A stretch of 64,000 nucleotides of DNA, taken from IMG/VR virus record IMGVR_UViG_3300045806_000063, positions 1 to 64,000 of that record; one strand, written 5' to 3'. Both the position numbers and the translations under genes were made by a program. This DNA comes from a virus. A model generated the notes under the pieces. It ran no database searches, was not told the DNA's origin, and was given only the letters and a program-made list of their open reading frames with translations. Shown here piece after piece: positions 1 through 64,000 of the stretch (its first letter is position 1; each line of letters opens with the position of its first letter).

Positions 1-3
1 GTA

Positions 4-37
4 ATTACTCCTTCCTCGATATCGAGGAAGGAGTAAT
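4..37. repeat. perfect 34-nt palindrome (putative terminator)
   Basis: attactccttcctcgat|atcgaggaaggagtaat. Confidence 0.9.
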
Positions 38-70
38 GATGTATTCTTTATTTTTTTTTCTTTTAAATCG

Positions 71-90
71 AAAACATATATTATCTGAGT
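71..90 (+). promoter_or_regulatory. early-type promoter core AAACATATATTATCT
   Basis: Same core at 31958 and 43646 and in the six repeats. Confidence 0.55.
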
Positions 91-112
91 GATAGTCCGT
101 AGTTAAATTTAT

Positions 113-709
113 TTGGAGAGGTTTATGATATTAGGTGAAAATTTTGCATTAGAGAACAATGTTCTAGTTTGTACAGATTATGGGAGAAATAGGGTTCTTG
201 AGATATTTAAGAGTGACACTTCTCAGTGGGTGATCAGTAAGTATAAGGGCAATATCCGTGGCATAGGTCGTAATGAAGATACTGTTAACATTATGAGACC
301 TACTGATTATGGCAACCCATACTCTATGGTACGGTTACAGGACGCGCCTCGTGATGAAGAATATAGTAGTAAAGAGGAAAGGGAGAAATGTATAGTTAAA
401 CACCTTTTAACTACACTGGGTAATCCTGAATTCATTGACAGAGTATACAATAGACTACAAGGTAGACCGCTGCAATGCTGTTGTGCCCCAAGGGGATGCC
501 ATGGAGATATACTAGCTTTTATAGCTAATGACTTCCCAGGATTTATGCTTCAGTTTGAAGAATTTATTGAGTTCCTCATTTATCAATCGCGGCATCATAA
601 TTTTAGTGTGGTAGATTCAGATTTAAAATATAAGATATGGAATAGCTATACCAGCCTTTCTAACAAATACCCTCTGCTCAGAATTTCTAATACACTGAGG
701 AATCGTTAA
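113..709 (+). CDS. DUF4326-like protein
   Basis: RPTDYGNPY and L.G..L.CCCAP..CHGDIL motifs; TTG start. Confidence 0.7.
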   Translation: MERFMILGENFALENNVLVCTDYGRNRVLEIFKSDTSQWVISKYKGNIRGIGRNEDTVNIMRPTDYGNPYSMVRLQDAPRDEEYSSKEEREKCIVKHLLTTLGNPEFIDRVYNRLQGRPLQCCCAPRGCHGDILAFIANDFPGFMLQFEEFIEFLIYQSRHHNFSVVDSDLKYKIWNSYTSLSNKYPLLRISNTLRNR

Positions 710-1143
710 TGTGTAAATCATGGAAAGTAAAGATAACGGTATCTGGGTTAGGTATAGTCTTATCCGCTTTATTCATTTATGGATATTTCCATTTGGGATA
801 TATTTGGTACCAGTGGGATACTGATGTTAGCCACTTGGTTCCAAGATGGTTTAAAGGATTAGTCTTGATCTGGGTTTTGGCAATTATATTTTTCATAGGA
901 GGACGTGTGATGACTGAAGAGTCTAAACCGAGAGTTGTATCGTTAGGAGATACCGGTGTATTCTTGTGTCATTGCTGCAAGGTTAATAAGAGTGCTACAT
1001 TCTCAGATGTATATCTTCCCCATGTACACCGTAGGGTGATTGTTGGAATATGTGATAGTTGCGATTCCGTTATAACCATTCCAGAGCAGTCCAATCCGGA
1101 TATTATAGAATATTTAAGTTGTAAAATTAAAACAGGAATATGA
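709..1143 (+). CDS. membrane protein with C-terminal Cys cluster
   Basis: Two hydrophobic segments; CHCC...CDSC; TAATG overlap with upstream ORF. Confidence 0.6.
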   Translation: MCKSWKVKITVSGLGIVLSALFIYGYFHLGYIWYQWDTDVSHLVPRWFKGLVLIWVLAIIFFIGGRVMTEESKPRVVSLGDTGVFLCHCCKVNKSATFSDVYLPHVHRRVIVGICDSCDSVITIPEQSNPDIIEYLSCKIKTGI

Positions 1144-1583
1144 TAATGATAAGAATAATAGCCGCAATTCTACTCTACATGACAGAAGGTTTTCTGCTTA
1201 GTGAGCTATCTTCACACTACAGTCATTTGGATGTCGCTGCAATTCTTTTGATGGGTATGGTTTGGATAAATGAAATACTCATTGTCTGGCCTACTACACC
1301 TACTCCGCTGGTACGGCTCTTTAATTGTGATCGTCTGGTATGGCTCTTTAATATCGCAGGCGTTATACTTTTGTATCATTTTTATAATATTGGAGCAGTG
1401 ACACTTTACACATTACAAATCCATCGTAATCACACTGATGTAATCTTCAGTTTTGCACAGCATCCTGGTTTATATACAGTGATATATACATTTACATTCA
1501 TGGGCTTTATTATTATGGTGAAAGAAATAACTAAAGAATGGAGACTAACTAAGAGTATTCAAAAATGGTTCTCCTCTTTGTAA
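1140..1583 (+). CDS. multi-pass membrane protein
   Basis: About 4 hydrophobic segments; ATGA overlap. Confidence 0.6.
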   Translation: MIMIRIIAAILLYMTEGFLLSELSSHYSHLDVAAILLMGMVWINEILIVWPTTPTPLVRLFNCDRLVWLFNIAGVILLYHFYNIGAVTLYTLQIHRNHTDVIFSFAQHPGLYTVIYTFTFMGFIIMVKEITKEWRLTKSIQKWFSSL

Positions 1584-1807
1584 GACTTGACATTATGATG
1601 ATCTGGTTATTTGTCTGGGGTAAGTATGTAATGCCTTCTGCTTTAACTTTCACTGAGACAATGCTAGATCGTTATGTATGTTTTCACGCCTATGCAAGTG
1701 AGTTACGCTTTCTTGTAATATTTTCTATAATATTCTACACCTGCGTTTTTACGTATGGGTTAGATAAGTTTTTAACTGGAGTAATAATTGGAAGTAATAA
1801 AAGGTAG
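1565..1807 (+). CDS. small membrane protein (start may be 1595)
   Basis: Hydrophobic ORF within operon. Confidence 0.5.
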   Translation: MVLLFVRLDIMMIWLFVWGKYVMPSALTFTETMLDRYVCFHAYASELRFLVIFSIIFYTCVFTYGLDKFLTGVIIGSNKR

Positions 1808-1808
1808 T

Positions 1809-1958
1809 ATGTATAAGAATGTACAACATGGTACTAATGTTATAGTGACTAATGTTAATGGTAATCAGGTAGCATACCGGGTACTAGGAATAGGAACTAT
1901 TACCAAAGTACCAGTGCAGTATTTTAAACAAAACTTTAAACAAGAGGGTCAGGTATGA
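1809..1958 (+). CDS. 49-aa hypothetical protein (not in ORF track)
   Basis: Manual translation MYKNVQHGTN...KQEGQV*; AAGG upstream; fills the gap; ATGA overlap with next gene. Confidence 0.55.
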   Translation: MYKNVQHGTNVIVTNVNGNQVAYRVLGIGTITKVPVQYFKQNFKQEGQV

Positions 1959-2614
1959 ATGAAATAAATTTATTTGATTTAGGTATCAGTGTACGTGTGT
2001 TAAGTTACGTTCTCGTCCTTGGCGGCGTATTCATACTCCTCGGCTTGGTATTGATACGTAATGTGCGTACAGAAAAAGAATTAGTGGAACTTCAACAGAG
2101 GTTTGATGAATTGGATATAGATCATCAACTAACGATCAAGGAAGTAAATAGCCTGCGAAGTGAAGACCATAGAAAATCGACAATATACGACCGACAGGTT
2201 GCATTGTTTACTCGGCAAAATCAACAGCTTCTGGATGATTTAACTAAACAAAGAAGTGTGTTAAATCATAGTGACGAGTATAAAAATGTCTCGTATTCTA
2301 TACTCTTTAATTTCTTTACGGATATGAAGGAATTACTCTGGGCAGGTGCTCTTGATGTAGCACTTCATCAACCGGATAGATACTTGGATACGGTCACCAA
2401 GTTATTCAATTTAAAAGCTCTCTATGAGAATACCGCATTAAAACTTCGTGATGAATTACGAGGTTCTGATATCCCTAAAATTAACATCATTGGAGAAGTG
2501 GCAGAAACTGGTGAATTATCAACAGCAGACAAGGAAGCCATGCTGCGAAACCTTTTAATCAGTAAACCAGTGTATGGTAAACTGCATCTGACAAATCCGT
2601 CTGACGAGGATTAA
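1955..2614 (+). CDS. membrane-anchored coiled-coil protein
   Basis: N-terminal TM then heptad-rich region; GAGG RBS. Confidence 0.65.
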   Translation: MNEINLFDLGISVRVLSYVLVLGGVFILLGLVLIRNVRTEKELVELQQRFDELDIDHQLTIKEVNSLRSEDHRKSTIYDRQVALFTRQNQQLLDDLTKQRSVLNHSDEYKNVSYSILFNFFTDMKELLWAGALDVALHQPDRYLDTVTKLFNLKALYENTALKLRDELRGSDIPKINIIGEVAETGELSTADKEAMLRNLLISKPVYGKLHLTNPSDED

Positions 2615-2617
2615 GTT

Positions 2618-2950
2618 ATGGAATACTATTACGTAATTGAGGTAAGTATTGCATTAGTTGTGTTCCTTTTAGCTTATGTGATCTACCAATGCTCTATCAA
2701 GGTAAGAAGACTTGAGAAAAGAACGGATCACCTCCGTAACCATGTCAATGAGTTAATAAAGCAGAACAACTACTACTCTGACATAGTAGCTAGATTCGAC
2801 CAGTTTATGAAGGAGACGGATACTGAGATAAGAGAATTAAAGAAACAGGTTTTGCAATTGGATGTAAAATCTTTTCATTTCTTATCTAGGCTTGATGAAA
2901 TTATTTTACCATTCAAGAATATGTGCGACCGCATAAAGCCTAAAAAATAA
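2618..2950 (+). CDS. membrane-anchored coiled-coil protein
   Basis: N-terminal TM plus coiled coil; GAGG RBS. Confidence 0.65.
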   Translation: MEYYYVIEVSIALVVFLLAYVIYQCSIKVRRLEKRTDHLRNHVNELIKQNNYYSDIVARFDQFMKETDTEIRELKKQVLQLDVKSFHFLSRLDEIILPFKNMCDRIKPKK

Positions 2951-2956
2951 ACCCTT

Positions 2957-2992
2957 GGTATCTTACCGCGCCATATGGCGCGGTAAGATACC
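2957..2992. repeat. perfect 36-nt palindrome between convergent genes
   Basis: ggtatcttaccgcgccat|atgg... Confidence 0.9.
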
Positions 2993-3000
2993 TTTAGTCA

Positions 3001-4683
3001 TTAAAGCCCTTTTTCTTTTATGAAGTCGGCTAAGTATACATCTAACTTTTCCATTCCAAAACAACTTGCTGCTAAGGATAGAGGGTTAGATATAACTGAA
3101 GTTATGTTAATCCCAAACTCTCTAGTCTCAAATTCAGACATTCCATCTACTAAGCATAATACAAATAGATTTGTTGCTTTTGATACATTCCCCCATATAC
3201 CACCTGAAGGATAAGCACTAGTTAAGTCCTCATCGTAGGCGTATATCGATATGTTTGTGGGCATATCTGGATACTCTTTGAGTACACACAGACCTAATCC
3301 AATCTCTAGCTCTGCGGCCAATGTGACTATCCATCCTTCAGTACTAGGTATGAACTTATCTAAGTCAGTACGCATATTTCTTGAGGTACTACCAATGACC
3401 TTACTGTCTTCTAACATAATGAAATGAAAGTCGGTTGCTAACCTTCTAGGGTTTGATTTAAATTTATCAAAACTAGATGTGTCAGCTTGAGGTCTTATCG
3501 CTTGGGTTATATCTTTAGTCTTTTCTTCTAGCATTAGAGGATAAATGCCATCACCAAACAGATAGACCATATATAAGAGCTTATGCGTTTTCTGCATTAT
3601 CTGATGCCAGAGTCTACCAGTTATCTCTTTAGGTATCTCATCAAAATGCATCTTCCCTAAATCTAAAAACTCATGTAAGATAGCGTCTAAACCATAGCTG
3701 TTCCTTTGCTGCTCACGAGCTCTCATAACTCTGAAGGTAGACATCTGACATAGAAAGTAAAAACTAGCAGGACAATATGCCGTATGCCATCTTTCTGATG
3801 GAGACCGTAACATTCTTTCCCCATTCGATTTCTCTTTAAACCCAGCCTGTCTACGCCATTCGAAATATTTATACTCATCTGGAACAGATGGATCACTAAA
3901 GACATAAGCAGGATCTATGCCTTCTCTATCTAAAGCTTCAATCATTTTATCCATGTCGGCTTCAATATTCCAACATGCTACAAAGTCTGGCTTATGAGAA
4001 TGTAGAGTCTTCATTAAACCAATGATTATCTTCGCTGGACTATCATGGATAGTTAAAGTAAGTTCAATGTTTCTATCTTTTACTAGCTTCCCTAACTTGA
4101 GATTAATTAACTCTCTTACCCTTTCACATGCAGTATCAGCAAGTTCACCTAACCATTTACGACTCATGGCTATATGAACTATATTCTCCATTGATACTAT
4201 CCCTGCAAGGATATCTTCCTTAGGGTTATTCATATCCCATTCAAAGTCTAGAATAGCTATAGTGCTTGTGGTGAAAATCTTACCGTACTTATCAACATAC
4301 TCCTGTTTTAACAGGTCGTTGGAAGTAATATCACTTCCGTATACAAATGGACTTGAATTTACATCAGATAAACCAAAGTCTCTTTTAGGGTTATAGCCGT
4401 TAAGTTCTTTAAATATATTCTGCGCTAACATCCGTTGAGTTGATGTTCGCTTAAACAGTTTATCTATATCTTCGTATTCGCGTTTATCTTTATGGATTTG
4501 ATATTCTGGCTTAGTTATCCAGAATGGTCTTTTATAGTTTTCTACAATTGACAGAGTTCTAATTGATGGTTTGTTTTCTTCATGTATAATCTCTTTGACT
4601 ATTAATGCATCTTTAGATTTATCATACTTTGATTTTACATACGTTGAGAAAACATATTCTCTTTTAATAGCAGGAGTTATCAT
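3001..4683 (-). CDS. split family B DNA polymerase, exonuclease + motif A subunit (phiKZ gp82-like)
   Basis: ExoI ILDFEWD, ExoII WNIEADM, ExoIII YLFGD, motif A DLTSAYPS near C-terminus; no motifs B/C. Confidence 0.85.
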   Translation of the reverse strand: MITPAIKREYVFSTYVKSKYDKSKDALIVKEIIHEENKPSIRTLSIVENYKRPFWITKPEYQIHKDKREYEDIDKLFKRTSTQRMLAQNIFKELNGYNPKRDFGLSDVNSSPFVYGSDITSNDLLKQEYVDKYGKIFTTSTIAILDFEWDMNNPKEDILAGIVSMENIVHIAMSRKWLGELADTACERVRELINLKLGKLVKDRNIELTLTIHDSPAKIIIGLMKTLHSHKPDFVACWNIEADMDKMIEALDREGIDPAYVFSDPSVPDEYKYFEWRRQAGFKEKSNGERMLRSPSERWHTAYCPASFYFLCQMSTFRVMRAREQQRNSYGLDAILHEFLDLGKMHFDEIPKEITGRLWHQIMQKTHKLLYMVYLFGDGIYPLMLEEKTKDITQAIRPQADTSSFDKFKSNPRRLATDFHFIMLEDSKVIGSTSRNMRTDLDKFIPSTEGWIVTLAAELEIGLGLCVLKEYPDMPTNISIYAYDEDLTSAYPSGGIWGNVSKATNLFVLCLVDGMSEFETREFGINITSVISNPLSLAASCFGMEKLDVYLADFIKEKGL

Positions 4684-4730
4684 AGGTTATCCTTTAAGGA
4701 GTCAAACGATAGTCGGTAACCGTGTAATAA

Positions 4731-4813
4731 TATTCAAATAATTTTCAAACATACATTATCTAGATGAGATTACTAAATAGTGATTCTTAAGTAGTCATTC
4801 TTTTAATGACAAA
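4731..4813 (+). promoter_or_regulatory. conserved promoter + double-hairpin leader, copy 1
   Basis: TTCAAATAATTTTCA..ATC-TAGATGAGATTACTAAAT..CTTAAGT.GTCATTCTTTTAAT. Confidence 0.8.
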
Positions 4814-4830
4814 TTTGTTAGGAGACGGAA

Positions 4831-5259
4831 ATGAACACAGATCGTAGCACGTCCGCAGTTGTTGGTCAGATCGTCAGTCAGATTGATCTGACCTCATCGG
4901 TGTCAATCTCAGAGCAAGTCGATGCTCTGATTACGGCACAAAGTCCGGCCAAGCTAATGGGTGGTATGATCATGGAGAGCATCAAACCATCTCCGTCATG
5001 GGCAGGAAAGAATGTTCTCTGCCAGGGAGACTGGCCTCTAACAGCCACTCACGCCGTGAGTTGTGTGAGCTACAACCGCGCATTCGGTAATAGGGAATAT
5101 GGCCCGGATGTAACGTTCTTTAACTCTGAGGAGGAGTTAGAGGAATGGATGGTTGAGACTGCTCAATGGCGGGCAGACGGAGACTGGGAAGTCTCCGTGC
5201 ACGCAACGGTCTACGAGTGGGATCTCGGCCCCCGCCCACTGGGGACGCGCTACCCGTAG
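4831..5259 (+). CDS. hypothetical protein, cassette 1
   Basis: AGGAG RBS; follows repeat copy 1; visibly more GC-rich than flanks. Confidence 0.7.
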   Translation: MNTDRSTSAVVGQIVSQIDLTSSVSISEQVDALITAQSPAKLMGGMIMESIKPSPSWAGKNVLCQGDWPLTATHAVSCVSYNRAFGNREYGPDVTFFNSEEELEEWMVETAQWRADGDWEVSVHATVYEWDLGPRPLGTRYP

Positions 5260-5336
5260 TCTATAAAAAATAACAGCTTCCACAGTGTTATTTTTTTTTT
5301 ACATTTTATGTTTATTTAATTTGTTAAGGAAATAAC

Positions 5337-5864
5337 ATGCCGTCCAAATCATTAAAGCAGCATAAGTATATGGAGTTTGTAGCCTATGGCAAGGAGAATG
5401 CCACAGAGGCAGAGAAAGCTATGGCTAAAGAGTTCCTAGATGCCGATAAAGCCGCAGGAAGATACCAACTAGGTTATGCGGGGATTGTGGCTATGATAGT
5501 AGAGGAGGATAGTAAGATAGTCCTCCTATGGCATAATAAGGCCGACTGCTGGACATTCCCTACTGGTAAGATTGAGGATGATGAAGCTGACTATGAAGCA
5601 GTAGAACGTGAAGGTAAGGAAGAGCTAGGCATAGAAGTTAAAGGTACTAAAATGCTAGGGTCTATAACTATTGAAGTTAAACCCCATGACAACCTTACGT
5701 TTCATGTATATAAAGTTACCAGTTATAATGAAGAAGTAAAGAATAAAGAGCCTCATAAACACGCAAGGCTCAAAAAGGTGACTAAGGTAGAGTTGAAAGC
5801 TATGGCTAAACAAGACACTGCTTCAGAACTAATTAAACAAGCAATAGAAAAAGGATACCTGTAA
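5337..5864 (+). CDS. Nudix hydrolase with N-terminal MPSKS..KQH..M module
   Basis: Nudix box GKIEDDEADYEAVEREGKEELGI. Confidence 0.85.
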   Translation: MPSKSLKQHKYMEFVAYGKENATEAEKAMAKEFLDADKAAGRYQLGYAGIVAMIVEEDSKIVLLWHNKADCWTFPTGKIEDDEADYEAVEREGKEELGIEVKGTKMLGSITIEVKPHDNLTFHVYKVTSYNEEVKNKEPHKHARLKKVTKVELKAMAKQDTASELIKQAIEKGYL

Positions 5865-7114
5865 TGTTAGAGTTTAGCATAGGTAATGAAAGTATTGATC
5901 ATCAGATAAATTCTAAATTAGGACCACGACTTGAAGAAGCGATTAGAGAACTTAAAACATCATCTGTTGTATCTGAAACAAAGTTAAATGAATCCCCATT
6001 AGCCAAGGTCATTAAAGAAGAACTCGGGCTCATTGTGGAATTTGTTGCAGATGAGGGATTAGGTGCATGGGTACTAGTTCCAGATCTAAACCATAATAAT
6101 GTTTTAATGAATAAATTTCGTAAGCAATACTTCAAAGATGCAGATAGTTTAGCATTGTTAGAAACAGCAGACTTCCTAGAAGGAACAATAGATCTTAGAA
6201 CTGGTAAAGTGAGTGGTGATTTCGCTAAGGTTAAATCGACTATCGGCCTTGGAAATGAGGTAATAGGTAAAGCTTCAATTTTTACAGTACCTGAAATAAC
6301 TGGTATCCTGTTACATGAAATTGGACATATCGATACATACCTTGAATTACTTGGTAGATTCATAAAAACCAGTAATCTTCTCGATGATGCAGTCAGCAGA
6401 CTGCTTAAAGCCACAACAAAAGAACAGCGTACTGTGATTTTATCTGAAGTAGAAAAAGCTACCAAAACTACCATAGATAAGAAAGATGAGATAGCAGAAA
6501 AAGCAAGGACTGCAGAAGCTTACGCTGTAGTTATTTTAAGTCAAGCTATCAAACAGTCAAAACAAGAACTGGATGTGAATATCTATGATGCCAGAACATG
6601 GGAGCAGTTAGCTGATCAGTTTGCTGCAAGGTATGGTTATGCGGTTCCGTTAGTTACTGGATTAGATAAAATACATAGACTCTACGGGAGTCATCAATAC
6701 CGCTCACCAGGTTGGAATATTTTTTGTGAAATATTTAAACTATTAGGTTTCATTCTTATGGGTCTGTCTAGTTACGGACTTCAGTGGATAGTAATACTAC
6801 TGGCAATAGGTAATCCTATAGCCGAAATGTATGACCCTCCTAAAGATAGATTCAGAAAGATTAAGCAACAGCTTAATGATGCCCTTAAAGATAAGGATTT
6901 ACCAGCTGCTGTGAGACAAAAGCACTTAGATGATTTTAAAATCATCACTGAAGTTATGGATAAAATGTATGATAACGAAACTGTTTATAATTTCATATGG
7001 AGCACCTTATTCCCTTGGGGTAGAAAACAGGCTAAGTCAGTTAGAGAGTTTCAGGAAACTGAAGCACTCTTGAATAATGATCTTTTTGCAGCAGCAGCTT
7101 TAGTAACCGTATAA
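5864..7114 (+). CDS. virion protein with zincin HExxH motif
   Basis: LLHEIGH and EQLAD; N-terminal GNES resembles prohead-protease site; phiKZ-like synteny. Confidence 0.65.
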   Translation: MLEFSIGNESIDHQINSKLGPRLEEAIRELKTSSVVSETKLNESPLAKVIKEELGLIVEFVADEGLGAWVLVPDLNHNNVLMNKFRKQYFKDADSLALLETADFLEGTIDLRTGKVSGDFAKVKSTIGLGNEVIGKASIFTVPEITGILLHEIGHIDTYLELLGRFIKTSNLLDDAVSRLLKATTKEQRTVILSEVEKATKTTIDKKDEIAEKARTAEAYAVVILSQAIKQSKQELDVNIYDARTWEQLADQFAARYGYAVPLVTGLDKIHRLYGSHQYRSPGWNIFCEIFKLLGFILMGLSSYGLQWIVILLAIGNPIAEMYDPPKDRFRKIKQQLNDALKDKDLPAAVRQKHLDDFKIITEVMDKMYDNETVYNFIWSTLFPWGRKQAKSVREFQETEALLNNDLFAAAALVTV

Positions 7115-7182
7115 GTTAGTTGCGCATGAGGTATATTTTATTTAATTGACTTAATCAATCATTTGAGTGAAAGAAAAAACAA

Positions 7183-7259
7183 GGGCCTTTAGCTCAGCTG
7201 GTTAGAGCTTCCGACTCATAATCGGCAGGTCGTAGGTTCAAGTCCTACAAGGCCCACCA
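7183..7259 (+). tRNA. tRNA with CAT anticodon, likely Ile2 (lysidine) rather than Met
   Basis: Cloverleaf GGGCCTT/AAGGCCC, loop CT-CAT-AA, GTTCAAG T-loop, encoded CCA; C4:G69 and C5:G68 match TilS determinants. Confidence 0.85.
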
Positions 7260-7267
7260 GTATACAA

Positions 7268-7352
7268 CTGGATGTGATGAAATAGGTAGACATTCGAGAC
7301 TTAAAATCTCGTGGCGCAAGCCGTGCTGGTTCGATTCCAGTCATCCAGACCA
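7268..7352 (+). tRNA. tRNA-Leu(TAA)
   Basis: CTGGATG/CATCCAG acceptor, CGAGA-CTTAAAA-TCTCG anticodon arm, long variable arm, CCA. Confidence 0.9.
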
Positions 7353-7361
7353 ATTAGAAGA

Positions 7362-7398
7362 TTACACCCAGAGCACCTTTAAGGTGCTCTGGGTGTAA
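7362..7398. repeat. palindrome, 18-bp arms, 1-nt spacer
   Basis: ...cacctt t aaggtg... Confidence 0.9.
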
Positions 7399-7428
7399 CT
7401 CTACCGTCAGTTCATTTTAATTAATAGA

Positions 7429-7508
7429 TTCAAATAATTTTCAAACATACATTATCTAGATGAGATTACTAAATGGTTTTCTTAAGTGGTCATTCTTTTA
7501 ATGACAAA
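7429..7508 (+). promoter_or_regulatory. conserved promoter + leader, copy 2
   Basis: Near-identical to copy 1. Confidence 0.8.
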
Positions 7509-7527
7509 GTTGATAGAGGATAAGATT

Positions 7528-8256
7528 ATGAGAAACAATAAAATGAAAAAATTAATAAAGTATATGACATCTGCCATGGCAGATGAGTCGGTTAAGGCTG
7601 AAGCAGTGGAAGCTGCTAAAGCCGTGGAAACCATGGAAGACCTAACTGGCCAGGCTGTAGCTGGTCTTTTGCTCATCTTGAAGGAGGATGTACAAAAGAT
7701 TAAAGTTAAGGTATCCGTGAGGGAGGTGGTACGGATAGCTATGAAGATCGCGGCTATCCAGCCCACTTGGACGCCTGACCTCCAACAGAAAGTAGGAGAG
7801 GTCTTGAGTGGAGTATTTGATGATTCCCTGGCAGAGCGGTTAGGGAGTTATGCGAACGGAGGTACTAATGTACAAGCAACCCTAATGGGTCTGTACGATA
7901 GAATTCTGAAAGACCTGGAAGGAACTATCCCTGATAAGCTCCACGATGGACTGACTGAAGTTAAACCATATCTCATCCCAGCGCTAGTTGCTGCGGATGA
8001 GATAATCACAGAGAACCCAAAAGTGTTAGCAATTCTTTTGGAGAAGTTACAGGCTCCAAAGGTTAAGCCTAAATCTAAACAGTCGGGACTATTCTCACGC
8101 TCCACCCGAACATCCACCTCAGTAGACATCTTCGGTGATGATGAGGATGGTGAGGATGAGCACACTGTAACTAACAAAGGGAGAGGGAAAAACCCCTATG
8201 AGGGTTCAATAAATGGGGCCGGTATCGTATGGGATTTTTACGGTAGACCGGATTAA
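7528..8256 (+). CDS. hypothetical protein with acidic C-terminus, cassette 2
   Basis: ATG after GAGGA RBS in repeat copy 2; track start 7486 lies inside the repeat. Confidence 0.7.
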   Translation: MRNNKMKKLIKYMTSAMADESVKAEAVEAAKAVETMEDLTGQAVAGLLLILKEDVQKIKVKVSVREVVRIAMKIAAIQPTWTPDLQQKVGEVLSGVFDDSLAERLGSYANGGTNVQATLMGLYDRILKDLEGTIPDKLHDGLTEVKPYLIPALVAADEIITENPKVLAILLEKLQAPKVKPKSKQSGLFSRSTRTSTSVDIFGDDEDGEDEHTVTNKGRGKNPYEGSINGAGIVWDFYGRPD

Positions 8257-8268
8257 GTTGAAATGAAA

Positions 8269-8304
8269 TAGATAGCCACAGTGATAAGTCACTGTGGCTA
8301 TCTA
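8269..8304. repeat. palindrome, 16-bp arms, TAAG spacer
   Basis: tagatagccacagtga taag tcac... Confidence 0.9.
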
Positions 8305-8374
8305 CCTTTACTTTCTATTTCTTATTTTTTTTGTTTTGAATCTTATGTTTAAATTCATCTTAGGGGATAGGGTA

Positions 8375-10627
8375 ATGTTGCGACTAAAATTAAGAGTAAG
8401 TGATAGGCCAGAAATACATCATTCGGGGTTTATCAATGAGTTTCTCGTTGGGAAAAATACAAAAGAGAGAGTAGAGATTTTAGGTATTGTGATAGGTCTT
8501 GGTTTGCCATTAGGATCACACAATCCGGTTGTAAAAGATTATAACGCAGTATGTCAGGAATTTGATATCAAATTCCGTATTGAAATTATTAATTTACTGA
8601 ACAAACTAAAAGAAGGAAATCTAATATTTCCAAATGAGCCAATTTTAAATATAGCCAGATCCGTCTATGCGTGTAGACTTTCTATGGACAAATATAGTTT
8701 AGCTCAGATATTTGTTACTTTTACCCATCTTACTAAAGAGGGTTTACTTGGTACATTTATAAATTATAAAAATACGGAACATGTTACTGATGATTTATTG
8801 TTAAATCGGCTGCATGTTCTAAACCTCACTGTATGGGATCTCATTGACCGTGAAGTTGATATCTTCGATACAAATACTTTTCTAAAGGAACTAGATAAAA
8901 GTATTGATCGTATCAGTGCAGAACCTAGTGTTAGCCCGGACTTTAGTGTTGATGTCCCATTACCACTTTGGAGGAAAGCTATTACAACGGCTCGTGATTC
9001 TTTAGTTAATTTAAAGAATGGACAATTCGATTATATTGATGAGGACTACGCATTGCTACTGGTAATATTCCTGGTAGATGCTTTAAGTAGACAGAATCAG
9101 TCTGATACCATCGCCGTTATTGCATATAGTAAAGTCTTTGTAGAAGCGGTATCTAAATTGCAACTGTATGATCATTATGACAATGCTGAAATACAAATAG
9201 GCTGTGAAGACCTGAATGTGGCTGGGGATGAGGAACTGGTTTTTTTCTCTGATGGAGTCGAGGGCATCCTAGAAGAAAGAAAACTCGACAACCTAGCAAG
9301 AACTATGGTTAACACCATCAAAGAGTTTAAGTCAGACAGTAATGAAATGAAAGAATTACTTGCTAATGAAGAGTTTGTGGGCGTGGAGGATTATAAAGAA
9401 GTAGTGCAGAAAATATTAGCATTACTAATGACCCATATAAATAAGTTAGTGCCAGCATTTGCCATACTGATATTAGGGATAATCGCATATCTTTTAAATA
9501 GAGAAAAGGCCGAACCAATTGCATCGAAAGCCCAGAAAGCATACGATGATAAAGTAGCTACTATTGAAAAGAAATATAGTCACCCGCCTAGTATGGCTTC
9601 GTTAGGCATAAATACTACAGAATCCGCTAAGTCATTATCTGCTATGATTGCAATGTATGGCACTGACCTAGACGTTTATATTTTGTCTGAGAATCCTAAA
9701 TATAAAGTCAGTGCACTTCAAGATACACTGATGGCACATGTAGAAGCTTCACATGAAATCATAAAAGATTTAAATCTAATGGTAGATGAGTATAAGTCAA
9801 TCTGTCAGCAGGTTATGTCTCCTGACTCTATCACTCCGATTATATCAAAAATTGAAGAACTCTACCTAAAGGATGATTTTCATCTACTATCCTATACTCT
9901 ATCGCCACTGTATGATTTTGTGAAGAAGGCAGGTGGACAGACTCCGGCTTCAAGCCCAGCATATGAAAGTGTAACTAAAGTAGTTAATTTTTCATCTGGC
10001 CCAGGTGATGCATTCTGGAGAGGACGAGCGCACTATAACAATGATAAACCAGCTCTTAGCATTGGAGCAACCCTACGGCCATATAGTGGCTTGAATGGCA
10101 AAGGTACACAAAGACATGGGATACTTGAAGATATTAAACGAATGGGTTCTTTTAATATCAGTAAACTTGATAAAGAAAAAGCATCAGTAGAATCTAACAA
10201 GACCGCAGTAGAGCGTATCGTTCGGGATTTGCAAGGTATCTCAACTGCTCTACACCGAACTATCCCTGAAGAAGTACGAAACATGACGGTATGGCCATTG
10301 CCGCCACACGATGCACGAATTAAAGCGAATGAATATTTGTGGAAAAATATTGCTAAGTCTAGAGGAATCTTGAGAGCACATGGTTTGGGTAATTTACCCA
10401 TATTTGATACTGCTGATATTGTCAGTGAACTAATAACTGGGAATACAATGGTATCAAAACTACACGCTATAACGGCAGTAAGTCACTCTGTATTAGATCT
10501 TTGGGAAGTGTTTAAAAGAATAACACAAATTAAAAAGACATATGAAAGACATTACAATATTCTCAGATCTGAACAGGAAGCATATCAGAAAGCATTAGAC
10601 AAATACTACGCCGACGGAGGAGCATAA
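8375..10627 (+). CDS. large probable head/internal virion protein
   Basis: About 750 aa; G-x-E sites (GCED, GVEG, GVED); track GTG at 8294 lies inside a palindrome so ATG 8375 preferred. Confidence 0.55.
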   Translation: MLRLKLRVSDRPEIHHSGFINEFLVGKNTKERVEILGIVIGLGLPLGSHNPVVKDYNAVCQEFDIKFRIEIINLLNKLKEGNLIFPNEPILNIARSVYACRLSMDKYSLAQIFVTFTHLTKEGLLGTFINYKNTEHVTDDLLLNRLHVLNLTVWDLIDREVDIFDTNTFLKELDKSIDRISAEPSVSPDFSVDVPLPLWRKAITTARDSLVNLKNGQFDYIDEDYALLLVIFLVDALSRQNQSDTIAVIAYSKVFVEAVSKLQLYDHYDNAEIQIGCEDLNVAGDEELVFFSDGVEGILEERKLDNLARTMVNTIKEFKSDSNEMKELLANEEFVGVEDYKEVVQKILALLMTHINKLVPAFAILILGIIAYLLNREKAEPIASKAQKAYDDKVATIEKKYSHPPSMASLGINTTESAKSLSAMIAMYGTDLDVYILSENPKYKVSALQDTLMAHVEASHEIIKDLNLMVDEYKSICQQVMSPDSITPIISKIEELYLKDDFHLLSYTLSPLYDFVKKAGGQTPASSPAYESVTKVVNFSSGPGDAFWRGRAHYNNDKPALSIGATLRPYSGLNGKGTQRHGILEDIKRMGSFNISKLDKEKASVESNKTAVERIVRDLQGISTALHRTIPEEVRNMTVWPLPPHDARIKANEYLWKNIAKSRGILRAHGLGNLPIFDTADIVSELITGNTMVSKLHAITAVSHSVLDLWEVFKRITQIKKTYERHYNILRSEQEAYQKALDKYYADGGA

Positions 10628-10628
10628 C

Positions 10629-10976
10629 ATGCGATCAATTCTTGAAGAAGATGAATTAGTACCATGCTTTGGTGTGGAAAGTTTACAGAATCCTAACTTA
10701 AATCATTTAGAGGTTTTAAGTAAATCTAACTCACTCAATTCTAGTTTCTTTGAAGATATTGAAACTATAAAAGATATCAGTCATTTGATTGGTAATGAAG
10801 GCATGTGCATGGTTTTAGCTGAGAAGTTAAATGAAGTTATACCTGGCTTCATTACCGAAGTCAATCCAGTTAACAGTTATACAAGAAAACCTACGGTACT
10901 AAACAAACAGTTAGCTTTAGATAAGATAGATGAGTTTTTAAAAACCTCATTTAAACAAGAAAGATATCAGTTTTAA
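10629..10976 (+). CDS. small probable head protein
   Basis: FGVESL processing-like motif. Confidence 0.55.
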   Translation: MRSILEEDELVPCFGVESLQNPNLNHLEVLSKSNSLNSSFFEDIETIKDISHLIGNEGMCMVLAEKLNEVIPGFITEVNPVNSYTRKPTVLNKQLALDKIDEFLKTSFKQERYQF

Positions 10977-11002
10977 TTAGAGTCTGACTACTACAACTAT
11001 TG

Positions 11003-11039
11003 ATATATCCCTCTCACCCTATGGGTGAGAGGGATATAT
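11003..11039. repeat. palindrome, 17-bp arms, TAT spacer
   Basis: Between convergent genes. Confidence 0.9.
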
Positions 11040-11043
11040 ACTT

Positions 11044-13968
11044 TTAGGTTGAAGATTTATATAACACGGTTATACCCTCGACAATGTCTAAGGTATTATT
11101 AGGCATAACAGCTATTACACTACCTAGGGTAAAAGTCTGTGTATTATCAAGAAGTGTAATAATCGGTGCGTTATTTGGAAGAAAAGAATCAATAGAGAAA
11201 GTGATAGCTTGGGAAGGCAATACCGCTTCAATAGCATCCCCTAAGCCTTCTGTGGTTAACGTAGTGAGGGATAACTGACTACCGACTACACTATTAACGG
11301 CTAAGGTAGTTTGCGCCTGTAGATCGAGATTCGTCATTCCGTCATTATTCATATAGACGGTTATTTGAACATTGATGATTCCTGGCACTTGAGCCGTTAT
11401 GCCATTTCCTAAATTTACATTTAGTAAGAATGATTCTCCTGCAGGAGCATACCATATCTTTGTGTTTTCACTTAACTCATTAGCTATTGACGCTATGTCA
11501 TTTGCCATAAAGCCTAAAATAAAATCAGGAAGAGTTGAAGTATACGCTTTAGTTAAGGTAGCGGTAGCATATGAGTATTTGGCATCTATTAAAGTCACAC
11601 CTATTGTATAACTGATACCATTGGTATAATTAGAGACTGGTATAGCGATTCCATTTATATCTAGAACTGGATCTCCTAAATAGTGTAACATTTTAGGCTG
11701 ACCTGAACTATCTAGTATTGGATCCCCTGCATTGTGCAGGATTGTTAAGTTTATATTTCCTAAATTGTCAATTGTAAATACAGGACCTTCTGGACCTTCC
11801 TCATAAATGGTTACAGGGTAGGTCGCTGGAACATTAGCTCCATAGCTTAAGGTTTCCCCTGCTGTCAGATTTTCAATCACTGGGCAGTATAAGTTTGGTA
11901 GATACTGACCAAAATTTAAAGTGATAGTTTCTTGAGTAGCCCCAATCACTCCAGTAGTCAGATAGTCATGAGGAGTTACATAACTTCCATCAAAGACTGT
12001 TGTCAAACTTACATTACTACCGGGTATAAGGTAGAATAGATTAAACGTAGTAGTTAAAGGAACCATGAGCGGCTCAATGACATTATGCGCAGTTACAAAG
12101 TTTGTTAAGTTTATTTGATTTAAGACATTGATATCAAAATCTGTATCAATAGCAAAATTGAATATAGCTTGGCTAGACTGAACTGTACTACTAGCATTTA
12201 GATATATTGTATTTCCACTAACTGGGTCAGTGTATGATAACTGACATAATACCTCTGACAGATTAGCAGGGATTGAAGTAGTTACTTGTAGATTGAATCC
12301 AGTACTTGAAAAAGTAAGTACAGTGCTCATTGTTGCTAGGTTATAAGTCCTAGCTAGGTTCTGATTTACAAATGTTCTATTAGGAACTGTTGGAGCTTGT
12401 AGGTAATAAGCTCTAGCAACGAAGACAGAGTTACTGTAATCCATTACGTAGTGGAATGGAGAATTTAAATAAGTGTTAGTGTTTAATGCATTGCATAAAT
12501 TTAGCCCAGTTAAAGAGTTTATTGCATTAGTTTGGTTATCAGTTAAGACTGATACACTTCCAGATTGTAACTGATAAAGTGCCGACGGTAAGATCGTAGA
12601 TCGTTCAGATGCATGACTTATAAGTGTGAGTGAATTCAGATTATCTAACGAGTAGTTGGAAGGATTAAATAATACAGATGCGTTTAATGCCAAAGGCGAT
12701 GCACTGATTCCGTTTGCAGTATCTGGTGGAAGATTTTGAACTGCTAAATACGTTCTAGTACTCACATTGTTATAAAGGATTTCTGCCGCATAGCCTTTAG
12801 CTGATAATGCCGATATGATATCGGTAGGACGTATAGGTGCTTGAGCAGCGTTGTACCTATAGATTACCTTATTATACAGTTCCGTGAATGTGAGAGGATT
12901 TGCTCCTCCAGTTAAAGCTGTTACTGCTGAAATAAGAATATCATTGATTGATGCAAATGCAGCTACGCCAACATTAGTCTCAATATTTGTTTGATCAAAG
13001 TTAGTCCATGTAGCGCTAAAGTTTTGATAAGACACTTGTGTCAGATCTATATCCAGTGCACCTTGTGTCGTAAAGACGTCTAACCTTATATTAGACCCTA
13101 CCGTACCGTAGCTCTGGTAGATATCAGGTAGTGTTGCAATTAGATTACCGCCGTTTACACTTAACACCATGGTAGGTGTATTAGTATCATAAACAACTGA
13201 AGAGAAAGTTGTTGCCATAGGAACCCAATTACCGGTAGTACTTAAGTAATAAGCAGCGGCATAACAGTAGTCGTTAGCTAAAGCTATGGTCTGATAAAAT
13301 GAACTGACATTACTTATTGTATAAGTGTTTGTAAAACTAGCTACTTGCACGACAGGTAATTGGATTTGTAAGTAATTGGTATTCTGAAAGTTCACCAATG
13401 AATACGGGATAGCATTATCAGTGAAATTAATTAATGGGTTTGTTATTGAGGTATCATAGTAGACCTGAATAAGATTACCAGGGAGACAGTTTATAACAAC
13501 TGGGTAACCTATTTCTAATGTGATATTATTCACACTAATCTGAGTATCTCTTGGAATGATTACAGTTTTTACATTTGATCCTGATGTTAAAAATGCTGCA
13601 TTATTCAGTAATGTATTATAGGGAATTAGTAACTGTATAGTACATTCACTACCAGTTCCAAACACACCGATGTAGTCATTATCTGACATATGAGTGAACA
13701 GGTCATCTATAGTCTGAGATAGGTAAGGATACTGTTTTCTTGTTAACGCATCAGATTTAGCTATGGCTACAGCAGCAGCACACATTCCTGTCTCTAAGGT
13801 AAAAATCATGGGGTTAGTGGCATCAACAATGTCAGCTCCTCCCAATGCTAAGGTTAAACCATTTATAGCTATCTGTTCAAAGCTACTCGGGTTCATATAA
13901 GCATTGGACATATTAGAAATCATGTACTGTGTCAAAGTAGTGGTATTGGGTGTTGCAACAGTCGGCAT
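11044..13968 (-). CDS. virion structural/baseplate protein (phiKZ gp87-like)
   Basis: 974 aa, T/N/S-rich; size and synteny. Confidence 0.65.
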   Translation of the reverse strand: MPTVATPNTTTLTQYMISNMSNAYMNPSSFEQIAINGLTLALGGADIVDATNPMIFTLETGMCAAAVAIAKSDALTRKQYPYLSQTIDDLFTHMSDNDYIGVFGTGSECTIQLLIPYNTLLNNAAFLTSGSNVKTVIIPRDTQISVNNITLEIGYPVVINCLPGNLIQVYYDTSITNPLINFTDNAIPYSLVNFQNTNYLQIQLPVVQVASFTNTYTISNVSSFYQTIALANDYCYAAAYYLSTTGNWVPMATTFSSVVYDTNTPTMVLSVNGGNLIATLPDIYQSYGTVGSNIRLDVFTTQGALDIDLTQVSYQNFSATWTNFDQTNIETNVGVAAFASINDILISAVTALTGGANPLTFTELYNKVIYRYNAAQAPIRPTDIISALSAKGYAAEILYNNVSTRTYLAVQNLPPDTANGISASPLALNASVLFNPSNYSLDNLNSLTLISHASERSTILPSALYQLQSGSVSVLTDNQTNAINSLTGLNLCNALNTNTYLNSPFHYVMDYSNSVFVARAYYLQAPTVPNRTFVNQNLARTYNLATMSTVLTFSSTGFNLQVTTSIPANLSEVLCQLSYTDPVSGNTIYLNASSTVQSSQAIFNFAIDTDFDINVLNQINLTNFVTAHNVIEPLMVPLTTTFNLFYLIPGSNVSLTTVFDGSYVTPHDYLTTGVIGATQETITLNFGQYLPNLYCPVIENLTAGETLSYGANVPATYPVTIYEEGPEGPVFTIDNLGNINLTILHNAGDPILDSSGQPKMLHYLGDPVLDINGIAIPVSNYTNGISYTIGVTLIDAKYSYATATLTKAYTSTLPDFILGFMANDIASIANELSENTKIWYAPAGESFLLNVNLGNGITAQVPGIINVQITVYMNNDGMTNLDLQAQTTLAVNSVVGSQLSLTTLTTEGLGDAIEAVLPSQAITFSIDSFLPNNAPIITLLDNTQTFTLGSVIAVMPNNTLDIVEGITVLYKSST

Positions 13969-13981
13969 AGCTTACTCCTTA

Positions 13982-15325
13982 TTATTTAATGATAGGTGAG
14001 TTAGCAAAAGTGCCACTAACTTTGTTTACGGTAGGTATTGTACTACCTGCTAAAGTGGGAGTCGCTCCCATACCGGCCACAGAGGTTAATACCATATTGA
14101 TAAGTCCTTCAGTGCCACTGACTGATAATCCGCTAGAGCCTGAACCTAAATTCATAGTACCACTAACAATGTTATTTATGACTTGTAAAACGGTATTGTA
14201 GTAGTATGTATAGCACCACCACTCTAATTCATACGTGTTAGTATTTATATGCGGATAAAGGTTGTAGTTAAATATATTCTTCATATCAAATGGTATGTTT
14301 ACCAAGTTTTGATTTACTTTAGTCATGTTTAAAGTAGTTGTCATAGGAGTATTAGGATTATTAGCCTCTGCTGCTGACAACACTTTCATATCAGGATTAA
14401 ACAGTTCCACAGTTTTATTAAATTCAAACATTAAAATAGGTCTATTTTTTTCAGCACCTACGCAATGAAAGTTAATGCTGACTTTATTGTTTTCATCATT
14501 AAAGACAGAGTTTCTATCATAAGCTGATTTAGCCCCATCTGGATTAGTGGTAGGGAAGCAGTACCCTGTAGCATATATATTCTGTACGTATTTTCTATTT
14601 CTATCCATTACTAAACGGTAGATGCGGGAACAGTAATCCATTTCATTATTTAATAGGAATACTGGAAATGGAGCTAACGTACCTTTTAAGATGTTGAATC
14701 CATAATCTAACCAAGTCCCTATTGATGCGGTAATAAAATCACCATCCATGTTATCAAATTCTGCAGTCAGATCAAACACTCCATTGAACTCCGTACACCC
14801 ATCCATCATAGTTATCTGTTCACCGTATTTACCTTCTGCACTATTGTAAACGTCCATAACTTTATCAGGGAATGCAGACATTCTCTCTAGGAAGTTAGTA
14901 ATAGGCAAAAAGGCACACTTGTCATCGATTAAGTTAGATCTAGATAACACCTTACTAATTGAACCAGGGCTAGTACCGGGAGGACCGTTTACAATAGGCG
15001 CATATAAGTTTTTTATTTCAGCCTGACCAAATAGGTTAGGTGATAGCATACAACGGATGGCATTCCCCATTGAGTTCTCCCTACAGTCAGCTAAGTAGGA
15101 TAAATCAGTAACATTCATCACGTTATCGTATGTTAAATTTAGGCCCGGCTTAGTCATGAACACATAACCTTGGTTATCAGTGTTATGAGTTATGGCAGGC
15201 ATACCTTTCTGTACATTTAGACCATGAAGCATATTGTACGTGGCCGAGCCCATAGGGCCTAAACCAAGTGCCATATTGCTAATATTAAGAAAATCTTCAA
15301 CACTAATTGTCATTTGTAACCCCAA
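13982..15325 (-). CDS. virion structural protein (phiKZ gp88-like)
   Basis: About 445 aa; synteny; start may be 15313. Confidence 0.6.
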   Translation of the reverse strand: MGLQMTISVEDFLNISNMALGLGPMGSATYNMLHGLNVQKGMPAITHNTDNQGYVFMTKPGLNLTYDNVMNVTDLSYLADCRENSMGNAIRCMLSPNLFGQAEIKNLYAPIVNGPPGTSPGSISKVLSRSNLIDDKCAFLPITNFLERMSAFPDKVMDVYNSAEGKYGEQITMMDGCTEFNGVFDLTAEFDNMDGDFITASIGTWLDYGFNILKGTLAPFPVFLLNNEMDYCSRIYRLVMDRNRKYVQNIYATGYCFPTTNPDGAKSAYDRNSVFNDENNKVSINFHCVGAEKNRPILMFEFNKTVELFNPDMKVLSAAEANNPNTPMTTTLNMTKVNQNLVNIPFDMKNIFNYNLYPHINTNTYELEWWCYTYYYNTVLQVINNIVSGTMNLGSGSSGLSVSGTEGLINMVLTSVAGMGATPTLAGSTIPTVNKVSGTFANSPIIK

Positions 15326-15338
15326 AGAAGGAAATATT

Positions 15339-16526
15339 ATGGATGTATTAAGTACACCGATGACGGCAGCTGCCGCTTTAGCGGCAGGTCTTCATAATGC
15401 ACAAAGTAATACGTTAGCGGAGTATACCCGCCCAACAAGACTCGAACCAAGGGCATTGGTTGACAGAAGGTTAATCGATAGATTAACTCCTGAGCAAATG
15501 GTAGCACTGGAACAGACCATGTTATCAGTATATGCTGGTTTGTACATGTGTGCCATCTCCCTTACCTGTAAGGTCGGGAATATATCACCTATGCAAGTGC
15601 TGGGTCAATTCGGAACTAACCGATCTCTAGTGGAAGCTGCAGGGAATTCAGTATACTGGGCATACGAATCTTTATCTAGCGACCTTATGTCCTTGCCTAC
15701 AAGTGCAGAACTAACAACGCATCTTTACAGCTCCTTGCCTGAACCATCTATTGGTATGGAAGGACTTGGAAACATTGCTGAGGAAACATTAAAAGTCCAT
15801 GAACGTAATGGCGTGAACACAGCTACTGGAGGAATAAAAGAAAGTTTTGACTCGGATAAAACGATACACAATATCGTCGATGAGTCTAATCTGGTAGTTG
15901 GTAAGATTTTAAATATCCCTATCACTAGCGGCAATACTACTGTAACTATCCAAACTACAGTTACGCTAAGACCTATGTCAGTTCAAGGTCCAGATTTAGT
16001 CACTATATTTAAGCACAATAGCAGAGACGTATCATTTAGTGCTAGATGGCACCAAGCGAGATCTGGAGAAATTGCATGGGGTAAAGATTGGTTATGCAAT
16101 ATGGATCTCTTTGAAGAGTACAGAAAGGGACTGTATGCTGATAAAACTGGCATCTTAATGAACTTAAAAAGTACCAGATCCAAAAACATCTGGGCAGCTA
16201 TTATAAGTGGTAAGGCTTCTCCTAATGCTATATCTGCAATGACATTCATGTCCAAAGAAACAGCCATGAATGTTCAGCAGGAAACTGGTTATAAATTCTC
16301 ACACTTCAGTGACAGAGAAAAGTTATTTGAAGGAACTTCAATGGCCTGGTTTATCGTCGTGGATACCGTTAGGGAGTCATTCACCATTTATAGTCGTGGT
16401 ATAGAGGATGAAGTAGATCAAACATTCCATCATATCAAAGGTAATGCCAAAAACCCTAAAGGTGTGGATATTAACGCGGTTATAGATGCCTATAAAGCTG
16501 GCAATGTATCCAATATGTTAAATTAA
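15339..16526 (+). CDS. head/inner-body protein (phiKZ gp89-like)
   Basis: GAAGGA RBS before ATG 15339; AYES and GMEG sites; synteny. Confidence 0.65.
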   Translation: MDVLSTPMTAAAALAAGLHNAQSNTLAEYTRPTRLEPRALVDRRLIDRLTPEQMVALEQTMLSVYAGLYMCAISLTCKVGNISPMQVLGQFGTNRSLVEAAGNSVYWAYESLSSDLMSLPTSAELTTHLYSSLPEPSIGMEGLGNIAEETLKVHERNGVNTATGGIKESFDSDKTIHNIVDESNLVVGKILNIPITSGNTTVTIQTTVTLRPMSVQGPDLVTIFKHNSRDVSFSARWHQARSGEIAWGKDWLCNMDLFEEYRKGLYADKTGILMNLKSTRSKNIWAAIISGKASPNAISAMTFMSKETAMNVQQETGYKFSHFSDREKLFEGTSMAWFIVVDTVRESFTIYSRGIEDEVDQTFHHIKGNAKNPKGVDINAVIDAYKAGNVSNMLN

Positions 16527-16532
16527 GGAGCT

Positions 16533-17432
16533 ATGATGAATTTTAGTATGCAAGGGTATTTCCAGTCCTTAAAAGCAATCATTGGTAAGTCAGAAATACA
16601 AGAACGGTTTGAATTTAATTTAGGCATCATTGAGAATAGAACAATCCCAATGTTTGATGCTGCCGCTGAAACTAATATTGAAAGCGCTACAGATAGACTA
16701 GTGTTTAATCAATTCAAAGCAGAGTTTAAGCACAAAGATAAACAAGTAATTGATATTCTGGCTGATACAATGGCTCAGTTAGTTGAAAATCAAGATTCAA
16801 TTACTAAAACCATTAAGGCTGAATTTAATAAGGATAACCCAAAGTTAATTTCAGATTACTATAAGTTGAATATCTTAAAGTATCTGGAAGCTATTAACTT
16901 CCTATCAGAATATGCTACCTCATGGATTTCAGTAGTGGTAGCTGAAACATCAAAAGATCATAAGTTTATAACTCTTCCAGATATATCAGAGTCAAGATCT
17001 TTCGTAACTAAGTACGATAACATTTCCCAGATTATTCAAATCTGTACTGTTTTGGATCAGCCATTTGAGGATTTCTTAAAAGAGATCAAATCCTTAGAGG
17101 GACACACATACACCGAGTATGATTGGAAGGCTAATCCTGAAGCCACACAAAAGAAAGTGGATGCTTTTAAATCTGGACTCATCCCAGTCGCCTGGGATCC
17201 TTTATTCCACTTGGGTATTATGTTAGCTACATGGCAAGCTACTCGTGATGCTAAAGATCTCCATGAATATGAACGTTTACAGTTTATGTTACAGGGAATT
17301 CAGGATAAACGGGAGAATGCAACTGATCCAACAGTGATAGCTCAATTAGATAAACAGATTGAGTATCGTTCCAATCAAATCAATATTTTACAGATTAAAT
17401 TGGAAAAACTAGAAAAAAGGTACGGAGTATGA
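16533..17432 (+). CDS. head/inner-body protein (phiKZ gp90-like)
   Basis: About 300 aa helical; AAGGAG RBS; synteny. Confidence 0.6.
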   Translation: MMNFSMQGYFQSLKAIIGKSEIQERFEFNLGIIENRTIPMFDAAAETNIESATDRLVFNQFKAEFKHKDKQVIDILADTMAQLVENQDSITKTIKAEFNKDNPKLISDYYKLNILKYLEAINFLSEYATSWISVVVAETSKDHKFITLPDISESRSFVTKYDNISQIIQICTVLDQPFEDFLKEIKSLEGHTYTEYDWKANPEATQKKVDAFKSGLIPVAWDPLFHLGIMLATWQATRDAKDLHEYERLQFMLQGIQDKRENATDPTVIAQLDKQIEYRSNQINILQIKLEKLEKRYGV

Positions 17433-18070
17433 TTAGCGGCGACAAAGAAGAATGCTTTAGAATTCATGAGATCTATAATAGATCTATTAAAGCATTTGAT
17501 AATACAGGATTCACATCTAATTTCGATTTGATAGATATAATCGATTTAAATAAGCTGGTATCTACGTACCATGTGAAAGTTCCTGGACTTGAAACGAGTA
17601 TCCTTTATTGGAAATTTCTTGATTCTTGGATTCAGTTTATGAATACAGGAAAATGGGTAATACTCCCAAGAATGTGGTTTGACACTGTGGTAAGTTCCAA
17701 ATACACAGATCCGTTACAAGAGTATCAAGTAAATACAGAATACAATTCTTATTTACAAAAAAGAAAAGCTATGTGCCAGTCTTTAAACTTATGTCATTTA
17801 CCAATTAATGATAGTCTGGTTAAATTACACTGGTTAAGAGCTAAAGGCGAAGAGGCTTCTTTCGTATCAGTGCCGCATATAGTTATGCGGATGTATCTAT
17901 CAGTTAACGATCTAGAAATAGAAGGTGTAAGAAATAGAGCGTATGCGGAACATGCTAGCTCCTTTAATGCAGCTGACCAGTCTATCTGGCCAACTGAAGG
18001 TGGAACTAAGATGGAGACTCTAGATAATCAGCTAAAACAACCAATATTAAGACATCAGAAGTTTATTTGA
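17429..18070 (+). CDS. hypothetical protein (phiKZ gp91-like)
   Basis: ATGA overlap; synteny. Confidence 0.55.
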   Translation: MISGDKEECFRIHEIYNRSIKAFDNTGFTSNFDLIDIIDLNKLVSTYHVKVPGLETSILYWKFLDSWIQFMNTGKWVILPRMWFDTVVSSKYTDPLQEYQVNTEYNSYLQKRKAMCQSLNLCHLPINDSLVKLHWLRAKGEEASFVSVPHIVMRMYLSVNDLEIEGVRNRAYAEHASSFNAADQSIWPTEGGTKMETLDNQLKQPILRHQKFI

Positions 18071-18165
18071 GTATGGTTTATGAGAAAATGTATTATATGT
18101 ACTTTTAAGTACGTGAATTAATATATTAATTTTTTGCATGTAAAAAAGAAATAAGGAATTCAAAA

Positions 18166-19551
18166 ATGAGAAGTTTAAATTTTGGTCTTTTAAGCGATGA
18201 TGAAGTAGAAGTAGGAATCCCTGAAGGTGATATTCTGGAAGTGGTACCTGATGAACAGTTGGATGATCATGCGCCTGAAGAAAGTGATGATATCGCAATA
18301 GCTGAAATCGGTGAAGTGGCTGAAGGTCTGGAATCTTTGCGTAGCCAGATCGAAAACATGGCAGCTGCTGGTTCGATTAATGCTGACGTATCCAAACTGA
18401 TTGGTATTTCTGTTGCTCTGGCTGAACGTAATGCGCGTGGTAAAGGAACTTTTAACCAAGCTATCGCTGCCGCCAATGAAGGTGAAGGTAATTTTGGTTT
18501 GGAAAGTTTTAATAACAAATCATCAAGCGCAGCTTACGCCTCATATGCCATGTTGGGTATTGGATCTACTATCAGCTCGATAGTAAAAAGAATCATGGAG
18601 TTCTGTCGTAAATGGTTCAATAAAGCAGCCACCTGGTGGAACAAAGTACTGTCTGGTGCAGCTTTCGCAAAGCGTAAAGCTCTGAGCGTAGTTGCGGATG
18701 CTAAAAAACTCACGGAGAGTGCAACCGGAACTGTTGAGATAGGTCCTACTGAGCATAATTCGTTGTCAGTAGAAGGCGCGTTTAAACCTAAAGATGCAGT
18801 GGCGCTCAATTTAGCCGCAATTAAAGGTCTGAAACCAGGTGAACTGAAAGGGAAACTGGAGGACATTTATAACGGTGTAGCTAAAATTAGTTTTGAGACT
18901 AAACAGGATGTCAAGAATGCAACAAAAGGATTAATACTGTCTGAAAGTGGCAAAAGACAGGTGCAAGATCTACCTAGAATCGAGTCTTGGTTTAAGAATG
19001 CAAAGGAGTACCTCGGATTCGGAGATGCCCCAGATCCCAAATCGAAAGATACTGCTACCAAGAAGTCTCTGAAAAAGAGTAATTTATCAGGTAATCAGGA
19101 AGTAGTGTTAGAATTTGAAGGTGTTGAGATTGAAGGCAATGTTTACTTAAAACGCATAACTGCACGTATTGAGGCCCGTGCAAACGGCAAAAATACTGAG
19201 ACTACTCAGACTGCACCAATTTTAACGAAAAGTGAAATTGAAGCTATAGGTGAAGTATGTATCAATGCTGCGAATGTACTGATTACCGCCAAGAACGAAT
19301 ATCGCGAAGCTATGCAACTGATTGGCGATGTTGAAAGCAAGCTGAAAGTAGTGGCTAAGAAATTAGAAGGTGGTTCAATTGCGGCAGGTCATGAAGATGT
19401 TGCAAGACTCGTCACTGGCATTGTTACTAGCGCAGCGTCCACAATTACCGCTCCATATACTGTATCGAAATTGGTTCAAAATATTACACTGACCAGTGTG
19501 AATTCGGCATTGAACTATTGCCGTAAAAGTATTAACAAGCATAAAGGTTAG
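18166..19551 (+). CDS. internal head protein (phiKZ gp93-97 family)
   Basis: Acidic propeptide, EGLES and FGLES sites, Ala/Lys-rich helical body. Confidence 0.7.
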   Translation: MRSLNFGLLSDDEVEVGIPEGDILEVVPDEQLDDHAPEESDDIAIAEIGEVAEGLESLRSQIENMAAAGSINADVSKLIGISVALAERNARGKGTFNQAIAAANEGEGNFGLESFNNKSSSAAYASYAMLGIGSTISSIVKRIMEFCRKWFNKAATWWNKVLSGAAFAKRKALSVVADAKKLTESATGTVEIGPTEHNSLSVEGAFKPKDAVALNLAAIKGLKPGELKGKLEDIYNGVAKISFETKQDVKNATKGLILSESGKRQVQDLPRIESWFKNAKEYLGFGDAPDPKSKDTATKKSLKKSNLSGNQEVVLEFEGVEIEGNVYLKRITARIEARANGKNTETTQTAPILTKSEIEAIGEVCINAANVLITAKNEYREAMQLIGDVESKLKVVAKKLEGGSIAAGHEDVARLVTGIVTSAASTITAPYTVSKLVQNITLTSVNSALNYCRKSINKHKG

Positions 19552-19556
19552 TTAAA

Positions 19557-19592
19557 TGAGATACCGGAGCACCTAGGTGCTCCGGTATCTCA
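19557..19592. repeat. perfect 36-nt palindrome
   Basis: tgagataccggagcacct|aggt... Confidence 0.9.
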
Positions 19593-19602
19593 AATATGTT
19601 AT

Positions 19603-19685
19603 TATTCAAATAATTTTCAAACATATATCATCTAGATGAGATTACTAAATAGTGATTCTTAAGTAGTCATTCTTTTAATAGCAAA
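19603..19685 (+). promoter_or_regulatory. conserved promoter + leader, copy 3
   Basis: Near-identical to copy 1. Confidence 0.8.
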
Positions 19686-19702
19686 TTAGATTGGAGAATG
19701 AA

Positions 19703-20155
19703 ATGACTACGAATAATAAAATTATAAACGTCAATGTAGCAATGTTGGCGATAGTAAATGCACAGAAAGAGGTACTGTTATTAAATCACATTAAAGGAAA
19801 TCTTTGGGGATTTCCTGGAGGTAAAGTGGATCCCGGGGATACATATGCAGATACAGTCATTAGGGAAACACATGAAGAACTAGGGGTAGTCATCGGTAGT
19901 CGAAACATTTGTAAGATTTGTGATGTTGTATGTCAGTCCGCATATGACGGCGGTGGTACGTATAACACCCGCATATATGAGTTGCTTACTCCAAATAAGT
20001 ATAAACTATCTATTGGCGAACCGCATAAACATAATGAGATGAAATATTTCTCATTGTCAGACATTGGTGAGTTAGAAAAGAAAGGTCTATTACGTGTTAG
20101 TGCAAAAACAGTAATTGCGGCAGTCGTTAAGGCAGAGCCGTTGTTAATTAAGTAG
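19703..20155 (+). CDS. Nudix hydrolase, cassette 3
   Basis: GGKVDPGDTYADTVIRETHEELGV; GGAG RBS in repeat copy 3. Confidence 0.85.
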   Translation: MTTNNKIINVNVAMLAIVNAQKEVLLLNHIKGNLWGFPGGKVDPGDTYADTVIRETHEELGVVIGSRNICKICDVVCQSAYDGGGTYNTRIYELLTPNKYKLSIGEPHKHNEMKYFSLSDIGELEKKGLLRVSAKTVIAAVVKAEPLLIK

Positions 20156-20177
20156 TAAAGACCAGATAGTGTAGTAT

Positions 20178-20207
20178 TCCAGGAATGATCACTTGATCAT
20201 TCCTGGA
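20178..20207. repeat. palindrome, 14-bp arms, CT spacer, T-tract follows
   Basis: tccaggaatgatca ct tgatc... Confidence 0.9.
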
Positions 20208-20260
20208 TCTATTTTTTTTTTAATCAAAATCATATAGCTCACTAAAGGGGAGAATCTATA

Positions 20261-21799
20261 ATGACATTTTTAACAGTTCCAATGCACGGTACCAACAATA
20301 CCATCACTCAGTCAGTAGTGAAATCGGTATGCGAAGAGCTAATGTTTTCCACATCAATGGATACAATTAAGAACATTATCTACACACAGAGAGCAGGTAA
20401 GAATCAACAAAAACAAAATAATGCAATTCATCAGCCTTTACGGTTAGAATCAGATGAATACATTAAAGTGGAATATGAACTCTCTTTGAATAAAGATCAG
20501 ATGGATAATGATAAATATATAAGGGACTACTTACCTATCTTTGATAGAAAGGTATTGGGTATCAAGCTTACACCAATGTGTAATAAATCCACAATTGAAA
20601 TGCAGGTTACATTTAGGTCAAAGAGTTATGATAAGTTAGTCTTATGGCTATATGCGTTTAATAGAGCTAATATAAATGCAGCGCCTGCTCAAATGCATAG
20701 CGTCCTCTACAACATTACTATCCCTGATGATATTCAGAGATATCTCTTTACTGTTTATGAGTTATCGGAAAAGGTTGAAGGATATAATGACAGTTACTTA
20801 GAGTTCTTATCTAAGGGGTTTGTGGAAGGTTCTGGATACAAAACTAATGCTAATGGTGATGTAAGTAAGTTAGTCGTATCAGTTAGGAACAATGGCACCT
20901 TAGGAGGCTTTAGCACACTACCTCCTGACAAACCAACTACTAGCTTATCTCCACCTATTAGTGAGATTACATTTACTTATAGTGTAAATTTTGATCATCC
21001 TACGGCAATACTATTAGAGTACCAGAAGGTAATCCATAATCAGTTAGTGCCAATGGATTATCTATACAGGTATGCTGATAGAAGACTGCATGACGACCCA
21101 ATGAAAGGGAAGCGCACTATAAGTGCCGAGGTCTATGAAGCTACTTTAAATCTCTTTGGTGTTAAAGCTTATCCTGAACGTTTAATTAATGAGACAGATG
21201 GATGGCAGCCTAAATGCAGTCAGTCAGGTTATAAGTTAGATAGCATAACACCTATTAGAATTGACACAGAGGCATTAACCGACGTGTTAGATATGACAGA
21301 TTTAATATCAGGTATGTATCCTGATTGGTTAGTTCAGCTAATGATAAGCTCTAGTACGGACGTGTTAGCTGTTCAGAGATGGTTCTATTTTTTAACCTTA
21401 TTTGAGGTGAGTGAATCAGATGTTACAGTGCCGCTAGAAATAACCCCTGAAGGCCATTTAAACACCCTTAGAGACATGAATCCACGATGCAGGTACTACC
21501 TATGCATCTATAAGAATTACCGGTTTAATACCATCGATTTAGTACCTTATAGAAAGAATCCTCCAGTCCTAAGATTAATCTTGAGCATGTATACTGATAA
21601 GATACATTTAAAGACAATAGGTGGTGACAGTTATGTCACAAACGACAGTCTTTTGCAGATGGTCAACGTAATCGCTAAACTATTAATACCTCAGATAGGC
21701 GGTGATAATTACTTCTCCAGAACACCGTTGCAAGCTACCCTATCTGCTGACTCTGGCCCTTATACTGTTACAGGAAATAATTATGCCAAAATTCGATGA
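20261..21799 (+). CDS. virion structural protein (phiKZ gp98-like)
   Basis: 512 aa; GGGGAG RBS; synteny. Confidence 0.55.
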   Translation: MTFLTVPMHGTNNTITQSVVKSVCEELMFSTSMDTIKNIIYTQRAGKNQQKQNNAIHQPLRLESDEYIKVEYELSLNKDQMDNDKYIRDYLPIFDRKVLGIKLTPMCNKSTIEMQVTFRSKSYDKLVLWLYAFNRANINAAPAQMHSVLYNITIPDDIQRYLFTVYELSEKVEGYNDSYLEFLSKGFVEGSGYKTNANGDVSKLVVSVRNNGTLGGFSTLPPDKPTTSLSPPISEITFTYSVNFDHPTAILLEYQKVIHNQLVPMDYLYRYADRRLHDDPMKGKRTISAEVYEATLNLFGVKAYPERLINETDGWQPKCSQSGYKLDSITPIRIDTEALTDVLDMTDLISGMYPDWLVQLMISSSTDVLAVQRWFYFLTLFEVSESDVTVPLEITPEGHLNTLRDMNPRCRYYLCIYKNYRFNTIDLVPYRKNPPVLRLILSMYTDKIHLKTIGGDSYVTNDSLLQMVNVIAKLLIPQIGGDNYFSRTPLQATLSADSGPYTVTGNNYAKIR

Positions 21800-23294
21800 A
21801 CCCAAAATAAAAGCTAAACCTTTTAATCCAGGTACACAAGTACTACCACTACCACCAGCTGAACCTAATTCAAAAATAGACTATGATTTCGATACAGCTA
21901 GTGTGTATCGGGATTTTCAGTATAGTGGTGGCATAGCCATTGGTATATCAGGGTCTCCTGACAGTGTAACGTATTACTCTCTCATTAGTAGACCTGATGA
22001 CTTAGTAATGAATGCTGCAGATTTAGATGACGGTACGATAAAACAGTTTAGACGGATTAATAATTTTGAAATTCGAGTAACTGAAAATCCCACACAAACT
22101 ATCGATGATTCTCAGAACTTAGCCACTGTTCAAGGTACAGCTAATCTGTACCCTGTACTAACTCCAAAGATTGGTGATATATTAGTTAAAGCGATTAATA
22201 CTGGAAGAGGAAACTGGGGTATATTCCAAGTAGTAGAAGTGCAAAGACTTTCTCAATATGAGGAACCTGCATGGACTATCAACTTCCAGCAAGTAGACTA
22301 TAGTAATACTGCTAGAGATCCAGAATCTGACAAGTATGTGGTATTTGAATTTGACTTTGAAGTAGAGAATCTTCAAACTGGACAAAATCCACTAATACCT
22401 TCAATTACTACTGAAAAAAACCAAAATAAGAAAGAGCTTCTTAACGAGTTAATCCAATTATATTACAACACCTTTTACGATTCTGAGAAAGGTACCTTTA
22501 TAGTTCCTACTACAGCTTCTGGCACAGTGTACGATCCGCATGTCGTAAAGTTCTGGAATAGTATCATCGATCATAGCAAATACCATATCTTAAAAAGACC
22601 ACACGAGTACCCGATGGAAAATGTTTATGATAGAAAAGGTTATCTCACTATCTATGACGTTTACTTAGGTCAAACTCCAGGTCTTGTTAATAACGTAATG
22701 AAAGTAATGGTAAAGCTCTCTACTTCATTCTTTTCGGCAGAATATCTAAAACAAACCCTTCAAGGTTCGTTAATTGATTATGTAATTAATCCACATACCA
22801 GTCATAGCGCTGGAAAGACATCAATGTTTCCTGACGAAGAAATTAAGGGTGAGGTAAAGTGGGTATCACACGGTAAGGAACTGGTATGGGTAGATAGAGT
22901 TGATGATGGCCACGATCCACTCATTGCGCCTATAGTTGTTCCATGGACAGGGACTGCAACTGAACCAGTGCATGAACACACAGAACCGCATCCAGAGCAT
23001 CCAGAAACACATGAGAAGCATAAAGATCATAAGGATAAACATCATAGCACCACGTACGCTTCTATCGGCCCTATGATGGCATATCCATTCACTGAAAATT
23101 ATGTATTTAGTTCTCAGTTTTATAAAGGTGTTCCTACTAGTCTTTTAGAGGTTTTAGTCACTAACGTAATAAATAAAAGAACAGTACTATTAAAAGATGT
23201 TTATGTAGCTCTAGCAGTTCTGAAAAAAGATAAACTGTTAGCTCAGTACTATCAACTTCCTTTTATAATATCTCTGTTACAGGTGGCTAGATGA
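21783..23294 (+). CDS. virion structural protein (phiKZ gp99-like)
   Basis: AGGA RBS before ATG 21783; His/Glu-rich insert near C-terminus. Confidence 0.55.
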   Translation: MPKFDEPKIKAKPFNPGTQVLPLPPAEPNSKIDYDFDTASVYRDFQYSGGIAIGISGSPDSVTYYSLISRPDDLVMNAADLDDGTIKQFRRINNFEIRVTENPTQTIDDSQNLATVQGTANLYPVLTPKIGDILVKAINTGRGNWGIFQVVEVQRLSQYEEPAWTINFQQVDYSNTARDPESDKYVVFEFDFEVENLQTGQNPLIPSITTEKNQNKKELLNELIQLYYNTFYDSEKGTFIVPTTASGTVYDPHVVKFWNSIIDHSKYHILKRPHEYPMENVYDRKGYLTIYDVYLGQTPGLVNNVMKVMVKLSTSFFSAEYLKQTLQGSLIDYVINPHTSHSAGKTSMFPDEEIKGEVKWVSHGKELVWVDRVDDGHDPLIAPIVVPWTGTATEPVHEHTEPHPEHPETHEKHKDHKDKHHSTTYASIGPMMAYPFTENYVFSSQFYKGVPTSLLEVLVTNVINKRTVLLKDVYVALAVLKKDKLLAQYYQLPFIISLLQVAR

Positions 23295-23959
23295 CACAAC
23301 GTGAAACACTAAAAGTACAAGAGCAGTTAGAGTCTATACGTCAAATTCTTTTCAAAAAACCATACCGATGCATCTGTGATATAGCTTCACTTGCAATAAT
23401 TCAAAAACTACCTGAGATGGATATACCTGAGGGTGATTTCATAGAGACGGTAGGCCGTCATGGGTTTAACATGGGGGTAGTCCGTACTGAAGTTAACAAC
23501 ATTAAAGAGTTAATGGAAATGCAAATGGGATGGTCTAGGGATTTAGCAGGTTACGAGTATCTTCAACATGTAGGTCAAGATACTGGAGATTACAGAGGTT
23601 TAACAACTGTTTCAATTGCTGAAATAGTAGCAGGCTGCGGTAGTGTAGAAATAACATCCATTCCTGATGTTAGAGAAATGTTTTTTAACATCACTAAATA
23701 TATAGAGTTAATTAAACGCTATGAGTCTTTGGATTTGCATTATAAAAAACCACCAGATGAAGACCTTAATGCTTTAATGAATCTTACCTTACTATTTGAA
23801 AAGATTTTAGTAAGAACCAAATCCACTAAAGATAAGGAAAGAAAACCTTTAGGATTTTTACGTAAATCAGCAGCTGGCATAATCATTAAAAAAGAAGAAG
23901 TAGAAAAAACAACATACATCAGAGACAATAACGATAACCCTTATAGGTTTAAGATATGA
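23291..23959 (+). CDS. hypothetical protein (phiKZ gp100-like)
   Basis: Coupled ORF; synteny. Confidence 0.5.
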   Translation: MTQRETLKVQEQLESIRQILFKKPYRCICDIASLAIIQKLPEMDIPEGDFIETVGRHGFNMGVVRTEVNNIKELMEMQMGWSRDLAGYEYLQHVGQDTGDYRGLTTVSIAEIVAGCGSVEITSIPDVREMFFNITKYIELIKRYESLDLHYKKPPDEDLNALMNLTLLFEKILVRTKSTKDKERKPLGFLRKSAAGIIIKKEEVEKTTYIRDNNDNPYRFKI

Positions 23960-25305
23960 TTTTAAATGATGATCTTTTTCTCAGTGAGTTACTAAACCTA
24001 AGTTCCAATACACAGAACCCTGTTAACTTTGTCTGGTCTGCTGAATTCATTGATTCTGATAACAACGTCATACCTGTTCACAATGTTTTACGTCTAGATA
24101 TAGCTTCTGATTATGTAACTTCAGTAAGTGATGTTTATCATATTACTGTTGATATGTTTAAATCTGATTACATGAATCTTTTAACGGTTAATAGACGTAT
24201 GTTATCTATCAGGGTAACAAAAAAGCAAGCATCGTTTACTGGAGTTATACCTGATCATTCTATCACGACTAGTAAAATGTATGACGTATATCTATCTGAT
24301 AACACTTCTGAGTCCGTAGAGACGCGTATAGGCGGTTTAACAGGTACTTCAGTGGATAACCTAGGTGAACTAAAACAAGTAACAGCTCAATTAGTTGAAA
24401 AAGGATTTTCTGAATTTAGGAACTGGTACTGCACCCCTTCAGTCTACAGTAACTGCAGTCCTACTTCCTTAATACAAAGTTTCCTTTCAACACCTATGAA
24501 GAGCCTTAACCAGAATATGAAGGTAGGCTTTAATGTAACTATGTACCCTGCTGATAATAAAGAAAAGTTTTATCAACGACTTATTCCAGAAGGCATTCTC
24601 TTATCAGAGTTTCCAAAATGGTTTCAGAAGAATAGAGGGGTATATGGTAACGGAATCAATGCATATCTTTTTAATGGAATGTGGTTTGTTTATCCTCCAT
24701 ATAACGTGATGCGATACCCTACTGATAAGAAAAGGTTAACGATTGTAAATGTTCCTATGAACGAAATGGTTGGAAACCCTAATAGCTATTACCTTAAGCC
24801 TGATAGCGATGAGTTGTATATTTACGCTACAGGAACTACTAAACACGTCGATACCTCTGACAGAAATATTAACAAGGTAGGTACGGGGTTTAGAGCTGTC
24901 AACTCCAATAATTTATTGGATACCTTTGTACAAAAGAAGAATGGTATTTTAACTATACCTCCTGGTCAAAACTCAATGGATGTTACTTTTGATAATAGAC
25001 CCACTGATACAGATAGGATAAATAATTCAAGACCGATTACAGGGAATAGATATCAAGAAGCATCTAGGATTACCAAGGCTATGACTAATATCGTAGTTGT
25101 TAATTGGGAATATTCGAATATTGATTTACTATATCCTGCGCAGCCCTTAAAACTATTGTACAAGTATAACGGAGTCCCATATGTCCTATATGGTATTTTA
25201 GGAGGTGCACAAACGACTGTGATGACTCCACAGAAGTCAATCACAGATAACAGATACAAAAGTACCACGACACTTATTCTGATAACAGAACGTGTAACCA
25301 GATAA
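23956..25305 (+). CDS. virion structural/baseplate hub-like protein (phiKZ gp101-like)
   Basis: 449 aa; ATGA overlap; synteny. Confidence 0.55.
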   Translation: MILNDDLFLSELLNLSSNTQNPVNFVWSAEFIDSDNNVIPVHNVLRLDIASDYVTSVSDVYHITVDMFKSDYMNLLTVNRRMLSIRVTKKQASFTGVIPDHSITTSKMYDVYLSDNTSESVETRIGGLTGTSVDNLGELKQVTAQLVEKGFSEFRNWYCTPSVYSNCSPTSLIQSFLSTPMKSLNQNMKVGFNVTMYPADNKEKFYQRLIPEGILLSEFPKWFQKNRGVYGNGINAYLFNGMWFVYPPYNVMRYPTDKKRLTIVNVPMNEMVGNPNSYYLKPDSDELYIYATGTTKHVDTSDRNINKVGTGFRAVNSNNLLDTFVQKKNGILTIPPGQNSMDVTFDNRPTDTDRINNSRPITGNRYQEASRITKAMTNIVVVNWEYSNIDLLYPAQPLKLLYKYNGVPYVLYGILGGAQTTVMTPQKSITDNRYKSTTTLILITERVTR

Positions 25306-25330
25306 CCCAACAACTTAAAGGCATAATACC

Positions 25331-26320
25331 GTGAACACTACAATTAACATTGATCCTCAAATTCTTACACTTGAAAAGTTGGAAGAAAAAGCCAATAATA
25401 ATTACGGCATTTTGGAACCGCATGACGTAGTAAAGAATAACATTCTTCGTCATGCGGGGTTCCGTATATTTGATGGTAAATTAATCAGATATCTGATCGG
25501 TACAAATGTTCTTACCAAAGAACTTTTGGCGTCAGTTAGGAAAGATTTGTTTATAGAAAAAACAAATCTTTCTGAAGAGACCTGTGCGGTTTTAACAGAA
25601 CTGCCATTTTTCTTAGTCCATGAATTTTTGGATGTATTAGGTATCTTATTTAGAGACTCCGATTTATTCAAACACTTCACCAAAGCGCCAGTGTACCGTG
25701 AAGCGAATGGTGATAAGTTAAAACGATACAGTATCAATTTCAAAGACTGGCATCGGGCTTACATCGTTTTAGGTGGAGATTTCGTACTGAAACGAGTAAT
25801 GAAAGAAAAGGATCTGAAACATCTTGTCAGTATAGTACATGGATTGTTAGAGCATTCGGATAACGTGTTTAATGGCATTGAATACTCTATTGATTCGGAA
25901 TACGTACTGTCTCGTACTCCGGCAGTCAGTCACGCTGAACTTTGCATATCTGAAATTATCAAAGATATAAGCAATGATGAACTTTCATATGAATCTGAAT
26001 GGATGTTACGTGAACAGCATGGAATTTCTCAATACAAGTACCCGTATCTCTTGTGTGCTAAACGAAATGTTGGGACTTCATCTGAACCTAAGCTTGCAGT
26101 AAAAGCAGTCTATAGTGATTTTAAATCTTTGCATAAAGACTTCGCTAAGCATTCTAATCGCTCTTTCGCGATCATTAACTTAGGAGCAGGGTTAAACCAA
26201 TACCTGAATGATAATGAAGATGAAGCCATAATAGCAGCAATTAGTAATGGACTAAATGTGTCAATTGATGATTTGCTTTCAGTTAGTGTATTACGTTCTA
26301 TTACAAAAGTGAAAATTTAA
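25331..26320 (+). CDS. hypothetical protein
   Basis: 329-aa ORF, GTG start. Confidence 0.6.
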   Translation: MNTTINIDPQILTLEKLEEKANNNYGILEPHDVVKNNILRHAGFRIFDGKLIRYLIGTNVLTKELLASVRKDLFIEKTNLSEETCAVLTELPFFLVHEFLDVLGILFRDSDLFKHFTKAPVYREANGDKLKRYSINFKDWHRAYIVLGGDFVLKRVMKEKDLKHLVSIVHGLLEHSDNVFNGIEYSIDSEYVLSRTPAVSHAELCISEIIKDISNDELSYESEWMLREQHGISQYKYPYLLCAKRNVGTSSEPKLAVKAVYSDFKSLHKDFAKHSNRSFAIINLGAGLNQYLNDNEDEAIIAAISNGLNVSIDDLLSVSVLRSITKVKI

Positions 26321-26329
26321 CATTACATA

Positions 26330-26369
26330 GCCTATCCCTCCATTCGACTAGTCGAATGGAGGGATAGGC
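26330..26369. repeat. perfect 40-nt palindrome
   Basis: gcctatccctccattcgact|agtc... Confidence 0.9.
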
Positions 26370-26371
26370 AT

Positions 26372-26454
26372 TATTCAAATAATTTTCATTTATATATCAT
26401 CTAGATGAGATTACTAAATAGTGATTCTTAAGTAGTCATTCTTTTAATAGCAAA
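26372..26454 (+). promoter_or_regulatory. conserved promoter + leader, copy 4
   Basis: Near-identical to copy 3. Confidence 0.8.
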
Positions 26455-26473
26455 TTAGATTGGAGATAAGATT

Positions 26474-26671
26474 ATGAGTACAGTAGCTAAAGGGCATGAA
26501 TCACCATTATCTGGCTTTGCGATATGCCAGAAGTATGGTATTTCGGCGAAACGCTTCGCCGAAATAATCACTGAACCGAAATTCCATTTCCCTAAGTCTG
26601 TGGCACAGGGCCCATACGGCGGGTTATGGGACCAACAAGAAGTTGATGAATGGATCCATATGAAATGGTAA
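26474..26671 (+). CDS. AlpA/excisionase-like winged-HTH protein, cassette 4
   Basis: ICQKYGIS...I....FPK.......LWDQQEVDEWI pattern; GGAG RBS. Confidence 0.7.
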   Translation: MSTVAKGHESPLSGFAICQKYGISAKRFAEIITEPKFHFPKSVAQGPYGGLWDQQEVDEWIHMKW

Positions 26672-26677
26672 GTCACC

Positions 26678-26709
26678 GGAGCAGTATGCGATTAATCGCA
26701 TACTGCTCC
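26678..26709. repeat. perfect 32-nt palindrome
   Basis: ggagcagtatgcgatt|aatc... Confidence 0.9.
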
Positions 26710-26728
26710 AACCTCTTTATTTTTTTTT

Positions 26729-28249
26729 TTAATCTTTCCAGAGATTTAAAGATTTAGGATCTGAAGCATTAGGTAAACTATATAATGCTCTTGATACACC
26801 ACCGTAGTCAGGTGTAACTCCACCTTTACTTAACTCATAGTAGAAGTCACGTTTATTCATAGGAGTATCATCATGGTCACGGTGCTTACCTCTTGATACA
26901 CACCAATAGGATTTACCATCTATGTGTTTATGGACATTTGATAAAATCTCTACATCCAATTCGTTAAATAGATTTTTAGAATCTGCATACCAGCTACCTC
27001 CTTCAAACTCCCGAGTACAGGTACCAGATCTCTCTTGTGCTACTTTCTTAGCCTCGCCATTTAATTGAGCCCCGGTGCAGAAGAGGATACCTTTAGGGTA
27101 ACAATAGTTACGGATTATATCGCATGTCATAGGAAGTTTTAAGTCTTCCCGTGGTGCTGGTGTATGTTTTGCAATCTTTGTAACATAATCAAAGGTACAG
27201 ACATGAATTTCGTATCCTAATGCTTCATAATAGTCAAAAACCTTTAATAGGTCAAAAACAGTAAACCTATTTGGATTAAATGATAATAGAGCAAACGAAT
27301 AACCATTTACCGCATAGTAGTCCATTAGGTAGTCGGTAGCGACATCTAGATCGATTTTAGATATAGGTAATTTTATACCGGTGGAATTATAATAAGTCCT
27401 TTGATACAAAACCTTAGTATCTTGATCATGAGTAGTCTCAGTGGTAATTCTGAGCATCATTGGTTTTCTAGTAGGGTTCCATAACCATGGTTTATTAAAC
27501 CGTGGAAAGTTAGAACCTATATCTAAAAGGTGACCAGTCTTATAACCGAAAGATACAGCACCAACTAAGTAGAACCATCCTCTTAACAGACCTGAACCGC
27601 CTAAGGCTTCATTTAATCCAATGATACCTGTATTTAGCATACCGTCAGAACTGTACATCTCTACAGATTTAGATAAGGCTTTCTTAATGGATTCCTTATC
27701 TGTAAAATCTACCATCCCAGTTAACCCAGGTAACTCCTCCAATGACATAGTCGAGTTTAAGTCAGTTAACTCAGCTATCATCTCATTAATAAATGGATTT
27801 AACTCTACATACTCACCACTGTATGATACAATGGCATTAGCTTTCTGTATAGTCTTTGTGATCTTTTCTCGTTTACCAATATATCGAAGTTCAGACATTA
27901 TCGAATTAATACGAGCTTCTAACTTATCAAGATCTATTTCGCTCGGTAATAGTTTTTCTATAATCCCTAAGTATTCAGGATTATCCATACAGTTAAGTCG
28001 TACTCTATTTATAATTTCTTCAGAGTTATGTTTAATATCTATCGTGCATAATAACCAATCTGAGGTATCTCTCAATCCCTCTATCATGTATTCTTCACTC
28101 CCTAGTCCTCTAGTAGCTCTAGGGTCTACTTTGATGTTACTTAGTGTTTTTTTTATCTCATCAAATATATGTTCTTTAGTAGAACTACTATGACTACTAA
28201 GGTACAAAACTGTAATAACTTTCAGTAGTCTAATTACTTCATTTTCCAT
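26729..28249 (-). CDS. dnaB: DnaB-like replicative helicase (phiKZ gp118-like)
   Basis: Walker A-like GAVSFGYKTG, FDYV Walker B, GAQLN, RGKHR. Confidence 0.85.
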   Translation of the reverse strand: MENEVIRLLKVITVLYLSSHSSSTKEHIFDEIKKTLSNIKVDPRATRGLGSEEYMIEGLRDTSDWLLCTIDIKHNSEEIINRVRLNCMDNPEYLGIIEKLLPSEIDLDKLEARINSIMSELRYIGKREKITKTIQKANAIVSYSGEYVELNPFINEMIAELTDLNSTMSLEELPGLTGMVDFTDKESIKKALSKSVEMYSSDGMLNTGIIGLNEALGGSGLLRGWFYLVGAVSFGYKTGHLLDIGSNFPRFNKPWLWNPTRKPMMLRITTETTHDQDTKVLYQRTYYNSTGIKLPISKIDLDVATDYLMDYYAVNGYSFALLSFNPNRFTVFDLLKVFDYYEALGYEIHVCTFDYVTKIAKHTPAPREDLKLPMTCDIIRNYCYPKGILFCTGAQLNGEAKKVAQERSGTCTREFEGGSWYADSKNLFNELDVEILSNVHKHIDGKSYWCVSRGKHRDHDDTPMNKRDFYYELSKGGVTPDYGGVSRALYSLPNASDPKSLNLWKD

Positions 28250-28306
28250 TGTATATCCTTTTATTTATTGCAATAGATATGTACATTACTTTAATATTCA
28301 CTAATC

Positions 28307-28801
28307 ATGTTAATGGAGTCAAATGATGTGAGCAAAGCAATTTATTTAAACGGAGTAGAGGTTACGCTCATTGAACAACAGGGTATTAATCTTAAAACCT
28401 TATCATGGTTAAAGTTAAGTGGATTATTAAACCGTGCTGATTATTTAGTTATACTCGAAAGAACACAACGCGTTACCAAAATAGGAGGGTTTCTAAGAGA
28501 CCTTGGTTTGAGAATAGTAGAAGGGTGTGGATCGTTAAATGCAACTGAAACCTTAACTGATCAATCACCTATTCTGTTAGAGGAAGGTTTTATTGTAAAT
28601 GCTGTAATGGGAGCCGACAATACATTAGTGTTATGGCCTGAAGCTGGTGAATATAAGACTATTCATGATATGTATAAATATTCAAGACTGAACATCTTGA
28701 AAGCAATGAGTACTGTGATGATGTTTAATGAAGTAAAACAATCAGAAATTTTTAAAGCTGCATTCATAGCAGAAGGAATAAACGATGTCGATTTTAGGTA
28801 A
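28307..28801 (+). CDS. hypothetical protein (phiKZ gp119-like)
   Basis: Lies between helicase and major capsid protein. Confidence 0.55.
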   Translation: MLMESNDVSKAIYLNGVEVTLIEQQGINLKTLSWLKLSGLLNRADYLVILERTQRVTKIGGFLRDLGLRIVEGCGSLNATETLTDQSPILLEEGFIVNAVMGADNTLVLWPEAGEYKTIHDMYKYSRLNILKAMSTVMMFNEVKQSEIFKAAFIAEGINDVDFR

Positions 28802-31109
28802 TAAATCTCAATCAAGCATGGGTCGTCAAGCAAAAGAGGCCCTGAAAGCAATTCTCTTGACCCAGACCTCAACCTTTGGTAAGGATGATGTACACGCATA
28901 TCTGGGCCTGGAGTCACTTACCAGCAAAACCAACGAAAAATTATTGATTGACTCTACCAGTCATATCAGTTCATTGCTGAGATCCTCTCCTGAAATTAAT
29001 GCTTATGTGGATCTGATAGCTAAAGGTTGCAAAGGCGTTTATGTCGGTAAAGGTGAAGCTGACACTGCTTTTGGAATGGAAAAGTTACAACAAGACTGGA
29101 AAACTGACACATATGACCGATTAGCAATTTCGGTAATGGCTCAGATGAACCCAGCAAAAACCGTTATGAACTACAACAACATGTGTCCTACTGACACATC
29201 TGCATTAGGCGGCAATTACCATATCCTGAATACTGGCGCTGGTACTTTAGCTTCCTTGTCAAACCCCAAATATTCTCAAGGTTGGGGCTTGGAGTCTTTT
29301 GACCCAGCTACTCATATGGACTTCATTGCGGCTTCCGCATTGATCAACGTAACTGCTACTGTTCCAGGCGCATTTGAAGAAGTATTCTTCCAAGGCATCA
29401 GCTTGCCACCAGGGCAGTCTGGTTTTGACGTAATGGTACAAGTGCCAAAAATCTTGGTTACACGTTTCAGAAACGTGTCATCTGGCGCTGCATGGGATGA
29501 AGAAAAGATTAGCATCGTTCAAGCGGCTTATGATCCATCAATCTTAAGCTCTAACAGTATCAATATCATCCCTATCGTTATTGATGATACCAATCCTCCA
29601 CAACTGGTACCTCAATCAGTTGTTCCTGCCTGGACTGTGAATGTATTGGGTACTGACGTTGAAACCAGACCTATCTTGTTTGGCCCTGAAGTAGGCTTGA
29701 TAGAACTATCCACATTTGGTGCTATTCTGAATAATGGCCAAATGGATGCTACAGATGCACTGTATACTAATGTTGGTGTTCAGGATGTATTTTTCCAAAT
29801 TGACATCAGTGTGGGTACTGCTGGCGTAGGCGATGGCGTCGTAACAACTTCCGCTGTGCTGAAGAATAACGTCACCAGCATAGTTGGTACCTTGCTGCAA
29901 CAAAAGCAAATCGGTCGTGCACAATCATTGCAAACAGTGACCAAAGTTCCTTTATTTGTCACTGAAAACTCCATTCCAGTATCAGGTGCTACCCAAGCTG
30001 AACTGTCAGGCGTTATACAAGCGGCCTTAGGTTTGTCAGCCAGCACTCCTTTTAATCTGAGAGGTGTTTTCACACTGACATCAGAAGCTGATACTGAGAT
30101 TGGCTCAATGATGTGTGGCCAGCTCAACCCTTCCCTCCAAGCGGTTACCGGTACCACTACCTCAGGTATGGAAACTCAGCCAGTGTACAATCTGGCAGCT
30201 CTGAATGGCGGCGCTGGTGCTAGCAAAATTGTCACCACCATTACACCGATTGGCTGGTATCCAAATGCTCGTCGTACCAACTCCAACTTACGTGTCAATG
30301 GTACCATTATTGATGCTAACAACATCGTTAATTACCGGTTACCAATTAACGTATTCCCTCCATTCACTGCACGTACTCCAATTAACCAAACTGATCAAAT
30401 CACATTTGAAACATTGGGTAATGTTACCGCACTTTGGGTATCAGGTCAATGCGTTGATAAATTGATCGAAATGGAAAACTGGCTGGAAACAGTATCTGGT
30501 ACTCCAATGGGTGTAGGTACCATGACTAACCAATGTCCTATCATGGGTGGTGAGTATGTCATTCCAACTCTGCGTACTGATTTGGTTAACATCTATGACC
30601 TGGTTGATAACTGGCAGTCTAAAGATCTGTTGGCTAACATCAGAGCACAATTCCAAGTAACACTGATGTATGCCTCTGCCCAGTTGTACATGGACTCAGG
30701 TTACAGCTCAGCTCTGCAGATGTTACTGCAGGACTTGGACGCATATGAAACTATCGTGGTTACCGATCCATTGATTGCTCAGTTCATGATGGAAGCTGGC
30801 GATATTCGTACTATGGGTGACAACCGTAAATACGTATTCTGCAAAACGAATAATAACAACATTCGTGGCAAAATCTATTACTCTTTCCGTCTGGTTGGCA
30901 GTAGCGATCTGGTACATCCAATGTCTTTCGGTTGCCGTCTCCAGTCACCGAACATCACTTATGAAGTAGTGCCAATGAACCGTGGCGGCGCTAACATCCG
31001 TGAGATTCAATCGATGCCACGTGTGGTACCGTTTGTTAACTTGCCTGTTTTGGGCGTAATCAACGTTGAAGGTTTGTCACAGTTCGCGACTACTGCAGCA
31101 CAACATTAA
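28785..31109 (+). CDS. major capsid protein (phiKZ gp120-like)
   Basis: 774 aa; LGLES, FGME and WGLESF propeptide sites; AAGGA RBS; synteny. Confidence 0.85.
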   Translation: MSILGNKSQSSMGRQAKEALKAILLTQTSTFGKDDVHAYLGLESLTSKTNEKLLIDSTSHISSLLRSSPEINAYVDLIAKGCKGVYVGKGEADTAFGMEKLQQDWKTDTYDRLAISVMAQMNPAKTVMNYNNMCPTDTSALGGNYHILNTGAGTLASLSNPKYSQGWGLESFDPATHMDFIAASALINVTATVPGAFEEVFFQGISLPPGQSGFDVMVQVPKILVTRFRNVSSGAAWDEEKISIVQAAYDPSILSSNSINIIPIVIDDTNPPQLVPQSVVPAWTVNVLGTDVETRPILFGPEVGLIELSTFGAILNNGQMDATDALYTNVGVQDVFFQIDISVGTAGVGDGVVTTSAVLKNNVTSIVGTLLQQKQIGRAQSLQTVTKVPLFVTENSIPVSGATQAELSGVIQAALGLSASTPFNLRGVFTLTSEADTEIGSMMCGQLNPSLQAVTGTTTSGMETQPVYNLAALNGGAGASKIVTTITPIGWYPNARRTNSNLRVNGTIIDANNIVNYRLPINVFPPFTARTPINQTDQITFETLGNVTALWVSGQCVDKLIEMENWLETVSGTPMGVGTMTNQCPIMGGEYVIPTLRTDLVNIYDLVDNWQSKDLLANIRAQFQVTLMYASAQLYMDSGYSSALQMLLQDLDAYETIVVTDPLIAQFMMEAGDIRTMGDNRKYVFCKTNNNNIRGKIYYSFRLVGSSDLVHPMSFGCRLQSPNITYEVVPMNRGGANIREIQSMPRVVPFVNLPVLGVINVEGLSQFATTAAQH

Positions 31110-31129
31110 TCGTTAGTGTTTAATTAGAT

Positions 31130-31167
31130 GTCATCCACCCTCACACCTAGGTGTGAGGGTGGATGAC
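31130..31167. repeat. perfect 38-nt palindrome after capsid gene
   Basis: gtcatccaccctcacacct|aggt... Confidence 0.9.
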
Positions 31168-31178
31168 TCTATTACTGC

Positions 31179-31260
31179 TATTCAAATAATTTTCAAACAT
31201 ACATTATCTAGATGAGATTACTAAATGGTTTTCTTAAGTAGTCATTCTTTTAATGACAAA
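31179..31260 (+). promoter_or_regulatory. conserved promoter + leader, copy 5
   Basis: Near-identical to copy 2 through to the ATG. Confidence 0.8.
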
Positions 31261-31279
31261 GTTGATAGAGGATAAGATT

Positions 31280-31891
31280 ATGAACACATACAAAAATATC
31301 TGGGCAATGATTCAGGTGTACACACTCGTACTGCTCGGAGCAGTACGTGCAGTATGGCTGAAAAAGCACAATAAACCAGTAAGACTTGACCAGCTGTTAA
31401 AGCTGGCGTTGCTAAAGGCCATTACACATGACCTCACTACCTTCTGGAAAAGCCCAGAAGGTAGTGAGGTGAATGTTCCAGCCATAGAGCGTTCAGCGGA
31501 TAGCTGGAATGCCAGCTGGGTACAGGCCCTACAAGCGGCAGGCTCCGCAGAGAATAGTCTGGTGGGGGCTAGCATTAAGTTAGCCGACTATCTTGCCGAC
31601 TACTCTACCCATAAGTTGGTCACTTATGGGGAGCTGCAGTACAATCTTAACAATGCAGTGCGGAGGTGTACGCTGGCTAATAAGGCCGAGTTTGATGCTA
31701 TGGGAATGGATATGAGAGTGGTACGACTACCCCACGTCTTATTCCTGGCGTATGTTGAACACCTCAAACAGTCCAGAGATTTCTTCTGGGCCCATGGGGT
31801 GTTGAAGCAAGTAAGTTCTGCGGCGAAGTCCGTGGAGTATCAGCTGTACTTATCTCCTGAACAGAGAGGTACGACTGTAGTAGGTTTATAA
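31280..31891 (+). CDS. hypothetical protein, cassette 5
   Basis: ATG after GAGGA in repeat copy 5; visibly GC-rich. Confidence 0.7.
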   Translation: MNTYKNIWAMIQVYTLVLLGAVRAVWLKKHNKPVRLDQLLKLALLKAITHDLTTFWKSPEGSEVNVPAIERSADSWNASWVQALQAAGSAENSLVGASIKLADYLADYSTHKLVTYGELQYNLNNAVRRCTLANKAEFDAMGMDMRVVRLPHVLFLAYVEHLKQSRDFFWAHGVLKQVSSAAKSVEYQLYLSPEQRGTTVVGL

Positions 31892-31908
31892 ACCTATTAC
31901 CATATGGC

Positions 31909-31934
31909 AGATAGAGACATTAATGTCTCTATCT
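31909..31934. repeat. perfect 26-nt palindrome, T-tract follows
   Basis: agatagagacatt|aatg... Confidence 0.9.
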
Positions 31935-31957
31935 ATTTTTTTTTTCATCTATCTTTG

Positions 31958-31976
31958 AAACATATATTATCTATAG
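31958..31976 (+). promoter_or_regulatory. early-type promoter core
   Basis: AAACATATATTATCTATAG. Confidence 0.55.
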
Positions 31977-32000
31977 GCATTACAGCATAAAAGGAAAAAT

Positions 32001-33068
32001 ATGTTAACTTCTAAAATATCAAAAGACAATAAAGGTATAAAGAGAGAGTATAAAGGTTTGCAGGTAACGACTACTTTTATTAATTACTCTAAGTACCATT
32101 TGGTGATATGTTTTAGGGATGGATGTTATTCAGTTTTATCGCCATCCGATAAAGACCCTTATCAGGATATTTTAATGGTAGGGCACCAAAAATCAAATCT
32201 TAAAGATGGTATTTTAACCGTAGATGGAGTTGAAGATGAAAGACTTATGCACATTAAAGAAAAGCTAAAAGTTAATCATCGGCATGTTGAATGGGAGGAG
32301 TCAATAGATATCAGTTCGTTAGCGGATACAAGGGGGGGAAAGTATATTTATGATTTAGATATCTACATTGGTATTGTGGATAATTTAGATTTTGAACATT
32401 TTCATCCGTTTTCCTTTCAGCATATAACGAACAGAGAATTGAATCCTGGGGTAGAATTTGACCCAAAGACACAAATAAGCTTTACTATAAAAATTGTAGA
32501 TAATGAGTTACCTGGTGTAGATTACTATACAGTAATTAATGATGACATAGTGCATTTAAAAAGCGAACTATCATCGTTTCGCAATAGTGGTTTATACGTT
32601 ATTGGGGTACCAGAGTTAGATACTGTTAAAACAAATAAAATGAGGAAGACAGATAAATACAGTATACCGCAAGCTTTAGAAGGTGTAAGTAAGTTTAAGT
32701 TATTCAAATCAATTGCCGATGCTACTATTTACCTTAATGAAAGAGGTACTTTAGCCTCGGTTAGTAAGCTTGAACTATCAAGGCAGGAGACAAAGAACCT
32801 TGAGATGAAGAAAGCATTGGAACAGTTACAGCATGAGAATGCTTTAATAAATGCAAACAGGTCTAAGACCGAGAATGAACTCAAGTCATATCAGGAGGAA
32901 TATGAGAGAGACTTACAAAATAGGAAGCAGGACTTTGAATTACGAATACAGAAACTAAAAGAGGAAGCAGCTATTGAAACTCAAGTAAATAAGTCTAATG
33001 TTGAGACACTAAAAGTAATAGGAGGAGGTTTAGCTTTGGGCGTATTACTCTTGAAAATATTTTTATAA
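32001..33068 (+). CDS. hypothetical protein with coiled coil and C-terminal TM (phiKZ gp122-like)
   Basis: AAGGA RBS; C-terminal hydrophobic tail. Confidence 0.6.
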   Translation: MLTSKISKDNKGIKREYKGLQVTTTFINYSKYHLVICFRDGCYSVLSPSDKDPYQDILMVGHQKSNLKDGILTVDGVEDERLMHIKEKLKVNHRHVEWEESIDISSLADTRGGKYIYDLDIYIGIVDNLDFEHFHPFSFQHITNRELNPGVEFDPKTQISFTIKIVDNELPGVDYYTVINDDIVHLKSELSSFRNSGLYVIGVPELDTVKTNKMRKTDKYSIPQALEGVSKFKLFKSIADATIYLNERGTLASVSKLELSRQETKNLEMKKALEQLQHENALINANRSKTENELKSYQEEYERDLQNRKQDFELRIQKLKEEAAIETQVNKSNVETLKVIGGGLALGVLLLKIFL

Positions 33069-33120
33069 TATACAGCCACTATTAATGATGTGATATAACC
33101 TATGTCAGTTTGGAGGCTAG

Positions 33121-34737
33121 ATGTCAAAAGTAGATTTAAACATGCAAAAATGGCTTAATGCCAGAACCCCAAAATTAAATAGAGGTATAGTGGAAGGGTT
33201 ATCACATTTACACTCCCCTAATATCGAAAAATTAATTGAGAGATTATGGGTATGTTCTAGTAAAGGATATCCTCCAGGAATCACGTATGAGGGAGGAAGG
33301 AGATGTACGGCTAAGGAAAGCTTTCTTGAAGTAACAAAATCAAATGCCCCGAATAGAGCATTCGAAATGTCGACATCTGACATGTATTTAATGCGGTATG
33401 ATTTCGCATTTCATGGAGTCCCTCTTAGTCCTAGACATATATTCCTGCCATTCATTAGACCAGGTGGTCTTTTCACTGTCAGAGATACTCAGTATATGGT
33501 AACTCCTGTGATTTCAGGCAGGATCTTTAATATTGAACATGGGGAGATTTATTTACCATCTACTCGATTAAGGATGGGGTTCTGGCAAAAGGAGGTATCG
33601 TGTATTCTTAATGATAGAGAGATCAATAGATCCTCTGTTGGTGGGTATTTGTACTATATACATCCTGATACAAAACGGTCTAAACTAAACCCCTTACTGG
33701 TTCATTATCTTTTAGCTAAGTTCGGTATCGTAGATACTCTTAAGTTTTATGGAGTAAATGCGAAATTAGGCTATCAGGAATTGGATGAATTAGATAAGTC
33801 TGAGTGGTTCGTGTTTAGAAGTAAACAGATGGCAATAAAAAATAGATCAGCTAAGGAGTATCCTCCTACTGAGCTTAGGATTGCTATTTCTAAAGACAGT
33901 TATTATGTCTTGATCTGTGATATCATTGCTAGTATTTTCTATATACTGGATAATGTACTTTGTAATACCTCGGACATTGCTGAATTAGTAAATCCTAATT
34001 ACTGGTTACGGCTACTATACTTCTTCATATTCAAAGAGACTTGTAGTGAAAATAAAATGGTCGAGAAAATGACTAAACATATGGAGTCAATGGAATCGAC
34101 CATTGATGAAATTACAATTGATGGCTTCAAAAGAGCTAATCTAAATTGTACAACAGTGTTTGAGTTATTTAGATTCTTAACAATTAATTTCAATGACCTA
34201 TGCATCCATTACGACTATGGGACTATGTATGATCTTGAGATTAGAACTATTGAACCATTGACTTTCGGTATACGGAAAGACATTACAAATGCGATGTATC
34301 GCTTGCAGAAAATTCCACCTAATAATTTAACTGCAGCTAAAATTAATTTTGTATTATCCCATTCTATTGACCGAGATACAATCCTGTCAGTTAAAGGACA
34401 TGGAGAGCTAGAACCAAGCAGCATTGCATCCACCTGTATGCTCTATGGACCAACTGCTGACATAATAACCTACAGTAAAGCCACTTCATCTGGAGGGGAT
34501 TCACTTACTGATTTAAATGATCCTAACCTATTAATGCATTATAGTCTACTAGAGGTAAGCAGTTATAATGCCTGCACTGGTAAGGAGTTGTCTGGGAGAG
34601 GACTATTAAATCCTCATCAGTCATTTGTACATGGTAATGTTACCAGTCCATCTAAGAAACATGCAGAAAAGTTAGCATTGTTAAATGATCAATTAACTCA
34701 ACACAAAAGAAAACATGAGGCAAAAGAATGCTTATAG
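33121..34737 (+). CDS. non-virion RNA polymerase beta subunit fragment (phiKZ gp123-like)
   Basis: FLPF..PGGLFTVR..QY...P region and GRGLLNP; synteny after capsid gene. Confidence 0.75.
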   Translation: MSKVDLNMQKWLNARTPKLNRGIVEGLSHLHSPNIEKLIERLWVCSSKGYPPGITYEGGRRCTAKESFLEVTKSNAPNRAFEMSTSDMYLMRYDFAFHGVPLSPRHIFLPFIRPGGLFTVRDTQYMVTPVISGRIFNIEHGEIYLPSTRLRMGFWQKEVSCILNDREINRSSVGGYLYYIHPDTKRSKLNPLLVHYLLAKFGIVDTLKFYGVNAKLGYQELDELDKSEWFVFRSKQMAIKNRSAKEYPPTELRIAISKDSYYVLICDIIASIFYILDNVLCNTSDIAELVNPNYWLRLLYFFIFKETCSENKMVEKMTKHMESMESTIDEITIDGFKRANLNCTTVFELFRFLTINFNDLCIHYDYGTMYDLEIRTIEPLTFGIRKDITNAMYRLQKIPPNNLTAAKINFVLSHSIDRDTILSVKGHGELEPSSIASTCMLYGPTADIITYSKATSSGGDSLTDLNDPNLLMHYSLLEVSSYNACTGKELSGRGLLNPHQSFVHGNVTSPSKKHAEKLALLNDQLTQHKRKHEAKECL

Positions 34738-36149
34738 GAGACACTCGTGGTAGAGGTAGTATGAGAGGTACTGTTGAACAAGAAACAGACATTGAACAAG
34801 AGATTTTTGATAATGTCTGCGAAGACTTTAAAGTATCTTCAATGGAGAGAAGACAATTTCAATTACTAGCAGATAAGGAGTATCAAAAACTATTCGATTT
34901 AATATCTCCGTATATTAATGAGAGTAAATGGATAGATCTTGTTAGGATTATAATGCTCAATCTATTAGGGGAAACAATACCGGCCCTTTATGATAAAGAA
35001 TCTAATGACTATGAGCCAGACATCTATACAGCAATGGCAGATCTTGAGAAACTTGTCGATAAGATATCCAACCCAGAACCAGCCAGAAGAGATCTTCGCC
35101 CATCCAACACAGATAGAGGAAGATCATCTCCGTCTACTTTTAGAGGCGGTAGCAGAAATTCGGGCAGAAGAACACAGTCTGCATCAATTAACAATACCCG
35201 GAGAAATAACGACATGTTTGACCCAGACGACCATAGAACACAAGGAGAAACAATTCGGCAGAATACTCCTCCGTTCAAAGCAGGAAAGAATGTAACTGAA
35301 GTAGTAGTTGAAAAACTGATACCAGTAACAGTGCCTGGAATGGTGGATCGTACTGCTGCATTTGATCCTACCATCAGAACTGGGTTAAATGGTGGTGAAT
35401 CCATTGAGTGTTATCAACTGTGTGATATTGGAAGTAACTTTGGCGATTATCCAGTTCTGTATAAGCATTGGGTGGAAGAAAGAATGGCCTATGGTCTTCT
35501 TTCGGTAGATGAGCCAAGTGTGACAGCTATTGAGAACATTTTTAATGAACTTGGAGAAGTAGCTACGATTGATAGACTAGTAGCTTTAATAAAGGAATTA
35601 CAAAGTCATGGAAAGTTGGAGACGGTTTATTGGTTATCCAACCGAATATCTGCACTAGTGTTAGATTATCTTGACACTAAATTTGAAATGCGTGATCAAG
35701 AGTCGTTTCCTCTACTCACTCGTCCAGACGACTGTATAGAGTACTTAAAGGATGCAAATATTCTGGACCAGGTTTCAAAGCTAGTTACTGTGTTTATAAA
35801 TAAGTTATTCTCGAACTGGTATTTCTTCAGATGCGAAACACATGAAGAAGACACAGTTAGTGCTGAGGATAAACTGTCGATTGACACAGTGGTGGTGTTA
35901 AGATATACGGTACCGATTCTAATTCTGCCGTATATCACAAGCTATCAAAGAATATCGAAGACGTTCAAGATACTAACCTCATCAGTAGAGGAAAATGTAG
36001 CAAATTTCTTAGTTCAGAAAGCTTTTGTTAAGATACCCCCTACTGAACATGAGTTATACATTTGTGATAAATCCTATAACCTGTACAAGACTACACGGTG
36101 GATTGATGAGAAGGTCGAAAATATGGAACATGCTATTGTAAAAGCTTAA
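34728..36149 (+). CDS. hypothetical protein with Arg/Ser-rich linker
   Basis: 473-aa ORF. Confidence 0.6.
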   Translation: MLIGDTRGRGSMRGTVEQETDIEQEIFDNVCEDFKVSSMERRQFQLLADKEYQKLFDLISPYINESKWIDLVRIIMLNLLGETIPALYDKESNDYEPDIYTAMADLEKLVDKISNPEPARRDLRPSNTDRGRSSPSTFRGGSRNSGRRTQSASINNTRRNNDMFDPDDHRTQGETIRQNTPPFKAGKNVTEVVVEKLIPVTVPGMVDRTAAFDPTIRTGLNGGESIECYQLCDIGSNFGDYPVLYKHWVEERMAYGLLSVDEPSVTAIENIFNELGEVATIDRLVALIKELQSHGKLETVYWLSNRISALVLDYLDTKFEMRDQESFPLLTRPDDCIEYLKDANILDQVSKLVTVFINKLFSNWYFFRCETHEEDTVSAEDKLSIDTVVVLRYTVPILILPYITSYQRISKTFKILTSSVEENVANFLVQKAFVKIPPTEHELYICDKSYNLYKTTRWIDEKVENMEHAIVKA

Positions 36150-36170
36150 GGAGGTAGCTTAGTTAAGGTA

Positions 36171-36205
36171 AGTGATGGATTCGGCATAGTGCCGAATCCA
36201 TCACT
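36171..36205. repeat. palindrome, 16-bp arms, TAG spacer
   Basis: agtgatggattcggca tag tgcc... Confidence 0.9.
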
Positions 36206-36213
36206 ATTACCGT

Positions 36214-36295
36214 TATTCAAATAATTTTCATTTATATATCATCTAGATGAGATTACTAAATAGTTTTCTTAAGTAGTCATTCTTTTAATGACAAA
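36214..36295 (+). promoter_or_regulatory. conserved promoter + leader, copy 6
   Basis: Near-identical to the other copies. Confidence 0.8.
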
Positions 36296-36314
36296 ATTGA
36301 TAGAGGATAGGATT

Positions 36315-36860
36315 ATGAACATAGCTGAATTGAGAGATGTCGTTCGTGCCGTTGCAATTGCAGAGACGCAGGCTGATGCCCCCCTGACCTTATACTCCAA
36401 AAATGGGAGTATGGGAGAAGATGACCAAACGGTAACCGTAGATGTATACGGAAAACCGGGTCCAGAAGGAGAAGACAATCCAGCGATCTTCAGCGGAAAA
36501 CCGGACTGCGTAGGGTATGACGCGCGTAGCAATTACGCGCATACTGAGCCATATATAGTGGCCCCCACAGGAAGTATCCATAACTGGGTACAGGATAACT
36601 ATCCAACAGCATTCTGGTACTTGGTGAATTTCAGTACATGGAAACGTTGGGATAGGAATCCTCAGGAACGATGCACTACAGGTGCTTCATTTCGGGTTCA
36701 AGCCGGTATGGCTTCAATCTTTACACTCATTTCGGTGGAGGAGTTCATAGCTACGAATGGCGACACCACCACAGTCAAAATCACCGCAGGTATTGACTGT
36801 GACTGCAGCATCACAGCTGAGACCGTGTATGCAGATAACAACACTTCTAAGACCGATTAA
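36315..36860 (+). CDS. hypothetical protein, cassette 6
   Basis: ATG after GAGGA in repeat copy 6; visibly GC-rich. Confidence 0.7.
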   Translation: MNIAELRDVVRAVAIAETQADAPLTLYSKNGSMGEDDQTVTVDVYGKPGPEGEDNPAIFSGKPDCVGYDARSNYAHTEPYIVAPTGSIHNWVQDNYPTAFWYLVNFSTWKRWDRNPQERCTTGASFRVQAGMASIFTLISVEEFIATNGDTTTVKITAGIDCDCSITAETVYADNNTSKTD

Positions 36861-36874
36861 CATCTAAATAACTC

Positions 36875-36914
36875 TCCAGTACCAGACTACCCATATGGGT
36901 AGTCTGGTACTGGA
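36875..36914. repeat. perfect 40-nt palindrome
   Basis: tccagtaccagactacccat|atgg... Confidence 0.9.
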
Positions 36915-36922
36915 ATCATCTA

Positions 36923-37198
36923 CTATTCTTTATTATCTTTTTTTGCACTTTCAGTTAATGATTTTGACATCCAAATTAACCGTCTTTGGGTTTTCTTATA
37001 CTTAAGACATCCCATTATGTTCTTATAGGTGGATATGGCTTGTGATATTGTAACCAGTAATCCGATGATCCACTTTATTGCTGTTTCAATATCACAGTAA
37101 TAGTGGGTATCTTTCAGTGTCGAGTATATGGTTTTGATATAGACAATAACATTACCTATAGCTCCATTTATGATGAGTTCATTAACTGGCGGCTCCAT
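36923..37198 (-). CDS. hypothetical protein
   Basis: AGGAG RBS on minus strand. Confidence 0.55.
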   Translation of the reverse strand: MEPPVNELIINGAIGNVIVYIKTIYSTLKDTHYYCDIETAIKWIIGLLVTISQAISTYKNIMGCLKYKKTQRRLIWMSKSLTESAKKDNKE

Positions 37199-37207
37199 TG
37201 GAATCTC

Positions 37208-37759
37208 CTATTGGATTGCATTTAGCATATCACAGATACAAAGTCCCACCGCGATAGCATCTACGCTATCTGGACCTAAGTCATTTAAATTGATCGAATC
37301 ATAATATAAAGATCTTTTTTTAATGGCCTCCAACATTAATGATTTATCGCCAGAGTTTCCTTTTACTTTTAAATTTGATTTAACTATTGCAGCTGGTATC
37401 TTTTCAAAATAGATACCCGGGTTAATAGTTAAAGCACAGTTTTGTATAATTCCCACTATGGCCATTAATGGCCCATATGCAGCAGGGAATTTAGGATTCC
37501 AGTAAGGGATTTCAGACCCTACTACAAGAGGGGTGTACTCCTCGAATAGTTCAGTTATTTTTTTGCAGATAAACGCATGTTTAGCAGCAGTAGAGCCATT
37601 GTTATTCAGTAAGTATGCGAAAGGTTTCAGTTCCTTACTTAGTTCATACGTGGCAGCGTATAGAAGGCTAATCTCACCTAAGTGATTAAGGTTGAGAATA
37701 GCCATACCGCACTTGGTTGTGCCAGGGTCTATCGCTAATATGTTAATAGACTCTATCAC
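37208..37759 (-). CDS. ruvC: RuvC-like Holliday junction resolvase
   Basis: ILAIDPGT, SEIP, VKG..GDK, D.VDAIAVG. Confidence 0.85.
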   Translation of the reverse strand: MIESINILAIDPGTTKCGMAILNLNHLGEISLLYAATYELSKELKPFAYLLNNNGSTAAKHAFICKKITELFEEYTPLVVGSEIPYWNPKFPAAYGPLMAIVGIIQNCALTINPGIYFEKIPAAIVKSNLKVKGNSGDKSLMLEAIKKRSLYYDSINLNDLGPDSVDAIAVGLCICDMLNAIQ

Positions 37760-38620
37760 TTAACTGTTGCTAGTAAATAGTGGTTGAGTGGAACCAATTG
37801 ACATGTTAATGTCAAATGCTAAACTTGGATTAGCATTTAAGTTTTGGTTTAAGGTTAAGAAGTTAACAATCTGTGCACACTGTATTTCAGTGTAAGTGAC
37901 TGTCGATCCACCATAAACATATGAAGAAGTAACATCAAAGCCTGACACAATTGCAGCTTCATTAATTACAGCAGTATTGGCATCACCATATAACAAGGTA
38001 CACGCATTAATAATACCGGTAACATCAGCCTGTGTAATAGCAATTGATGTTGGTATGGTTGTACTGATATGATGACCACTAGCTATATTGGTTCTAACTG
38101 AACTAGCAGTGATCATGTTAGGTGTTTGATTAGCCGAAGAAGGAGTAAATGTAGCCTGATTCGTAATAGCATTTGATGCCACTGTAAAGGTAGTAAACTC
38201 TACTGACATAGGCGCCCAAGTGATTACCTTTAAGTAATAGCATACAGAAGGAACTCCACCGATAGTAGCTGGTATTCTCAGCCTATAATTAGCCTGCTCT
38301 GCTAATGAAAGATCAGCATTAGCAGGTACTACCAGCCATGGTATTTGAGATGCTAAAGCAGCATCATCACAGGTATGAACCAGCTGAGCTGTAAAGGATG
38401 ATCCAAACACAGATTGCTGTCCACCATTACCTATTGCTAAGTAACCTAATGTCGGATATAGAGTAGCAGGTACAGCAGGATTTGGGGTAGGTGGAGAAGC
38501 ATATGGTATTCCCCATTTCTCATTTAAGGTAGTACCGCTATCAGCAGTAAAAGTCAGATTGAAGTTTTTTAACAAAGCTAATTTCTGACCATAGATCGTA
38601 GGGAAAGATGAAGTTATCAT
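37760..38620 (-). CDS. virion structural protein (phiKZ gp127-like)
   Basis: GYLAIGNGGQ, YYLK; synteny. Confidence 0.6.
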   Translation of the reverse strand: MITSSFPTIYGQKLALLKNFNLTFTADSGTTLNEKWGIPYASPPTPNPAVPATLYPTLGYLAIGNGGQQSVFGSSFTAQLVHTCDDAALASQIPWLVVPANADLSLAEQANYRLRIPATIGGVPSVCYYLKVITWAPMSVEFTTFTVASNAITNQATFTPSSANQTPNMITASSVRTNIASGHHISTTIPTSIAITQADVTGIINACTLLYGDANTAVINEAAIVSGFDVTSSYVYGGSTVTYTEIQCAQIVNFLTLNQNLNANPSLAFDINMSIGSTQPLFTSNS

Positions 38621-38629
38621 TATAGAACC

Positions 38630-40813
38630 TTATATTGTAGCATTAAAGAATGTATCAGTGTTAGTCATTGGGTAAGTGCCAGTAGCAGATACACCACACT
38701 GAAAGAAAAATGAAGTATTAATGAATTCAAATGACGATGCAAGAATTGACTCCTCTCCATCAATACCTATATCGATAGAAGGATTATCAACTGTAGCTGA
38801 ACTGCTAATGACTGAAATAGGTATTTCTGATTCTAATAAGTAATCCAAAAATATATCCATTCCAGCATAAGAGATGGTAGATAATTGAGGATCCATCGGA
38901 ATGTTATAATTGGTAGAAGGACCTGCTATGAAGGTCACTGTGTAACTACAGATCTGAGTCAAGATATCCAGCATATTCGAATAAGGAGACTGGAGTGTAG
39001 AAGTCTCTAATTGAATGCCCATAAAGTTATTAGCTATCTGGGTTATGATTTCATTAAATGTATGAGCAGTCCAAGATTCTGGAGATAACCCTAACCTTAC
39101 GAAAAAATCATTATAGTTAGCATCTGACACACAAGCGTTAGTCTGACCACTATAAAAGGCTTGAACCAAAGATGTTAATTCTGACCTACCATGCATGTCT
39201 GATTCATTATTGATTACCATCAGATGTGTTATTTTATTACCAACGACATTACCGATATGACTGGTAAAATCAGATAGTGATAAAATATTTTGAGGCAGGG
39301 TTTGATTACTGCTAATAACTGAATAAGGGTTACTGGTGTCATTTCTAAGAAAAGAGCTTTCTAACTTACTGGTAAGCTGAGATTGAGAATAAAGCGGTGA
39401 CAGCATTATATCAGTAGTAGTGACACTAGGTATAGGTATACCTGTTAAATGCTCACTAAACGATGCTACGTTCGCAGAATCATACACCCATGTCCCTTGT
39501 AACACAGCTGAAGCATAAATATAAAGAGCAGCTGCATCTGAAGCAGTAATTATGAAGTTATTTGAGTTAACATCTGCTAGGTCTAAAGCTATCTTGTATT
39601 TTATAAATCCATTAGTAGCTAGATAAAACCACTGATTTATTTGTTCCATAGTTTGATCAATCAAGTCCACCAAGATATTATTTACTACATCCCCTAAAAT
39701 TACACCGGTGATAATATCATTAGGTTGAGATGTTTCAATCCCGGCTATTAGCGACTCGATATCTATATTGGTATTAGATGAATTCCTTAGACCTGAAGGA
39801 GTTAATAAGTTAACAAATTCTGCAGGAGTTAATTGAGTTGCTAACTCTAGATCAATAATACTTTCCCCATATGGGTATTGGATAATTTTTATATCAGGAG
39901 TAAGACCCTCTAAGGTTCCAGCATTAAGCTTAGTTAAAGCACTTCCCATGCTTTTCTGAACTGAGAAGGAGTATAGCTGTAAATTAAAAGGTAAGCAAAA
40001 CTTTTCATTCAGCAGATTAAGTACTAAACTAGTACCAGAATTTGCAATCATATAGTCAATATTACGATACAGGAATAATGCCTGATCGTAACTGATTATG
40101 TTTTTATGCTTTGCTAAATCAAAATAACCACTTAGGTAACTCCAGACATGCCATTGATGCACGTATATGGTATGACAGTTCTCTAATCTGATATTCACTA
40201 CCTCCATTACCAGAGCTAATGTGGTAAGCCCTTTAAGTACTGCAGGATAGTACACGTCTGTAACAGCATAGTTGCCATTATCATATCTGGAGACGAAGTT
40301 ATTTAAAAACTGTTGTAACTTTGGAATAAGGTTTACTTCGTTGGGGTCGATATAATTCTTATTGTAAAAAAGAATCTGACAATCCCCAGCGGCAATAGCA
40401 GTCACTGTATCCACAGGGTTAATGACTCCATAGAGTAGAGTCCTCTGTGTTGGGTACTGCGCTAGTAGGTCAGTGAAACTAGTGCCTAATGTTTGGAAGT
40501 CTGCTAAGGTCATTGGGTTAGCTGCAAGACTGGTAACTGTAAACGGTATCAGCTGTCCAGTATCCAATGAATAAACGCTGATATTAGTTGGGTCACTGTT
40601 CTCTGGCTTTGACCCAATATAGGGTTGTCCAGATAAGTTCAGATAATATTTCCATAGACTAGGGTCCTGACTAATGACCTCACCAGACCTGTACAGATAG
40701 GTATTCATCGCCGAAGCAGTGTATAAGGAGCTTATTACGAAGCTGTTTACAAAACTCAGGATATCGATAATGTAAGACTTATACGCATTCGATAACATAT
40801 TTTTTTCCATCAA
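38630..40813 (-). CDS. virion structural/baseplate protein (phiKZ gp128-like)
   Basis: WKYYLNLSGQ; 727 aa; synteny. Confidence 0.6.
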   Translation of the reverse strand: MMEKNMLSNAYKSYIIDILSFVNSFVISSLYTASAMNTYLYRSGEVISQDPSLWKYYLNLSGQPYIGSKPENSDPTNISVYSLDTGQLIPFTVTSLAANPMTLADFQTLGTSFTDLLAQYPTQRTLLYGVINPVDTVTAIAAGDCQILFYNKNYIDPNEVNLIPKLQQFLNNFVSRYDNGNYAVTDVYYPAVLKGLTTLALVMEVVNIRLENCHTIYVHQWHVWSYLSGYFDLAKHKNIISYDQALFLYRNIDYMIANSGTSLVLNLLNEKFCLPFNLQLYSFSVQKSMGSALTKLNAGTLEGLTPDIKIIQYPYGESIIDLELATQLTPAEFVNLLTPSGLRNSSNTNIDIESLIAGIETSQPNDIITGVILGDVVNNILVDLIDQTMEQINQWFYLATNGFIKYKIALDLADVNSNNFIITASDAAALYIYASAVLQGTWVYDSANVASFSEHLTGIPIPSVTTTDIMLSPLYSQSQLTSKLESSFLRNDTSNPYSVISSNQTLPQNILSLSDFTSHIGNVVGNKITHLMVINNESDMHGRSELTSLVQAFYSGQTNACVSDANYNDFFVRLGLSPESWTAHTFNEIITQIANNFMGIQLETSTLQSPYSNMLDILTQICSYTVTFIAGPSTNYNIPMDPQLSTISYAGMDIFLDYLLESEIPISVISSSATVDNPSIDIGIDGEESILASSFEFINTSFFFQCGVSATGTYPMTNTDTFFNATI

Positions 40814-40830
40814 TTAAATTAGAGGGTTAC

Positions 40831-43632
40831 ATGGCCAAAACACCAGTGCGGATTAGATCAGCTTCATCTGATAACTCACCATCCACAAAAGAAGCATTAA
40901 AACGATGGGATGTTATAAAGATCCCAGTAGGCGATCTAGTTACCCCAGACCAGACCAGACATATAGTCAATGATGTTTTAGCAGCCCATCCTCACTTAAA
41001 TGCTATGGCACAAAAACATGCCGAGCAATATGAGGATTCAGAACAAATATACAAACTATGCCCTGACCTTGAGAAGGCAACAGATACGCTGGTAAGCAAC
41101 ATATTATCCCCGACCGATCTAAAGCAAGGGGATTTAAGTATAGGTATTCATCCTGACGCTCCAGCTGAAATGTCTGAGATGGTTAGGAAACATTTCAGTA
41201 CGGATGAAGGATATAACCTAAATAAGAATCTAGCCGAAACTATTAAAACTGCATTAGTTAAAGTCGGTGCGGATGTCAGGATTCCAATTCCGCCCAGTGC
41301 TATCAGCAATGTCATACATCAGAATACTTACGGACTTGAGTCTCTAGGTTCTACTTTGAGCATGACAGATGGTGACGATTTACAGTTACCCCTTATAGGT
41401 TACGTTGGTACTGGTAATATGTATAAGGATGGCCCTATAGCGTCTACAGGGCTAGAGAGTGCACTGAGTGATATGGGGAAAGCTCTTATTGATGGAGATA
41501 ACGACAAACGTAAAAAAGAGATTAGATCAGTAAATAAGGTTCTGCAGGATGAACGAGAAGCTCTATTGAAAAATGCTGGAGAAAAGCCATTAGTAGAGAT
41601 TACTGATAACCCAGGGTATTTAATTTACGGTCAGTTAAAAACTAACATTTCTGAATACAATCTTGATAACCTATCAGCTAATGCCTGGGGATTGGAATCT
41701 AATACTCCGACTAAATTAAATAACTCACCAGGGAATAAAACTGGTGATTTAAAAGAATATCGGGATCATACAGTAAAGCTACTACCTTATATCAAGTTAA
41801 TGTTTGATAGAAAGGATAGTGAAGAAAATAACCCAATTGTACTACATCCTGTAGCTTCTGCAGTAATACCTGTTCTTAATCCATCCACTAGGAAGCCTGT
41901 AGGTTTCTATCTGTTAACTGACGTAGATGGACATCCGTTACGGCCACATATGTACATGAACAGATTCAGACAGTTGTCAGAACGTCTGGATAGGAATGTT
42001 CGAGAACAGTCATCTAATGTCAGTTATTCTTTTGGTGTATCATACCCTAGTACTAATAACTTTGCAAGCACTGAACGTAGTAATGCTGCAATTTTATTAT
42101 CAGCCTATGAAGAGCTGATGGAAGAGGAATTAAGATCTGCTATTTTAAAGGGTAAAACCGGGATGGTGGTAGATATAGCTAAGGTAGATGCTGTATATCG
42201 GATGATGTTTGCTAGACAGTTAGCTAAACAAAGGACTAGAATTATCTATATCTCTGCAGAGAAAGTAAATTACTGGGCATATAACTATACTGAGGAGGGG
42301 GTAGGTGAATCCCTTATTGAAAAGACTAAGATCTACTCTTCATTAAGAGCTACATTGATGTATGCTAATTTAATGGGAGCTATAAAGTCTGCCATTAATA
42401 GAACGCTTGTCACAGTTACCCTAGATGATAACGAGGTAGACCCTAGAGGTACTGTTGAACTGTTATTGAATGAGATGGCAGGACTGATGTCTAATGGTTA
42501 CCCATTCGGTAAATATCAAAATGCCGATATCGTTGATAGCTTATTAAAATCAGGTACACAAGTACAAGTAAATGGGGGTAAATACCCTAACACTAAAGTT
42601 GAATTGGTAGATAGTAAACGCGATGTAACCCCTCCATCCCAAGAACTCCAAGACTATCTTAAAGAAATCCAATACCAAGGTTTTGGTGTATCGCTAGAAT
42701 TGATAGAAAAAGCTAGCAGTATAGATTTTGCAGCAGAGATAGATTCGATAAATTTAATGCAGTCTAAACTCATGGATGCTAAACGCATTATCACTTGTGT
42801 GGAAGCTGCAGATTTCATTAAGAAATATTTACGCTGTGGTGGTAAGTTTTATAATGAATTAAAAGCTACACTAGAGTCAAATAAGTCAAAACTAACTATG
42901 GATGAGTTTATAGCTGCATTAACAGTTATACTCCCTACAGCAGATGCGGCTAGACATGATGCGCAGTATAAAGCATATCAAGCCTATGTAACGTTTATAA
43001 CTGATGCTATTTCAGCAGTGGTATCTGAAACTGAATTAACTGGAATGATGAAAGGTGATAACATACCGAACCAGATAGCTGCATTAAAAGAAATATATAT
43101 CAATGAATTAAAACGAAGATATCTTAAATCAAGAAATATACTCCCTGAACTATTTGATTTAATAAACGACGTTGATGGAGCAGGGAAATCAGCCATCGAG
43201 GAACATATCAAAACTATGGCAGAAGCAGTTGGAACCTATTCTAGATATGCAGCAAAAGCTGAACATACTCAGGATGAAAAAGATAAAGCACAGGAAGATC
43301 TGCTTAACCCACCACCTCCTGAAGAAACTGACGAAGGTGTCGATAATGGAGATGGAGGTGAGAACCCTGATGAAACCACTCCAGATGACGGAAGCACTGA
43401 TGATATGGGTGGCGGAGATGAAGAACTGCCAGACTTAGGAGATGAGGGAGAGACTCCAGACGATGGTACTACGGATGAAGAAACTCCTGCCGATGAAGGA
43501 ACTCCACCAGAGGAAATTACCTCTGATGAAACAACCACAGGCAATGATGAAGATGAAGAGGAAGCAGAAACACCTGAGAAACCTGCTAAGGGTGCCGACA
43601 AGGATATTGATAAAGGTAATAAGAAAGATTAA
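40831..43632 (+). CDS. portal protein (phiKZ gp129-like)
   Basis: 933 aa; three GLES sites; acidic tail; synteny. Confidence 0.7.
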   Translation: MAKTPVRIRSASSDNSPSTKEALKRWDVIKIPVGDLVTPDQTRHIVNDVLAAHPHLNAMAQKHAEQYEDSEQIYKLCPDLEKATDTLVSNILSPTDLKQGDLSIGIHPDAPAEMSEMVRKHFSTDEGYNLNKNLAETIKTALVKVGADVRIPIPPSAISNVIHQNTYGLESLGSTLSMTDGDDLQLPLIGYVGTGNMYKDGPIASTGLESALSDMGKALIDGDNDKRKKEIRSVNKVLQDEREALLKNAGEKPLVEITDNPGYLIYGQLKTNISEYNLDNLSANAWGLESNTPTKLNNSPGNKTGDLKEYRDHTVKLLPYIKLMFDRKDSEENNPIVLHPVASAVIPVLNPSTRKPVGFYLLTDVDGHPLRPHMYMNRFRQLSERLDRNVREQSSNVSYSFGVSYPSTNNFASTERSNAAILLSAYEELMEEELRSAILKGKTGMVVDIAKVDAVYRMMFARQLAKQRTRIIYISAEKVNYWAYNYTEEGVGESLIEKTKIYSSLRATLMYANLMGAIKSAINRTLVTVTLDDNEVDPRGTVELLLNEMAGLMSNGYPFGKYQNADIVDSLLKSGTQVQVNGGKYPNTKVELVDSKRDVTPPSQELQDYLKEIQYQGFGVSLELIEKASSIDFAAEIDSINLMQSKLMDAKRIITCVEAADFIKKYLRCGGKFYNELKATLESNKSKLTMDEFIAALTVILPTADAARHDAQYKAYQAYVTFITDAISAVVSETELTGMMKGDNIPNQIAALKEIYINELKRRYLKSRNILPELFDLINDVDGAGKSAIEEHIKTMAEAVGTYSRYAAKAEHTQDEKDKAQEDLLNPPPPEETDEGVDNGDGGENPDETTPDDGSTDDMGGGDEELPDLGDEGETPDDGTTDEETPADEGTPPEEITSDETTTGNDEDEEEAETPEKPAKGADKDIDKGNKKD

Positions 43633-43645
43633 CTCTAGGTAATTT

Positions 43646-43666
43646 AAAACATATATTATCTATAAG
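43646..43666 (+). promoter_or_regulatory. early-type promoter core upstream of SLT
   Basis: AAAACATATATTATCTATAAG. Confidence 0.55.
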
Positions 43667-43782
43667 CTGTAGTACCTAACCTATCATATTAGAGGTGATG
43701 TATCATGTAAAAATAAAGGTTCGAAATAATCTGGGGGAAGCTATATGCCACTTCCTCCTTTGTCTATCACAGAGGTATAAAA

Positions 43783-44382
43783 ATGAAGATACTGCTATTA
43801 GCATTGTTAATTTTACTCAGTCCTAACTTATGGGCTAGTAAAGTTAACAATTCGGGTACTGTATTTAATGATTACAAAAGTGTCATTAAGACCCAAAAGT
43901 ACGATTCACTATTTAAGAAACATGAGGGAAAAGTACACCCTCATTTAAATCGTCACATGTTAAAGGCGATGGCTATAGTTGAATCCCGTCTAAACCCTAA
44001 AGCTGTTTCAAAGGAACATGCTAGAGGACTAATGCAAATTACACCTAGTACTTGGCGTTTAATAGTCAAACAAGACAAATCAATACCCATACGTGGGTAC
44101 TTTGATCCTAACTATTCTATATTAGCAGCAGTGACGCTACTACATATTGAATTAAACACTTTAGAGCATTTGCCTAATGGGCCTAATAAAGTGGATGTCT
44201 TGCTGGCTGCATACAACGCGGGAGGAGGGAATGTATCAAAAGCGATGGATAAATGTAACTCCAGGGCCTTCATGGCATTTAAACGCTGTTTACCGTCTGT
44301 GACAGGGAAGTCAAATGCTAAACAGACTGTTAACTATGTACAGGCTGTTAATGCAGTTTACAATGAACTAAGAAAAGAATAA
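43783..44382 (+). CDS. lytic transglycosylase (SLT) with signal peptide
   Basis: AIVES, ARGLMQI, LAAYNAG, YV motifs; hydrophobic N-terminus. Confidence 0.9.
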   Translation: MKILLLALLILLSPNLWASKVNNSGTVFNDYKSVIKTQKYDSLFKKHEGKVHPHLNRHMLKAMAIVESRLNPKAVSKEHARGLMQITPSTWRLIVKQDKSIPIRGYFDPNYSILAAVTLLHIELNTLEHLPNGPNKVDVLLAAYNAGGGNVSKAMDKCNSRAFMAFKRCLPSVTGKSNAKQTVNYVQAVNAVYNELRKE

Positions 44383-44408
44383 CCCACTTACTTATAGGCT
44401 ATTAACAA

Positions 44409-44639
44409 ATGGACAATTATACACTAACCCTCAGTAATGTATTTACTCAGCTTCTTATCGAGGCTTTGAACAAAGCTCCACTGCCTCGCATCTATACAGG
44501 ACCTTTGTTGCAGGAGTTATATCAACAAATTGGTTTACAGGAGCAGGCATACAAACAGACACTGGCTGATGAACTTGCTAAGAAACAGCAAGAAGCTGCA
44601 GAAGATGCTCAACAAAAACAAATGCTCCTAGATCAGTAA
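44409..44639 (+). CDS. hypothetical protein; frame stays open 53 codons past TAA
   Basis: ORF track plus manual translation of 44640-44801. Confidence 0.55.
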   Translation: MDNYTLTLSNVFTQLLIEALNKAPLPRIYTGPLLQELYQQIGLQEQAYKQTLADELAKKQQEAAEDAQQKQMLLDQ

Positions 44640-44815
44640 TTAGTTAGAGATCCAGAGCCTGAACCTGATGTACCAAGAACTGCACTAGATGCAGCGCTGG
44701 ATGACATACGAGCTGAAATGGCTCAGAAATATGATGCTGGGTTTGAAACAAAACAGGACTTTAGATTTGCCATATGGGCTCGCCTTAACGATACGATCTA
44801 AAAATTACGTCATAT

Positions 44816-44847
44816 ATCACCTTACCCTGCTAGCAGGGTAAGGTGAT
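44816..44847. repeat. perfect 32-nt palindrome
   Basis: atcaccttaccctgct|agca... Confidence 0.9.
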
Positions 44848-44876
44848 TGTTAAGTGGTTATTTTTTTTTTAGTTCA

Positions 44877-47456
44877 TTATGGCCGTAAGTAGTATGGTAT
44901 CAGTATATCAGTTCCATTCAAGTTAAACACTAGGTAATTTTCTGGAGTAGCAGGAAGAGCAGCACTAGTACCAGCGGCAGCAGCCGTAGCAGTACTTGAA
45001 CCTATAGATAGTCCGCCGCCAGCCATTACTACTGTTCCTGATGGCATCTCTACGATTAAGTTTCTAGACAATGTAATCGTACCATCCACTGCTGGAACAT
45101 TTTGTACAATGGAGAGAATTGACGTATTCTCAGGCACTCCTAATCCTTTAACAGGGAGGTTATTAGTAAGACCAGTTACATCAGTTACAGTTATTACATT
45201 TTGTTCACTAGCGGCGTTAGAGTTCGTAGTTATGTTTATTGCCGCAGCTACTGGAGCCGTAGCAGATTGTACTACCACTTGATTTGAAAATAAGCCATTT
45301 CCTAATAAATATAACCATCCTTGTCCTGTAGTAGGACCGCCTCCTGCTGCTGCTAAGAGTACGTCGTAGGTAGGATTGCCACTACTATAGAATGCAATGG
45401 CTGGGTTACTAGCTACGCTATGAGACCCGATATTCATGGTGGCTCCAGCTCCATTTAGATTAAAAGCATTAACCCCTGCATAATCCAGAATGACTCCAGA
45501 ACTATTTACATTAAATGCTCCAGGTATAGTTATTCCCTCACAGACAATATTTCCGCTAGTAATAAATGAACCGTCAGTTAGGAATCCTGCAACTGTAGAA
45601 TTAGTTGATAAATCAACTATGTTAATAGCCCCACGACTTACCCCATCTACAACCTCAGTACCAAAGTCAATCCCAGCACCATGTGAGACTCCTGCTGATG
45701 AAGTAGCAGAACTTGAAATACGGGAAGTAACTACATTGTTATTATCGTACCATTCCATAGCATGATTTCTACCAAATGCAATTGCTGTTCCTCTACCGTT
45801 ATCAAAGCCATTAGTTCCAGCGATAGCAAAGTTAGAAAAGATGATACCTTTATCAAAATTAGAAGTAGGTGTAGGTTTTCCATCGTTAGAGTTAATATGG
45901 AGTGCGGCGGAGGCAGTTCCTACATTGTAATGGTCTGCTAATTCTCCGCCGGAAGCTAATGCTAAACCCACAGTCATTCCATTGGATATCATTGCAAATG
46001 GATAGATTGGTACAGTGTTACCCATATTGGCTATATCTAACTCTGCTACGAGTAGTCCTCCGCCTACGTATGGGTCTCTGACTGCGCTACCATAATAAAC
46101 CCATCCGTCTGGTGTTTCTCCAAGATAAGCATAGATGTTAGCTCCATCTGGAATTATAGCGGTCAGATCACTAGATAATGTAATTGATACGTCTGGCTCT
46201 ATTGCAATTATTTTAGCATTGCCTTGTATTCCAGGACCGCCCACACCTTGTCCAACTGATACCCCTACTGTGCTGGTAACTGCTATCACCGGCTGCCCTG
46301 AAGCTGCTTCAATGCTAGTAGTCAGAGTAATGTCACCACCCCCTTCGGCTCCTAAGTTATTATTCCAAAAGAAACCAGAATAAGGGATGTTAGCAGTACC
46401 TGGATTATCAGGAGCGCCAGCTGATTGAGATCCAGAAAATATACCAATTTGGTTAATAGAACCTAGGACATTAAAGGCGCTAGCTTCAGGAAGATATGCG
46501 TATGGTTTAATTGTTGATCCGCCGCTGGTATAACTGTAAGCAGTATCAACCCAGGTGTTAGTTAGAGCTCCAAACTTTACAATTTTATCATGCTGTGAAA
46601 ATCCCCCTGCACCAGTAAAGAATACCCCATCTTCAATTAACCAGGTAGTATTTGTTCCAGCTACCGCACTATTTAAATGATAAGTTCCTGGAGATACAAG
46701 AACAAAACTATTACTTACTGTACTATTAGCAAAAGCTGTATCTGATGCAGTTACGCCACTTGGGTCCGCTCCTCGTGTGATTGGATTAACAGTGTATGGA
46801 GTATTAGAATCCAGATTGCCTAACACTGAATTCAGATTAGCAATTTGTGTTTTAAGAGTGTTTATATCAGATACATTAGTTGCTTGGATGTTAGCTAGGT
46901 TATTAAGTTTATTTGCTAAAAACATACCTGACTGCACTGGAGCACGTCTACCAGTCAAAGCATCTTCTACCTTTTGTAAAGCTGTAGTAACAGCAGTGAC
47001 ACCATCCAGATCCATAATAGAGTGTGGATGATTTGGCACTGGAGGATATTGCTGAGGTCTGTTAACTGTATTAAAGAAATCTATATCGGTAGGAGGAACA
47101 GAAAGCAATTGCAGAATCTGCAATGCTAGAGCATCTGAGTTACCTTCTGGTCCACCTACTGCTTGATAAGTCAGAGCAACATTACCTGATAAGGTAGGGT
47201 TGATTATCTTTATCCCAGTATATGCAGGTCGTCCAGTTAAACGATTTACACTAGCACTGTAACCTATTAAGATGTAGTCTACTCCTAGTGTCAGAAGCGT
47301 GCTAGATGGCAATGATACTACCACCATCGAATCCCTATAGAACAGTCCTTGTTCAGTGATTATAGCAGCTCCTGGACTTAAAATAACCGCATGTATCTCA
47401 TTAGGAACTAGATTACTTATCGCAGCCCCTGTATTATCAAATGGTAATAAAATCAT
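44877..47456 (-). CDS. tail fibre/spike protein
   Basis: phiKZ-type fibre N-terminal domain (FDNTG..NL.PNE.H; YQAVGG), beta-helix-like body, LPATP..YL...IPYY end. Confidence 0.7.
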   Translation of the reverse strand: MILLPFDNTGAAISNLVPNEIHAVILSPGAAIITEQGLFYRDSMVVVSLPSSTLLTLGVDYILIGYSASVNRLTGRPAYTGIKIINPTLSGNVALTYQAVGGPEGNSDALALQILQLLSVPPTDIDFFNTVNRPQQYPPVPNHPHSIMDLDGVTAVTTALQKVEDALTGRRAPVQSGMFLANKLNNLANIQATNVSDINTLKTQIANLNSVLGNLDSNTPYTVNPITRGADPSGVTASDTAFANSTVSNSFVLVSPGTYHLNSAVAGTNTTWLIEDGVFFTGAGGFSQHDKIVKFGALTNTWVDTAYSYTSGGSTIKPYAYLPEASAFNVLGSINQIGIFSGSQSAGAPDNPGTANIPYSGFFWNNNLGAEGGGDITLTTSIEAASGQPVIAVTSTVGVSVGQGVGGPGIQGNAKIIAIEPDVSITLSSDLTAIIPDGANIYAYLGETPDGWVYYGSAVRDPYVGGGLLVAELDIANMGNTVPIYPFAMISNGMTVGLALASGGELADHYNVGTASAALHINSNDGKPTPTSNFDKGIIFSNFAIAGTNGFDNGRGTAIAFGRNHAMEWYDNNNVVTSRISSSATSSAGVSHGAGIDFGTEVVDGVSRGAINIVDLSTNSTVAGFLTDGSFITSGNIVCEGITIPGAFNVNSSGVILDYAGVNAFNLNGAGATMNIGSHSVASNPAIAFYSSGNPTYDVLLAAAGGGPTTGQGWLYLLGNGLFSNQVVVQSATAPVAAAINITTNSNAASEQNVITVTDVTGLTNNLPVKGLGVPENTSILSIVQNVPAVDGTITLSRNLIVEMPSGTVVMAGGGLSIGSSTATAAAAGTSAALPATPENYLVFNLNGTDILIPYYLRP

Positions 47457-47518
47457 TATACTCTCCCTTAGAGCAATTAATAAATCGTTAACATATTTAT
47501 TTCAAGCATTTTATACCT

Positions 47519-47554
47519 TATCATCCTCTGGCATATATATGCCAGAGGATGATA
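47519..47554. repeat. perfect 36-nt palindrome
   Basis: tatcatcctctggcatat|atatgcc... Confidence 0.9.
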
Positions 47555-47563
47555 TCATTAATA

Positions 47564-49639
47564 TTAAAAATCTCTATCTACAGACACGGTGTAACTCCAG
47601 TCGGCCATACTGGTAACGGCCGATGCAATGCCGGTTAGCTTATTTACCACTCCTAATATACTAGGAGGGCTGGATACATCAATTCTAGAAACATAAGCCG
47701 AATATGGACTGGTATAATCAGCTGCCACCTTAGATGCTTGTATGTAAGAGGTGTTTGTGGTGGCGGTAAACGTAAATACATAACCAGTTATACCAAACGA
47801 GATAGTGATAGCCCCACCAGATAGATCACTGGCATCTATGGCTGTACCTACCATAATTGTAGTTGAGTTACCTTCCGGTATTCCAGTTGCCGTAGTGTCA
47901 ATGGCAACTGTATAGGTTATTCCTGGGACGGTTGTTAAAGCTTGATAAATTGCAGTAGTTGATGTACTACCGGCGAATGAAGCGTCTAATCCTACAGCGT
48001 TTCCCGGCGCTGGGGACATTGATAGCATAGAGATATGGGCGGAAGTGGTATCTCCTGTTAATGCATAGTTCCAATTGAGTGGGAAGATTATACTACCGAC
48101 ACCTGTCGAATCAGTAAAGATATGATTCGCTACAAGGTTATTTGTTTCAGGACTTAAACCAGAAATATTAAATCCCACTTGTAAACTATCATACCATAAT
48201 GCTGCAGGTAGCCATATAGGGGTCAAGGTTGCTCCACTCAGTTGGGTATAACATAGTAGTGGATTACTGACAACATCACCAGAAGAGTAACCACTTTCAG
48301 CATTAATGCAAGTCATGGATAGTTGCACATTTAAATTGCTATATCCTAAATTATGAGTTAGCGTCGCTGTAACACTAGTTGGTTCCCCTACAACTGGCAC
48401 AGATTCAAATGTTCCAGCGATAGCATAAGTGAGTACAGAATCTATTGTAGTAGGACCTACTGTAACTTCACCTACACATATACTGGGTTTTGTCACGACT
48501 CCATCTAAATACCAGAGTCCAGAAGTTGCAACGTATAACATCTGTCCAGCGGTAGTGGTACTAGGGGTGCCTGACTTGATATAGATTGGGGATAAATCAA
48601 AGCTACTATATAACAAAGTCCCATCAGTCGCTATCTGAACAAAAAGATACTTATGAGAATTTAGATCAGTTAGAGTCCAAGCCGTATCCACATCCGCAGA
48701 TATTGTAATGACTTTATTAATGGCTCCGTGATAATTATAGCCATCGGGAATCGATAATGTTAAAGGAACTTCAGTACCATAAATACCAATATTAAGACTA
48801 GCTGATTTAAATAGAAAAGGCAGTCCTGTATTACTATCCCCTAGACCATTTAACACTATGCAGCGTTTATTGGAACTAGAGTAAGGGTTTGCACCTAATA
48901 ATCCACTATCAGTTATCGCTGTATTTAATGCCGTAACAGTAGTGACAGCAGTTGATAATTCATCTACCGTTAACCCTGCCTGAGCCATGGACACTAACCA
49001 GTTTTGAAAACTACTATTTAACACACTGTAAGTAGATTCAAGATTCTGATATGCAGTAGCTAACTCTCTAACTACTCCATTCGGAGCTGTCATATTGTTA
49101 CCAATCGCTTCTAACTGTTTACCTAATACGAACACGTTAGCAGTTTGTGACAACAGATCTGTGATTTTTTGATTAGCTGTTACAGCCCCATCACCAACCA
49201 GACCTTGCCAGATTGTTAAATTGGCTGTATCAAAACTACCTAATGCTAAAATCTCTTCTAACAGTACAGTGTCTTTCACTCCACCTACGGCTTGGTAAGT
49301 AACGGTAACACTAGTCCATGCAGTTCTATTTTGTAATAGAAAGTAGGTATATGCTTCAAGTCCACACAGATTAAAGATAATAGCAAATACTGGAGACAAC
49401 ATATAGTCAGCGCCATAGACTAATTCGCGAGTAGCCCCACCTACTGTCTCTACGCCAGTTATAGTTAAGCCTAAAGCATAGAAAGGGCCGTTAGCAGTAA
49501 ATATAGCTGCAGATCCAGATACTGGCGTAGTTTCATCTACTACCTTATTAGCTACATTCGTTCCAGTTGAATCAAACGTGTATGTAATAGTACCAGCCAT
49601 TACTCCACTGGCAAAATACCCATCTAAAATATCACTCAT
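47564..49639 (-). CDS. tail fibre protein
   Basis: Same N-terminal family (FDSTG..N.V..E; GPFY; YQAVGG). Confidence 0.7.
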   Translation of the reverse strand: MSDILDGYFASGVMAGTITYTFDSTGTNVANKVVDETTPVSGSAAIFTANGPFYALGLTITGVETVGGATRELVYGADYMLSPVFAIIFNLCGLEAYTYFLLQNRTAWTSVTVTYQAVGGVKDTVLLEEILALGSFDTANLTIWQGLVGDGAVTANQKITDLLSQTANVFVLGKQLEAIGNNMTAPNGVVRELATAYQNLESTYSVLNSSFQNWLVSMAQAGLTVDELSTAVTTVTALNTAITDSGLLGANPYSSSNKRCIVLNGLGDSNTGLPFLFKSASLNIGIYGTEVPLTLSIPDGYNYHGAINKVITISADVDTAWTLTDLNSHKYLFVQIATDGTLLYSSFDLSPIYIKSGTPSTTTAGQMLYVATSGLWYLDGVVTKPSICVGEVTVGPTTIDSVLTYAIAGTFESVPVVGEPTSVTATLTHNLGYSNLNVQLSMTCINAESGYSSGDVVSNPLLCYTQLSGATLTPIWLPAALWYDSLQVGFNISGLSPETNNLVANHIFTDSTGVGSIIFPLNWNYALTGDTTSAHISMLSMSPAPGNAVGLDASFAGSTSTTAIYQALTTVPGITYTVAIDTTATGIPEGNSTTIMVGTAIDASDLSGGAITISFGITGYVFTFTATTNTSYIQASKVAADYTSPYSAYVSRIDVSSPPSILGVVNKLTGIASAVTSMADWSYTVSVDRDF

Positions 49640-49652
49640 TTCATTATCCTCA

Positions 49653-50627
49653 TTATTTATATCTGATGCAGAAAGTTACTTGAAGACCAGCTGCTAAGTT
49701 TTGAGTACTGGTAGGGCCGTCTGTAGTGGGGGTGGCTGGAGTAAGAGTTGTCAAGCAATTCGTCGTCCCACCGCTTTGAGGCTGAAGGCCACCCGCTAAC
49801 TGGTAGCTATGCTCGTGAGCCATTACGGCCCCGTCGGTGGGGGTACCAATAGTCCCACCTGTAAGAATTTGCACTAGTGACAATCCAGGAGTAGCAACAG
49901 GTAGTTTAAAATTGGTAATCCCATCACCGCCATAAGCATTACCAATTTTGGCAAATAATAAAGGGTAATCTGCAATCAAAAGAGAAGTTGCTGCTGTTGT
50001 TGGTAGTGCTAGAAAGCCGTCAGGAGCTACAGTGCCAAGGTATTGAATAATTTCCGCAACAGGGTTAGGAGGACTCACTCCAGAGGCAGGATTTAACAAT
50101 ATCCAATTACCATTTCTATGCTGCAGAATCATCTGGAACCCAGCACCAAAAATATCCCCTGGCACTAAAGCTTGACCAGCTCCCTTCAATATTACTTCCG
50201 GAGTAGTTTCAGGTAACTGAAAAGTTGGAATACTCGTAAGGTTTGCAGCTATTGCTTGAATTATTAGAGTGGTACATCCAGAAGCTACACTGTTAAGGTT
50301 AACAGGAAGAGTTCCAATAATGGCATCAGAGCTTCCAGTAGCTACTCCTACACTAAAACTCCCTTCTTGTATAGCTAACTTAAGGTTATCAGCGGTAGCG
50401 GTTATTGTAGCTAAAGCATCTGCAGTCTGTGTAGCAGACATATATTCTCCAGCTAATATCCCTGTCTGATCGAATATAGTTTTCCATCCATTAGTTAGTG
50501 TAGTTAAAACATTCACTTTATTATTGAGTGCAGCCACTCCACTAATGTAACGCTTTACCGTCTCTACATTAGTTTTACTTAATTCTATTAGATCATTGAT
50601 CTTATCTAAAACTTGTCCGTTTATCAT
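49653..50627 (-). CDS. tail fibre protein with collar domain
   Basis: AP.GFL...G...L..DYPLLFA.IG..YGGDG..F.LP collar motif. Confidence 0.75.
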   Translation of the reverse strand: MINGQVLDKINDLIELSKTNVETVKRYISGVAALNNKVNVLTTLTNGWKTIFDQTGILAGEYMSATQTADALATITATADNLKLAIQEGSFSVGVATGSSDAIIGTLPVNLNSVASGCTTLIIQAIAANLTSIPTFQLPETTPEVILKGAGQALVPGDIFGAGFQMILQHRNGNWILLNPASGVSPPNPVAEIIQYLGTVAPDGFLALPTTAATSLLIADYPLLFAKIGNAYGGDGITNFKLPVATPGLSLVQILTGGTIGTPTDGAVMAHEHSYQLAGGLQPQSGGTTNCLTTLTPATPTTDGPTSTQNLAAGLQVTFCIRYK

Positions 50628-50656
50628 AATTGTTTACTCGGCAAAAGAAAAATAAG

Positions 50657-50686
50657 ATATAAAGGTAACTAATGTTACCTTTATAT
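50657..50686. repeat. palindrome, 13-bp arms, TAAT spacer
   Basis: atataaaggtaac taat gttac... Confidence 0.85.
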
Positions 50687-50705
50687 ACTTTAGCAATGGT
50701 TTGAT

Positions 50706-51947
50706 TTACGGAGCAGTAGATCCATTGTAATTGATTGGTATTGTAATATTTATACCATTCATTACAGCGCTAATATAACCAGTATGCTCCGTGGCTGGGG
50801 CCGTAGTGTAAGCATCTGATAGTACCAGGAATCCACCAGCCCCATTACCGATATGAACAGCTCCGCTATTATCTACCTGGAACAGGGCTGAAGTTGTATC
50901 GTTTCTAAGCAGTGTTAAGAAATTACCAGAAGGACTTGAATCAGAACTCCTTACGCCAACATACATGTCTCCTTCAGCAGGGGTTCCAGTTTGTGGAATT
51001 TGTGAAACTAAGATCCCGGTGGTAAAAGTATTCAAGTAAGTTCCAGTAGGGCTATTAGTTGGACCAATAACTACCCCAGTTGCACTAGAGGCAATTGTAA
51101 TTCCATTAATGGCATTCTTGATATTTACACCCGTGGTAAATGGACGAGTACCATCAATGCCAATTGCTTGAGCCGAACTAACGGCTCCGGTTCCATAAAT
51201 GTGGACTGGAGCATCATTAGTAGTAGCAGTGCTGTTAGTTGTATGAACTATATCGATGCCATAGAGTTTACCAGTAGTACCAGTGTCTGACTCTGAGAGA
51301 ATCTTTACTGCAGAAAGCCCGCCATATGTAGGTGAGTTTACTGCACTCTCTAAATGTGCACTGTAGACCACAACGCTATCCCACCCAGTCTTTCCCGCTA
51401 GCTGGGTAAAGTCATAAGCTACTCCAGTAAAACCGCCAGCAGTAGGACGTACCCCGGAAGGTGCAAAGTTAGCCAAAGTTGATAATGGTTGGATGTTAAC
51501 AGCTAACAAATCCCTAGGCCATGTAGTGCTCGTGAATGTGGCAGTGGGATCGATATCAAAGATTACATTGTCAGCAGCAAATGTAGATTCAGGAGTAGCA
51601 TTAATAACCCAACTACCAGCAGGTATTCGAATATTCCCTCCCCAAGTACCAAGTCCTCCAACTGCATTCAGCAAAGCTCCATCTGAATAACATCCACTTA
51701 ACCCAGTAGTGCAATTTGGTATACCGCCCCAGTCGATAATACTCGTACCGTATTTAAAATTAGCTTCATCTACAGCCCCTGCGGTAGCTGTAAAGTTAGT
51801 GTTAAGCTGACTGATAGTCAGTCCAGGTCCACCGGATGATACAGTATGAATCTCGGGTGACACGTAAGTTGGAGCGGCAGTAACAACTGCTGATGTAAAC
51901 GTCAGTGCAGCTACCATTAATAGTCTTGAAATTTTACTATTCTTCAT
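50706..51947 (-). CDS. signal-peptide-bearing tailspike/beta-helix-like protein
   Basis: MKNSKISRLLMVAALTFTSAVVTA-A; IIDWGG..N; paralogue of 60903. Confidence 0.6.
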   Translation of the reverse strand: MKNSKISRLLMVAALTFTSAVVTAAPTYVSPEIHTVSSGGPGLTISQLNTNFTATAGAVDEANFKYGTSIIDWGGIPNCTTGLSGCYSDGALLNAVGGLGTWGGNIRIPAGSWVINATPESTFAADNVIFDIDPTATFTSTTWPRDLLAVNIQPLSTLANFAPSGVRPTAGGFTGVAYDFTQLAGKTGWDSVVVYSAHLESAVNSPTYGGLSAVKILSESDTGTTGKLYGIDIVHTTNSTATTNDAPVHIYGTGAVSSAQAIGIDGTRPFTTGVNIKNAINGITIASSATGVVIGPTNSPTGTYLNTFTTGILVSQIPQTGTPAEGDMYVGVRSSDSSPSGNFLTLLRNDTTSALFQVDNSGAVHIGNGAGGFLVLSDAYTTAPATEHTGYISAVMNGINITIPINYNGSTAP

Positions 51948-51964
51948 TTTTTATTTCCTCTTTA

Positions 51965-52927
51965 TTAAAAGCCAATGGCATAATAGGTTACTCTTCTACT
52001 TCCTGTATAACTAGGGTCTAAAGTTATACTCACGTTTACATTGTAATCCTTAGGGGCAGACCATCTGATGGTGTCAAGGGTAGGAGGGACTTCTGGATCA
52101 TCTGCAGCTATAGTGCAGAAGACACTTAAGCATTTATTTGGAAAGTTCTTCCCTACAAACAAAAGCGTGTTAGGGATATTAACATTCTTAAATTTGTAAC
52201 TACCATGCTTGATAGTAAAACCATTTAAAGGTATCTCGTAATGGTCTATGTTTGGAACTGGAGTTACACCTGGCAAACGATTTTCTAAGTTTAAAATCAT
52301 TTCAGCAAATGCACTATTATTACTGTTTACTGAGGACATCAGGTTCAGTAGTGGTAACATTGTAGAGTTAGCCCAGAAACCAGATAAGCCACCAATATCA
52401 TCAATAGAGACATCTTGTCTAGTCCTTACTGCAGTCGATAAGTACATTAAGGCCTGGCAGATGATAGGGTATTCAGTCATGGCACTAGCCATTAATGAAT
52501 GGGGAGTTGGTGGAAAGCTAGTAGGAGCAGTACTCCAGTCAATAGCCATATACTCATCAACTGTATCTAACAGTCCATCTGCTATTATTGTAGCTTTATC
52601 AACCACATATTCACCACCCACGGTTTGGTAGTTTATATAGTAGCCTCCTACTGAATTACGAGGAAGCATGTTAATGGCACCATATACATCCAGACCGATA
52701 GCATCACTAGCTTGCGCCCAGTGTAATGATAAGGTGTAATGAACGTTTTCAGTTAAAGTAGCTCCGTTACTGGCGACTATACTTAACCCTTTTCTATAAA
52801 AGGGCGATGCATTAGGTGAGAATAAGTATGATTTTGATGGATCTGTCGCAGTGATCGTATGATACTCGTTAGGTATGAAGTTATCAGGCAGCTCGCCTGT
52901 AGGATCAAAAATATACGTACCTGGCAT
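51965..52927 (-). CDS. tail fibre-associated protein (phiKZ gp130-135 family)
   Basis: FDPTG..DN.IPNEYH, PFY, YQTVGG; gp53-like C-terminus. Confidence 0.7.
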   Translation of the reverse strand: MPGTYIFDPTGELPDNFIPNEYHTITATDPSKSYLFSPNASPFYRKGLSIVASNGATLTENVHYTLSLHWAQASDAIGLDVYGAINMLPRNSVGGYYINYQTVGGEYVVDKATIIADGLLDTVDEYMAIDWSTAPTSFPPTPHSLMASAMTEYPIICQALMYLSTAVRTRQDVSIDDIGGLSGFWANSTMLPLLNLMSSVNSNNSAFAEMILNLENRLPGVTPVPNIDHYEIPLNGFTIKHGSYKFKNVNIPNTLLFVGKNFPNKCLSVFCTIAADDPEVPPTLDTIRWSAPKDYNVNVSITLDPSYTGSRRVTYYAIGF

Positions 52928-52980
52928 GGTTGTTCCTCAGTTTAAAATTTAACATATGATGATTTCGTAGGGGTATATAA

Positions 52981-54174
52981 ATGATTAATGAAATCTTAGC
53001 CAGAAAGGCTAACCAGTGGATTGCACTGAACACAGATGACACAATTGCTACAGCTCTTTCTTATAATAGGGTATTTATTTCCATAACTGATCCTGTAACA
53101 CTTCTGCTATCCCAATACGATCTATTACAGTTCTCAACTATTAATTCAGTTAGTTCAAGTTTAACTATTCTTGAATTTATTACAGCTTTTAACACAGCTT
53201 ATCCTCAGTCTCAGACAAGGACACTATCCTTAGCATCTCAGAAGGTTATTAACTACTACACTCTATGGGACTATGGGTTAGTAGCCAATCGTATTAACCC
53301 TTCTAATCTAGCACTTTCTCCTAATCCAAATAATTTACCTGACCTCAGCATTACAATAAGTAATAATCTCTGGGGTAATGTTAATGGATTCCAAAATAAT
53401 CTATTGTTCTTAATTAATGGAGTTATAGCTCCTGAGACATATCTACCTAGTTCAATTCTGATACGACACGGTTCTTTACTAATTGATACTAATCCGCAGC
53501 AGACTATTGGAGTGTTAGACTTTACTGCATTAGGTGGTTATACCAGACAGTACTTTACAGCTAGTGATATCGCTCAGTTTTCCAGCACTAACACATCTGC
53601 AACTTACCACATTACACTAGCTACTCCTTTAACCGGATCTCCTGTATTAGTATTAAACGGTAGAGTTCATCTATTTGAAGATATTTTTAAAGTAATAAAC
53701 CCTACCACCTTAGCAGTTACACTAAGTTATGAAATGGTAGTTAAGGAAGCGTTTACAGCAGAACCATCTTTACTGAACTGGATGAGTAGAGTCGATGCAG
53801 AGTCAACAGGGTTCAACGTAGGAACCTTTAATGCTATTAATTACCTCACTCAACTTAGCTCCTTCCTTATAACTGTAAATGGAGCATTAAGTTATACAGA
53901 CGTTCCAGTTATAGATACAGGGTTAGGAAATGCTAGATTGACTTTTTCTGACATTACAGATATTATATTTCTTTCTGATGGAACAATCGGTTACTATGTG
54001 GTAAATGAAATGCTTTCAGATTTCAATACAGTTTTGTCTGTATCAGACCCACTGACTAGCAATCTACTTGCTGATACCGAAGTTATCACTAGCAATGCAG
54101 TAGTCTCCTCACAGCCTTTAAACTCAATCAAAAAATCTAACCCTATTCAGTGCAAACACCTTTATATATTGTAA
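52981..54174 (+). CDS. virion structural protein
   Basis: 397 aa; LFLINGV and VLVLNG repeats. Confidence 0.55.
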   Translation: MINEILARKANQWIALNTDDTIATALSYNRVFISITDPVTLLLSQYDLLQFSTINSVSSSLTILEFITAFNTAYPQSQTRTLSLASQKVINYYTLWDYGLVANRINPSNLALSPNPNNLPDLSITISNNLWGNVNGFQNNLLFLINGVIAPETYLPSSILIRHGSLLIDTNPQQTIGVLDFTALGGYTRQYFTASDIAQFSSTNTSATYHITLATPLTGSPVLVLNGRVHLFEDIFKVINPTTLAVTLSYEMVVKEAFTAEPSLLNWMSRVDAESTGFNVGTFNAINYLTQLSSFLITVNGALSYTDVPVIDTGLGNARLTFSDITDIIFLSDGTIGYYVVNEMLSDFNTVLSVSDPLTSNLLADTEVITSNAVVSSQPLNSIKKSNPIQCKHLYIL

Positions 54175-54221
54175 ATTATGACTATTAAACATCTTGTAGT
54201 CAATACACCAACGGATTTATT

Positions 54222-56045
54222 ATGTCTACTATCGTAAAAATTACATGGTCTAAAAAAGAAGGATATGAATGTAGCTCCGCTGGAGATATGAGATTTTCAG
54301 CATTTGGCGCTATCATGCCTGATGGAAGAACCTTAGAGCAACATTATCAGTGCGATGTTAAAGGATATGAACCAGGTGGTACTAACTGGAAATTAGGTAA
54401 AGGAAAACCACCACTTGATAAATCTACAAAGCCATTTCCTGCGTATCTAAATCTTTGGAAAATCTGGGCTAACTTACCTGGTAACATTGAGTTATTAGAA
54501 GAACTATATTTGTTAGCTTTGAAAAATGGTAACAGGTTAAGTGATAAGTTTGCAACCGGTCCGGTAAATCAAGCTCACACTTTATCAGTTATCATAAATG
54601 ACCTAAAGAAAGAAGTCAAGACTAAGATTACCGCCACCATCTATACTGATGGTTCCGCTAATCCCAATCCAGGCCCTGCAGGTTATGGCTTTGCTGCAAC
54701 TGATTCAACTGGTAAGAAATACTTAGGCCATGGCCCTACAGCACTACATTCAACCAATAACGTATCTGAGTTATTAGGGGTAGCGTACGGTATTTTGCAG
54801 TTAAGAAATAACATACCAACCTTATCGAACATTAATTTATTTTCAGACAGTAAATATGTTTTAAACAATCTGAAGTATTTTGATAACTGGAAAGCAAATG
54901 GATTTCTTAAAAGTGATGGACAGCCTGTAGCTAACAAAGAAGTATGGGAGTATCTTGACAGTGTGTTAACCTCGGTTAAGTCTTCTGGGGTTACAATTAA
55001 GATGGACTGGGTGAAAGGACACAATGGTAATGAAGGTAATGAGTTAGCTGATAAACAAGCTGACCTAGGAAGACTTGTAGCTTTAGAGAATAAAGTAGAT
55101 TTGAAGTTTGGTTTAACTGAATTGCATAACTTAACTGTTATACCGTTTATTAAGCTAACTCCGACTGATAAAGTTGCAGAAGCTGTCAACCCTCTGATGT
55201 GTGCTAAACGATGGTTCTTCATTACAGGATCTCCTGATCATATTCAGGATAGACCATATTACTTCGGAGCTAATTACGAAGATAAGAAAGATGAAAATAA
55301 TCGTAACTTAGGTAAACGAACCCCAGATACCATGTACACGATGTTAAAGCCTAAAGAGAGAATCAAACCATTAGATGATCTCCGAGCTGAATTTGAGTAT
55401 AAGTATAATGATGGCGCCTACCCTATTATCTGCGATCTAAAAAAGATAACGACCAGTAAAGTGTGGACTGACTTATCCGCTGGAGTACGTGAGAATGTAG
55501 AATTCTTAGGAGATCTCTTAGTCACCAAAAGTATTGCGGGGAGTGAGTCTGTTAGTTTAGGAAATTTACATTTCCCACCTAAGTTAGCTTTTAGAGTACC
55601 AAATGAAATAACACGAGCTAATGACTATATAACTGACTATGAAACACATGCTCACCAGAACTTGTCTCCACAAGAGTGTTCAATACTCTTCTTCGATATA
55701 ACTGATAAGATATACAGTTCTGATGCTAAAGGTAAAGTCTCTATGCAGAAAGAATTTACTGTCAGTGAGAAGTATATTGATATCGCACTTTCAATACCGT
55801 ACTATGAAAAGGGAGAAGTGCGTCTACCTGTTACTGATGATGTAATTCGTTTAACTGCGAACTTATCTATGCCTGGTCGTACTTGTTTTTCATCACTGAT
55901 TAAAGTATCTAAAGAGAAACCTAAAGTGACACTAATAGTTTACGATAGCTGTGAGCGTAGTTGTAGGGTGGCTGTGATCGTTGAATTTAATGGGGATATA
56001 GCTTGCTATTTTGCAAGTGATTCCGACTTCATAATAAAGAGGTAA
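54222..56045 (+). CDS. rnhA: RNase HI with extra N-terminal domain and long C-terminal extension (phiKZ gp155-like)
   Basis: YTDGS, TNNVSEL, SDSKY, WVKGHNGNEGNELADKQA. Confidence 0.85.
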   Translation: MSTIVKITWSKKEGYECSSAGDMRFSAFGAIMPDGRTLEQHYQCDVKGYEPGGTNWKLGKGKPPLDKSTKPFPAYLNLWKIWANLPGNIELLEELYLLALKNGNRLSDKFATGPVNQAHTLSVIINDLKKEVKTKITATIYTDGSANPNPGPAGYGFAATDSTGKKYLGHGPTALHSTNNVSELLGVAYGILQLRNNIPTLSNINLFSDSKYVLNNLKYFDNWKANGFLKSDGQPVANKEVWEYLDSVLTSVKSSGVTIKMDWVKGHNGNEGNELADKQADLGRLVALENKVDLKFGLTELHNLTVIPFIKLTPTDKVAEAVNPLMCAKRWFFITGSPDHIQDRPYYFGANYEDKKDENNRNLGKRTPDTMYTMLKPKERIKPLDDLRAEFEYKYNDGAYPIICDLKKITTSKVWTDLSAGVRENVEFLGDLLVTKSIAGSESVSLGNLHFPPKLAFRVPNEITRANDYITDYETHAHQNLSPQECSILFFDITDKIYSSDAKGKVSMQKEFTVSEKYIDIALSIPYYEKGEVRLPVTDDVIRLTANLSMPGRTCFSSLIKVSKEKPKVTLIVYDSCERSCRVAVIVEFNGDIACYFASDSDFIIKR

Positions 56046-56048
56046 TAA

Positions 56049-57302
56049 ATGTCTACAATATATGGTTTTCTGCAAGATAACTATTTTCTTAATGGTTCAA
56101 GCACACCTAATCCGGTGGGACAGATCAGTAATAAGAGTCTTACCTACGCTCCTACTGGTATATTTACAGCGGCTAACAGTGCCGCTGACTTATATATTTT
56201 CAATCCTAATCTGGTATCAGCTTTAGTTTCATCTACGGCATTAGAGCAGTTAGCTACTGCTCTAAGCGTGATTCCTAATTATCCTGTTGGACTATCATCA
56301 GTCCTGAATGATATTGTCGGTATTCTTGGTGCAGGGTTTACGAATATATCGATTGGAGCATTAGTATATAACCCAACCGATGCTAAGAACTATCCATCCT
56401 CTATCTCTTTTACATATACAAATGGAGGGGTAAGTCAGAATTACCAGATATGGCTTGCTGATACGAATTTTCAAAATGAATACCCTAGTGGGGTTATAAC
56501 TGTACTAACCCCAATAGCCAATCTATCTCACCTATACAGTAACTTCGCATTATGTAATGCCGCTATTGGAGCTTTAACTCCACTGAGTATGTCACAGTTA
56601 ATTGAAGCTCAGCAAGAAGCAGCTCCTCTAGAGAAAACTGTTATCTACTTTACAACTTTCCGGGTATTTAATGTTACAAACTCTAGTCAGTGGTTTGACT
56701 TACCAGTAGCGTATATTTGCAATGGTGGCACTTTATTTTGTAACACTGCTAGTTGTAAGGCTGCCTTCATTAATGCCTTACTAACAGAGTCTCTCTTCAC
56801 TCTACAGCAATGGGAAGTGATCATTCCGACACTGGTACCAACTAACAAGTTTTACGTTATACCTAATTTATCAAATGAAGCAATAGCTGTAGGGACTCCA
56901 ATCCAAAGTCCAACCATAAATCTCAGTACTACTTCATTAGCTACTCTACAGACTACTTACTTTCCAGATTATGGATCGTCAGTAGATGCCTTAATTGATT
57001 ATACGGTAGCTCTTTATAACTCAATAGGGTTATTCATATTACCGTGTAACTCAAATCTAACATCGGCTACCTTCCATGATACATTTGGTGATTACTTTTT
57101 AGTATCAACTAATGACGTAATCATTAACAGGATGTCAGTAAACACTCAACAGATGGTTACTCTCTTAACTAATATGCTTGTTTTAATTACCACTACCAAT
57201 GTCTTGGTAACATTACCGGCTGGATACTCTATTGAAGTCAGAAATGGTTTTAACTATCTAGTAGGTAATGTGGGTACCACTACATTATCTGTTCTTATCT
57301 AA
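56049..57302 (+). CDS. virion structural protein (phiKZ gp157-like)
   Basis: GQISNKSLTY; synteny after RNase H. Confidence 0.55.
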   Translation: MSTIYGFLQDNYFLNGSSTPNPVGQISNKSLTYAPTGIFTAANSAADLYIFNPNLVSALVSSTALEQLATALSVIPNYPVGLSSVLNDIVGILGAGFTNISIGALVYNPTDAKNYPSSISFTYTNGGVSQNYQIWLADTNFQNEYPSGVITVLTPIANLSHLYSNFALCNAAIGALTPLSMSQLIEAQQEAAPLEKTVIYFTTFRVFNVTNSSQWFDLPVAYICNGGTLFCNTASCKAAFINALLTESLFTLQQWEVIIPTLVPTNKFYVIPNLSNEAIAVGTPIQSPTINLSTTSLATLQTTYFPDYGSSVDALIDYTVALYNSIGLFILPCNSNLTSATFHDTFGDYFLVSTNDVIINRMSVNTQQMVTLLTNMLVLITTTNVLVTLPAGYSIEVRNGFNYLVGNVGTTTLSVLI

Positions 57303-57314
57303 GGAGAACTTTTT

Positions 57315-57947
57315 ATGTCATTAGCTTTAGCTTTAGGGAGTTATGGCTTATTTACAGCTTTATCTCCATTTGCTATTACTCAAGTAAATTATCAGGTAAC
57401 TCAACTCAATCTAATAAGTGCACTAGTTTCAAATGGAGTTGATGTATTTAATAGCTTTTATGCACCTGCGGGATTACTTCAAGCACAGTTTACTACAGAT
57501 CTGACAAATGGCGCTGCTATAGTGACGCTAGAGTCGGAAAATGGACCAACAGTCAATATCCCCTCAAGTTATCTTTCCACCTCACCAGTGGAGCCTGCGG
57601 TAGCTTATCATGGAGCAATACTATTTGTAGACTTAGGCGATTTACCTGATGCAGTTTCTTTAGATCAGCTAACCTCTGACATAACTGTTATGGCTGAAGG
57701 TGCATTAGGAGTAACTGCTACAGTAACCACAGCGGTTAAACCTGCTAAGAAGCTTTATAGCTATGCAGAATCTTTAGTATTAGAAGCAGAAAGACAAGTA
57801 GCCTTAACAACTTATCTCTCATTTTACTCTGGCAAGGTTGCAGCTGATGCAGAATTAGCTGCAGTAAAACTACAGCTTGGTAAATATGCAGATATAATAA
57901 AATCACAAATAACCCAGATAGAAGCATTGAAAGCTCAACTGCCTTAA
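57315..57947 (+). CDS. hypothetical protein (phiKZ gp158-like)
   Basis: AAGGAG RBS; synteny. Confidence 0.55.
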   Translation: MSLALALGSYGLFTALSPFAITQVNYQVTQLNLISALVSNGVDVFNSFYAPAGLLQAQFTTDLTNGAAIVTLESENGPTVNIPSSYLSTSPVEPAVAYHGAILFVDLGDLPDAVSLDQLTSDITVMAEGALGVTATVTTAVKPAKKLYSYAESLVLEAERQVALTTYLSFYSGKVAADAELAAVKLQLGKYADIIKSQITQIEALKAQLP

Positions 57948-57956
57948 ACTCACCGT

Positions 57957-57996
57957 ATATATTACTCCTTCGCATTAATGCGAAGGAGTAATATAT
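57957..57996. repeat. perfect 40-nt palindrome
   Basis: atatattactccttcgcatt|aatg... Confidence 0.9.
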
Positions 57997-58046
57997 TTAT
58001 TTAGACTTCACCATATATACAGTGTATTTAATTAGAGGAATTAACA

Positions 58047-58880
58047 ATGACAACGACATATAGTAAAGAACAACAAGCTGCGATATTTAAGGGAGTTTCA
58101 TTAGTACAGAAAGCGTATAACAATACACTGTTCACAGATATGAAGTTTGAAATAGATAAGAATTATGGAGACTATTATCATTCCGATACTTCAGTAGCTA
58201 TTCCATTACGAGAAACGATGGGAGCAGGCATTATAACTCATGAAGCAGACGGAAGTACTACTGTAGATATAGTTTACAGAGGCACTGAATTTAACACACC
58301 TTTTGATGTACTGACTGACTTGACAGATGTTTATACTTATTTAAATCATGAAAACTTTAAACCATGTATACTTCGTCGAGATTTAAAACCAGGCGTTCAT
58401 GCAGGCGGTCATAAGAGATGGGCAGATTTAATTAGCGATGGTAAGTTTTACAAAAGTTTAAATATGCATTTACGTGGGCATAAATCACCTGACACGTTAA
58501 GAGTGTATGGGCATTCTATGGGATGCTGGCCGGCAATATTAACAGCACTTGACATTTTTGCATTAAAGGACGCGGTGGCAATACTACCAGGTAAAGTATT
58601 CAATATTGAATGTCACCTATACGCCCCGCCTACTTTCTGCGATTCCGCATTCCTGCAACTAATTAAGTCCATTTTACTACAAATTAGATTTAAGATAACC
58701 TTTATTGTTATAGCTCTTGAACATGACATAGTGCCAGATCTTCCATTGGATTTTAAACAAGCATACCCAGTTACCAGGATACCTAGTGAAGGATGGATTA
58801 TGGAAGAATTGAAACATCATTCAATTGATAGTTATCCAGAAGCACTGAAGAAATACTTTGAAATAGAATTAACATCTTAA
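58047..58880 (+). CDS. class 3 lipase (alpha/beta hydrolase)
   Basis: VYRGT, H.G, GHSMG, YAPP, DIVP, HSIDSY. Confidence 0.8.
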   Translation: MTTTYSKEQQAAIFKGVSLVQKAYNNTLFTDMKFEIDKNYGDYYHSDTSVAIPLRETMGAGIITHEADGSTTVDIVYRGTEFNTPFDVLTDLTDVYTYLNHENFKPCILRRDLKPGVHAGGHKRWADLISDGKFYKSLNMHLRGHKSPDTLRVYGHSMGCWPAILTALDIFALKDAVAILPGKVFNIECHLYAPPTFCDSAFLQLIKSILLQIRFKITFIVIALEHDIVPDLPLDFKQAYPVTRIPSEGWIMEELKHHSIDSYPEALKKYFEIELTS

Positions 58881-58952
58881 ATTTAATTATAGTTACTAGT
58901 TCTATAATGTGACTGATAATAGTCATCACTTAACCTCACATAGGAAATACAA

Positions 58953-59420
58953 ATGTCTTCACATTCTGCAAAACAACTGGTCTCGGCCAAATTCTCATTT
59001 ATTGTTTCATTAGTGGTAGCTGCAGCAGCATCCTTTACTCAACTTGACGGTACAATCCTGGCAGTTCAACCAACTGATACTTTTGAATCTTTTGTCCAAA
59101 AACTGCAAGCTTCCGTAACCGTATTGCCACAACCACTGCAAGCTTATCTGGATGATGATTCCGGCACTCTGGTTACTGTACCTTATGGCGCTACTGTTGG
59201 TGACGTGGTCGTTTGGGCCGATGATGCCATCCCAGCAGTTGCTGCAGCCGGTACCACTTTCTTTACTGCAGCTGAATGGGCTACTCTGATTGAACCAGGT
59301 TCTGAAGTTGATTCAGCTGCTGTCGCTGCAGTAGCTGACACTGCACCTGTGGCCGATACCGCTCCTGTGTCTGAAGGTTTTGACACTGCACCTGTGGCCG
59401 ATACCGCCCCTGTAGCTTAA
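58953..59420 (+). CDS. Ala-rich protein with DTAPVA repeats
   Basis: AGGA RBS; N-terminal hydrophobic stretch. Confidence 0.65.
   Translation: MSSHSAKQLVSAKFSFIVSLVVAAAASFTQLDGTILAVQPTDTFESFVQKLQASVTVLPQPLQAYLDDDSGTLVTVPYGATVGDVVVWADDAIPAVAAAGTTFFTAAEWATLIEPGSEVDSAAVAAVADTAPVADTAPVSEGFDTAPVADTAPVA
59337..59407 (+). repeat. 26-nt direct repeat, 45-nt period
   Basis: gacactgcacctgtggccgataccgc at 59337 and 59382. Confidence 0.9.
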
Positions 59421-59435
59421 TCTTTATTCGGCCAG

Positions 59436-59765
59436 GTGACTTCACTTAGCACCAAAACTATTACCCCCAGCATTAATGCTGGGGGTAATACCCAAGGTAC
59501 CTCAACTGCTTCTCCAAATGTAGATCAAAATAATATAACCGAAGTAGGTCAGTTAGCTACGGTAGCAGTTAATGCAGCAACTGATGCTGGTACTGGTAAT
59601 ATTATTGGTGCAGGCTTTAATGGCTTTGCTGCATTAGTGATAGCTGCTGAATTAGTTGAGCAGAATATAAGAGTAATGGAAGCGCATCATGAAATTGAAA
59701 AAACAATTAATAATGAGACTAACGATCAGCTTGATGCTGATCTTGCAAGGTTGCGGGAGCTTTAA
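59436..59765 (+). CDS. possible i-spanin-like protein, start uncertain
   Basis: Hydrophobic segment, helical C-terminus overlapping a lipoprotein gene; no SD at GTG. Confidence 0.4.
   Translation: MTSLSTKTITPSINAGGNTQGTSTASPNVDQNNITEVGQLATVAVNAATDAGTGNIIGAGFNGFAALVIAAELVEQNIRVMEAHHEIEKTINNETNDQLDADLARLREL
59459..59490. repeat. perfect 32-nt palindrome inside an open frame
   Basis: tattacccccagcatt|aatgctgggggtaata. Confidence 0.9.
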
Positions 59766-59898
59766 TTGTAACAACGGTTTTATCATTCCTTCTAAGAGTG
59801 TTACAGACGGAATGCTGATTGACGAAAAGAGAAGCTTAGACATTCGGGCTCAGGAATTTAAAAATGACTGCCCTTCTGGAAAATTTATCACCTTATAA
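59713..59898 (+). CDS. small lipoprotein (o-spanin-like)
   Basis: MRLTISLMLILQG-C lipobox; overlaps 3' end of upstream ORF. Confidence 0.55.
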   Translation: MRLTISLMLILQGCGSFNCNNGFIIPSKSVTDGMLIDEKRSLDIRAQEFKNDCPSGKFITL

Positions 59899-59908
59899 GG
59901 AAAACATA

Positions 59909-60262
59909 ATGAACAAAATTACTACTGTATTATTTTTCACCGTCATTGCATTTATGATGATGGCTTGTTCAACTACACCAGTCACACCTCAGGTGATTGA
60001 ACAGACCGTTCAGAATGCAGCAAATGACTTTTGTGCATTAGCCCCTACAGTCACTAAGGTGGTTATCACAGTTGAACAAGCCACTGGCGTTGATGCTAAA
60101 ACTCAAAATGCTACTACTAATGCAGCTACTGCTACGGCAGTGGGTTGTACTGCCGTGAACCTCGTATCTACTTTGTCCGGTACTCCTACTACATCTACCA
60201 CTCTGGTAGCTCCATCGTCTGGTACTATTACTGCTGCAGCTCCTGTAACTGTAAAGCCGTAA
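59909..60262 (+). CDS. Thr/Ala-rich lipoprotein
   Basis: AAGGA RBS; MNKITTVLFFTVIAFMMMA-C. Confidence 0.65.
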   Translation: MNKITTVLFFTVIAFMMMACSTTPVTPQVIEQTVQNAANDFCALAPTVTKVVITVEQATGVDAKTQNATTNAATATAVGCTAVNLVSTLSGTPTTSTTLVAPSSGTITAAAPVTVKP

Positions 60263-60750
60263 TGTCTATCGCCTCGGAGATGGTTCCATATATTGGAACT
60301 AAGGCAGTTAGAGCAGTTCCCATGACCCTAGGTGCATATGAGTTATATCGTGGTGACGGTTTTAAGGTAGATACTCACTACGACGATCCTTTAGCTGCTG
60401 GATATTTGGTTGAGTACGATAATACAAGTAAACCTAATCATACTTCCCATATTGGGTATATTTCTTGGTCACCTAAATCTGTATTTGAGGCAGCTTATTC
60501 CCCCATCTTTGATACTGTGGGATATAGTTGGAGTGCAGCTATCCGACTCATAACTAAATTCCCTAACGAACTTATCATGTTTCACACTGATATGGGTGAA
60601 TTAGAACACATCAAAGCAGCACCTAGTTTAAACAATGGAGCTGTAAGATTCATTCATGCCAAAGGAGTGCATTGGGAATACTATTTAGACATTCCGTTAT
60701 CTGATTTGGCTAGAGTAGATTGGACTGTTAAAAATCGTAAACATTTGTAA
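60262..60750 (+). CDS. phage protein with YIGTK/SWSPK domain and DUF2829/Tad2-like C-terminus
   Basis: YIGTKAVRA.PM...GYLVEY...GYISWSPK.VFE.AY; ends DLARVDWTV; TAATG coupling. Confidence 0.6.
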   Translation: MSIASEMVPYIGTKAVRAVPMTLGAYELYRGDGFKVDTHYDDPLAAGYLVEYDNTSKPNHTSHIGYISWSPKSVFEAAYSPIFDTVGYSWSAAIRLITKFPNELIMFHTDMGELEHIKAAPSLNNGAVRFIHAKGVHWEYYLDIPLSDLARVDWTVKNRKHL

Positions 60751-60758
60751 TATTACTT

Positions 60759-60796
60759 AGGGGTATCAGGCACTCATGTGAGTGCCTGATACCCCT
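60759..60796. repeat. palindrome, 18-bp arms, TG spacer
   Basis: aggggtatcaggcactca tg tgag... Confidence 0.9.
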
Positions 60797-60902
60797 GCTT
60801 TCGTAATTATATGTTAATAATCTCATCGGTTAATACCATTCTAAGTACCCTAGTTCGCTGAATATTAATGGGTAATTTTTACATCGACAGATAAGGAATA
60901 AA

Positions 60903-62306
60903 ATGAAAACTATTATACAGGCAATTGGGATAAGCTTACTCCTATTTTCTATTTCAGTATTGGCTACTGGACCATTAACTACTACTCCCACACTTCGTAC
61001 TGTAACGATCGGTGGCGGTGGAGCTGAAACCTTCGGTCCTGGTTTAACAACTGATCAAATTAATGCAAACTTTAACAATATAGCAGCAGTGGCGAATGAT
61101 GCCAATGTTAAAGTGATTAGTGTCACTGACTATGGAGCTATTCCTAATTCTATATCTGACCAATACGGTGCCTTTGCTGCGGCAGTTTCTGCAGTAACTA
61201 CTTCTGGTACTCCTCTGTATGGTGCATCTATTCAAGTACCTTCAGGTAACTATGTATTGTCAGCTGCACCTAACTGGAGCTCAAATAGTATCCAGTGGGT
61301 ATTTGCAAATCATGTTACATTTTCTGGAGTAGGGGCTTCGAGTTTTCCTCGTGCTAATACTAACCCCACTACGATGCCGGTATCTGGAATCTTTAGTCAG
61401 TTTTATGATTCAGTGACTTCACCTAGTGGTGGCGGACCATCTGCATTGACTTCTGAAATATTTCAACCTACCACTGCTACCGGTAATTACATTGCTGGGT
61501 ATTTTGGAGCACAGGGATCGTCTACTGTTAATACTGCATATGTCGGAGGGGTATGGGGACTGAATGTAGTCGCTAACTCACTGGCAGGTATGACTGGAAC
61601 TATAACTGGAGTTGAGATAGATGTTAATACTACTTCTGCGGTATTAACTAACTCTTCTGGATTATCCATACAGGGACTTGGAACGTATAATGCCAGTGAT
61701 GCCATAAAAATAGCTAGAAGCGACTCTAGCTTATGGACATACGGTTTAGATATGTACAATGTTGTAAATGGCATTCTAATCAATCCAACTACTTTAGGTT
61801 TAACTATCGGCTCTCCAGCAGGGGGACAGGGTTCATTAGCTCCGCAGGCTATTACCGTAGAACAGATAAGCAATAATGCAATGAGTGATATACTATTTGC
61901 AAATCGCGCAACTGACGTAGCCCCAGTGGGTAGTTTTTTACGGTTAGCTAATGCTGCTAATAATTTAAATTTATTTAAAGTGGATATAAGTGGTAACTTA
62001 TATGCTGGTAGATTGGCAAGTATCGGAGGACCTACTCCTGCACTGACTAGTTGTGGAACTAGCCCTAGTGTGACTACCGGTAGTGTTGCTAACATGGGTC
62101 AAATAACTTTTGGCACTGGCACCCCTACTAGCTGTACGTTAACATTCCCTGTTGCTTTTGATAGTTCTGCTTTCTGTACAGCAACTCCTGCTTCAGCTTA
62201 TACCGGGACTTATTATTTTAGTACTTCTTCAGCTACAGGGTTTACACTAACTTTAGGTACCGGAACAAATTCAGTTGTATTCAATTACATCTGTTTTGGT
62301 AATTGA
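60903..62306 (+). CDS. signal-peptide-bearing pectate-lyase-3/tailspike-like protein
   Basis: MKTIIQAIGISLLLFSISVLA-T; SVTDYGAIPN, VPSGNY. Confidence 0.65.
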   Translation: MKTIIQAIGISLLLFSISVLATGPLTTTPTLRTVTIGGGGAETFGPGLTTDQINANFNNIAAVANDANVKVISVTDYGAIPNSISDQYGAFAAAVSAVTTSGTPLYGASIQVPSGNYVLSAAPNWSSNSIQWVFANHVTFSGVGASSFPRANTNPTTMPVSGIFSQFYDSVTSPSGGGPSALTSEIFQPTTATGNYIAGYFGAQGSSTVNTAYVGGVWGLNVVANSLAGMTGTITGVEIDVNTTSAVLTNSSGLSIQGLGTYNASDAIKIARSDSSLWTYGLDMYNVVNGILINPTTLGLTIGSPAGGQGSLAPQAITVEQISNNAMSDILFANRATDVAPVGSFLRLANAANNLNLFKVDISGNLYAGRLASIGGPTPALTSCGTSPSVTTGSVANMGQITFGTGTPTSCTLTFPVAFDSSAFCTATPASAYTGTYYFSTSSATGFTLTLGTGTNSVVFNYICFGN

Positions 62307-62318
62307 TAGGAGATTACA

Positions 62319-63080
62319 ATGACCGATTACAGTAGTGATGGGTTTAGCGGCGATGGTTATTTTAAGAATGATGCAATACGTCCCAATGTAACTACCGATA
62401 ACCCGATATTACCAACTGGTTATTTGGCTCCTGGAGTTAATTATCTTCAAGAGCCTACCACCATAGTTTATGACCCAACAGGAGCTTTACTAGGAAACCT
62501 TGTTTTCGGTGAAACTACCAGCCCTGTTACAGAACCCGATATATGGACATTAGAAGGTCCTTTCTATCAGCAAGGTTTAACAGTCACAGGAGTCTTATCT
62601 TCCGGTGGAGCGCCTCAGGAATTGGTTCCTTTCCTTGATTATACCTTCTCTCCTTTATATGGTAAGATGACTGATCAAATTGGACTACCTATTTACAGTT
62701 ACTTATTGTTAACAAATACTTCAAACTGGGCTAGTGTCACCACCACTTATCAAGCTGTAGGTTGTGCAAGGGACGCTATTTTATTACAAGAGATAGTAGA
62801 CCTTGGAACTTTTGATAGAACTAATTTAACAGTCTGGGAAGGGTTAGTAGGTGATAGCATTATTACCACGGATGACATCTTACCTGATGTATTAACAAAT
62901 GGCGAAACTGTTTATATACTGTCAAAGAAATTAAACACGTTAGCTGCTCAGTTACAAGGGCCTAACGTATATAAATCAGGGCTAGAGGCTCTGAAATTAG
63001 ATGTGACTAATGAACTATCTATTCTGCAATCTACAGTTAATAGTTTATCAGCTACAGTGTCGCAATATTTAGTGGTGTAA
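62319..63080 (+). CDS. stand-alone tail fibre N-terminal domain, paralogue of 47564-49639
   Basis: Alignable by eye over about 190 aa (GPFY, YQAVG, NLT.W.GLVGD). Confidence 0.7.
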   Translation: MTDYSSDGFSGDGYFKNDAIRPNVTTDNPILPTGYLAPGVNYLQEPTTIVYDPTGALLGNLVFGETTSPVTEPDIWTLEGPFYQQGLTVTGVLSSGGAPQELVPFLDYTFSPLYGKMTDQIGLPIYSYLLLTNTSNWASVTTTYQAVGCARDAILLQEIVDLGTFDRTNLTVWEGLVGDSIITTDDILPDVLTNGETVYILSKKLNTLAAQLQGPNVYKSGLEALKLDVTNELSILQSTVNSLSATVSQYLVV

Positions 63081-63091
63081 GTTTTAATTCA

Positions 63092-63122
63092 ATATACCTC
63101 ACATGTAATATGTGAGGTATAT
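63092..63122. repeat. palindrome, 13-bp arms, 5-nt spacer
   Basis: atatacctcacat gtaat atgtg... Confidence 0.85.
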
Positions 63123-63148
63123 ACACGAATTTAATATGAGGTTAAACA

Positions 63149-63844
63149 ATGATTAAATCAATACGGATGATAGATTTTGCAGATGGACATCCTTTAGTTA
63201 TAGAAAACTTAGGGTTAATAAACTTACTAATATCAGAAAATCATGGATATGGAAAGACGAAACTACTCCGTCATATCCATATGGAATCTAGACCAAGAAT
63301 CAAATATTTTTCAGCACCTTACTTAGATACAATGTTGGTAAGTGTGATTAGTCAGATCGAATACAGTACTGTAAGTTCTGATGTTTTAAATGGATATATT
63401 GATCGAGTTGGACAATTATTTGACTTAAAAATACCCTTAACAGAAACACTACACCAGTGGCAGCGCTCAACTGATTTTGTAAACTTAAGAGTATGCAAAG
63501 TTCTTTTGATGATAATAAGATTAGTGAATAGCCGAGATGGAACTATCATAGTAGATGAAATCGATTATGGTTTGCATTATAGAAGCCAGTTAGCTCTTTG
63601 GGAACTCATTTATGAATTAGCTTTGATTTATAATGTGCAGGTAATTGCTAGTACGATGAACAAAGATAGCCGTATGGCTATGTTGGCTACTGGATTAAAT
63701 GACCCTATGACTGACGCCAAGTATATCATGTTACGTTATAGTAGCACTGAGTCTAATTATGGTAGTCCTATCGCTAGGACATACCCGTTACCTGCTTTTG
63801 ATTGTTTATTAAAGGTATTAGCTTCTGATAGAAACTTTACATAA
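63149..63844 (+). CDS. minimal AAA_21/ABC-type ATPase
   Basis: ENHGYGKT Walker A, IIVDEIDYGLH Walker B/D-loop, NVQVIAST. Confidence 0.7.
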   Translation: MIKSIRMIDFADGHPLVIENLGLINLLISENHGYGKTKLLRHIHMESRPRIKYFSAPYLDTMLVSVISQIEYSTVSSDVLNGYIDRVGQLFDLKIPLTETLHQWQRSTDFVNLRVCKVLLMIIRLVNSRDGTIIVDEIDYGLHYRSQLALWELIYELALIYNVQVIASTMNKDSRMAMLATGLNDPMTDAKYIMLRYSSTESNYGSPIARTYPLPAFDCLLKVLASDRNFT

Positions 63845-63858
63845 AACAATATCCATTA

Positions 63859-63895
63859 TAGTACACACCTGTCCATTATGGACAGGTGTGTACTA
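63859..63895. repeat. palindrome, 18-bp arms, 1-nt spacer
   Basis: tagtacacacctgtccat t atgg... Confidence 0.9.
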
Positions 63896-63947
63896 GTCAT
63901 TAAAATTTATGCCAGAATTATATGTCATCTTAACTAGGAGGTGTGTT

Positions 63948-64000
63948 ATGACTTTAGAATTACCATTTAATTTTGACACAGTGGGTAATGTAATACCTAT
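63948..64000 (+). CDS. partial ORF at window end
   Basis: AGGAGG RBS then ATG; open to edge. Confidence 0.5.
   Translation, partial: MTLELPFNFDTVGNVIP

Follow-up and report, generated by a model that had tools for sequence, protein, structure and literature searches.

Phages of the phiKZ-like group use their own polymerases for transcription, and some of them protect their DNA inside a nucleus made of protein. To our knowledge, the acquisition, expression and exchange of accessory genes in such phages have been little studied. The closest known system to the cassettes described here, as the earlier note had rightly proposed, is the promoter-stem-loop (PeSL) cassettes of T4-like phages (Arbiol et al. 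2010, PMC2839356; Comeau et al. 2014, PMC4122927). Like the repeat in this genome, PeSLs are intergenic composites of about 100 bp that combine an early promoter, stem-loops, a Shine-Dalgarno site and a start codon, are repeated many times per genome, and lie mostly ahead of orphan or variable genes (8 of the 12 cargo ORFs here had no family match). Transcriptional insulation is a further likeness, as is the proposed role as patches of homology at which genes are inserted, deleted or swapped.

The two systems differ in several respects. The PeSL promoter is strong and sigma-70-like (-35/-10, AT-rich upstream), whereas the promoter here appears to be of the virion-RNAP type. PeSLs cluster in hyperplastic regions between core modules, while the cassettes here stand singly between collinear core genes. 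The PeSL promoter is associated with a stem-loop that terminates or attenuates upstream transcription; the palindromes near the copies here may have a like effect, although they lie outside the repeat and are generic putative terminators. Unlike PeSLs, the repeat here includes a long and nearly invariant transcribed leader, and its cargo is strongly GC-shifted. PeSL copies recombine to give indels, replacements and minicircles, whereas the signs of recombination here are indirect, namely concerted evolution, all four combinations of variant blocks and the direct repeats of cassette 11.

The repeat also resembled the early promoters of phiKZ-related phages (AR9, phiKZ and phiR1-37; PMC5312081, PMC7598289, PMC8244752), which have an AT-rich element of about 10-13 nt with the start 6 nt downstream and occur at tens of gene-oriented sites. 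An unexplained motif within the early 5'UTRs of AR9 is a likeness to the leader found here. Two split multisubunit RNAP sets, with early promoters 5' of the non-virion set, are common to phiKZ/AR9-type phages and, as we assign the sets, to this genome. The published phiKZ-type early promoters are short consensus sequences, whereas a subset here adds a leader of about 70 nt that is 84% identical among copies, evolves in concert and is linked to foreign cargo.

In archaeal viruses, a similar upstream sequence precedes unrelated small early genes, with an Aca-type repressor, and this shared regulatory sequence was used to predict anti-defence genes (Bhoobalan-Chitty et al. 2024, PMC11065993). A small winged-helix protein is found among the genes there and is predicted here (c4). 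The archaeal-virus genes have TATA/BRE promoters, lie at genome termini and include known anti-defence proteins, whereas the present cassettes belong to a bacterial phage with its own RNAP, are dispersed, and carry at most candidates. Lambdoid morons are likewise single genes with their own promoter and terminator between core genes, often of deviant composition; they have no common regulatory sequence, whereas one leader family serves all cassettes here.

The window analysed was a stretch of 64,000 nt (positions 1 to 64,000 of IMG/VR record IMGVR_UViG_3300045806_000063) from the 181,108-bp genome of an uncultivated phiKZ-like phage. An invariant 21-nt core was matched exactly six times in the window, always on the plus strand (4758, 7454, 19630, 26399, 31206 and 36241), in agreement with the six plus-strand element starts listed in the earlier note (4731, 7429, 19603, 26372, 31179 and 36214). 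The core did not occur in 100 shuffles, and 0 occurrences were expected by chance. The search over the whole genome that the note had called for gave 11 core copies, every one on the plus strand, and the element is therefore present beyond the window too. An nhmmer profile of the leader gave 11 genome matches of 85-108 bits, and the next match scored 20 bits. The conserved unit was 100-105 nt long rather than about 83 bp, and extended from a box of the TTCAAA type as far as the ATG, with weaker conservation continuing into codons 2-4. Mean identity among the 11 copies was 84%, and their alignment contained all four combinations of the variant blocks. Exactly one unrelated ORF per copy, as first described, was found for 10 cassettes; cassette 11, which lies outside the window, had two. 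The features of the window are listed in Table 1.

Table 1. Coordinates of the six cassettes and flanking features in the window.
Feature	Position	Strand	Description
Promoter-leader copy 1	4731..4830	+	Predicted start G4766; 65-nt 5'UTR, two hairpins, GGAG Shine-Dalgarno
Cargo c1	4831..5259	+	142 aa, GC 54%, no family match
Cassette 1 end	5269..5302	+	Weak A/T-rich hairpin and T10 run
tRNA-Met, tRNA-Leu	7183-7352		Ahead of palindrome 7362..7398
Palindromic terminator	7362..7398	.	29 nt 5' of copy 2, after tRNA-Met/tRNA-Leu
Promoter-leader copy 2	7427..7527	+	Predicted start G7462
Cargo c2	7528..8256	+	242 aa, GC 46%, no family match
Palindromic terminator after c2	8269..8304	.	
CCTAGG-centred palindrome	19557..19592	.	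11 nt 5' of copy 3; without own T-run
Promoter-leader copy 3	19603..19702	+	Predicted start G19638
Cargo c3, Nudix hydrolase	19703..20155	+	150 aa, GC 38%
Terminator after c3	20178..20221	+	Palindrome and T10
40-nt perfect palindrome	26330..26369	.	3 nt 5' of copy 4
Promoter-leader copy 4	26372..26473	+	Predicted start G26407
Cargo c4, probable AlpA-like	26474..26671	+	65 aa, GC 45%
Palindromic terminator after c4	26678..26709	.	Common to convergent helicase gene
CCTAGG-centred palindrome	31130..31167	.	After major capsid gene; 12 nt 5' of copy 5
Promoter-leader copy 5	31179..31279	+	Predicted start G31214
Cargo c5	31280..31891	+	203 aa, GC 48.5%, orphan
After c5	31909..31972	+	Palindrome and T-run terminator, then generic early promoter for next core gene
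Palindrome	36171..36205	.	9 nt 5' of copy 6
Promoter-leader copy 6	36214..36314	+	Predicted start G36249
Cargo c6	36315..36860	+	181 aa, GC 48%, orphan
40-nt perfect palindrome	36875..36914	.	Ends cassette 6; common to convergent minus-strand genes

The reading of the element as a promoter with a 5'UTR was supported. The core promoter motif was ACATATATTAT or a close variant, followed by 6 nt and then a G, the predicted start. About 27 intergenic motif sites were found in the genome, all of them gene-oriented, and G stood at the seventh position after the motif in 27 of 27. The motif recurred in two relatives whose capsid protein was only 56-57% identical, and 22 of 24 motif matches in relatives also had G at this position. 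The AR9 early promoter consensus is AAATATATATTAT-(6N)-G, and in phiKZ-type phages early transcription starts 6 nt past an AT-rich element (PMC5312081, PMC7598289). The core motif agreed with both. To judge by this agreement, the promoter matches the virion-RNAP early class of phiKZ/AR9-type phages and is not sigma-70-like; the transcription start and early timing are predicted from consensus similarity only. Sigma-70-like sites were not enriched in a sequence scan (58 found vs 70 expected). The family-A (cassette) promoters differed from the consensus motif of the genome at 1-3 bases; according to data from AR9, deviations of this kind can abolish promoter activity.

The genome encoded four RNAP beta/beta' pieces. 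The motif lay 5' of the operons for the 540-aa and 701-aa RNAP subunits (promoters at 152621 and 166991), and in the promoter list of the genome it was absent 5' of the genes for the 1214-aa and 1320-aa subunits. The former two are presumed to be the non-virion set and the latter two the virion set.

The 5'UTR was 65-69 nt long and contained two predicted hairpins, followed by a strong Shine-Dalgarno site and the ATG. Hairpin 1 lay at the 5' end of the UTR and hairpin 2 was an inverted repeat of the GCTATT-N5-7-AATAGC type; both lay downstream of the predicted start site. Predicted folding of the leader was weak (z-scores -2.4 to +0.3), and the stem of hairpin 2 was mismatched or broken in four hybrid copies. 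The sequence of the repeat stem was kept in 16 of 16 copies over three genomes, while the loop was variable, and changes on both sides of the stem were seen in this genome. The inverted repeat was essentially limited to leaders in this genome, and the spacing of its half-sites varied by genome (5 nt vs 7 nt).

Palindromes lay 3-29 nt 5' of five window copies; genome-wide, long palindromes were found at this distance from 9 of the 11 copies, outside the conserved repeat. Every cargo was followed by a palindrome or by a hairpin with a T-run. The flanking positions reported previously were thus confirmed, but the palindromes are not cassette-specific: the genome list of 148 palindromes contained dozens of long ones, and the long perfect ones appear to be ordinary intergenic terminators used throughout the genome, for which reason they are not counted as parts of the cassette. 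The results support each copy as a unit that is bounded by terminators and carries unrelated cargo. The cassettes were not confined to late operons, where the earlier note had placed them; genes for DNA polymerase, tRNAs and the replicative helicase are among their neighbours.

The GC content of the cargo was 43-55%, compared with 38% for the genome (Mann-Whitney p=1.4e-7), and of the ten real ORFs highest in GC, eight were cargo. The GC-richness claimed for the cargo held for five of six window cargos, for 10 of 11 first cargo ORFs genome-wide and for c11b, but not for c3, which had genome-average GC. The cargo is compositionally foreign and was presumably acquired recently. BLAST analysis (tblastn) of the 12 cargo ORFs against the relatives G1 and G2 gave zero matches. 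Significant Pfam and PHROG matches among the cargo were the Nudix protein c3, whose identity was confirmed (Pfam E 1.7e-15), and the GT2 protein c10. Evidence for the AlpA-like identity of c4 was weak but convergent, and c4 is probably a winged-helix excisionase/AlpA-like DNA binder. Remote homologues of c1 spanned only residues ~35-140, and c5 had one homologue, 94% identical, which occupies the corresponding site of a short metagenome contig. No solved structure matched the fold of c7, and homologues of c7 adjoin or are fused to Cas_VVA1548 genes. ORF c11b matched NCBIfam CAS_Csx20 with an E value of 2.6e-7 but 31 bits, below the cut-off of 70. Through this sub-threshold match and the Cas_VVA1548-linked family, the anti-defence role suggested earlier for the cargo is hinted at for c7 and c11b only.

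Orthologous loci were compared with two syntenic relatives, G1 and G2, both partial and distant (24-57% protein identity in core genes). Core genes were collinear across the three genomes. Sites 1, 3 and 6 were empty in both relatives, which lack promoter, leader and ORF there; sites 2, 4 and 5 held unrelated ORFs instead of c2, c4 and c5, including a 222-aa ORF at site 2 in G2 and a 188-aa ORF at site 5. The empty and swapped loci that the earlier note had proposed to look for were thus found; the relatives are distant, however, and ordinary turnover of genes over a long time, rather than mobile cassettes, could explain why a site is empty in one genome and filled in another. In the single close relative, which carries the 94%-identical c5, the same cargo was found at the same site.

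At site 2 a homologous leader preceded different cargo in both relatives. Each relative had 2-3 homologous leader copies, compared with 11 here, and a profile built from their five copies alone recovered 8 of the 11 copies of this genome (E 2e-8 to 1e-4). Leader identity was 84% within this genome vs 58% between genomes; copy 2 shared 53-54% identity with its positional orthologues and 83% with its paralogues, and the leaders of G1 and G2 were again more paralogue-like than positional-orthologue-like. The greater similarity of paralogues than of positional orthologues indicates concerted evolution. By these comparisons the leader family predates this genome and is ancient in the phage clade; being ancient and evolving in concert, the leader is not just a mobile element of recent spread. 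Relative to G1, 498 nt with two small ORFs were inserted in G2 exactly between the leader and the start of the resident gene. Cassette 11 was flanked by a 66-69-nt direct repeat; flanking direct repeats were not found at the other 10 of the 11 cassettes.

Computational analysis thus gave a repeat family with a promoter-consensus match, a distinct cargo composition, empty or swapped sites and concerted evolution. It is likely that the cassettes are a PeSL-like early expression module, shuffled by recombination and built on a virion-RNAP promoter. In this phiKZ-like phage, which has multisubunit RNA polymerases of its own, every copy would be a unit of early transcription. The opening ~35 nt of the module would serve as the early promoter for the virion-packaged polymerase, and ordinary palindromic terminators on either side would insulate the unit from neighbour genes. 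Within each genome the copies would be kept alike via recombination or gene conversion. Since many sites share a homologous stretch of about 100 nt, the module is probably a portable recombination anchor, as are the PeSLs in T4-like phages. Genes placed behind it would gain immediate-early expression, and cargo could be swapped or moved. The module would have expanded to 11 copies in this genome, with almost all compositionally foreign genes behind it, and some of this cargo may be candidate counter-defence genes. Cassette mobility, the recombination mechanism and the cargo functions are what we infer from this pattern.

The leaders could instead be old stationary units that mark fixed early-gene slots, in which only the cargo turns over by illegitimate recombination and the copies stay alike through gene conversion and selection that favours the best early promoter and UTR. 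In each of the three genomes, sites 2 and 5 hold an ORF driven by an early promoter, and the site 2 leaders of the three are homologous. The persistence of c5 in the close relative, the 10 cassettes without flanking repeats, and the G1/G2 insertion, which fell downstream of a resident leader and not along with a leader, also suit fixed slots. We nevertheless consider such slots rather unlikely, given the absence of promoter, leader and ORF at sites 1, 3 and 6 in either relative, the copy number of 11 here vs 2-3 in the partial relatives, and the position of the cassette 11 leader inside the direct-repeat-flanked insert. The leader might also be a regulon operator, at which a phage regulator acts on the inverted repeat or hairpin 2 to silence the set after the early phase; the c4 winged-helix protein, acting Aca-like on DNA or mRNA, is a candidate, and an operator of this kind is compatible with the expression module. 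It would account for a stem that is invariant in 16 copies while the loop varies, with both-sided changes here, and for the near confinement of the repeat to leaders; c4 resembles a small winged-helix DNA binder, and a shared regulatory sequence with the Aca8 repressor 5' of early anti-defence genes in archaeal viruses gives a precedent (PMC11065993). However, a c4 homologue was not found in the repeat-keeping relatives (both genomes partial), the stem is mismatched in four copies and the half-site spacing differs between genomes, and the operator seems a distinctly doubtful reading.

If the cassettes were ordinary morons with host sigma-70 promoters, they would be read by host RNA polymerase. 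A TTCAAA box does lie 5' of a TATTAT/CATTAT-like hexamer, but the boxes are spaced by ~15 nt and the consensus scan called no sigma-70-type promoter at the predicted starts. The same motif with the fixed G start precedes the presumed non-virion RNAP-subunit genes and agrees with the AR9/phiKZ virion-RNAP consensus, and phiKZ-type phages are independent of host RNAP (PMC7598289), which makes host promoters very improbable. An assembly artefact, in which GC-rich foreign fragments were joined at repeated sequence, is scarcely credible. The record is a metagenome assembly, and the repeat does interfere with assembly, as seen in a short related contig that ends 37 nt ahead of the c5 start; yet core genes flank every cassette on both sides in the order of two independent relatives, the 3' junction sequences are unique, and the c5 cassette with its downstream core gene was recovered independently.

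Beyond the expression module, a tentative and somewhat unlikely extension is that the leader, instead of being a promoter copied passively, is an active clade-wide control and gene-capture element, through which a phage factor co-regulates fast-turnover counter-defence genes. The factor would recognise the conserved 5'-terminal hairpin and the inverted repeat, and could belong to the Aca-like winged-helix proteins, c4 being one candidate, or be an RNA-handling factor from the early infection compartment. Foreign genes would enter preferentially at the leader-to-ATG junction. If this were true, the leader sequence alone would reveal the counter-defence repertoire of this virus group.

The likely expression module means that the PeSL principle, in which a repeated promoter-leader is both expression signal and recombination anchor, would have an analogue on a virion-RNAP promoter, one that evolves in concert across a clade. 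In this genome the leader marks nearly every compositionally foreign gene. It would thus offer a handle of 'guilt by regulatory sequence' for the immediate-early genes of uncultivated giant phages, which are mostly orphans; some genes found in this way may serve in counter-defence, with type III CRISPR signalling as one potential target.

The invariant 21-nt core of the leader was found exactly at six positions in the window, all on the + strand, as had been noticed earlier; in 100 dinucleotide-preserving shuffles it did not occur. Alignment showed that the conserved unit was 100-105 nt long with its 3' limit at the ATG; outside it, copy-to-copy identity was at the ~27% background by 60 nt upstream and, on the coding side, from codon 6 on. 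The whole genome contained 11 leader copies (family A), every one on the + strand. In an nhmmer profile search of the genome these copies scored 85-108 bits and the next match 20 bits; the family was therefore sharply bounded. Two diverged or partial leaders were also located (see table). The exact 21-mer was not found in other IMG/VR genomes or in metagenome contigs, the element gave no blastn match to INPHARED phages, and a scan of IMG/VR with the 15-nt promoter core returned single chance matches only. The observation of the earlier note, a repeated leader in front of unrelated ORFs, was confirmed overall.

The window covered positions 1 to 64,000 of an IMG/VR record that is 181,108 bp long and has a terminal repeat of 93 bp. 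The 774-aa capsid protein belonged to Pfam PhiKZ_MCP, with ~28% identity to Vibrio jumbo phage capsids, and the genome encoded four split pieces of RNAP beta/beta'; these features place it among the phiKZ-like phages, as a divergent member that encodes multisubunit RNA polymerases of its own. In the search for chimallin, the phage-nucleus shell protein, neither Pfam nor PHROG matched a 591-aa candidate encoded beside cassette 11. A 1214-aa protein combined an RNAP beta'-type N-terminal half (phrog_2986) with GNAT and inorganic pyrophosphatase domains. Genes for tRNA-Met (CAT) and tRNA-Leu (TAA) lay directly 5' of cassette 2, the former being the sole nucleotide match to known phages within the first 20 kb of the window.

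The first third of the repeat contained the motif ACATATATTAT or a near variant, which was present at ~27 intergenic sites genome-wide, always in gene orientation and with a G exactly 6 nt downstream. The same motif was present, in forward orientation only, in two syntenic IMG/VR relatives, G1 and G2. It matched the early consensus mapped by experiment in AR9, AAATATATATTAT-(6N)-G, and the 6-nt start-site rule of phiKZ-related virion-RNAP promoters, which are extended AT-rich elements (PMC5312081, PMC7598289). Two of the RNAP subunits, which we take to be non-virion, were encoded in operons with the motif upstream; it was absent before the two large subunits that we take to be virion. Non-virion RNAP subunits have to be produced early. 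Sigma-70-like sites showed no enrichment. From the consensus match, the motif placement and this lack of enrichment, the element is predicted to consist of an early promoter followed by a 5'UTR of 65-69 nt. A candidate middle or late promoter was a conserved AATCATATAG-type motif, which in both this genome and G2 lay between a terminator T-run and the same core gene.

The family-A UTR opened with a hairpin at +1, and a 5' hairpin with the first paired base at +1 or +2 was predicted for roughly half of the early transcripts in this genome, G1 and G2. The sequences of these hairpins varied from gene to gene, and in this clade they may serve in general for protection or recognition of early mRNA 5' ends. 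A second hairpin, or inverted repeat, had two compensatory pairs and was broken in four hybrid copies; a GGAG/GAGG site lay 3' of it. Folding z-scores were modest to weak, which ruled out a riboswitch-like, strongly structured leader, and Rfam at a relaxed threshold matched tRNAs only, with no match on the element. An upstream ORF (ATG in the core, frames of 8-13 codons) was rejected, since indels put these frames out of register from copy to copy and transcription is predicted to start at the G of the ATG itself.

Each leader copy preceded one ORF of 65-378 aa, except in cassette 11, which had two (c11a and c11b), and every cassette ended in a palindrome and a T-run. Long perfect palindromes were present at dozens of intergenic sites genome-wide, so they are the normal terminators of the phage and not cassette-specific. 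Integron-like cassettes were not supported for this reason and because family searches on the cargo ORFs detected no integrase-like protein; these searches also matched no homing endonuclease. The terminators of cassettes 5, 8, 9 and 11 were followed by a generic early promoter, in three of the four cases within a second promoter-leader family (family B: palindromic terminator, T-run, generic early promoter and ~45-nt leader). Three of the four family-B copies lay directly 3' of cassettes 8, 9 and 11, and one pair was 100% identical across 127 nt.

Coordinates of the features described in the text
Feature	Location	Strand	Remark
Leader copy 1	window, from 4731	+	predicted start G4766
Leader copy 2	window, from 7427	+	predicted start G7462
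Leader copy 3	window, from 19603	+	predicted start G19638
Leader copy 4	window, from 26372	+	predicted start G26407
Leader copy 5	window, from 31179	+	predicted start G31214
Leader copy 6	window, from 36214	+	predicted start G36249
Diverged/partial family-A leader	genome 138830-138917		hairpin-2 inverted repeat kept; site orthologous to G2 copy at 6540
Diverged/partial family-A leader	genome 139858-139907		3' half only
Family-B copy	window 51-127		identical to genome 180982-181108 plus 1-127
Family-B copy	genome 105584-105651		
Family-B copy	genome 118623-118685		
Family-B copy	genome 150252-150414		
Cassette 11 direct repeat	genome 149357-149425, 150186-150254		
36-nt polymerase stretch	window 3426-3461	-	
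Copy of polymerase stretch	genome 149736-149771		
AATCATATAG-type motif	window 20208-20245; L012 1255-1295		
5'-hairpin early starts (examples)	genome 80191, 135987, 146594; L137, L152		
tRNA genes	window 7183-7352		
1214-aa protein	genome 101361-105005 (L172)		
c1, N-terminal part	window 4831-4950		
Second Nudix gene	window 5337-5864		
c7	genome 95002-95775; L007 1578-2351		

The cargo ORFs were compositional outliers of the genome: their GC was 43-55% against 38.0 +/- 3.3%, GC3 reached 0.63 against 0.31, and cargo made up eight of the top ten real ORFs by GC content (Mann-Whitney p=1.4e-7). The higher GC content proposed earlier for the cargo thus held for these outliers, and failed for c3 (Nudix), which was at the genome average. 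Family searches gave no match for most cargo ORFs. The product of c10 was a GT2 glycosyltransferase, and c4 probably encodes a winged-helix DNA binder of the excisionase/AlpA type. The c7 protein had many ~55%-identical metagenome homologues, forming an uncharacterised widespread family (~60 clusters); Cas_VVA1548 was found in the gene directly downstream of one homologue and as a domain within two others. Its confident model (pLDDT 88) showed two beta-rich domains and a helical linker. Because the match of c11b to Csx20 scored below the curated cut-off and the c7 fold matched no solved structure (Foldseek E >= 0.056; best VIA Z 4.5), an anti-defence role of the cargo is a hint, not a result. 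All remote homologues of c1 aligned only from residue ~35 on, and the public gene call began at residue 43; joining of the gene to the start codon of the leader may have added the N-terminal ~35 residues as an extension specific to this lineage. Directly 3' of cassette 1 lay another gene for a Nudix-domain protein, of 175 aa (Pfam E 5e-14), with no homologue in G1 or G2, so that with c3 the phage has two Nudix genes within 15 kb.

G1 (70 kb) and G2 (154.5 kb) were found in IMG/VR by an alignment-based capsid scan, which succeeded where peptide-pattern searches had not. Their capsid protein was 56-57% identical to that of this phage, and both were collinear with the window, with core-gene protein identity of 24-57%. 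tblastn of the 12 cargo ORFs against both genomes gave 0 matches. Comparison of orthologous loci showed the empty and swapped sites that a plug-in system predicts: sites 1, 3 and 6 were empty in G1 and G2, site 2 held an unrelated 222-aa ORF (BLASTP showed no significant similarity to c2, which was rejected as its orthologue), site 4 held other ORFs, and site 5, after the capsid gene, held an unrelated ORF of 188 aa preceded by an early promoter of its own. Since G1 and G2 are distant, ordinary gene turnover also fits this pattern. One close relative was represented only by a 2.4-kb contig from sample ERZ1426827, in which c5 was 94% identical and the downstream gene was the same.

Among rival explanations, an assembly artefact, in which foreign fragments were joined at a repeated sequence, was considered very unlikely. 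The c5-bearing contig started 37 nt 5' of the ATG, a position suggesting that its assembly broke off in a repeat. Morons transcribed from host sigma-70 promoters were also considered very unlikely, the repeat carrying the AR9-type motif. Homologous promoter-leader copies were present in the relatives, three in G2 and two in G1, one of them at site 2. A profile from these five copies alone recovered eight of the 11 copies here, with E values of 2e-8 to 1e-4 and matches covering almost the whole element. Leaders of this genome were 84% identical to one another and the five G1/G2 copies 75%, with 58% identity between the two sets. Copy 2 was 83% identical to its paralogues against 53-54% to its positional orthologues; the G2 copy at 94774 was 89% identical to a G2 paralogue against 67% to its G1 positional orthologue, overall identity of G1 and G2 being ~80%. 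Variant blocks occurred in all four combinations among the 11 copies. Judged by the profile matches and these identities, the leader family is old and evolving in concert, and the excess of paralogue identity together with the block combinations argues for sequence exchange between copies within a genome.

Such exchange would also be seen in a less likely rival reading, in which the slots are static and their leaders undergo gene conversion. In G2 relative to G1, a 498-nt insert with two small ORFs lay precisely between a leader and the start codon of the resident gene. Cassette 11 was flanked exactly by a 66-69-nt direct repeat (84% identical), which fits single-crossover integration of a circular intermediate; the hairpin loop inside this repeat was inverted in one copy relative to the other. 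No flanking direct repeats were found at the other ten cassettes, and without terminal inverted repeats a transposon or MITE was rejected as the general mechanism. An exact copy of a 36-nt DNA polymerase coding stretch lay in sense orientation in the c11a-c11b spacer of cassette 11 and may be a recombination scar. In a further rival, also less likely, the leader is conserved as the operator of a functional regulon. In archaeal viruses, a shared regulatory sequence before early anti-defence genes is conceptually close to the leader here (PMC11065993); by this analogy, the conserved inverted repeat could possibly serve as the operator bound by c4 or a similar small helix-turn-helix protein.

The plug-in expression system proposed in the earlier note was thus partly supported. 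We consider it fairly likely that the cassettes form a system like the PeSL (promoter-early stem-loop) cassettes of T4-like phages, in which the promoter-leader serves both early expression and cargo exchange. They differ from PeSL in promoter class, in being dispersed rather than clustered, and in their long conserved transcribed leader (PMC2839356, PMC4122927). The repeated early promoter-leader would give immediate-early, insulated expression of the cargo, and its ~100 nt of dispersed homology would provide an anchor by which accessory genes could spread and be swapped.
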